Positions 1 through 35,123 of a stretch of 35,123 bases of DNA are shown here, one piece after another (position 1 is the first letter of the stretch; each line of letters begins with the position of its first letter). Position numbers and translations under genes: made by a program. The DNA lies in the IMG/VR virus record IMGVR_UViG_3300038675_000861, positions 1-35,123 of that record. One strand, written 5' to 3'. A model generated the notes under the pieces. It saw nothing but the letters and a program-made list of their open reading frames with translations, was not told the DNA's origin and searched no databases. This stretch comes from a virus. Lineage: Duplodnaviria; Caudoviricetes.

Positions 1-15
1 TAAAATATGTTTCAT
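1..15 (-). CDS. 5' start of a flanking host gene (truncated by the window edge)
   Basis: Minus strand reads GAGGTAGCG-ATG AAA CAT ATT TTA (MKHIL...), with an RBS-like GAGGT and a consensus promoter upstream. Confidence 0.5.
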
Positions 16-172
16 CGCTACCTCGCCTTCCTGAAACTGGCTAATACCATATATATTTGTAATTCCTGCTGTTCTCTGTACTTATTGAAAAAGCAGGAAT
101 ACATTATCCTTCTTTGCAAATGCTTAAAGGCATTAAAATCACTTTACCTCTATTATTTGTACCATTTATAAT

Positions 173-201
173 ATAATACTGTAAAGCCCAGCTTATGTCA
201 A
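173..201 (-). promoter_or_regulatory. Sigma70-type promoter of the host gene
   Basis: Minus strand TTGACA (201..196), 17 bp, TATTAT (178..173). Confidence 0.65.
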
Positions 202-241
202 GTATTTTTTACTGTTCATTTTCTCCGGAAAAAGTTCCTGA

Positions 242-257
242 CTAAAGATGATATCTT
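242..257. repeat. Left copy of 16 bp direct repeat (putative target-site duplication)
   Basis: CTAAAGATGATATCTT is identical to 35070..35085 (17 bp if the preceding A is counted). Confidence 0.85.
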
Positions 258-262
258 TATAG

Positions 263-438
263 AGTATCAAGTAAAATTGCAAATAGTATCACTTTCGTTG
301 CAAATCGCCGTTTTAGGTGAGACCCGAGTTTCAACCTTTTTGCAAATCGGTTTCAACCTTTTTGCAAATTCAGTTTCAACCTTTTTGCAAATCTAGTATC
401 ACCGTTTTTGCAAATCTAGTTTCAACCTTTTTGCAAAT
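263..438 (+). repeat. Left-end array of seven 21-22 bp direct repeats (putative transposase-binding sites)
   Basis: Copies start at 263, 285, 327, 349, 372, 395 and 418; consensus AGTWTCA(N7-8)TGCAAAT; four copies contain GTTTCAACCTTTTTGCAAAT. Confidence 0.85.
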
Positions 439-446
439 CCACCATG

Positions 447-476
447 TTGACATCCTTATATTGATCGATTTATCAT
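447..476 (+). promoter_or_regulatory. Putative sigma70 promoter for the left-end accessory gene
   Basis: TTGACA (447..452), 18 bp, TATCAT (471..476). Confidence 0.4.
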
Positions 477-698
477 AATAAAAATATTGGGAAACACCAG
501 CAGTTTCCCAGGTTTCAAAGGGCATTCTATGCAGGGTCTGTAGGCTGTGACCATAATCGGATTTGGTTGTCTCAATGTCAAGTTTGAATATCTTCCATCT
601 TTCTTATCGTATTGAGCAGAAAGGACTTGACTACCTTTGCGAGGGGTGCAGAGTAGCCCCCATAAATCAACAGTCGGGTAACCGAGAAGGAGATCAAG

Positions 699-1094
699 AT
701 GACCAAGCAAAACAAGAATCACAAGGACCAAACAACGCTGGAGGAGATGGTGAAATCAGGCAGCCAACTTATTCTGAAGCATGACGATGGGACGGAACAG
801 TTAGGAGAAGAATTAGCCAAGCAATCAGGCACATTGAAGTCAGGAACAACAATGAAGGTAATAGAGATGGACAAGAGTGGCTTTGATAATGAGCCTACCA
901 AGTCCGATCCCTACTCTGACGAATACCATTATAAGAACTGGTGGAATCAGTTCCGAGGCCCCTGGCTGCAGTCGGAGAAGATGACTGAGGAGGAGATCAA
1001 AACCAGAGTCGATGATGCCTGGGAATGTGGAGACTATAAAGAAGTGATCAATCATATGGCAGAGATGATCTGCCGCCTCGAAAAGAATCGATAA
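699..1094 (+). CDS. Hypothetical protein (accessory/moron gene)
   Basis: 131 aa ORF with AAGGAG RBS, opposite to the late genes and followed by a terminator. Confidence 0.7.
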   Translation: MTKQNKNHKDQTTLEEMVKSGSQLILKHDDGTEQLGEELAKQSGTLKSGTTMKVIEMDKSGFDNEPTKSDPYSDEYHYKNWWNQFRGPWLQSEKMTEEEIKTRVDDAWECGDYKEVINHMAEMICRLEKNR

Positions 1095-1115
1095 GCAAAA
1101 TCTAAACTATATACT

Positions 1116-1137
1116 AACCCGGTTCTGCCGGGTTTTT
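1116..1137 (+). terminator. Intrinsic terminator between convergent genes
   Basis: AACCCGG-TTCTG-CCGGGTT followed by a T run. Confidence 0.75.
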
Positions 1138-1147
1138 CTCTTGGGCA

Positions 1148-1804
1148 TTATTTGGCGAGGGCAAGTAGCTTGTAGATAGAATCGGTGGCAGTATAGACTT
1201 TGCTAATTCTGATCTTGACGGTAACCTGATTCCCTACGAGCATTACATCAGATATATATAGGAAGGCATCACACTGGTTGGTCAGAATAATATGGGGCAG
1301 CTCCTGATATTCTTTATTCAGGATGTGGGTGATGAACTTGTCTTGAGTAAGCTTGGCAGGGCTGCACTGGCTAATGTCTCCCACTCCCTTATCCTGATCC
1401 TGCAGCTCGTATTGCAGCTTGGAGAGTGATAGTAAGCCATTCTGCAGGTGTTCAGTTCCAATGGCTTCATTGGCGATCTTGGTGCCTGTAACCGCTCCAT
1501 CCAAGATGTGATTGCCAAAGATACAATTGTTCTGCAGACCTCTGGCATCGAGCTTGCCGATGGTGCAGGTCTTGCCGCTGAACTGGCCTTGAGTATTTCC
1601 TATGTTATCCCATATCTCATAGAAGCCGCAATCTGATTCAGATTCTATGCTGATCTCGTAATAACCAGAGTTGGGAGTGTTCTCGATTAGCTTCTTGCCT
1701 TCTGACCAGGATTGACCAGGTCTGAGTAGACGGATATCTATTCCCGATTGAGGCTTCCTTTCGGTGCCTTCCATTGTATAATAGCTGATGGCGAACTTGT
1801 ACAT
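1148..1804 (-). CDS. Putative tail tip/fibre-associated protein
   Basis: Last late gene; contains the short repeat ILDGAVTGTKIANEAIGTEHL, typical of phage tail proteins; CAGGAG RBS. Confidence 0.6.
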   Translation of the reverse strand: MYKFAISYYTMEGTERKPQSGIDIRLLRPGQSWSEGKKLIENTPNSGYYEISIESESDCGFYEIWDNIGNTQGQFSGKTCTIGKLDARGLQNNCIFGNHILDGAVTGTKIANEAIGTEHLQNGLLSLSKLQYELQDQDKGVGDISQCSPAKLTQDKFITHILNKEYQELPHIILTNQCDAFLYISDVMLVGNQVTVKIRISKVYTATDSIYKLLALAK

Positions 1805-1837
1805 TTATGCTCCTGTGTGGATTCTTATTGCTTAGGT

Positions 1838-2299
1838 TTATGCTAAGTGTTGACCGGTAACTGTTTCATCAAAATCGGTGATAATGATAATGCTGAAGTC
1901 AATATAGCCGGGACTGCCTATGTATCTGGATTCCAGACTGAACTTGACCTTAGTGGGATACTCGTGCAGATCATCCGGACACTTAGGTAGTTGAGATATC
2001 GTAACCGGGAACTGACTGCTAAAGCTGTTGTAGGCAGTGTATTCCAGATATAACTTGCCGGGACCGAGGAGGAAGTTCATTAGGCTGTAGTATTCGCTTG
2101 GTTCTAATACAGCTTCCAGATCAAAGGAGTCCTCCCGGTAGGCTTCCCTTCTATGGATAATGGTGGGATCGTAAACGTTCTTCTTTTCAATGCGGTACTT
2201 CTGAGAGGGGCTGTATTCGATCTGCCCATTAGGACAGAAGAAGTAATAGATGCCATCGTCAGCCCAGCGAATAAGCTTGAAGCCTTTTATAACAGCCAT
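1838..2299 (-). CDS. Putative tail protein (distal-tail-like)
   Basis: 153 aa beta-rich ORF overlapping the upstream tail gene; called from position. Confidence 0.55.
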   Translation of the reverse strand: MAVIKGFKLIRWADDGIYYFFCPNGQIEYSPSQKYRIEKKNVYDPTIIHRREAYREDSFDLEAVLEPSEYYSLMNFLLGPGKLYLEYTAYNSFSSQFPVTISQLPKCPDDLHEYPTKVKFSLESRYIGSPGYIDFSIIIITDFDETVTGQHLA

Positions 2300-3774
2300 G
2301 CTTTCACCTTGTATTCATCATCTTGAAAGTTTCGCTCCAGTTCGGTTATGGCATAGATCTTATTCTGAATGCGTATCTTGGACTGGAGTGTAAGATTGTA
2401 TTTGGAGAGATTATCAATAACGGCTTCGCAGCTCCATTTGGAGTCGTGAAAGTCGATCAGATAGTCTTTGATTAAGCTCTGCAGTTGAGTGGTATCGCCT
2501 GCCAGGATATCCAGACAGTTGATCTCCGGCTTCTCCGGATTGCCCCGCTTACTGACAAAGCTGACCACATCCTCTGCATCGATATCTACTATGGTATCGG
2601 AATAAGCATCCTTGTTCTTGAGCACGATCTGACCTTGGGGATTGCTGAAGATGGTGGCATTGTAAAGCATGAGCATAGCCTGCAGAGCCTTGATGTTATC
2701 AGTTTGCTCATCATTGTAGTTCTCATAAGCCTTGCCCGGGAACAGCTTAGCCGGGAAAAGATTGCCATAGAAATGAGCTTCAATCCAGTGATTAACATAA
2801 TGACCGCTGCCGTAGCTGCGTCCATCTATTAATCCAGTTGAAGTTAAGCCACTATATAGGGTGCTCTCCGAGATACCGTTTTTAATATAGAAGCTTATGA
2901 ACTCGTTGGTTGTATTTTCAAGGGAAGCCAGATCATCCACCCAGTCGGTCTTTTCATCATACTCAATCACAACAGGACAGATATTGTTGAAAAACTGGTA
3001 GATGCGTCCCCTATATCGGCCCTGATAGCGGGTAGCGGAAGGACTGGTATAAGTGGCTTTTATCACCTTTTTATAGGCAAAGATGAAGCTGATGCGGTTA
3101 GCTATGCTATCAATCCGGTAGCCCCAAAAAGGTCCCGGCCAGCCTGAGCTGTCATAGCTGTAAGTCCAGCCTCCGGTAGGGTTGGGAAAGGCGAGCAGAT
3201 CATTGAAGTCGATGTGGGCAATAGTAATGAGATCACCGTTACCTATGTTCATAGTAGGCAGAGTGAACTGGTTGGAGTAGGGTATGTTGACTGGTATCTT
3301 CTGCTCAATATCCTGCAGGAAGTAAGCCAGTATCCAGTTAGGCTGATAACCTGCCGTAAGCGAATAGTAGTGAGTGAGATCGGAGTAGAGGGAGAGCAGC
3401 TTAATCTTATCGTAGCAAGTGATCTTGAGAATGCCGGAGGATATATCCAAGCATAGCTGGGAGGTATCGATAATGCCGGAGAAGAACAGGCTGTTATCCC
3501 GATAGACCTTGACCTCAAAGTGGGATATGTAACGCTCGTGCTCGTTATTGCCACTGAGGATGTTATTTTCTATCCAGGTAGTGGGAAAGCATTCGAATAC
3601 TAAACGCTTGGGCTCACGGCTGTAGTTGGAGACCGACTGCAGCTTATCGGCTGAGACGGATAGACTGATGATGGCTCTGTTGGCAGCAGTATCTACCAGG
3701 CTATGCTTGACCTGGTTATAATCGGAAGCATCTGTCTTGCCTTGAATAAAGTCAATCTTAAAGAGGTTAGGCAT
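2287..3774 (-). CDS. Putative tail tip/hub protein
   Basis: 495 aa, directly downstream of the tape measure; segment VKVYRDNSLFFSGII...ILKITCYD resembles tail hub proteins. Confidence 0.6.
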   Translation of the reverse strand: MPNLFKIDFIQGKTDASDYNQVKHSLVDTAANRAIISLSVSADKLQSVSNYSREPKRLVFECFPTTWIENNILSGNNEHERYISHFEVKVYRDNSLFFSGIIDTSQLCLDISSGILKITCYDKIKLLSLYSDLTHYYSLTAGYQPNWILAYFLQDIEQKIPVNIPYSNQFTLPTMNIGNGDLITIAHIDFNDLLAFPNPTGGWTYSYDSSGWPGPFWGYRIDSIANRISFIFAYKKVIKATYTSPSATRYQGRYRGRIYQFFNNICPVVIEYDEKTDWVDDLASLENTTNEFISFYIKNGISESTLYSGLTSTGLIDGRSYGSGHYVNHWIEAHFYGNLFPAKLFPGKAYENYNDEQTDNIKALQAMLMLYNATIFSNPQGQIVLKNKDAYSDTIVDIDAEDVVSFVSKRGNPEKPEINCLDILAGDTTQLQSLIKDYLIDFHDSKWSCEAVIDNLSKYNLTLQSKIRIQNKIYAITELERNFQDDEYKVKAWLL

Positions 3775-3794
3775 AGAACATCCTATGTATCATA

Positions 3795-6764
3795 CTACAC
3801 TTCACTTCTGATCATCTTCCCGGTATCGGCTATCTCCGAGACCTTAACCGGATCATTGGAGAGCGGATCAACATTAACTTCTATAACAGGTTTGGAATCC
3901 ATCACCGTTTGCTTGAGTGAGACAATCTCGTCTTTCAGTGCGGCAATCAGGTCGATCAGGGTATTCATATTGCCTCCGGAAGAGATAGCTCCACCTGCGG
4001 CATAATATGAGCCCATACTGCTGGGAATAGGCACTGAAGGGGTTGGCATGCCGGCAAAGGCAAGCTTCACCTGCTCCAAAGGTGCGAAGTTGAGAAAGTC
4101 AAATAAGTTCCTGCCCAGTGCCTTGACTCGATCCTTGGCAGTGACGTATTCGTCACCCTCGGCTTCAATGAGGATGCCTCCCTGGTTATGGGAAGGTCCG
4201 GTTAAGAGACCTCCGGTAGCTTTCTTTTCAAACTTGGTGGCACTGATCCTGGCGATGTTGGCCATACCGGCAGCTAACGCAGCTGCTGCAGCCGCCACTG
4301 CCAGTCCGGGTCCCACGATTGGAATACCGACCATTGACTTGTAAGCAGCGATAGCTGCTGAGAAGGTATCCACATAGCCTTGAGCCATAGCCGAAGCCTT
4401 CCAAAGCTTAAAGCCACGTTCTGTGTCCTTGTCCTGAGCTGCAGCCAGATCACCGAAGATCTTGGAGGTGCCACTGACTGCCTGAAGCTGGTAGTTGGTT
4501 CTAATGGTATTTAGAGTCTCTTGCTTCTGCCGCTCGATTTCTTCTTCAGTATAACCAGCTTCCAATAGCTTTTCTTTCCTCTTATTATAGTATTTTTCTG
4601 CTTCCAGAAGCTGCTTGCTGTAGCTATCACCGATGTTATCCAAGTCACGTGAGTAGAACTCGTCCCGGATATCCTGCAGTTCCTGCAGCTTGGCCCGCTC
4701 CTCATCCTGACGCTCCTGGAGCAGTTTGACGTGCCGGGCATCTATCTCGGCAATCTGAGCCTGGATCAGCTGCTGCTCTTGTTGAGGCAGGTTCTGCTGT
4801 GCCCAGGCATAATACTCTTCCATACTGGCTTTAAGAGCGGCATAGGAATCAACTCCCAGGTTCTCCAGATTAGAGAAGTAATCAATCTCAGCTTTGTATC
4901 TGGCTTGGACAGCATCCTTCTCTTTGGTAGCAAGTTCATTATCCTGCTGAGTCTTCCAGGTATCGAGGTTCTCCATAGCCTGACGCTCGGCTTCACTGCC
5001 ATCCTGAGTGAACTCATTAATCAGTGCCAGCCGCCTCTGATACTCGGCTTCTATTTTCTCGGTCTCAGTCTGTCTCAGCCTGGCCAGCTCTTCCATCAAG
5101 CGTAACGCTTCTCTGCGTCTTGCTTCTGTTTCTAAGGCCGCAGGACTGGTAGTGTTGTCTCCTTCATCGCCACCACCCTGATCAAAGGTAAGATCAGGCA
5201 CTTCCAACATGGCCTTGCGGTAGGCATCACCCAAGGCTTGAAGATCGTTTTTGGCAGCTTGCAGTTTTCCCGATAAGGCCCCAAACGAGTTGATCGTCCG
5301 TTCCAGTTTAAGCCACTCTCCGTCATTACCGAAATAGGAGGCAGGATTGAAGCCCATTGCATTACGGTCACTGGTTAAGAACTCCCAGTCTACTGATGAT
5401 TTCAACTCCTTTATCCTGGCATTGGCAGCATTGTATTCTGCCCGCTTCTTATCCAGTTCGATCTGCAGTTCTGCTACTCTCTGGACTTGGGCATTATATT
5501 TCTCGCCATAGATCTCGGAGATCTTTTTCTGCACCAGAGCTTCGGAAGCTGCCCGTAAAGCAGTAGCCAGGTCATTGTAGGCCGCTGTCTCTAAGTTGAT
5601 ATTGCCAAGATACTCCGAGTAGTTGTCATTCAGGGACTTGATGACATTCTTCATCTCCCGCTTGTCTGCGGCTGTTAGGGAAGTAGCAGAGCGCAGTTCA
5701 AGTAGCCTGGATGCCAGTAGACTGAACTTTTCAGCTTCAACTGAGACCTGCCGCTGGGCATCCTTTATCTCATCCTTCATGCTCCTTTGAGCTGTACTAA
5801 CCTCATCAGTCTTGTTGGATGCTGCTGCCAGTCCGAAGCCCAGTACAGACAAAGCCCCCACAGCAATGCCGATGATTCCGGCTACCGGGTTCATGGCTAC
5901 CTGCAGAGCATGATAGGCTGCTGTGAGAGCGGTTATCGTAGTGGTGACAGTTCCGATAACCGGTATAGCAATCACAATCCCTGTCACGAAGCCTTTCATT
6001 ACAGGAGACAGGCTGTTATAAGCATCCATGAGCAGTTTCAGACCCTTGAGCAGAGGGTTGATCAGAGTGGTCAGCATATCTCCCACCGTCTCTTGGATAT
6101 CTCCCCAGGCATTGGCATTCTGCAAACGCAAGTCAGCCAGAGCTACTGCTGTTCCGCCATAGTCTTCGCTAAGCTTCTCAACCAGATAGGATACACCTTC
6201 GGTCTTGAGACGGGTATCATCCAGTTCAATGCCATATCTGCCAAGCATCTCGGTATGGCCGTTCAGAGCTCGGCCCATAAGATCAAATGCGCTTTCAACT
6301 GACATCCCGGTGGCTTTATCAGCTTCTGTAAAGTCCAGCAGTACCGGCACAAGCTGTTGAATCTCATCCTTGTTCAGTTTGAAGGTCTGGGAGAGTTTGG
6401 ACATCAAAGACAGCAGTTTGTCATCCTCGAAGTTGGTGACTGACTGCATAGAAGATGCGAAGTTTGCCATTTCGTCAGCCGCTTCGCCGAAGGCTATGGA
6501 AGCCAACTTCATGGCTTGACGCTGTCCCAAGGAGGCATCAAGCAGATCGTTCATATATCTAACAAGACCGCCTACAACCTGGAGAACACCATCAACTGCT
6601 ATTTTTACATCACGAATGGTAGCCAGAGCCTGTTCCGCTGTAATCTTAACCGCAGCAGGTTTTTCCACTACAGACTGGGTGGACTCCACCTCCTGCTTGA
6701 CTTCCGCAAGCTTGAGGTTAGCGTCATTAGTGACGAGGACGAGTTTAAAGGTTAGGTCTGGCAT
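3795..6764 (-). CDS. Tail tape measure protein
   Basis: 989 aa, Ala-rich, helical/coiled-coil, with hydrophobic segments and C-terminal ATGG/AAGG motifs. Confidence 0.9.
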   Translation of the reverse strand: MPDLTFKLVLVTNDANLKLAEVKQEVESTQSVVEKPAAVKITAEQALATIRDVKIAVDGVLQVVGGLVRYMNDLLDASLGQRQAMKLASIAFGEAADEMANFASSMQSVTNFEDDKLLSLMSKLSQTFKLNKDEIQQLVPVLLDFTEADKATGMSVESAFDLMGRALNGHTEMLGRYGIELDDTRLKTEGVSYLVEKLSEDYGGTAVALADLRLQNANAWGDIQETVGDMLTTLINPLLKGLKLLMDAYNSLSPVMKGFVTGIVIAIPVIGTVTTTITALTAAYHALQVAMNPVAGIIGIAVGALSVLGFGLAAASNKTDEVSTAQRSMKDEIKDAQRQVSVEAEKFSLLASRLLELRSATSLTAADKREMKNVIKSLNDNYSEYLGNINLETAAYNDLATALRAASEALVQKKISEIYGEKYNAQVQRVAELQIELDKKRAEYNAANARIKELKSSVDWEFLTSDRNAMGFNPASYFGNDGEWLKLERTINSFGALSGKLQAAKNDLQALGDAYRKAMLEVPDLTFDQGGGDEGDNTTSPAALETEARRREALRLMEELARLRQTETEKIEAEYQRRLALINEFTQDGSEAERQAMENLDTWKTQQDNELATKEKDAVQARYKAEIDYFSNLENLGVDSYAALKASMEEYYAWAQQNLPQQEQQLIQAQIAEIDARHVKLLQERQDEERAKLQELQDIRDEFYSRDLDNIGDSYSKQLLEAEKYYNKRKEKLLEAGYTEEEIERQKQETLNTIRTNYQLQAVSGTSKIFGDLAAAQDKDTERGFKLWKASAMAQGYVDTFSAAIAAYKSMVGIPIVGPGLAVAAAAAALAAGMANIARISATKFEKKATGGLLTGPSHNQGGILIEAEGDEYVTAKDRVKALGRNLFDFLNFAPLEQVKLAFAGMPTPSVPIPSSMGSYYAAGGAISSGGNMNTLIDLIAALKDEIVSLKQTVMDSKPVIEVNVDPLSNDPVKVSEIADTGKMIRSEV

Positions 6765-6771
6765 ATTTGTA

Positions 6772-6801
6772 TTGACAGTGAAGATGTTACGATATTATTA
6801 A
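6772..6801 (+). promoter_or_regulatory. Putative promoter of the 6830 moron
   Basis: TTGACA at 6772..6777, then TATTATTAA at 6793..6801 (spacing 15 or 18, non-optimal). Confidence 0.45.
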
Positions 6802-6829
6802 CATACAAACACCATACAGGAGTAAATAT

Positions 6830-7270
6830 ATGACTTGTACAGTTGATTGGAATGCTGTGGCAACGGGTTCCCAAGCATTGATTTTGATAATTGGGTTTTA
6901 CTTTACACATAAACAACTCAAGCATCAAACACTAGATTCCAAAGCAAGAACTATAATCGATTTGAAAAGATTGTTTCATGACTATTTGGATGTAACAATA
7001 GCTCTTAGGCCTGGAGGAAGATGGTCTGAACAAGTTCCAGAAGGAGCAGAAGCATGGGGCGCAATCGATAACTATCTCGGTCTTTTTGAACACTGCGAGT
7101 ATTTGATATCCATGAATATGATTGATCTCGACTTTTTTAGACGATCTCATAGTGTGAAACTTATGAATGCAGTGTTAAACAAACCTGTTAGGAATAAAAT
7201 ACAGTCAGAAAGAAAGAATTGGATCGATCTGCTACATCTATGCCAAAGACTGAACATTGAAGTCTTCTAA
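6830..7270 (+). CDS. Membrane-anchored moron protein (DUF4760-like)
   Basis: AT-rich, antisense to the late operon, AGGAG RBS, N-terminal TM helix, YLGLFE...ID motif. Confidence 0.7.
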   Translation: MTCTVDWNAVATGSQALILIIGFYFTHKQLKHQTLDSKARTIIDLKRLFHDYLDVTIALRPGGRWSEQVPEGAEAWGAIDNYLGLFEHCEYLISMNMIDLDFFRRSHSVKLMNAVLNKPVRNKIQSERKNWIDLLHLCQRLNIEVF

Positions 7271-8043
7271 TAATTCCTAATCAACAACTCAATCTCCGTC
7301 TGGCAAGCTCCAGATACAGAGTACTGTGTCTCTACTTCCTCAATGATGCAGCCATCGTATAGCTGCTTGATGTAAGGATCGTTGTTATAAGATAGCAGGA
7401 ACTTGCCTTTGATCTGCTTAAGTGTTTCGGCCAGCTCTTCATGCTGGTTGAAGACATCTGCGTCTTCACGCTTGTAGAGGTGTTCCTTAGTATAGTAGGG
7501 AGGGTCCAGATAAAAGAAGGTATAAGGATGGTCGAACTTGGCTACTATCTTTTCCCAAGGCTGCTTTTCGATGATCACATCGCGTAAGCGTTCCGAGGAT
7601 GCTTTAACCTTTTCCAGATTTCTTAAGGGCATATACTTGTAACCATGATTAATGCAGAAGTTCTTGCTTCTTGAGCCATAGCTGCAGGCGAGGTTGTAGT
7701 AGAACTTGATCGCTCTTTCCAACTCTGTTCTGGGCTCATACTTCAGGAAGTTATCAAACATCTCTCTGGAGATTAGATAGTTGTTCAGCTCGGTTACGAA
7801 TGCTTCCGGGTGGTTCTGGATATACTTCCAGAAGTTGACCAGATCACCATTGATATCGTTATAGACCTCGGTATAGTAGCTCTTTTGGGAGAGCTGCCAG
7901 TCTTCCTTGTTAGCGCTCTTCCCAAATAGTATCCAGGCAGCACCGCCAAAGACTTCGCAGTAGATGTCATGCTTGGGGATAAGCGGTAGGATCTTCTTGC
8001 GAAGGATACGCTTACCGCCTACCCAGGAGATAATAGAGTTCAT
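7267..8043 (-). CDS. DNA N6-adenine methyltransferase (D12/Dam class), copy 2
   Basis: WVGGK, EVFGGAA, NDIN and YLDPPY motifs. Confidence 0.92.
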   Translation of the reverse strand: MNSIISWVGGKRILRKKILPLIPKHDIYCEVFGGAAWILFGKSANKEDWQLSQKSYYTEVYNDINGDLVNFWKYIQNHPEAFVTELNNYLISREMFDNFLKYEPRTELERAIKFYYNLACSYGSRSKNFCINHGYKYMPLRNLEKVKASSERLRDVIIEKQPWEKIVAKFDHPYTFFYLDPPYYTKEHLYKREDADVFNQHEELAETLKQIKGKFLLSYNNDPYIKQLYDGCIIEEVETQYSVSGACQTEIELLIRNY

Positions 8044-8801
8044 TGCTCCTCCAGCTTGAAGTTGGCAATTATCACTTCTTTGAACTCGGACTTGCCTTGC
8101 TTGCGGTTGATACCTTTGGTGCGGGTGACGTGCTTGATATCATAGCCCTTGTATAGCTTGAGCACTTCCGGGTTATCATCATAGCTGAGGATGAACCGGC
8201 CCTTGATCTTCTTGAGCTTGGCACACAGGTCTTCATGGCTGAACTGCTTGGAGTTCTCGTAGGTGTAGCCCTGCATGTAGGGTGGATCGCAATAGAAGAA
8301 GTTGGACTTGGTATCATACTTCTCTATGACCTTCTCGTAAGAGAGATTCTCGATGATCACCATATCAAGACGCTTGTGCAGCTCTTTGATGCGTTCCAAA
8401 CGGTTATACATACTGGAGGTACCACGCTTCTGAGAGGTGCCAAAGCTGTCACCTTTTGATCCGTATGATCTGGTAATCAGGAACATAAATCTGGCAGCCC
8501 GCTGAATCTCAGTGAGGCCTTCCTGCTTGAGGATATCGCCAAAGAGCTTGCGGCTGGCTACTAACCAGTCCAGTTCCCTGATCAGCTCATCAGGATGATA
8601 TTTTACTTGCAGGAACAGGTTAACCAGACGATTATCGAGATCGTTATAGACTTCCAGCTCTGCCCACTTCTCTTTGTAGAGGAGCATCCAGGCAGCTCCA
8701 CCGAAGGGCTCTATGAACCCGGTAATATCCTTGGGAACGTAGGGAGCGATAACCTTTCGAAGCAGGCGTTTACCGCCTATCCATCCAATCAATGCATCCA
8801 T
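8040..8801 (-). CDS. DNA N6-adenine methyltransferase (D12/Dam class), copy 1
   Basis: WIGGK, EPFGGAA, NDLD and YCDPPY motifs; ATGA overlap with copy 2. Confidence 0.92.
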   Translation of the reverse strand: MDALIGWIGGKRLLRKVIAPYVPKDITGFIEPFGGAAWMLLYKEKWAELEVYNDLDNRLVNLFLQVKYHPDELIRELDWLVASRKLFGDILKQEGLTEIQRAARFMFLITRSYGSKGDSFGTSQKRGTSSMYNRLERIKELHKRLDMVIIENLSYEKVIEKYDTKSNFFYCDPPYMQGYTYENSKQFSHEDLCAKLKKIKGRFILSYDDNPEVLKLYKGYDIKHVTRTKGINRKQGKSEFKEVIIANFKLEEQ

Positions 8802-9252
8802 CAGATGTCTCCTTTTGGATCGGTGATACAGAGCCGCAGATACAGCTCAGGGAGAGTGAGGGACTCGAAGTCCTCGTTAGTGAAACCCAGTTTACGCAGG
8901 ATCATCTCGAATCTCTCGAAGGGGTATTTGGAGACGCCGTAACCGCTAATCCTAAACTCCCGAGCCAACTTGCTAACCTCTCTTTGTTGGCTCTGATATA
9001 GACGAAAAAAGCGGAGATATACTCCAGTGCTTCCAGTGCATCCATATCGTCAGGTTCTCTTCCTGAGATGATTTTTATCAGCTCTTTATCGGCTTCCGAT
9101 TGGCTGATCAGTTCCAGTAGCTCCACCTCACTGACCTTGGCTGCCTGGCCGGAGAGGAAGTCCTCCAGCTTGGCTTTGAGGGTAGCATTCGAGATCGTGA
9201 GACAGAGTATTTGCCTCAGCTGGCTGTAGCTGAGTTTGGGTTCTCGCTTCAT
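8801..9252 (-). CDS. Tail assembly chaperone -1 frameshift product (gpGT-like, ~150 aa)
   Basis: A -1 shift at 9010..9004 opens 67 stop-free codons (RLYQSQQREV...MILRKLGFTNEDFESLTLPELYLRLCITDPKGDI) ending at TGA 8803..8801. Confidence 0.7.
8902..9252 (-). CDS. Tail assembly chaperone (gpG-like)
   Basis: 116 aa, between tail tube and tape measure; contains an in-frame slippery heptamer T TTT TTC. Confidence 0.7.
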   Translation of the reverse strand: MKREPKLSYSQLRQILCLTISNATLKAKLEDFLSGQAAKVSEVELLELISQSEADKELIKIISGREPDDMDALEALEYISAFFVYIRANKERLASWLGSLGLAVTASPNTPSRDSR

Positions 9253-9266
9253 AGAATAGTCCTTTT

Positions 9267-9467
9267 TCAGCTGCCAAAGAACATCTTGAGGGCAATGCCC
9301 AGCAGCAGGAAGAACTGGGAGGTGGAGACGCTCAGAAGTATCTTCATGTTCGTCTCCACTCTCGCCATTCTGGTCACCAGTGACTTGCTGCTGTCACCAT
9401 TGCCGTAGATCTCTTCGTGCACACTGTCTATCTTTTCTTTGATTTCAGGTTTACACAGGCAATCCAT
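9267..9467 (-). CDS. Small coiled-coil protein with C-terminal TM (XhlA/holin-accessory-like)
   Basis: 66 aa, RMARVETNMK followed by a hydrophobic tail; AAGGA RBS. Confidence 0.55.
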   Translation of the reverse strand: MDCLCKPEIKEKIDSVHEEIYGNGDSSKSLVTRMARVETNMKILLSVSTSQFFLLLGIALKMFFGS

Positions 9468-9513
9468 CTTGGTTCCTTGTTTGTTAAGAGTTTGATTACG
9501 AAGTGCTGTTATA

Positions 9514-10059
9514 TCAGACTCCCGCAGGGATGTCTTTGAGCAGGTAGATTTTATTAGAGGTCACACCAGAGAACTCGGTGGAGATGACTACGTTGAAGAG
9601 TCCGTCCGCCTCTCCCGACCAGTCAACCGTCCAGCGAAGTCCGGTGAAGATCACTACTCGGTCATAGTCCTTGGATGCCACAACAATAGTGGTGTCCTTG
9701 CTCATAAACAGGGTGCTCTCCATGAAGTTCTTCTGCTTGGTGGAGAGTCCGGAGATGTTTAGTTCTACCGTATTTGTGCGCTTGCCGGGAATGGTATAGT
9801 TGCGGGTCTTAAGCTTGGATAGCTTGGAGTCCGCCTTACCTGGCTTCTCGGCCAGTTCACCGAGCAGATCGAAGTTGGTGGTCAGTTCCGTCTTGACCGA
9901 GCTCTGAGTAGCATACAGCGTGTCGATGGAGGTCTGATCATAGGTGCCGATCCCAAAGTAAACGAGATCGGCAATCATGACATCCATCAACTTACGGAAG
10001 TCCAAATCGGCTTCGGTCATATTGGAGGGATAAGTGGGCTGCGAAATAGGGTTGGGCAT
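9514..10059 (-). CDS. Putative major tail (tube) protein
   Basis: ~181 aa, Thr-rich and beta-type, upstream of the chaperone; ATG at 10059 overlaps the upstream stop (TGATG). Confidence 0.65.
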   Translation of the reverse strand: MPNPISQPTYPSNMTEADLDFRKLMDVMIADLVYFGIGTYDQTSIDTLYATQSSVKTELTTNFDLLGELAEKPGKADSKLSKLKTRNYTIPGKRTNTVELNISGLSTKQKNFMESTLFMSKDTTIVVASKDYDRVVIFTGLRWTVDWSGEADGLFNVVISTEFSGVTSNKIYLLKDIPAGV

Positions 10060-10409
10060 CAAAACACCCCTTTGATCGCCTTGCCGATGCTAAAGAGCCA
10101 TTTGCGGTTGTGGAACACGTATTCGATGGCTCCTCCGATAGTTCCAAAGACCTTGAGGATGACATTGGTCTGCTTGGCCGGGAGGGACTTGGTAGCCCGC
10201 TCCACTGCCAGCTGTTTCTTGGCATAGTCATCCAGGTCTTTAGTGGCAGGGTTGATCTTGATGTCCTGGATAATGTCCAGGATGATGGCCAGAGCTGAGT
10301 TGATTTTGTCTTTTTTGATCAGCTTGCCGGTGGTTCTGGATATAATCCAGACCACCAGAGCCGAGATCAGACCCAGGAAAAACTCTTGATTAGCTAAGAT
10401 GAAGTCCAT
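10059..10409 (-). CDS. Putative holin
   Basis: N-terminal TM helix, then AKKQLAVE and IGGAIEYVF, reminiscent of LL-H-type holins; AAGGAG RBS. Confidence 0.55.
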   Translation of the reverse strand: MDFILANQEFFLGLISALVVWIISRTTGKLIKKDKINSALAIILDIIQDIKINPATKDLDDYAKKQLAVERATKSLPAKQTNVILKVFGTIGGAIEYVFHNRKWLFSIGKAIKGVF

Positions 10410-10437
10410 AGATACTCCTTATCTGTTAGGTTGTTAA

Positions 10438-12168
10438 CTATGTGGTGAGTTTGAACACCTTCACGAAGCCGGGGATATAAGTGATACCGGGACGGATACG
10501 GATGTACCAGTGGTACTTCCAATCGCTTCCGTGGTGTTCGACTTTGAGTTCTGCATCGGTACGATAGCCGACGATGATGAACTTGGGTAGACCGCCGATG
10601 ATGTAATCGGCATCCATGAGACGTGGCTTTACAGAGATACCCGCAAAGGAGACGTTGCCGCCTTCCAATAGCAGGCGATCTCCGGCTCCGGTCTCACGCT
10701 TGGCGAGCTCGGCCCTGATGCGGATCAGATCTTTATGAGCCACGTAGAACTTGAAGTTCTCCTGCTCTTCTAACATCTCGTCAGAGAAGGCCAGGAGAGC
10801 AGCTTCAAAGCGCTTCGCCCAGTCGGTGTAAGTGGTCTTGGAGAGGTTGGTTATGTCAGCGGCTGTGGTAGCCAGTTTGACCACTCCATCCAGAGCCTTG
10901 ATCTTGGCAGTGGCAGAAGCCCTGTCACCCTTGAACAGCAATAGATGGATGGCTTTCTCGGTCTTCTTGGCGATGTGGTTCTCCACATAGGCTCCGAAGG
11001 CATCTTCGCCGTACTTGTCTTTGTAGAACTCGACCACATCCCTTCCCAGAGTGAACTCGGCATTGAGTATCCCGGTGGGTACGGAGAGATCGGCAGTACT
11101 CACGTACTGAGCCGTAAGTGCGCCATCGAGGGAGTTCTTGAAGACCAGGTCATCGATCAGACCGACATCGATCTTCTCATCTTTCAACAGCGGCAGCACC
11201 GAGATATCCGAGAGGGTATCTCCCGGCTGGCTACCAATCACCTCATCGATAAACATTGAAGTGGTATTAGCGGTGAGGATGTTCATAGCTTTGCCGGAGT
11301 CCACATCGGAGATGCCTTTGTAGATCTCCCGATGAGCAGCCTTGACTATGATCTTGTTACCATCGATGGTAACCTCTTTGTCCACATTGGACTGGTTAGC
11401 ATCCGGTTCTCCGGGAATGCTTTTGGAGATTGCTCGGCTCATAGTGACGGATAAGTCTTTGAGGCTCTTCTCGATGCTGTGGATAGCATCGCCAAGTTGG
11501 AGGTTGGGGTTACCCTTCTCCAACTCACTGATCTTCTCAGTGATGTCTGCGATCCCCTTCTGCAACTCGGAGTTGTTGTTGTGTTCTGCTACCTTACGCA
11601 GGCTGTTGAGCTCGTTCTTGATCTCTGCCAGACTTGCTTCCGCACTGCGGTAGTCATCGGCCCGTCCGTAGATGGATACTCCATTGAACTCGCCTTTCTC
11701 TACCTTCTGCCAGAGTTCACTGTTGAGGTCTTCGCACTTCAAGACCTGGACCCAGGCTCCCACCTTGGTATCGGGGAAGTGTTCCCGGTCACTGGTCTTG
11801 AGGATGTAGTTCTCGACCACAGTAAACTCAGGCACCGGCTGCATGTTGTGATTGACGTCACACTTTCCCACCAGGCCATGCTTGGCGAAGTGGTCGCAGG
11901 CCTTCTGTATCTCTTCTCGGGTATAGTAGTCGCCCTGAGAATCATAGATGTTGGGCTCCATCAGAGTGACGTAAAGCCGTCCCTGGGTGCCCTGTGTTTC
12001 GCTCCTAAACTTAGTTGAGTTGATCTTGTGTTCGAAGCTTCTGCCATTGGCGTTCTTGACCACAAAGCCCTTCTGATTGGCGGGAGTCATCTCATCGAAG
12101 AGAAGCGAGACGAGCTCGACTTCCACGTTGCGGAGTTCTCCCTTGAGAATGGTGCGTTTTAGTTTCAC
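10438..12168 (-). CDS. Prohead protease (XkdF-like) fused to major capsid protein
   Basis: GTG at 12168 with AAGGAGGT RBS; XkdF-like motifs EPNIYDSQGDYYTREEI, H in DVNHN, and WQKVEKGEFNGVSIYG; coiled-coil linker; ~280 aa capsid-like C-terminus. Confidence 0.8.
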   Translation of the reverse strand: MKLKRTILKGELRNVEVELVSLLFDEMTPANQKGFVVKNANGRSFEHKINSTKFRSETQGTQGRLYVTLMEPNIYDSQGDYYTREEIQKACDHFAKHGLVGKCDVNHNMQPVPEFTVVENYILKTSDREHFPDTKVGAWVQVLKCEDLNSELWQKVEKGEFNGVSIYGRADDYRSAEASLAEIKNELNSLRKVAEHNNNSELQKGIADITEKISELEKGNPNLQLGDAIHSIEKSLKDLSVTMSRAISKSIPGEPDANQSNVDKEVTIDGNKIIVKAAHREIYKGISDVDSGKAMNILTANTTSMFIDEVIGSQPGDTLSDISVLPLLKDEKIDVGLIDDLVFKNSLDGALTAQYVSTADLSVPTGILNAEFTLGRDVVEFYKDKYGEDAFGAYVENHIAKKTEKAIHLLLFKGDRASATAKIKALDGVVKLATTAADITNLSKTTYTDWAKRFEAALLAFSDEMLEEQENFKFYVAHKDLIRIRAELAKRETGAGDRLLLEGGNVSFAGISVKPRLMDADYIIGGLPKFIIVGYRTDAELKVEHHGSDWKYHWYIRIRPGITYIPGFVKVFKLTT

Positions 12169-12228
12169 GCTACCTCCTTTGGTGTTGTTAACTGGTTGAT
12201 TGTTTATTCTTTTGATTATCATGGTTTG

Positions 12229-13422
12229 CTAGTTTCCGAAGTTCCGATTTTGCATAAAGAGCTGCTCATCAGCAGTCTGCAGTACTTCCGTCAGGTTACC
12301 GAAGTTGAAATCTTCCGGCTTTACATTCCAGCCGAAGTCGAAGTTGAATTCGTTAGCCAGAGCCAAAGCCAGGCGGTTCTGCAGCGGTCTCACTACGAAC
12401 TGGTAGAACATCAGCATATCGCTTCTGTTATCGCCACCGAGCTGCCCGGGGATGAGTTGTGAGACGATCCTGGCAGGGACCCTGTGATAAGCGAGGATAC
12501 CTTCCCTGAGGTCTTTCTTAAGCCCTAAGAAGCCGCCTTCCCGGTCTTGCTGTCTGAGTGGTTCCAGGCGTATCTTCACGTCCCGACTCTCACTTTCAAT
12601 CAAGACTGTGGAGTGGCTTTTGGCATTGCCTTTGACCTCGGTTAAGGCTTTCTCGATCTCGGTATAAGCATCTGTCAGTACTTCATTGCCCTGCTCATCA
12701 GTGACAGTTCCATCTCTAAGCGTGCCACCTTCCACGATCACGAAATAGTCGATCATCAAACCGTTCTTGAAGTTGTTGTAATCAAAGGTCTTGATCTCAC
12801 CCAAGATCTCGATATTGATGGCGATGGGCAGGCAGGCCAGGCCCCAGGCATTTGATCTGTGGGTGGACTTCTTTACGTGGATGATGTCCTCGTAGGCGAA
12901 GTCCTTCTTCTGGCTATTCTTCACTTGGATGTAGTTAGGTCTGAAGAAGCCGAACTCGTCATAGTTTTCCACGATCTGAACTTCAGAGGGTAGCATGCGT
13001 TCCAGTCCCATCCACTGGCCTTGAGCGTTCCGCATCTTGATCAGGAAGCCATTCCCACAGGCCAGATAGAACTTCATCAGCTCTGCCAGGATGGTGGTCT
13101 GGTCTTCACAGGCAGGGAACTCGGCAGCTTCCATCCAATCTTTGACCTGTCTGTTCTTGCAGTCAAACTGCATGATAGTAGCCATAGTCAGGGCATCGAT
13201 GCAACCACTGTGGTACTCGTCTATATCCAGGAGATTGAGCAGGTTACTCATCGAATATGGCTGCAAAACCACTTTCTTAGTCTCGGCTGCTTTGGATATT
13301 AACTGTTTACCAACCCTCTGAAACTTGGATAGATCTATAGGTTCGCTCTTGTATTTGCTCTCCAGGAGATCTGAAGCGGAGCTGATTGCCAGATTATAGG
13401 CACCTAATCGCATCACTCTCAT
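12229..13422 (-). CDS. Phage portal protein (PBSX-like)
   Basis: GNGFLIKMRN, F..EDIIHVK, ILAYHRVP and FYQFVVRPLQ portal motifs. Confidence 0.88.
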   Translation of the reverse strand: MRVMRLGAYNLAISSASDLLESKYKSEPIDLSKFQRVGKQLISKAAETKKVVLQPYSMSNLLNLLDIDEYHSGCIDALTMATIMQFDCKNRQVKDWMEAAEFPACEDQTTILAELMKFYLACGNGFLIKMRNAQGQWMGLERMLPSEVQIVENYDEFGFFRPNYIQVKNSQKKDFAYEDIIHVKKSTHRSNAWGLACLPIAINIEILGEIKTFDYNNFKNGLMIDYFVIVEGGTLRDGTVTDEQGNEVLTDAYTEIEKALTEVKGNAKSHSTVLIESESRDVKIRLEPLRQQDREGGFLGLKKDLREGILAYHRVPARIVSQLIPGQLGGDNRSDMLMFYQFVVRPLQNRLALALANEFNFDFGWNVKPEDFNFGNLTEVLQTADEQLFMQNRNFGN

Positions 13423-13820
13423 GAGCCAGCTCCGATGCCGGATTTTAATAGGTCAAGCTTGGCAATTCTGACCAGTCTGGTGCCGTCTATTCTGCTTGTG
13501 TAATACTCCACACTGGGCAAGTCCCGATTCATCAGCTTCATGTAAAAAGAGCGGAACTTCTCTTTGAGTTGGTATAAGTCGGAATCTGGATCATCCACGT
13601 TATAGGCATTAACGATCAGGAAGACTGTCCAGGCAATATCGGTACTTACATACTGCCGTGAAGTGCCATGTTTGCCAATCTCAGAATCGATGATCAGGAT
13701 GGCGCAGGGCAGAGTCTTGGGGATATTGTCCTTGTTGTAAAGAATCTCTGCCACTCCAGCAAGATTAAGAGCTTCGGAGATGCGGCTGCGTTCGGCTTGG
13801 TACTTATCAAGTGCAGTCAC
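13419..13820 (-). CDS. Putative tail terminator/neck protein
   Basis: 133 aa, LPCAILI segment; follows the gp10-like gene with overlapping start/stop codons. Confidence 0.5.
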   Translation of the reverse strand: MTALDKYQAERSRISEALNLAGVAEILYNKDNIPKTLPCAILIIDSEIGKHGTSRQYVSTDIAWTVFLIVNAYNVDDPDSDLYQLKEKFRSFYMKLMNRDLPSVEYYTSRIDGTRLVRIAKLDLLKSGIGAGS

Positions 13821-14305
13821 AGGCTCACCTCGATGTCATTCAGCTGCTGATATATCCACTGCTCCCGGTTAGCTATGACAGAAGCAAACATATTGCGGGC
13901 GGCGATGCCTTCCCGCTTGATCTTGCCCCGGATGAGATAAGCGATCTCGGCTATGGTCAGAGCTTTCCCTGTCTCTTTATCAGTCCAAGACAGGTGCTTG
14001 CGTTCGACCCAAGCAATGAGGGGAGCAATCGGAGTCCAGGAAGGCACTTTACCGCCTAAAACAAATGGCTCGTGTTTCACGTTCGAGCCAACTCTCAGGA
14101 TCATAGCAGTATCGGTGGTCTGCAGCAGATAGCCGGTATTGCCGTAGAAGTCGCCCTTGTCATAGATCTGCTGCGCCAGTATTTCCTTGCGGGACTCGGC
14201 ATCTATTACAGAACCAATCAGGTGCAGGCGGCTCTCCAGAGCGGCATAGATAGCCCGGTAAACTTCTATCATGATCTCATCGAGTGAGGAGTTCTGCTCA
14301 AGCAT
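13817..14305 (-). CDS. HK97 gp10-like neck/tail completion protein
   Basis: VGSNVKHEPFV, PIAPLIAWV and IKREGIAAR motifs. Confidence 0.65.
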   Translation of the reverse strand: MLEQNSSLDEIMIEVYRAIYAALESRLHLIGSVIDAESRKEILAQQIYDKGDFYGNTGYLLQTTDTAMILRVGSNVKHEPFVLGGKVPSWTPIAPLIAWVERKHLSWTDKETGKALTIAEIAYLIRGKIKREGIAARNMFASVIANREQWIYQQLNDIEVSL

Positions 14306-14385
14306 GGCAGCTCCGAAGGAATGTAATTAAAATATGAAAATATGCGTAAATCCGTTCGATATGCGTCATCTGCGTTCTATTCATT

Positions 14386-14844
14386 TCAGATCACTCCCAC
14401 CCGGATAGGTCGAGCTTGTCTGGGTTTGAGTTCGTTCAGGCGATCCAGGCCAGTCTGATTGAGATATGAACTTAAAACTGTTAGTGCTCTCAGTTCAAGA
14501 TTGGCTTTGAAGGCGTCTATTTCGCTGCCTGTGAGCAGTTCGGTGGCGGACTGGTCTAATCCTACGGTCTTAACTATCCCCTCGCCCAGAGTTTTCAAAT
14601 TGAGAAACTCACAAGTACTGTGCAGCATCAGGAAACAGAACCCAAAACGAAAAGAAATGAGAAGCGGATCTTCTTCCGGCAGGTCATCGTGAATGGCATG
14701 ATCATAGTGTTCCTGCATAACCAGGGAGTGGATCATCTCAAGTACGAGGCCTTGATGCTCTTTGAAGATGCTGTTGTTACCCATCTCCTTGGGTAGGTTA
14801 AGGATAGCGAGCATGGCCTCGGTTTCGACCGGGATAGCTATCAC
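14386..14844 (-). CDS. Putative head-tail adaptor
   Basis: 152 aa helical protein in the neck cluster; GTG start overlaps the endolysin stop. Confidence 0.5.
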   Translation of the reverse strand: MIAIPVETEAMLAILNLPKEMGNNSIFKEHQGLVLEMIHSLVMQEHYDHAIHDDLPEEDPLLISFRFGFCFLMLHSTCEFLNLKTLGEGIVKTVGLDQSATELLTGSEIDAFKANLELRALTVLSSYLNQTGLDRLNELKPRQARPIRVGVI

Positions 14845-15266
14845 TGACCTTTCCTCATCATCTCTGAGAGCTCAATCGCTCTGCGTCCTACCTGTTTCGC
14901 CCACTTGGAAGCCAGCATACCATTGGCGGCCCGTTCCCAGTCTCCAGCAGCAATAAAAGCCAGAGTGTTCTTGAACTCCAGTAGTCCCTTGATGCCGAGA
15001 TTGAAGCACATATTGAGCAGCACCGACTTACGAACATCATCCAAGCCATTGTATATCTCCGGAATCTCATCCAGCAACTGCTTCTCACAGTTCTGGATAT
15101 CATTCTCCAAGAGTACATAAGCTTCTTTCTGGGAAATGCCACGGTCATCGAGATTGCGTCCGATACCAATGGTCAGTTTACCTGCAGTGCAGCGATATGG
15201 CTTCAGCCGTAGACCCTCATGTCTGACTAACTGAGCTTTGATTCGGTTCATCAACGCTTCGGTCAT
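14841..15266 (-). CDS. Endolysin, GH24 T4-type lysozyme
   Basis: HEGLRLKPYRCTAGKLTIGIGRNL (E-x8-C-x5-T), NMCFNLG and SKWAKQVGRRA. Confidence 0.92.
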   Translation of the reverse strand: MTEALMNRIKAQLVRHEGLRLKPYRCTAGKLTIGIGRNLDDRGISQKEAYVLLENDIQNCEKQLLDEIPEIYNGLDDVRKSVLLNMCFNLGIKGLLEFKNTLAFIAAGDWERAANGMLASKWAKQVGRRAIELSEMMRKGQ

Positions 15267-15368
15267 GCTATCTCCTTGTTCCAGATGTGATCATAGATCC
15301 GGAGCCAGGAAAGCACTACCCTGTATGCTGACAAATCAGGATAAGCAAGGATAACAATGATTTTATAG

Positions 15369-15396
15369 TTGACAATTATGGCTTATGATAAATAAT
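15369..15396 (+). promoter_or_regulatory. Putative promoter of the cargo operon
   Basis: TTGACA (15369..15374), 16 bp, AATAAT. Confidence 0.5.
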
Positions 15397-15427
15397 TGAA
15401 AAAAACTGATTTGATAGTGAGGGATAT

Positions 15428-16567
15428 GTGAAAAAGACCATACAAAACATAAATCAGTTACTTGCCTCTGGTGCCTTCAAGGATGAACAGCATATACGTT
15501 TCTCCTTGGTAGGTAGAATATGCCAGTCATTGGGATGGAATATCTGGAACCCTGAAGAGTTTTATACAGAATATCCAGTTAAGAGATACCCGCCTCAGGA
15601 TGTGACAACAGAGCTTCGAGGGAGAGTAGACGTTGCGTTGATATTACCAGAAAAACGCTCTGAGATTGCGGAAGTTTTTATTGAAGTTAAAACTCCTTAT
15701 AGGCTACAGAGCGAGCTTGTATCTGGAGAGACGCAGCTTAAAAGATACAATTGGTGTGACAAATCGGCTATTAGTATTCTGACCGATGGGATTATCTGGC
15801 GATTTTATTTACCGTCTCTTGGAGGAGCCTTCGAAGACAGTCTTTTTAGTGAAGTAAATCTACTTGAAGATGACTTAGAGTCTGTTTGCATTGTATTTGA
15901 TCAAGTACTGAAGAGAGATAACTTTAGGAAACAAGCTGTAGAATCTGCTGAAGCCATTTTTGAAGAAATTGCCAGAATTAAAAAACTTAGTCTTGTTAAA
16001 AGTGAAGCAGAGGATATAGCAAGGAAGACTGGCATGCAGAAATTCACAATTGCATCCCAGCTACTAAAGAATCAGCATGCATGTGAGATGGAAGAATCCG
16101 AAATAGCGAGCTTGTGGGATAAAAAAATACCCAAGGTAACACAAGCTCCAACAGTAGCTATTCAGCCTGTTCCGCAAGGGAACAAAGGAACAACGAAGGA
16201 ACAGACTAAACCAGGTGAGGTTGACTTCACAGTGTTACAGAATTACAGTTACAAATCAGCAAGGGTAGTTGTAGTTGGTGGCATAACCACTCCAGTAAAA
16301 CACTGGTGGGAGATTAAGAAGCATGTTTTCAACTATTTGATTGAGAAGAATCCAGGGCTTGCCTCATCAGATAGCCTAGCGCTGTTTGCGATAAAGAATG
16401 ATAGCATGGATATAAGGTTGATAAATGGTATGTATTCAAGAGGAAGAATGTCAGCGACAGACATCGTAAAGCAATGTAGAGCTGCTATGAAAGTTGCGGG
16501 ATATGAACCACTTAAAGATTTACAGGTAGGCTACATTGAATCTGAACGTAAAAGGAAAGGTCAATGA
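15428..16567 (+). CDS. HsdR_N-like PD-(D/E)XK nuclease with a C-terminal SeqA-like domain (putative)
   Basis: LGW, EYPV, GRVDVAL, FIEVK, QLKRY and ILTDGIIWRFY; linker; C-terminal VKHWWEI...MSATDIVKQC...G pattern. Confidence 0.75.
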   Translation: MKKTIQNINQLLASGAFKDEQHIRFSLVGRICQSLGWNIWNPEEFYTEYPVKRYPPQDVTTELRGRVDVALILPEKRSEIAEVFIEVKTPYRLQSELVSGETQLKRYNWCDKSAISILTDGIIWRFYLPSLGGAFEDSLFSEVNLLEDDLESVCIVFDQVLKRDNFRKQAVESAEAIFEEIARIKKLSLVKSEAEDIARKTGMQKFTIASQLLKNQHACEMEESEIASLWDKKIPKVTQAPTVAIQPVPQGNKGTTKEQTKPGEVDFTVLQNYSYKSARVVVVGGITTPVKHWWEIKKHVFNYLIEKNPGLASSDSLALFAIKNDSMDIRLINGMYSRGRMSATDIVKQCRAAMKVAGYEPLKDLQVGYIESERKRKGQ

Positions 16568-18630
16568 GCCAGAACCACTCTCAAATCGCATCATTCATCT
16601 GGAGCATCTGCAATCTGCTCCGCGGCCCCTACAAACGCAACGAATACCGCAAGGTTATTCTGCCTTTCACGGTGCTCAGGCGCTTTGACTGCATCCTGGC
16701 ACCCACCAAAGACAAGGTATTAGCAGAGCTTCCTAATCTCTACGGTAAATCGGATAACATAATCTCCGAAAGCTTGATCAGGATCACTGGTGTTCATTTT
16801 TTTAACAAATCCAAGCTGGACATGAAAAAGTTGCTGGACGATACAGAGAATATTGCCATAAACTTACAGTCCTATATCAACGACTTCTCGCCTAATGTGC
16901 AGAAGATCATAGAGTACTTTGCCTTCTCGGAGCAGATTGCTCGTCTACAGGATGCCAACTTACTTTATATGGTGCTGCAACGCTTCGTAACGGATGAGCT
17001 TGATCTCAGCCCCCAAGCTGTGGATAACATACAGATGGGGCTTGTCTTTGAGGAATTGATCCGCATTGGGGCAGAACAATCCAATGAGGAAGCTGGAGAA
17101 CATTTCACACCTCGGGAAGTGATCAAACTGATGGTGAATCTGCTGCTCAGTCCTGAAGCCGACCTTGCCAAAAGCCATGTCGTAAAAACTATCTTTGACC
17201 CAGCTTGCGGAACCGGAGGGATGCTAACAGCCGCCGAAACCTATATCAAAGAACTGAACCGCGATGCCAAACCCCACCTATATGGTCAGGATTGGAATAA
17301 AGAATCTTATGCTATATGTTGTTCGGACATGCTGATCAAAGGTGAAGATGCTAAAATACACTACGGCTGCTCCTTCGAGCAGGATGGCTTTTCTACAGAC
17401 AAGTTTGATTATATGCTTGCCAATCCTCCTTTTGGTGTAGAATGGAAAAAACAGCAGAAAACCATCACCGATGAGCACGAAAAGCTTGGCTTCAACGGCC
17501 GTTTCGGGGCTGGCTTACCTCGCATTAATGATGGTTCCCTGCTATTCTTGATGCACATGATCTCCAAAATGCGCTCTGTGGAGGAAGGTGGAAGCAGAAT
17601 AGCAATAGTCTTCAACGGCTCTCCTCTCTTTACCGGTGATGCGGGTAGCGGTGAAAGCAACATCCGTAAATGGATCATCGAAAACGACTGGCTGGAAGCC
17701 ATTATTGCCTTGCCCGATCAGCTTTTTTACAATACCGGAATCAGCACATACATCTGGATAATCACCAATAAAAAAGAAACCCATCGCCGTGGCAAGATCC
17801 AACTTATCGATGCTCGCCAGTTTTATCATAAGATGCGCAAAAGCTTAGGCAACAAACGCAATATTATCGGTGATGGGGATGATGGCAGATTTGACCACAT
17901 TAGCTTGATTACCAAGATTCACAGTGATCTCATCCACAATCAGGAACTAGAATTCACCTGCAATGGTGATACTCAAAGAGCTATTGTCAGCAAGATCTTT
18001 GACAACGAGGACTTTGGTTACCAGAAGATTACTGTGGAGCGTCCACTGCGCTTGAACTTCCAAGTTTCAGAGGAACGCCTGGCCCGGCTGAAAAATATAA
18101 CTTCCTTTGCCAAACTAGCCGAAAGCAAAAAGAAAGACCCCATCGAAAAGCAGAGGGAGATGGATGCTGGCAAGGCACTGCAGCAAAGGATCAGAGATGC
18201 TCTGAGCAATATGGATGGAAGCATTATATACATGAATCGGGAGCAGTTCCAGCAAGCACTCAAGCAAGTACTATCCCAAGCTAAGCTCAGCTTGGGCACT
18301 ACGGAATTCAAAGCTATCCTGGAAGCCCTCTCCGAGCGCGATGAAAACGCGGATTTATGCACCGATTCCAAGGGCAGGCCGGAACCTGATACCGAACTGC
18401 GTGACACGGAGAATGTCCCCCTGAAAGAAGACATCGACACTTACTTTAAAAGAGAAGTGTTGCCCAATATTCCAGATGCCTGGATCGATTATTCTAAGAC
18501 CAAAATTGGCTATGAGATTCCGCTTAACCGCTATTTCTATGTTTACCAGCCACCCCGCTCCCTGGATGAGATCGAAGCGGATATGAAAGCTCTTGAACAG
18601 GAAATATCAGTGCTCTTAGGAGGTTTTTAG
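16564..18630 (+). CDS. hsdM: Type I R-M methyltransferase subunit
   Basis: GEHFTPREV, DPACGTGG, ANPPF and LFYNTGI motifs. Confidence 0.96.
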   Translation: MSQNHSQIASFIWSICNLLRGPYKRNEYRKVILPFTVLRRFDCILAPTKDKVLAELPNLYGKSDNIISESLIRITGVHFFNKSKLDMKKLLDDTENIAINLQSYINDFSPNVQKIIEYFAFSEQIARLQDANLLYMVLQRFVTDELDLSPQAVDNIQMGLVFEELIRIGAEQSNEEAGEHFTPREVIKLMVNLLLSPEADLAKSHVVKTIFDPACGTGGMLTAAETYIKELNRDAKPHLYGQDWNKESYAICCSDMLIKGEDAKIHYGCSFEQDGFSTDKFDYMLANPPFGVEWKKQQKTITDEHEKLGFNGRFGAGLPRINDGSLLFLMHMISKMRSVEEGGSRIAIVFNGSPLFTGDAGSGESNIRKWIIENDWLEAIIALPDQLFYNTGISTYIWIITNKKETHRRGKIQLIDARQFYHKMRKSLGNKRNIIGDGDDGRFDHISLITKIHSDLIHNQELEFTCNGDTQRAIVSKIFDNEDFGYQKITVERPLRLNFQVSEERLARLKNITSFAKLAESKKKDPIEKQREMDAGKALQQRIRDALSNMDGSIIYMNREQFQQALKQVLSQAKLSLGTTEFKAILEALSERDENADLCTDSKGRPEPDTELRDTENVPLKEDIDTYFKREVLPNIPDAWIDYSKTKIGYEIPLNRYFYVYQPPRSLDEIEADMKALEQEISVLLGGF

Positions 18631-18636
18631 TTTGAT

Positions 18637-19233
18637 ATGCTAATTGACATTATCACTGAAATCGGTAACCTGATAAAAGACAACCTAGGTAACATCATAA
18701 CTTTGGGGGCATTGTACGTAGCATACCGAGCACTAATGATTTCAACAAAGTCCTTCAATGAGCACAATAGGCCATATATCACTGCTAATATTGAGAAAGG
18801 CGATTCACCCTATCACTTGTATTTGATTATCAGAAACGATGGTATTAGAGGGGCTCAGGACGTTCGAATAAAATTTGATCCACCCCTAGAATCTCAGGTG
18901 TTTAAGAATCAGCCTGAAATCAATAAGATCGTAGAGCGCAATTATGCCTTCATCTCTCCGCAGCAAATGATAAAAACAACATTCGATATTACCCTTCACA
19001 GGTTCGCAGAAGGTATCGAATGTGAAAACAAGATCAATATCGACATAACATACAAATATGCAAAGAGAACCTTTAAAGATACCTATCTTATCGATATAGA
19101 TTATATCAGACACCTGGTCGGCCCCAGCGAAAGTGATGTAAAAAAAGGTCTAGAACAACTCGATAAAACCCTGGATAAACTGGTCAGGAACACGACAAGG
19201 ATAGCTGAGAGCGTTAAGAATGATGCAAAATAA
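18637..19233 (+). CDS. Membrane-anchored beta-sandwich hypothetical protein inserted in the hsd operon
   Basis: N-terminal TM, RPYI and IRNDG...AQDV motifs, coiled C-terminus; overlaps the hsdS start. Confidence 0.75.
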   Translation: MLIDIITEIGNLIKDNLGNIITLGALYVAYRALMISTKSFNEHNRPYITANIEKGDSPYHLYLIIRNDGIRGAQDVRIKFDPPLESQVFKNQPEINKIVERNYAFISPQQMIKTTFDITLHRFAEGIECENKINIDITYKYAKRTFKDTYLIDIDYIRHLVGPSESDVKKGLEQLDKTLDKLVRNTTRIAESVKNDAK

Positions 19234-20518
19234 ATACAAGTATAAAGATAGCGGGATCGAATGGTTGGGTGAAGTGCCAGTGGGATGGGAGTTATTAAAA
19301 CTGAAATACTGTTCTGATGTGATTATGGGGCAATCCCCAAGTTCTGATGATTATTCTGATGATGATAGTGGCATGCTTCCCTTTCTCCAAGGCAATGCAG
19401 ATTTTACAGCAAGATACCCAATACCAAGAGTCTATTGCGATAGTGCAAATAAAATAATACCTAAGGGATCGATTTTAGTATCAGTGCGAGCCCCAGTAGG
19501 GGCTCTTAACGAAGCGGATCAAGATTACGGAATAGGCAGAGGCTTATGTGCATTAGTTCTAAAGTCAATTCTGATGAAGGAATATGCTTGGTACCAATTA
19601 CACGTGACAAGAATGGAACTTAATAGCCTTGCCACTGGATCAACATATGATGCTGTATCAGTTGATGAAGTAACTGATATGACAGTTCTTGTTCCTCAAT
19701 TTGCAGAGCAGCAAGCAATCGCTGCCTACCTCGACCGGGAGACTGCCAGGATAGATGCTTTGATCCAAAAGAAAGAGCAGATGATTGGACTGCTGAAAGA
19801 AAAGCGCCTCGCCCTCATCACCCAGGCCGTCACCAAAGGGCTGAACCCCAATGTCCCTATGAAAGAATCCGGAATTGAGTGGCTGGGAGAGGTGCCGGAG
19901 CATTGGGAAGTGAAAAAACTTAAGTACCTGGGGAAATCCTTAATTGGCCTTACATACAGTCCTGAAGAGATTGTTTTTGAGGATGGTACATTAGTATTAC
20001 GAGCTTCAAATATCCAGAATTCAACCTTATCATTAGGTCGAGATGATGATGTTTCTGTCGTAACTAAAATACCTAATGAACTGATGGTAGTTGAAGACGA
20101 TATTCTAATATGTTCAAGAAATGGAAGTAAAGCACTTATAGGTAAAGCGGCTATCATAGGAAGTGATGTCAATGCGACATTTGGTGCATTCATGACTGTT
20201 TTTAGGAGTAGATTCAACAGGTTTATTATATGGGTACTTCACTCGAGTATGTTCAGTAGCCTTTGTTCGGGTTATGTTACCTCGACTATTAATCAGCTTA
20301 CTCAAGATGATCTTAACAACATTGCTATCCCCCTACCTCCTGACAATGAATTAAAAGAGATAACAAAGCACCTTGAGAAAGAATCTTATTTTATAGATAA
20401 ACTGATTATCAAAGCAGATCGTTCCATATCCCTCCTCCGCGAATACCGCGCTTCTCTCATTTACCATGCCGTCACCGGTAAAATAGATTTGCGAGATTAT
20501 GATGCACAAGTACAATGA
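19220..20518 (+). CDS. hsdS: Type I R-M specificity subunit
   Basis: Repeated (D/E)SGIEWLGEVP, EQQAIAAYLD and AVTKG/AVTGK; two variable TRDs. Confidence 0.96.
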   Translation: MMQNKYKYKDSGIEWLGEVPVGWELLKLKYCSDVIMGQSPSSDDYSDDDSGMLPFLQGNADFTARYPIPRVYCDSANKIIPKGSILVSVRAPVGALNEADQDYGIGRGLCALVLKSILMKEYAWYQLHVTRMELNSLATGSTYDAVSVDEVTDMTVLVPQFAEQQAIAAYLDRETARIDALIQKKEQMIGLLKEKRLALITQAVTKGLNPNVPMKESGIEWLGEVPEHWEVKKLKYLGKSLIGLTYSPEEIVFEDGTLVLRASNIQNSTLSLGRDDDVSVVTKIPNELMVVEDDILICSRNGSKALIGKAAIIGSDVNATFGAFMTVFRSRFNRFIIWVLHSSMFSSLCSGYVTSTINQLTQDDLNNIAIPLPPDNELKEITKHLEKESYFIDKLIIKADRSISLLREYRASLIYHAVTGKIDLRDYDAQVQ

Positions 20519-23500
20519 ACAAACCTTTGAAGCCTATATCGAGTCCGTTATGCAAGATGAATGGACTAGTGTAGCCAATACTGCCTTTGACGCCGCCAAT
20601 GCCCTCTTCCCGGAGCAAGTAATCGCCTTTATCAGCCAGAGCCAACCCGTTCTCTGGACAGAACTGGAAAAGCTGAATGGTGATCTTCTGCCTCAGCAGC
20701 TCATCAAAAACTTGGTCAAGGAACGACTCAGCAAAGGCACGCTACACATCCTGCGGCATGGCTTCAAGTTTCAGGGTAAAACCCTGCGCCTGGCATACTT
20801 TCGTCCAGCGCACTCACTAAGCAAAGAAGCCGATGTATTGTACAAAAGCAATACTTTTCAGGTCTGCCGCCAGGTCTATTACCATCCAGACAAGAATCAA
20901 TCCATAGATATGGTCTTGGCGATCAATGGCATTCCGGTAGTCACCCTCGAGCTGAAGAATCCTGGCACCGGGCAAAATGTAAAGCATGCTATAAAGCAAT
21001 ACCAGGATGACAGAGACCCTTCCGCGCCCCTTTTGAGTTATAAAACGGGAGCACTGGTGCACTTTGCCGTGGATACCGATGAAGTGTATATGACTACGCA
21101 CCTGGATAAGCGCCAGACCTTCTTTTTGCCATTCAACCGGGGCAGCAACCCTCAAAGTATCGACTGTGGCAAAGGGAATCCAATCCATCCTTCCGGGCAC
21201 AGGACAGCCTATCTGTGGGAAGAGGTGCTGCAGCCGGATAGCCTGTTGGAGATCGTGGGAAGCTTCATCTTTATCGAGAATGTTGGTAAAAAGGATGAGC
21301 GCGTCATCTTTCCACGTTACCACCAATTGGATGCTGTCCGCAAGCTCTTGGCACAGGTAAAAAGAGATCAGACAGGCAAGAACTACCTGATCCAGCACAG
21401 CGCCGGAAGCGGCAAGACGAATAGCATCTCTTGGCTGGCGCACCGCCTTACAAACCTGCACACTGAGGAAGATAAGCTGATCTTTGACTGCGTGATCGTG
21501 ATCACCGATAGAGTAGTCTTGGACCGGCAGTTGCAGGACGCAATTTATCAGATCGAGCATGCCACAGGCGTGGTTGCTCCGATCAAAGAAGGCAGTAAGC
21601 AGCTTGCCAACGCTCTGGTAGACGGCACCAAGATCGTAATCACCACCCTGCAGAAGTTTCCCTTTATCTTGCGTGGGCTCTTGCACATCGCCGGAGCCAA
21701 GGACACAGACATGCCGGATGAAGCGGCTTTGCTCAAATCCAAAGCATGGCAAAAGAAGATTGCTGGCAGAAAATATGCTATCATCGTTGATGAGGCGCAC
21801 AGCAGCCAGACCGGCGAAGCGGCCCGAGGTATGAAACAGATTTTGGGTGCCAAAGCAGTCACAGCCGATGGTGTTGAGGATTGGCAGGATGAACTGAACC
21901 TGGTGATGGAGTCCAGAGGACAACAACCCAATCTCAGCTTCTTTGCCTTCACAGCCACACCCAAGGGCAAGACCATAGAGCTTTTTGGCACAGGAGGCAG
22001 GGCCTTTCACAGTTACACTATGCGCCAGGCTATCGAAGAGGGCTTCATCCTGGATGTTCTGCAACGCTACACTACTTATAGCACTTATTTCAAGATGATC
22101 AAAAAGACTGCGGATGATCCCTGTATGCCCGCCAAAAAGGCAGCCATAAAGCTCTGCAAGTTCATGCGCCTGCATCCCCGTAATGTGAGCCAGAAAACGG
22201 AGATCATTGTTGAGCATTACAGAAGCTGCATCATGCCACTGATCGGGGGCAGAGCTAAGGCTATGGTGGTGACGGACAGCCGTTTGCAGGCGGTCCGCTA
22301 TATGCTGGCCTTTCAAAAGTACTTAAGTGAGCATCACTATACTGATGTGCATCCGCTGGTGGCATTCAGCGGCACAGTGATAGATCCTGAAACTGATTTG
22401 GAATACACTGAACCTGGGATGAACATCGATTACAAGAATGGAAAGCACATCTCTGAGACCCAACTTAAGGATCGCTTTGGCAGTGAGGACTATCAGATCC
22501 TGCTTGTTGCCAATAAGTACCAGACCGGTTATGATCAACCCCTGCTCTGCGCCATGTATGTGGATAAACGCCTTGATGGTGTACAGGCAGTACAGACACT
22601 ATCCCGTTTGAACAGGATATATCCCGGCAAGGAAACTCCCTTTGTGCTGGACTTCGTGAACAAAACTGAGGATATTCTGGCAGCCTTTAAGCCCTATTAT
22701 ACTGTAACAGAACTTGAATCAGAATCCGATCCTACCCATCTGGAAGAGCTCAAACATGAACTAAACCAAATGCAAATTTACGATTGGAAGGAAGTAGAGG
22801 AATTTGCCAAAGTTTTTTACAAACCCCTAGGGCAGCAGAAACGCGGAGATCATGCGGCTCTGCAAAAACATCTACAGAGTGCTGTGGAGCGCTATAAACA
22901 GCTTGAGCATGACGAGGATAGGGATAAATTCCGCGATAAGCTGAAAGCTTATGTGCGGCTCTATGCATTTGTTACACAGCTTATCAGCTATACCGACCAA
23001 GAACAGGAGATGCTCTATAGCTTTGGCAGGTTTCTGCTCCCGCACATCCATCCTAGCGACAGTCGGGATGCTTATCCGGAGAAAGATGTGGAACTGCAGT
23101 ATTATCGCTTGCAGAAGGTGATGGAAGGATCCATCGATTTGTCTGATGGCGAAGAGGTTAAAGTTAAGTCCCCAACTGATACAGGCACTCGTAAAGCCCA
23201 GGAAGAGGATAAGCCCTTATCCGAGATAATCGAAACCTTGAACGAGCGCTTTGGCACGGACTTCAGCGAAGCGGACAGACTTTTCTTTGAACAAATCAAA
23301 GAGACAGCCTTGCAGGATGAGAGTGTGCTTAAGACTGCAGCAGCCAATCCCCTGGATAAGTTTGAACTAGGTATTGAGCAGATCATCAAAGACATTATGA
23401 TGAAACGGCTGAAGGAGAACGACAAGATTGTAACTCGGTATATGGATGACCAAAAGTTCCAAAAGGTGATATCTCACATTCTTGCAAAGGATATATACAC

Positions 23501-23519
23501 TGAATTGAGCGATATTTGA
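20499..23519 (+). CDS. hsdR: Type I R-M restriction subunit
   Basis: ELK nuclease motif, HSAGSGKT, DEAH, FTATP and QTLSRLNR (start may be 20502). Confidence 0.96.
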   Translation: MMHKYNEQTFEAYIESVMQDEWTSVANTAFDAANALFPEQVIAFISQSQPVLWTELEKLNGDLLPQQLIKNLVKERLSKGTLHILRHGFKFQGKTLRLAYFRPAHSLSKEADVLYKSNTFQVCRQVYYHPDKNQSIDMVLAINGIPVVTLELKNPGTGQNVKHAIKQYQDDRDPSAPLLSYKTGALVHFAVDTDEVYMTTHLDKRQTFFLPFNRGSNPQSIDCGKGNPIHPSGHRTAYLWEEVLQPDSLLEIVGSFIFIENVGKKDERVIFPRYHQLDAVRKLLAQVKRDQTGKNYLIQHSAGSGKTNSISWLAHRLTNLHTEEDKLIFDCVIVITDRVVLDRQLQDAIYQIEHATGVVAPIKEGSKQLANALVDGTKIVITTLQKFPFILRGLLHIAGAKDTDMPDEAALLKSKAWQKKIAGRKYAIIVDEAHSSQTGEAARGMKQILGAKAVTADGVEDWQDELNLVMESRGQQPNLSFFAFTATPKGKTIELFGTGGRAFHSYTMRQAIEEGFILDVLQRYTTYSTYFKMIKKTADDPCMPAKKAAIKLCKFMRLHPRNVSQKTEIIVEHYRSCIMPLIGGRAKAMVVTDSRLQAVRYMLAFQKYLSEHHYTDVHPLVAFSGTVIDPETDLEYTEPGMNIDYKNGKHISETQLKDRFGSEDYQILLVANKYQTGYDQPLLCAMYVDKRLDGVQAVQTLSRLNRIYPGKETPFVLDFVNKTEDILAAFKPYYTVTELESESDPTHLEELKHELNQMQIYDWKEVEEFAKVFYKPLGQQKRGDHAALQKHLQSAVERYKQLEHDEDRDKFRDKLKAYVRLYAFVTQLISYTDQEQEMLYSFGRFLLPHIHPSDSRDAYPEKDVELQYYRLQKVMEGSIDLSDGEEVKVKSPTDTGTRKAQEEDKPLSEIIETLNERFGTDFSEADRLFFEQIKETALQDESVLKTAAANPLDKFELGIEQIIKDIMMKRLKENDKIVTRYMDDQKFQKVISHILAKDIYTELSDI

Positions 23520-23602
23520 ATCCATGAGAGATTTGATATTGACAAATCAGTTGCATTATAAGAAATAGCAATAGTCGATTTAACAGTCTTAGGAGTATAT
23601 TC

Positions 23603-24094
23603 ATGACCTATGATGCTAATGGAAATTTAACGCCAGTCGGCAAGATTGAGATTAAAGTTGAGGAGTTTAAAGGCAATTTTGTAGAAGCATTTCCCGAATC
23701 GGTTACACGATACTCAATCTATGAGGGCTTCCAAGCATATCAAAAAACTCTGTTAAATACCGTTATGTCTGATACTGAGCAATGGATAGATGGCTCGTGG
23801 GTCAGCAACAAACAAAATCCTGGTGATATTGATTTGGTTAACCTAGTAGAATTGCAGAGTTTTACCCCTACAGAGTTTGTTAGGAACAAGCTACTCACAG
23901 TGTATGGCTCTGTGAGTGAGTATCATGTTGACGCATACGTGATTATTGTGTGCCCTGAAGATGACTCAAGGTATGAGGTGTTAACAAAGAAAACCATGGA
24001 GTATTGGGACAAATGGTGGAGTCATGATCGTAACAATAATGAAAAAGGTTATATTGTCTTAAAAACACAGTTTCAAGGGGTGAAGAATGTATAG
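23603..24094 (+). CDS. Nucleotidyltransferase-fold protein (DUF6932-like)
   Basis: WIDGSWVSNKQNPGDIDLV (GS...DxD), third Asp in VDAY, C-terminal DR...KG; AGGAG RBS. Confidence 0.8.
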   Translation: MTYDANGNLTPVGKIEIKVEEFKGNFVEAFPESVTRYSIYEGFQAYQKTLLNTVMSDTEQWIDGSWVSNKQNPGDIDLVNLVELQSFTPTEFVRNKLLTVYGSVSEYHVDAYVIIVCPEDDSRYEVLTKKTMEYWDKWWSHDRNNNEKGYIVLKTQFQGVKNV

Positions 24095-25022
24095 GAATTT
24101 GTCCTCACTACTGAACGAGCTTTCCGAATTAGGAGTTCTTATTTCTGATACCCAAGATTTACTCAAGCAAGTTCCTAATGATACAATAGTTGAGTTTCAA
24201 CTGGAGCAGCTTAAACATCGCCAATCTGAACTAAACAATGAACTTAGGGCGCTATCGATAAACGAGAAAAGACAGGTTTTCGAATATCATTTTCTATGTC
24301 CATTTGAGTCTGGAGTGTCTATTAATGACATTGCAAAATGCTTTAATGCTCTTTCCAGTGTCTTCGATGCTTTGGCTAAAAAAGAACTAACATATTATAC
24401 TCCTCCAGATTTGGAGTTACGAGCCGTAGTCAATCAATCATTTGGGCTTGTGTTCACATCCAAACAGGTAGATCAAATTGATATGGGTGAATTGGTCAGT
24501 GATATGAATAAGACTGAACAGGTTATAAATGAGTTCATGATCCTAACGGAAGCCCTCAATGAAAAGGATGATTTAATCTCAGTGTTTCATGACCAACACC
24601 GGCAAAGAGAGACAATTTCGGCAATTAATAAGTTCTATGAATCGATATATTCGAATGGAAATGATATTGTTATTGAATGGATTTCTCCTTTCCAATCTAA
24701 GGGACCTAAGTCTCTGAAGGTGACTAGTGAGAGGGCAAGATATATTAGTAATTTTATTAAAACTAGAAAGACTATACCTGATGAGACTGTTACTTTATTC
24801 GGGGAACTAGGTGGTATATCGATATATAAGAAAAGGATAGAGTTTTTACAAACAGGTTCCACGAAACCCATTGTGGTAAAATGGTCTGAAGACTTGTTAA
24901 CGACCATAACAGAGTTAAAATTGAAGCATTACTATCATATAACCTGCATAGTCAGCAGCTTGTACGATGCTTCCACGGAATCGCTGAAAATGAACTATAT
25001 GCTTAAACAAATATCTGAGTAA
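24087..25022 (+). CDS. Hypothetical protein: N-terminal coiled coil, possible C-terminal OB-like domain
   Basis: 311 aa, AT-rich, overlaps the upstream gene by 8 bp. Confidence 0.75.
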   Translation: MYRNLSSLLNELSELGVLISDTQDLLKQVPNDTIVEFQLEQLKHRQSELNNELRALSINEKRQVFEYHFLCPFESGVSINDIAKCFNALSSVFDALAKKELTYYTPPDLELRAVVNQSFGLVFTSKQVDQIDMGELVSDMNKTEQVINEFMILTEALNEKDDLISVFHDQHRQRETISAINKFYESIYSNGNDIVIEWISPFQSKGPKSLKVTSERARYISNFIKTRKTIPDETVTLFGELGGISIYKKRIEFLQTGSTKPIVVKWSEDLLTTITELKLKHYYHITCIVSSLYDASTESLKMNYMLKQISE

Positions 25023-25036
25023 AGCTAGGAGGAAAA

Positions 25037-25624
25037 ATGGAACGAACCGTTTTAGTTCTTTTTGTAATTACTGCCCTGGCATTGGTGATTATTCTGTCAT
25101 GCTATGTTGTGACATTTAGAGGTGGCTTATCAAATGACCACGATGATTGGGGTAGCTTCGGTTCTTTAGTTGGTGGTTTATCGATGTTGCTATTTTCTTT
25201 AGCAAATATCAAAATATGGCTATATCAATCTCGTAAGAACGATGAAGCTATGAAACATCAAGTAAAACTCCAAGAAAGACTAACACTATTAACAGGTCTC
25301 CAATCTAAACTGCTGTTTGTTGCAAAAATCCATACTTCATATGTTCAGTTCGAACAAGCATATTGGGAGTCATATCGAGAACTTAAGCGTTGGCAATTCG
25401 GAATTTATGAGCATATCTTCGATAATAATGACACCTTGATCAATAATGCATTCAGTACATTGGAAGCATTGGATCAAACTTGGAAGAAGTATAACCTTAC
25501 TGCTGACTTAAAAAAAGAAAATATCGTAACAGATATTTCAAATCCCGGGTTTCAGAAAGAGCTAAGTCAGTGTGAAGAGCCTTTGTTAGCCCTTTTAAAA
25601 TTCTATAGAGAGCAAGTCAAATAA
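25037..25624 (+). CDS. Membrane protein with two N-terminal TM helices
   Basis: AGGAGG RBS; TM-DWGSFGSLVGG-TM, similar to the GxFGxxxGG N-terminus of putative abortive-infection proteins. Confidence 0.75.
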   Translation: MERTVLVLFVITALALVIILSCYVVTFRGGLSNDHDDWGSFGSLVGGLSMLLFSLANIKIWLYQSRKNDEAMKHQVKLQERLTLLTGLQSKLLFVAKIHTSYVQFEQAYWESYRELKRWQFGIYEHIFDNNDTLINNAFSTLEALDQTWKKYNLTADLKKENIVTDISNPGFQKELSQCEEPLLALLKFYREQVK

Positions 25625-26492
25625 CTACTGTCCTTGTCCTACACTTCCAATGAAAGGGCGGAAACGGCGTATGTACTCCGGAGACGCCGACTGGGTTCAT
25701 TTCTGAGTCATATTCGATCTGATCGTCTTTGATCCAAGGCGCAAGGGCTTTAATGTATTCCCGGGCATCATCCAGGCTGTTGGACTTGGTATCCAGAGCC
25801 ATCAGATTATCCATCACTTCCAAAGCATCGTTTAGTGGGTAGATCTTATCTTGGGCAGCTAGAGCCCGACAGATGTCACTGGTACGGTCATCCAGGATCA
25901 CCACGAGCTTGTAGTATTTGGCTTTGGCTTTCTTGTAGCCCTGCAGCTTTCCGAATTCCCTGATTCTGAGTGCGGTATGCTCTGCCAGTCCCTGCCAGTA
26001 ATGGGATGAACGATTGGCGAGATCATTGAACTGGTCTTTAAGAGTGTCTGCCAGCATCTCTTTTGTATAGCCTTGCTCGATAGCTTTAGAGAGGGTATCT
26101 GCGAAGCTCTGACGGACATCGGCTTCAAAGTGATTGCCGATCCAGAACAGCTGCTGTTTCTGGATAGTAGATGAGAGATGCTGATCTTCAATACCCCAGA
26201 GTCCGATACTGGTCTTGGTGGGGGCTTGCACTTGTGTGTCTCGCAGTCCAAGCCGCACACAGCGGTCTATTATTGCTTTGGTGGACTCACTGACCAGGGC
26301 TGCGAAGTCATCCCCCAATTGAGTGTTGATGATGCCCATAAGCTTATCTATGGACTCCTTGTTGATCTTCTCGGCTCGTGGCATGTCACTCAGCATTTGG
26401 ATGGCTAATCTTGCAGCATCCTTGATCTCGGTCTTCCAGGCATTGTTGAGGACCCGGTAGTACTCCAACATGAGATTATCGTAGTAGTTCAT
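25617..26492 (-). CDS. Minor head/head morphogenesis protein (Mu gpF / SPP1 gp7-like)
   Basis: LDDRTSDIC and PPFHWKCRT motifs; ATG at 26492 overlaps the terminase stop (TGATG). Confidence 0.88.
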   Translation of the reverse strand: MNYYDNLMLEYYRVLNNAWKTEIKDAARLAIQMLSDMPRAEKINKESIDKLMGIINTQLGDDFAALVSESTKAIIDRCVRLGLRDTQVQAPTKTSIGLWGIEDQHLSSTIQKQQLFWIGNHFEADVRQSFADTLSKAIEQGYTKEMLADTLKDQFNDLANRSSHYWQGLAEHTALRIREFGKLQGYKKAKAKYYKLVVILDDRTSDICRALAAQDKIYPLNDALEVMDNLMALDTKSNSLDDAREYIKALAPWIKDDQIEYDSEMNPVGVSGVHTPFPPFHWKCRTRTVVI

Positions 26493-28045
26493 CAGAAACT
26501 GAACCTCCGGACTTTCACTCTGTTCCTGCCGATATCGTATTCCGAGAAGCGTTCCAGGCATCCAGCCAGAGCATCACAGCCATCGATATAGCCATCAGGA
26601 TAGGTAAGGAACTGACTGATCAGGGTGGGAGTATCCTGTCCCTCTGGGAAAAGCACCTTGGCGGTCTCGATGATGGTCTCGGTTCTCTCAATGCGGAGGT
26701 TCTTGTTGTCCTTGTTATCTATGCGCTTGATTCTATGACTTATAGGTGGCAGATGGTTATCCTGTGCCCACCTGTCAAAGTCAGCCAAGATACGAGCTTG
26801 TCCGTATGTGGTCTCACAGGCAGCTCTGGCTTTCACTCTGTATATCCTATCCAGCTCTTGATAGGCATCATAGTAGTATCGGAAGAACTTGGTGTTCTCA
26901 GTCTGCCGTATCCAGACGTGTATTACATAGAATCTGTTACCATCATAGCCTATGGAGATGATAGCCTTGAAACAGCCTTTCTCTCCCCAAGCAGGATCTG
27001 CATAGAGCCAGACCCGCTTCATCTGAGATGGATCAGGCAGAGATCTATACTTAGTGAACCAGTGGTTCTTGAAGATGTTCCCTTCGATAACCGGCTGCCC
27101 CAGCATCTCTCTTTGATAGCCGGTCAGACCGAACTTGGCTCGCAGGTTGGGCAGAGTGGATGTGGGGTACTGAGCCTCCCAGACAGACTTGCCCTGCTGA
27201 TCTTCGAGCGAGAAGCGCATAATCGCTTTCTGATGCGTCTTTAATGCAATCTGGTATGTAACGTCTAATACTGGATTATCTGCCCGCATTTCGCTTATGA
27301 TGAGCTCCTGGAACTGGCAGATGGAGTAATTGGGGTGCACCAGGTTACCGAGCCAGATGATTCTACCGCCACCCTCAGGTGCCAGTGCCCCGGCAAGTTC
27401 CTGGGAGATCTTCTCCATGCGTCTCTTGCCGATGGACTGGTTACCCATGTTTTCTTCTTTATCGATATCATCACAAACAATCAGTCCAGGTCGCTTAGCT
27501 GTCTTGGGATTGATGGTTCCCCGATGAGACTGTTTTATGCTTCTGGCTCGTATCCTGGCTTTATTCTTGAGATAGAAGTCCAGATCAAAGGTATCCATTG
27601 GTTGCAGCTCCGGATAATCTATGGTGAGCCGCTTATTGTTCTGTAGCTCATGAAGTGTAAACGCTGTGCGTTCCTGTGCCAGATCTATGTCTGCGGCAGT
27701 ATGGATCACATAGCGTTCACCTTTGATGATCATCCAGATGGGATAGACCACTCCCATGAGAACCGTTTTGCCCAGCCCACGAAAACCGGTGATGGCGATG
27801 ATGCCTGAGCCCTTATCAGTTTCATCGAACATAGTCTCATGCGCCGGGCAAAAAGGTAGCGGGAAGATATGCGGAAAATAGGTATGACAGAAGAAAGAGA
27901 AGGCATCCCAACCTGATCCAGTGGTGCGTCTTATCCGTTCTCCCTTGGCTTCGGGATTATCGTCTATAAAAGGCAAGACGGAGATCGTTTTGGATGCGAT
28001 CTCCGCCAGTGCTTTGTTATGCCGCTGGATGAACTTCTTAGGCAT
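26492..28045 (-). CDS. terL: Terminase large subunit
   Basis: FRGLGKT Walker A, LIVCDDID Walker B, YADPA nuclease motif and DGCDAL. Confidence 0.92.
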   Translation of the reverse strand: MPKKFIQRHNKALAEIASKTISVLPFIDDNPEAKGERIRRTTGSGWDAFSFFCHTYFPHIFPLPFCPAHETMFDETDKGSGIIAITGFRGLGKTVLMGVVYPIWMIIKGERYVIHTAADIDLAQERTAFTLHELQNNKRLTIDYPELQPMDTFDLDFYLKNKARIRARSIKQSHRGTINPKTAKRPGLIVCDDIDKEENMGNQSIGKRRMEKISQELAGALAPEGGGRIIWLGNLVHPNYSICQFQELIISEMRADNPVLDVTYQIALKTHQKAIMRFSLEDQQGKSVWEAQYPTSTLPNLRAKFGLTGYQREMLGQPVIEGNIFKNHWFTKYRSLPDPSQMKRVWLYADPAWGEKGCFKAIISIGYDGNRFYVIHVWIRQTENTKFFRYYYDAYQELDRIYRVKARAACETTYGQARILADFDRWAQDNHLPPISHRIKRIDNKDNKNLRIERTETIIETAKVLFPEGQDTPTLISQFLTYPDGYIDGCDALAGCLERFSEYDIGRNRVKVRRFSF

Positions 28046-28187
28046 AACCGGGTAACCCCCCGACGCCCAGGGGGAAGGGCGCTGGGGACCCGGAGGTCGG
28101 AGGACTGACCAGTCCGGGCTGTTGGCTTGGAGGGTAGGTAGGCTTAGGCTGGGGAGGCCTTATGTAGGATGCATAAAAGCTAACCAT
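28038..28187 (-). CDS. Small proline-rich ORF (49 aa) bridging the terminase genes
   Basis: MVSFYASYIRPPQPKPTYPPSQQPGLVSPPTSGSPAPFPLGVGGLPGYA*, overlapping both neighbours by 8 bp; below the ORF-track cutoff. Confidence 0.4.
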   Translation of the reverse strand: MVSFYASYIRPPQPKPTYPPSQQPGLVSPPTSGSPAPFPLGVGGLPGYA

Positions 28188-28629
28188 TTCTTACTCTCAG
28201 ATATTCTGCCAGATCGTGCAGAATGCTTTGGAACTGCTTGAGCAAGGTCTCATGCCCTTTCTCGATCATGAAGTCGGTGACCTGATCCAGGAACTTGACG
28301 ATGTAGTCGTTCAGTTCTTTAGATGGTTGCCGATCCTTCTGATCCTGTTTCATCATGCTCACCAGGCTCTGGATGGCAGTATCGGCAGGGTTCTTGGCAT
28401 ACTCCCGGAGCGCTTGTATGAGTGCCTTCTTGCGGGCAATGGTGATTTCGTGGTCGAGTTGGTTTTCTTCTTTGAAGAGCTCGTCCCACTTGCCGCTCTT
28501 GATCCACTTACGGACGGTGATGTCCGAGACACCGAAGATCACCGCCAGCTCCAGCGGATCGGTCTTGCCGTTCAGATAGGCTTCTTTGCAGTTGTCACGC
28601 TTGATACGGAACTCACGGCTGTTACTCAT
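28180..28629 (-). CDS. Putative terminase small subunit (DUF1804-like HTH)
   Basis: N-terminal HTH (ELAVIFGVSDITVRKW...W), upstream of terL. Confidence 0.7.
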   Translation of the reverse strand: MSNSREFRIKRDNCKEAYLNGKTDPLELAVIFGVSDITVRKWIKSGKWDELFKEENQLDHEITIARKKALIQALREYAKNPADTAIQSLVSMMKQDQKDRQPSKELNDYIVKFLDQVTDFMIEKGHETLLKQFQSILHDLAEYLRVRNG

Positions 28630-28873
28630 ACTCAGGGCGTACCTTGTGCTTTAGCAGATAGAGGTTGAGGTCTTTACCGAAGCAGCGCAGCTGTCCGTTT
28701 TCTTTAGTTCTAAACGCGGGCAGAGGATCGAGGATGTCCCTGATCCAGCGGTAGACGCTGGAACGGTCGACCTTGAGGATATCGGCTATCTCATCGGTGC
28801 GGTAGGTGCGTTCATCCTTGAAAATGTTCATCGTATTCACTTCCTCTGCAGTATTGGTATTCATCGGTGCCAT
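28622..28873 (-). CDS. Excisionase-like HTH DNA-binding protein
   Basis: YRTDEIADILKVDRSSVYRWI...LPAFR...GQLR (alternative start 28831). Confidence 0.8.
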   Translation of the reverse strand: MAPMNTNTAEEVNTMNIFKDERTYRTDEIADILKVDRSSVYRWIRDILDPLPAFRTKENGQLRCFGKDLNLYLLKHKVRPEYE

Positions 28874-28928
28874 TATTCATTCTCCTGTATTTCTTTCAAT
28901 TCGGTTTGCATAAGGATGCCACTCTTTT

Positions 28929-29549
28929 TCAGAGGGCAGGAAAGTTGAGGACGATCTGGCGGTACTGCCCTGACTCGTCACGTTCATAGAAGTTGATGTA
29001 CTGCTTTGTGGATACCACTTGAATGGCCTGGTCGATCAGCTCCATAGCTTCCTTCCAGGTTTTATCCTTGATGTTGTAGCGGCGCAGGCGCAGGATGCGA
29101 TACTTGGCGATCTCGCCTTTCTTATCGACCTGGAAGGCTTCGCTGATGATGGCTCGGAGGTTGACGTTGGAGTCGGCAGACCAGGCCTTGATGCACTCGT
29201 CTATCTTCTGTTTGGCGAGTTGGAGTTCGATCCCGAACTGGATGCGTTCTTTGAACCTGATCTCGACCCGGTACTTGCCGTCAAAGCTGTTGAGGACGGC
29301 ATTGCCCTTCCAATCAAGTCCGTTCTTCTCAGCTACCTGCTGCAGATAAAGCTCCACATCCTCAAAGAACTGGTTCTTGTCCGCTACTATGCGGTCATGC
29401 AGCTTGATAGCCCGGTTGATAGTCTTGGTTACGATGTAGTCCTGCTTGAGAATTTCCGGCCTGATGATCGAGACCGGGATGCTCTGTCCGTTAGCGTCAA
29501 CTTTGGTGGGAATAGGCTTCTTAGCCTTGGGGGTTTTGGGGGTGTCCAT
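28929..29549 (-). CDS. DUF3164-like protein of transposable phages
   Basis: KGNAVLNSFDG, LQLAKQKIDEC, AFQVDKKG and WKEAM; ATG at 29549 with AAGGAG RBS. Confidence 0.8.
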   Translation of the reverse strand: MDTPKTPKAKKPIPTKVDANGQSIPVSIIRPEILKQDYIVTKTINRAIKLHDRIVADKNQFFEDVELYLQQVAEKNGLDWKGNAVLNSFDGKYRVEIRFKERIQFGIELQLAKQKIDECIKAWSADSNVNLRAIISEAFQVDKKGEIAKYRILRLRRYNIKDKTWKEAMELIDQAIQVVSTKQYINFYERDESGQYRQIVLNFPAL

Positions 29550-29970
29550 TAGATGTCTCCTTGTTAGTTGTATTTTTGGCTTTCTTTTCATTCTGTTTGA
29601 TGTAGTTCTGCAGCATAGCTATAACCGCTCTGCGTTCCTTCTTGTTGAGCAGATTCCAGTGAGTTTTGGAATAGTGACTTATCATGAATGCCCGCAGCTG
29701 GGACTCGGTCCAGCCTGCAGTCTTCATGAGATAGAACATATACTTGCCCTGAGCGTCAAAGGTAAAAGCATGGGGTCTGCCATGCTTGCGGTACTTGAGC
29801 AGGAGTGCCTTCAGCTCAGTTAAGCGATCCTCCGGTAAGGCTCTGAGCGATTCACCGTAGCCCAGGCCCTTGATGATGAACCTGAAAGCATCGAGCGGCC
29901 AGTGGAACTTCTTTATCCGGAGGGCATGAATTTCCTGACGTAGTTTCCGTTCCCGCTGTTCCTGAGTCAT
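29521..29970 (-). CDS. GemA/gp16 (DUF1018)-like protein
   Basis: Two helical repeats (IHAL...SLRAL and W...LRAF...L...E...VIAML); position in the early operon. Confidence 0.65.
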   Translation of the reverse strand: MTQEQRERKLRQEIHALRIKKFHWPLDAFRFIIKGLGYGESLRALPEDRLTELKALLLKYRKHGRPHAFTFDAQGKYMFYLMKTAGWTESQLRAFMISHYSKTHWNLLNKKERRAVIAMLQNYIKQNEKKAKNTTNKETSNGHPQNPQG

Positions 29971-29986
29971 AGAATGCCCTCGCTCT

Positions 29987-30523
29987 TTACTTGGGGTTAG
30001 TGGTTTGAGTAGTTTTCTTACTGCGGCTTTTGGGTTGGATGCCGCACTCGGCCCGCTTCTCTCTAATGATGCCTTTCTTGATCACGGAACCGACTTTGAA
30101 GACCATGCCTATGTCCTTGGTATAGTATCCTGACTTGCGGATACCCACCGCATCGACTGAGATCAGAGCTTCCAGGTAGAGATAAGCCCACTGGCGGCTG
30201 CGCTGCATCTTGGCAGCCAACTGCCGGACGCTCTTAATCCGGCTCAGTTCAAGCATTAAGCAGATATCCTGGCAGGCTTTGAGGTCGAATGTCCAGTTGC
30301 CGCAGTGGATGGTTGATACCTTGGCAGCATATCGGCCCCGGTTGGTTACATAGATATCCTCGTATTTGGATATCTTACGGATCACATTGTCTGCGATGAG
30401 CTGATTAAGGCGTTCCTGAACCGCATCCCGGTCTACTCCGGTACATTCACAGATCAGATCTATGTTGAAGTAGCTGACGGAGCGGTCTACGAAGCGGTCG
30501 ATCAGAATGTCTTGCCCATTCAT
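29987..30523 (-). CDS. Hypothetical protein with probable tandem winged-HTH domains
   Basis: ICECTGVDRDAVQERL and SVRQLAAKMQRSRQWAYLYL; ATGA-coupled to the ATPase gene. Confidence 0.65.
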   Translation of the reverse strand: MNGQDILIDRFVDRSVSYFNIDLICECTGVDRDAVQERLNQLIADNVIRKISKYEDIYVTNRGRYAAKVSTIHCGNWTFDLKACQDICLMLELSRIKSVRQLAAKMQRSRQWAYLYLEALISVDAVGIRKSGYYTKDIGMVFKVGSVIKKGIIREKRAECGIQPKSRSKKTTQTTNPK

Positions 30524-31230
30524 AATGCCCCCTGGGTATGGTTCATGGCCTGGATGAGATTGATTTTACCGCTGGATTCAAGCATGTGCATGATCTTGAT
30601 GGCTTTCCTAAGGTTCCCGGCTGCGTTAAAGTGGATATAGTTGACCAGGGACTCCGGGCAGGGGATGTTCATCAGTTCGTTGCCTAACAATCTAATATCG
30701 TCCTTGCTCACCGCTTCAAACTCGTAAAAGTAGTTGCAGCGGTCAAAGTAGTAGGCATTGATCTGGCTGAGCCTGTCCATTGCGTTCTGCATGCCCACCA
30801 GGATCACCACCGCGAGGGTCTCATCTACCAAATCTCTGATCGCTCCGAGTAACTGGGGATAGCGGAAGGCATAATCAATCTCATCGATGATGATGACTGT
30901 CTCCTCATTATTCAGGAGCAGTTGAATACATTGCTTGTAAATATTGTTGGTAGTACCCGCCGGGAGATAATCCCCCATGCCCAGGCTTCGGTACAGGTTC
31001 TGCAGCAGTTCCTTGGCGAAGGTTTTGGGTGTGGTCGTAGCTTCCAGTCTGATATAGACGTAGCCCCGAGTACAGGCGACGCGGCTGGCATAGGTAGTTT
31101 TACCGAGGCCGGGTCTGCCATACAGCATACCCAGTCCCACCATCTCCAGACGGGGACGCTTAAGCAGGAAGTCGATGCACTCATCGGCTTTCTGGACGTT
31201 GTGGATCGGGACAAGTTTTCCTTGCTTCAT
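30520..31230 (-). CDS. MuB/TniB-like AAA+ transposition ATPase
   Basis: GRPGLGKT Walker A, IIIDEID Walker B and GNLR; directly after the transposase. Confidence 0.92.
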   Translation of the reverse strand: MKQGKLVPIHNVQKADECIDFLLKRPRLEMVGLGMLYGRPGLGKTTYASRVACTRGYVYIRLEATTTPKTFAKELLQNLYRSLGMGDYLPAGTTNNIYKQCIQLLLNNEETVIIIDEIDYAFRYPQLLGAIRDLVDETLAVVILVGMQNAMDRLSQINAYYFDRCNYFYEFEAVSKDDIRLLGNELMNIPCPESLVNYIHFNAAGNLRKAIKIMHMLESSGKINLIQAMNHTQGAL

Positions 31231-31240
31231 CTAATCCTCC

Positions 31241-33304
31241 TTATTTGATTCCGATCGTCTTGAGCATTTTCTTGAACTCCTCATCGTCAAAGGGATCGAA
31301 CTCAGTTGATCCTTCGATAACTTCTTGATTTTGATCGTTGGTGGTCTGTTCAGGTTGGCTGGCAGCCATAGCCTGTTCTTGCTCGATTACTATCTGCTCC
31401 AGCCTGGCGATCTCCTCTTCCGGACCCGGGGCGGGAGCCTCGATCATGGGTGATTGTATGAAGGTGGGATTGTGATCGGCTGGGATCTCGTTCATGTAGC
31501 TCATGAGCACCTTATCCACCGACTCCTGATTGTTGCGCACAAAGCTCCGGGTCCGCTGTTCGGTCAGCCGCTGCAGCTTCTTGATCTGGGTGTATTCTTT
31601 ACGGTATTCCTTATGCGACTTGCTGTTCTGCATATCGGCCTGGATGAACGGATGCTGGGTCTGGCGCAGTGAAGCCTGACAGATAAAGACATCCGACTCG
31701 TCATAGACCAGTATCCATCTCGCATCAGCCAGATCGTATCTGATGACCACCGGCTTGCCCATGTGGAAGACCAGATCAGGATGCCAGTACTTAAGCTTGT
31801 TCAGTACGATACCCTCGCTGCGGATGGCTTTGCGTTCTACACTCAGCATCATAAAGTTGAGCCGGGAGGGATTGACCAGCCTATCTTGAGGTTTGGGAGC
31901 CGAGCTGAACACTTCCCAGGGTTTGCGGTTATCCAGTCCCCGGTGGGGAGTGATACCATATACGTATCTGAAATAGTAGCCGATCATCTGCATTGCTTCC
32001 TCAATGGTGGGCGGCTCGCAGGCATAGAGCTTCTTGATCCACTTCTCGTTACGCATCAGAGTGGCGGGTTTGTCAGCTATATCGGCTCCCCGGAAGCTGC
32101 TGATGAAGCGTTCGAACTGCTCCTGGAAGGTCCGGAAGAACCGCTCTATGATCTTGGCTTTGGCATTGTAGCTTTCAGCGAACTGGGCTTTGATCCCCAA
32201 CTTGGGAAAGATGCCGCCCAGTTCCTTGGCCAGGTCATGCCCTTCCCACTGCTCGTGGAACAGCTTGCTTTTGAAGGCCCTGCCATTATCGAGATAGACA
32301 TACTGAGGCAGGGCTCCCCAGTTGAGGAAGCCGTTGCGGAAGGCAGCCTGGATGTGCTGGCTGTCCTCGGTGAAGGCAAGCGTAGCCCCCACCGGATATC
32401 TGGAAGCCCAGTCGAAGACCAGGATCATGGTCATGCGTTGTGCTTTCCCGGTCTTGGGATTGAGGATATCAAAGGCCAGGACATGCCCGTCGGCTACCCA
32501 TACTTCGCCTACGCTTAGTAGTCTGCTATCCCTATGGATGGTCTTTATGATGTGCTCGGCTACGAACTTGCTGCCCTGCCTTGCCTGCTCCCAGATTGCC
32601 AGGTTGTAATCCCGCCATTCTTCAATCCATCTTCTCAGTGTGGGCACTGAACTGGGTGAGTCGATCAGTCCGGACTCGGCTTTGGCTTTCAGGAACTTGA
32701 GAGCGCTGCCGATGCTGATCCGGTTGGGATGCAGCAGGATCGCCAGCAGTACCTTGCCCTCCAGTTCGGTAATCTTGCGCTGCCGCTTCTGATAGCGGTT
32801 GCCATGCAGGAGGGCATACATATCCTGCTCGCTCTCTTCATAGCGTCGCAGCCAGATGCGTAAAGCCCGTTCGGTGCGTTTGCCTTTCAGGGCATAGAGT
32901 TCCGGTGCCAGGGTACCATTATTGTATTCCGCAGTGATCAGTTCCCATTCCCGGCCTTTGGACTCGCTATGCTGAAGCCGTTCCAGCACTGTTGTGCAGA
33001 AGTAGCCCATCAGCTTAGCTTCGTTACCGCATTTGACAGGCACCCGCTCTTGAGGTGTAAAGTCGATGTATTCATCTTCAGGATCGTCCGGAACGCATAA
33101 CTCACTTTCCGGGATGATACTATCATCCGGCTTGGTGATCTTAGCCGGCGGGACAGATGGATCAGGCACCGGTGTAACATTCGGTTTGATCTCCCGGCTC
33201 TTCCCAATCTGGTTAAGCAAATCCTGCTTACCCTTCCAATCGGGATAGATGCTCTGATAAAGCTCCGCGTAGGCCAGAGGATCGATTTCATCATAGATGC
33301 TCAT
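31241..33304 (-). CDS. Mu-like DDE transposase
   Basis: WVADGH (D), YLDNG (D), KIIERFF (E); Mu-transposase C-terminal VVIRYDLAD; GAGGAGG RBS. Confidence 0.93.
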   Translation of the reverse strand: MSIYDEIDPLAYAELYQSIYPDWKGKQDLLNQIGKSREIKPNVTPVPDPSVPPAKITKPDDSIIPESELCVPDDPEDEYIDFTPQERVPVKCGNEAKLMGYFCTTVLERLQHSESKGREWELITAEYNNGTLAPELYALKGKRTERALRIWLRRYEESEQDMYALLHGNRYQKRQRKITELEGKVLLAILLHPNRISIGSALKFLKAKAESGLIDSPSSVPTLRRWIEEWRDYNLAIWEQARQGSKFVAEHIIKTIHRDSRLLSVGEVWVADGHVLAFDILNPKTGKAQRMTMILVFDWASRYPVGATLAFTEDSQHIQAAFRNGFLNWGALPQYVYLDNGRAFKSKLFHEQWEGHDLAKELGGIFPKLGIKAQFAESYNAKAKIIERFFRTFQEQFERFISSFRGADIADKPATLMRNEKWIKKLYACEPPTIEEAMQMIGYYFRYVYGITPHRGLDNRKPWEVFSSAPKPQDRLVNPSRLNFMMLSVERKAIRSEGIVLNKLKYWHPDLVFHMGKPVVIRYDLADARWILVYDESDVFICQASLRQTQHPFIQADMQNSKSHKEYRKEYTQIKKLQRLTEQRTRSFVRNNQESVDKVLMSYMNEIPADHNPTFIQSPMIEAPAPGPEEEIARLEQIVIEQEQAMAASQPEQTTNDQNQEVIEGSTEFDPFDDEEFKKMLKTIGIK

Positions 33305-33617
33305 GCTTGTCCTCCTCGCTGTATTTGTAGATCAAAGCGCTATGCAGGTCTTTGCCATCTACCTGGAGAGTGATCTCAATGAAGCCGGCAGGTACTATGT
33401 TCCTGGTCCGGCAGTCCGCCATCTCCTTTATATATAGGGAAGGTTCGGTCAGCAGGAAGGTCTTCATGACCTTGTAACCGTCCTGCTCAACCAGATGCTT
33501 ATGCACTTCAATCCGATTGCGCTTGATATAGCGCCATACGGTACGGGTGGAGCAGTTCATCAGCTCCGCCGCCCGCTCTATGGTCAGCCAGACTGACCTT
33601 ATCTTGTTCTTGCTCAT
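33291..33617 (-). CDS. HTH DNA-binding protein upstream of the transposase (ORF extends in frame to 33887)
   Basis: WLTIERAAELMNCSTRTVWRYIK; ATG at 33617 has GAGG, the alternative ATG at 33887 has GGGAGG. Confidence 0.75.
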   Translation of the reverse strand: MSKNKIRSVWLTIERAAELMNCSTRTVWRYIKRNRIEVHKHLVEQDGYKVMKTFLLTEPSLYIKEMADCRTRNIVPAGFIEITLQVDGKDLHSALIYKYSEEDKHEHL

Positions 33618-33651
33618 GTTCAGCCTCTGCCAATATTCTTCAACTACAGGT

Positions 33652-33841
33652 AAAACCACTGTGACACCTCCGTTCCGGTGGCGTGTCACAGTGGTTGGAT
33701 AATCTGTCACAGTGGTGCCCTTTTTCAGTCCTGGCGATCTGTCACAGCGTTCAACATATCTACTGATCAGCATCGGCAGCTTTTTTCTCCGATCGGAAGG
33801 GTGTGTGACACCTGTCACAGAGGTCGGTGTGTCACAGTGGT
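33652..33841. repeat. Cluster of seven TGTCACA(GTGG) motifs in both orientations (operator/enhancer-like)
   Basis: Cores near 33659, 33684, 33705, 33740, 33803, 33813 and 33830; perfect 14 bp inverted repeat 33654..33667 / 33683..33696. Confidence 0.8.
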
Positions 33842-34033
33842 CGTCCTTGACCCTATTATCTCCTGGCTCGTAAGTAGTCGCTTTCATAAGCGCCTCCCAT
33901 TAGTTAATGTTGGGTGCTACATTACTGCATCGCAATAACTTGGGAAGTCCTTTCTGCTTCTTCCGAGCACCTTTGCAAACTTGCTGATCCCATTGGAAGA
34001 ATCCGCTGCCGAGTCACACTATGTAATTTTGTC

Positions 34034-34061
34034 TTGACAGAAAAGATAGACAATTTATCTT
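34034..34061 (+). promoter_or_regulatory. Putative repressor promoter (Pc-like)
   Basis: TTGACA, 16 bp, TATCTT. Confidence 0.55.
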
Positions 34062-34073
34062 ATCTACGGATGC

Positions 34074-34102
34074 ATAATATTACCCATACGGCAAATGGTC
34101 AA
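34074..34102 (-). promoter_or_regulatory. Putative early promoter (Pe-like)
   Basis: Minus strand TTGACC, 17 bp, TATTAT. Confidence 0.65.
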
Positions 34103-34116
34103 TGAATATCTTGACC
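34097..34116. promoter_or_regulatory. Palindromic candidate repressor operator
   Basis: GGTCAA-N8-TTGACC overlapping the early promoter -35. Confidence 0.45.
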
Positions 34117-34130
34117 TTATAGGAGGAAAA

Positions 34131-34859
34131 ATGGACCCCAACGATATCGGCAGCAGGCTGGCAATGCTGATCAAAGCAATGAATTTGAAGCAATATCAGT
34201 TCACCGAAAAATTTGGTATTTCTGCCAATTCTTTGGACCGCTACAAGAACAATGAGAGGTATCCGGACCCTCAGTTTCTGACCAGATTGATTGATGCCGG
34301 AGTGAATGTGAACTGGCTGCTAAGAGGGGAAGGCAGCATGTTCATCCTGGCTCCCTGGGAACTCGGACCGGATGTCAGAACCACCAAGAAAGTGCAGATC
34401 GTAGATGGCAAACCGGTCTTAATGAATGATTTTGATACCACTTACGTGCGGACTTCAATCTTCCCGATTGTAGCGGAAATATCCGCTGGACCTCTTCTTG
34501 AAGTTCCGGAAGGCATAGAGCCGGCGGAATCAGTCGAAGTACCCACTCGCTATATTCCCTATGGCACTGACAGCTATGTAGCCTTTCGCATCAATGGACA
34601 GAGCATGGAACCGCAGATCCTGCACGAAGACATAGTCTTAATCAAGAAGCAAGTCACTTGGGAGGGCACGAATGGGAAGATATGTGCAGTGCGTTACGAG
34701 ACTGGTATCACCTTGAAAAGAATACACTTCGATGAGACACATAAAGGAATCGCCCTCCAACCCCTCAATAAAGACTTTCGAATCGAGTTCATAGACGCTG
34801 ATCAGAGTCAGTGGCTCACGCTGATAGGCACTTTGGCACTTCAGTTACGATTCTATTAA
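34131..34859 (+). CDS. cI/LexA-type repressor (XRE HTH plus S24 peptidase)
   Basis: AGGAGG RBS before ATG 34131; HTH, Ala-Gly site (ISAG), GQSMEP serine and TLKR lysine. Confidence 0.92.
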   Translation: MDPNDIGSRLAMLIKAMNLKQYQFTEKFGISANSLDRYKNNERYPDPQFLTRLIDAGVNVNWLLRGEGSMFILAPWELGPDVRTTKKVQIVDGKPVLMNDFDTTYVRTSIFPIVAEISAGPLLEVPEGIEPAESVEVPTRYIPYGTDSYVAFRINGQSMEPQILHEDIVLIKKQVTWEGTNGKICAVRYETGITLKRIHFDETHKGIALQPLNKDFRIEFIDADQSQWLTLIGTLALQLRFY

Positions 34860-34899
34860 ATGAGATAAATATTTCAAAAAATCTGATGTTTTGAAAATA

Positions 34900-35069
34900 A
34901 CCTAAAACGAGGGCAAAATTGAAGGAATCGTGATATCGAAACGTCCAGAAACGTCCAAAAACCACTGTGACACAGTCTAAAGCCAGTCCTATCTAACTCC
35001 GCATCCTATAAACCTTTAAGACCTCTGTGACATGTGATATCGATTTGAAGATTTGGGTGAGAACTTATA
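34900..35069. repeat. Right-end region with degenerate end repeats, a 10 bp tandem repeat and two CTGTGACA motifs
   Basis: GTGATATCGA at 34930 and 35034; GAAACGTCCA x2 (34938..34957); CTGTGACA near 34965 and 35025. Confidence 0.65.
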
Positions 35070-35085
35070 CTAAAGATGATATCTT
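35070..35085. repeat. Right copy of 16 bp direct repeat
   Basis: CTAAAGATGATATCTT is identical to 242..257. Confidence 0.85.
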
Positions 35086-35123
35086 CAACAATAGGATTTT
35101 ATAACAGATTTGCCCTAATCATC

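Follow-up and report, generated by a model that had tools for sequence, protein, structure and literature searches.

The prophage and its termini

The window, by which we mean the whole analyzed stretch of viral DNA (35,123 nucleotides), contains a Mu-like transposable prophage that spans positions 258..35069 (34,812 bp) and begins with 5'-TATA at either end, at 258 on the plus strand and at 35069 on the minus strand, giving termini of the form 5'-TATA...TATA-3' as originally noticed. The preceding host flank (1..241) is AT-rich intergenic DNA between divergent genes, and lies upstream of a gene for a secreted-type protein followed by one for an Obg-like GTPase (both names being read off the translated sequences and not obtained by family search). 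Between its ends the element, which at ~35 kb falls within the 33–40-kb range of Mu-like phages, carries genes for the virion, packaging and lysis. The minus strand carries three blocks: 1) late genes (3795..15266), including a lysozyme, a PF04860 portal, a protease-capsid fusion with an XkdF-type protease, two Dam-type methyltransferases and a tape-measure protein, 2) the small and large terminase subunits and a Mu F-like head protein (25617..28629), and 3) an early operon (28622..33887) where HTH proteins and DUF3164 surround the transposase and ATPase, all three blocks being assigned by family matches. On the plus strand are a cargo segment (15428..25624) with type I restriction-modification genes (M, S, R) as well as a PDC-M63-like pair, absent from the nearest relative, G001, and a CI-like repressor with HTH and S24 peptidase domains (34095..34859, family matches). 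Many ORFs of the tail region have no family match.

The transposase (31241..33304, minus strand) is a MuA/TnsB-type DDE protein of 687 aa (phrog_310, 1e-80; PF09299; PF00665), and the gene directly downstream (30520..31230, minus strand) encodes a MuB-like AAA+ ATPase, transposition protein B (phrog_296, 1e-25; AAA_22). The best sequence match of the transposase is TnsB (1e-11), with the catalytic motifs of which D272, D339 and E387 align; these residues are invariant across 47 homologues. Its predicted fold matches TnsB and MuA (4FCY), with low TM-scores and in an AlphaFold model (mean pLDDT 63, pTM 0.36) that is too poor for geometry. The protein is at most 30% identical, over half its length, to that of any cultured phage, and 97% identical to that of G001, with zero differences in residues 234–593; transposases of this family were found in 75 of 232 Cloacimonadota species genomes. 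Family and fold matches bear out the original prediction of a Mu-family prophage with a DDE transposase and an AAA ATPase. Its statement that there is no recombinase agrees with the lack of any match to tyrosine or serine recombinase families in the 38 main and 39 minor ORFs scanned (77 of the 123 ORFs of the window).

The left, transposase-distal end (258..440, plus strand) consists of a TATAGAG terminus and seven 22–23-bp repeats ending in TGCAAAT, which by analogy with Mu and Tn7 ends are likely transposase-binding sites, and it is of the same type as the ends of phage-less family members of 10–15 kb. The right, transposase-proximal end (35041..35069, minus strand) has the terminus TATAAGTTCTCACCC and one clear site of the left-end repeat motif, and its position is fixed independently by 11 viral relatives that align up to the same end and then diverge into unrelated flanks. 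Compared as inverted repeats, the ends have 17 matches over the first 28 bases without gaps (counted by eye) and 26 matches in 38 columns of a gapped alignment; the earlier estimate of about 23 in 36 was fair.

The flanking repeat and the scars of the family

The sequence CTAAAGATGATATCTT abuts both prophage ends (242..257 and 35070..35085, plus strand), as had been noticed earlier. The exact repeat comprises 17 bp (241..257 and 35069..35085) but the duplication is 16 bp, because base 35069 is the final base of the element. A 17-mer repeated anywhere in 35 kb is unremarkable (2 of 30 shuffles give at least 17); the repeat is remarkable because it abuts both termini, as judged against a control in which 46,360 cross-comparisons among 305 family ends, the window's ends being left out, yielded just two matches of at least 10 bp, a genuine pair with 15 bp and a trivial spacer between back-to-back ends.

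The original prediction included an empty allele with a single 16-mer, and such alleles were found three times in a metagenome scan (L133–L135) and once in a contig of sequencing run X3; scans of viral contigs for the empty-allele and left-end patterns found nothing. Both prophage-host junctions lie inside unbroken contigs of two samples, represented by runs X1 and X2 (one sample) and X7, with similar depths of the paired junctions (7.8/8.4 in X1, 13.7/17 in X2 and 7.8/6.1 in X7). All these contigs were assembled from short reads of a single study, one run possibly being the window's own source, and no single molecule spans the 35 kb. Since the 16-mer occurs once in the empty alleles and each junction is covered by a contig without breaks, the 16-bp repeat is a true target duplication. 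It is host target DNA; relatives sharing the right end have unrelated flanks without the 16-mer at that end.

The prophage is one of a large Cloacimonadota family of TA-ended Mu-type elements, characterized by a scar of 5 bp and by a mixture of TA and TG ends, in which prophages, cargo transposons and MITE-like units have one end motif in common. Among 159 distinct same-contig end pairs, 47 have a duplication of 5 bp, one of 15 bp and one of 16 bp (the window), and none has 6–14 bp or more than 16 bp. The 47 include six elements whose left end is TATAGAG, as in the window prophage, and G001, the nearest prophage, which has the same catalytic core. Of the 48 relatives in which a scar is present, 1 has a long one (a share with a 95% interval of 0.05–11%). 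Only 0–2 bp are seen in 108 of the 159 pairs (many of which are not true partners), including 8 of the 28 pairs of at least 25 kb, and therefore family flanks do get rearranged or misassembled. The stagger of ~16 bp with a different transpososome geometry, which had been proposed as a rule of the lineage, fails on the 47 relatives at exactly 5 bp, nearest prophage included.

The proposal of TA-3' rather than CA-3' ends fared better, with 346 TA, 82 TG and 7 TT among 435 family ends. In the homologues tabulated, the 5-bp duplications count against the original prediction, yet the ends are, as it expected, mostly TA and not TG..CA. TA/TG combinations are found in 8 and TG/TG in 3 of the 47 elements with a 5-bp scar, and 25 of these scars have the target bias N-Y-N-R-N (p=3e-5 against 0.25), similar to that of Mu.

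The 15-bp scar belongs to G079:C16, an element of 24.9 kb with another end subtype in another genome. It shares no sequence with the window's 16-mer, has no palindromic stem, and its outer 5-mers, CCTGA and GCTGA, are near-identical and 10 bp apart. The scar comes from one assembly, not verified against reads, and a search of 232 genomes for an empty allele of the site retrieved nothing except the right junction of this element itself. Twenty viral records have a transposase and a far-end gene, of which only 4 include both termini, all with 5 bp. When 137 ends from four fragmented genomes were compared across contigs, no further long repeat emerged; 5-bp matches of this kind were left out of the count because the between-genome control gives 19 in 6992 by chance. 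A 17-bp match in the random-pair control was rejected as a duplication, being the spacer between two back-to-back ends, and so were matches of 26, 9 and 7 bp; neighbouring family ends are often 3–44 bp apart (11 such spacers).

Origin of the 16-bp duplication

Both long scars equal 5 bp plus one helical turn, which suggests that the Mu-family enzyme sometimes cuts one turn wider. We consider it probable that the 16-bp scar was made by an otherwise ordinary Mu-type prophage of this Cloacimonadota family, with TA/TG ends and a normal 5-bp duplication, in a rare slip by one helical turn (5+11 bp). The data establish how the element is built, that its termini are TA, that 5 bp is the rule in the family, that empty alleles have one copy of the 16-mer, that contigs include both junctions, and that a second family member has a long scar; the course of events is inferred. 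The transposase would bind the 22–23-bp end repeats and nick after TA-3', and together with the ATPase would capture a target that is bent. Once in a while, the attack by one end would precede that by the other, which would then strike the same helix face 10–11 bp further, or alternatively one turn of the target might be looped out. The filled gaps would give a duplication of 15–16 bp. A slip of the ordinary 5-bp transpososome is favoured because the spectrum is 5/15/16 with none at 6–14 bp and because G001, whose transposase is identical in residues 234–593, has a 5-bp scar. Also in its favour are the 15-bp scar of G079:C16 with its unrelated sequence, the single-copy empty alleles, the junctions bridged at similar depth, and the comparable discrete classes of IS481EU, IS481 and IS1202. 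The clustering at 15–16 bp has n=2, since there are just two long scars, one being the finding itself.

The strongest alternative, which we nevertheless regard as unlikely, is that related elements made two ordinary 5-bp insertions, one at CTAAA and one 11 bp away at ATCTT, in different strains or on sister chromosomes, and that homologous recombination inside the elements joined them, so that the product had its left end from the first, its right end from the second and a repeat of 16 bp. In keeping with this, the prophage is mosaic, being 85–97% identical to G001 from 598 onward outside the cargo, with another end type at 258–597. The short spacing of many family ends, the preferred pyrimidine at position 2 of both outer 5-mers, and the 13–34 bp hotspots of transposable phages reported in PMC5977238 would also fit such a history. 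However, the window's left-end type is combined with the same inner module in G052, G050, G057 and G048 as well, so the mosaic is not peculiar to the window and speaks less strongly for recombination here. Moreover, no 5-bp allele was found at either candidate position in four runs or the metagenome scan, and two same-orientation insertions within 11 bp would be required, and again (10 bp) for G079.

Improbable, too, is a hairpin-assisted event. The palindrome AAGAT-N3-ATCTT pointed out in the original prediction is present, wholly inside the duplicated 16-mer, and such a stem occurs in 28 of 1078 16-mers (2.6%) of the empty intergenic region; its extrusion might place two bonds separated by 16 bp in the pair of active sites. 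But the stem, 5 bp and AT-rich, would be weak, and the 15-bp scar of G079 has none. Marginally less probable still is a chimera, created during assembly, of two strains whose insertions lie 11 bp from each other, as could arise in a short-read metagenome with many similar elements, the ends here differing in type. Run X3 has a left-junction contig, which reaches 30 bases into the element, just below the bridging threshold, and an unbroken empty-allele contig; the missing right junction is a hole in the filtered contigs and proves nothing either way. A chimera should be accompanied by two more junction contigs, but in X1, X2 and X7 the window's junctions, at matching depth, are the sole ones found at the site, with none listed 11 bp off.

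A fixed stagger of ~16 bp could appeal to the window's own duplication and to the IS1202-group elements with fixed 16–28-bp duplications described in PMC10132070. It is very improbable, being refuted at the family level by the 5 bp of 47 relatives, of which the nearest has the same catalytic core. We give least credence of all to the 16-mer as the att core of a site-specific recombinase acting in trans: 16 bp is a typical length for such cores, but no recombinase family matched in the scanned ORFs, the flanks of relatives that share the right end are unrelated and lack the 16-mer at that end, and the repeat adjoins transposon termini.

The claim of a new 16-bp transpososome is thus removed, and two results remain, the TA-ended family and the two long scars. 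The mixed TA/TG ends provide naturally occurring variants with which the importance of the terminal CA can be studied. Wider cutting by one turn would link the Mu-family enzyme to IS481/IS1202, whose discrete duplication lengths are unexplained, and would bear on models of target capture, on prophage-boundary callers that use 5–6 bp and on by-products of TnsB-based insertion tools. It is possible, although we lean slightly against it, that strand transfer by Mu-type, ATPase-assisted transpososomes has a second mode in phase with the helix (5+10/11 bp), which is used at the percent level in nature and is one and the same thing as what produces the 5/15/25-bp classes in IS481/IS1202. If so, long repeats at Mu-like prophages and Tn7-like elements may be misread as att sites or missed, and the TA-ended Cloacimonadota family would be a ready test system.

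Relation to known transposable elements

With Mu and Mu-like ('saltovirus') phages the window prophage shares a DDE transposase with a Mu C-terminal domain, an AAA+ ATPase, a repressor beside one end, repeated 22–23-bp end sites, a genome of ~35 kb, scattered insertion without an integrase and, as a family, the 5-bp rule. It differs in that the family's ends are mostly TA...TA, with TA/TG and TG/TG also present, in place of strict 5'-TG...CA-3' termini, and in that the window copy has 16 bp instead of the Mu-like 5–6 bp, though 47 family cases have 5 bp. Its portal is PF04860 and its protease XkdF-type, neither of which applies to the Mu head module. The best match of the transposase in both sequence and fold is the TnsB of Tn7 and CAST V-K, systems with a 5-bp duplication and tandem end sites; unlike these, the prophage has no TnsA, TniQ or Cas match, carries phage genes and has no fixed target. 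In the literature covered, with most subscription papers outside its scope, we found no report of transposable prophages in Cloacimonadota and, with the classic Mu papers also outside, none of unusually long or irregular duplications in Mu-like or TnsB systems.

Transposable prophages with TA ends are not new. Section 3.3 of PMC8705779 describes the Leptospira WETA1 group, which like the window prophage has TA at both ends, a standard-looking transposase and a similar size, and because the same exception was accepted there, TA ends exclude just the strict Mu definition. According to the same source, the Leptospira prophages, from a different phylum, have a 6-bp rather than a 5-bp duplication and form two sets, TA-TA and TG-CA, whereas single Cloacimonadota elements may have one TA and one TG end. 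That paper asked whether other bacteria have TA-ended transposable prophages, and the Cloacimonadota family answers that they do.

The DDE transposases of IS481, IS1202 and IS481EU produce discrete duplication classes of 4–6, 15–17 and 24–29 bp, ~10 bp apart and sometimes within one family, as in IS481EU-7_TV with seven cases of 4 bp, one of 5, two of 15 and one of 24 (PMC10045372), and an IS1202-family transposase models on TnsB and MuA (PMC10132070). The spectrum of the window family (5 bp in 47, 15 and 16 bp in one each, none at 6–14), with its two long cases, may be of this kind. The insertion sequences are single-gene elements of ~1.5 kb with TGT ends and neither ATPase nor phage genes, whereas the window holds a 34.8-kb prophage with an ATPase and TATA ends; and the long class, often the norm among IS481/IS1202, is a rare minority in this Mu-type, ATPase-assisted family. 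The window prophage may resemble IS481/IS1202 in its discrete scar classes alone and is not a member.

The element and its flanking repeat

The window is a virus record, and the element within it (258..35069) contains a repressor, a 687-aa transposase (phrog_310, Mu-transpos_C, rve), an AAA+ transposition ATPase assigned by family match, phage genes (terminase, Mu F-like protein, portal, protease-capsid, tape-measure protein and lysozyme) and cargo. The original observation of a DDE transposase and an AAA ATPase with no recombinase agrees with this content; no recombinase family was matched in the 77 of 123 window ORFs scanned. The cargo (15428-25624, 10 kb) lies on the opposite strand to the phage genes and consists of a PDC-M63-like pair together with a type I restriction-modification operon into which two genes are inserted. 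Its slot, flanked by the genes for lysozyme and Mu F, is occupied by other DNA in the nearest relative, G001. Two tandem Dam-type (D12) methyltransferase genes (7267-8801) are found within the late region. A motif around CACTGTGACAC recurs at 33652, 33683, 33829 and 34958, flanking the repressor gene and close to the right end; it is a candidate for operator or enhancer sites. Just inside the far end, positions 598-1094 hold a conserved non-coding stretch and a 131-aa ORF without family; many family members have both there, attached to several different end types.

As originally noted, both termini read 5'-TATA and copies of the 16-mer CTAAAGATGATATCTT flank the element at 242..257 and 35070..35085. 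Exact identity extends over 17 bp at most; the first base of the right copy, however, is the last base of the element, which leaves 16 bp outside the termini. Since a repeat of this length also arises in 2 of 30 shuffles of the window, the weight of the repeat comes from its position exactly outside both ends. The right terminus is fixed independently of the repeat, because 11 viral relatives align up to the same end and then continue into unrelated flanks. The left end contains seven 22-23-bp repeats, which are likely transposase sites.

The predicted empty allele, with a single copy of the 16-mer, is present in three metagenome contigs that match the left flank of the window at 93-97% and agree with 54 of 54 bases on the right; the site is intergenic. 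Contigs of public runs X1 and X2 (same sample, perhaps the source of the window) and X7 bridge the left junction, and also the right junction at similar depth. Run X3 has contigs for the empty allele and the left junction, but none for the right junction among those listed. These four runs are short-read contigs from one study, and the 16-bp duplication is very likely real on the support of such contigs rather than of one spanning molecule.

Ends and scars across the family

Family ends were called with a weight matrix seeded on ends aligned in the same way and run over the fetched loci. The 435 distinct ends comprise 346 TA, 82 TG and 7 TT starts, shares that lean toward TA because the scan demands a first T and the seeds are mostly TA. 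In 15 genomes the end patterns had 249 matches, compared to 6 for their reversed controls. The same motif bounds 27-35 kb prophages, 2-15 kb phage-less elements (one of which, L047, retains transposase and ATPase) and ~340-bp units. On contig G123:C1, 34-35-kb elements (L144/L145, L147/L148) combine one TA end with one TG end and are bounded by clean 5-bp scars, so that both terminal dinucleotides are tolerated by one system.

Scar lengths were tabulated for convergent end pairs on the same contig within 46 kb, picked from pattern matches and with flanks fetched; a further end, G006:C2 with a TTT start, was entered manually. The 159 distinct pairs, a fetched subset of those among the matches listed, include many whose ends do not truly belong together. 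Exactly 5 bp is seen in 47 of them, 4 bp and 3 bp in one each, 0-2 bp in 108, 15 bp in one and 16 bp in the window; lengths of 6-14 bp or above 16 bp do not occur. The 28 pairs of at least 25 kb divide into 19 with 5 bp, 8 with 0-1 bp and the window. The 5-bp scars follow N-Y-N-R-N in 25 of 47 cases. The fixed 16-bp stagger originally proposed for the lineage is refuted by 47 relatives with 5 bp. These include G001, whose phage body is 85-97% identical to the window and whose transposase has 19 residue differences, all of them outside 234-593. The left-end type of the window also occurs in six 10-12-kb elements with 5-bp scars. A family member of 10.2 kb, measured at L041, has the 5-bp scar AGTAG.

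Small MITE-like units of ~340 bp with family ends (L003:1135-1475, L173, L256, L168, L170 and many others) almost never have a 5-bp scar of their own (2 of 70 pairs under 1 kb). Where two units enclose cargo, a scar is nevertheless found at their outer ends in G033:C12 and G061:C78, whose end type is shared by G029:C33 and G029:C74, and pairs of units seem to move as composite transposons. Four ~4-kb elements with TATG-type far ends (L052, L053, L054, L253) all lack a matching scar and may be misassembled multicopy elements or have a different true end. Mu shows target immunity; in contrast, 11 cases of back-to-back family ends with 3-44-bp spacers (e.g., L071, L038, L191, L183, L422) suggest insertion beside existing ends.

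Origin of the long duplications

With the window set aside, a single long scar remains among 48 (95% interval 0.05-11%). It belongs to a 24.9-kb transposase-less element (G079:C16:73825-98730; L258, L259, L405, L406) whose two ends each adjoin a copy of a 15-bp repeat and whose end-type pairing recurs in other family members; a search of 232 genomes for its empty allele found none. It carries an Ssp-type phosphorothioate defence cluster (SspABCD-FGH) and a PD-T4-4/PDC-M47-like pair, making it a defence island between phage-derived ends.

Both 15 and 16 bp equal five plus one helical turn. Strand transfer sets the junction bases: in the top strand it attached the right end in front of CTAAA, and in the bottom strand the left end following ATCTT. 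A single event with a 16-bp stagger accounts for both junctions in one step. We consider it probable that the ordinary 5-bp transpososome occasionally makes its second join at a distance of one turn along the same target face, or that the target loops out by one turn. The main rival, two 5-bp insertions 11 bp apart united by recombination, would suit the family, which is mosaic and has clustered ends, but it requires a coincidence twice, no 5-bp allele was seen at the site in the four runs or the metagenome scan, and we judge it unlikely. No joint skipping 11 bases was found among the listed joints at the site in public runs. Hairpin-assisted insertion would suit the palindrome of the window but not the 15-bp case, and is very improbable; about as improbable is an assembly chimera, which predicts extra junction contigs that do not occur among those listed. 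Replicative transposition from a resident copy (intramolecular or sister-chromosome) should, on paper, yield deletions or tandem copies rather than the observed structure. With one-turn-displaced strand transfer or loop-out as the favored reading, the two cases point to a rare, one-turn-longer insertion mode in this Mu-type family of Cloacimonadota.

Relation to known transposition systems

Transposase residues D272, D339 and E387 are invariant across 47 homologues and line up with the TnsB catalytic motifs; a low-confidence structural model of the enzyme matches TnsB and MuA transpososome chains. Homologues with taxon names belong to Cloacimonadota, as do most matched genome loci, and 75 of 232 Cloacimonadota genomes have a match. 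The closest cultured-phage transposases reach at most 30% identity over about half the length. Cloacimonadota hold a Mu-type family with TA ends and a 5-bp duplication. Such termini have a precedent: according to PMC8705779, whose authors raise the question of TA ends in other bacteria, 28 of 74 complete transposable prophages of Leptospira carry TA at either terminus and make a duplication of 6 bp instead of 5. For one-turn-longer scars of Mu-type enzymes, we found no published report in the searched literature, which covers Mu incompletely. The 5 versus 15/16 bp scars, two of them long, may parallel the discrete classes of 4-6, 15-17 and 24-29 bp described in PMC10045372 for IS481, IS1202 and IS481EU, even among copies of one family; its authors, who leave the mechanism open, remark on the 10-bp step between classes. 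In PMC10132070, TnsB and MuA serve as modelling templates for an IS1202-family transposase.
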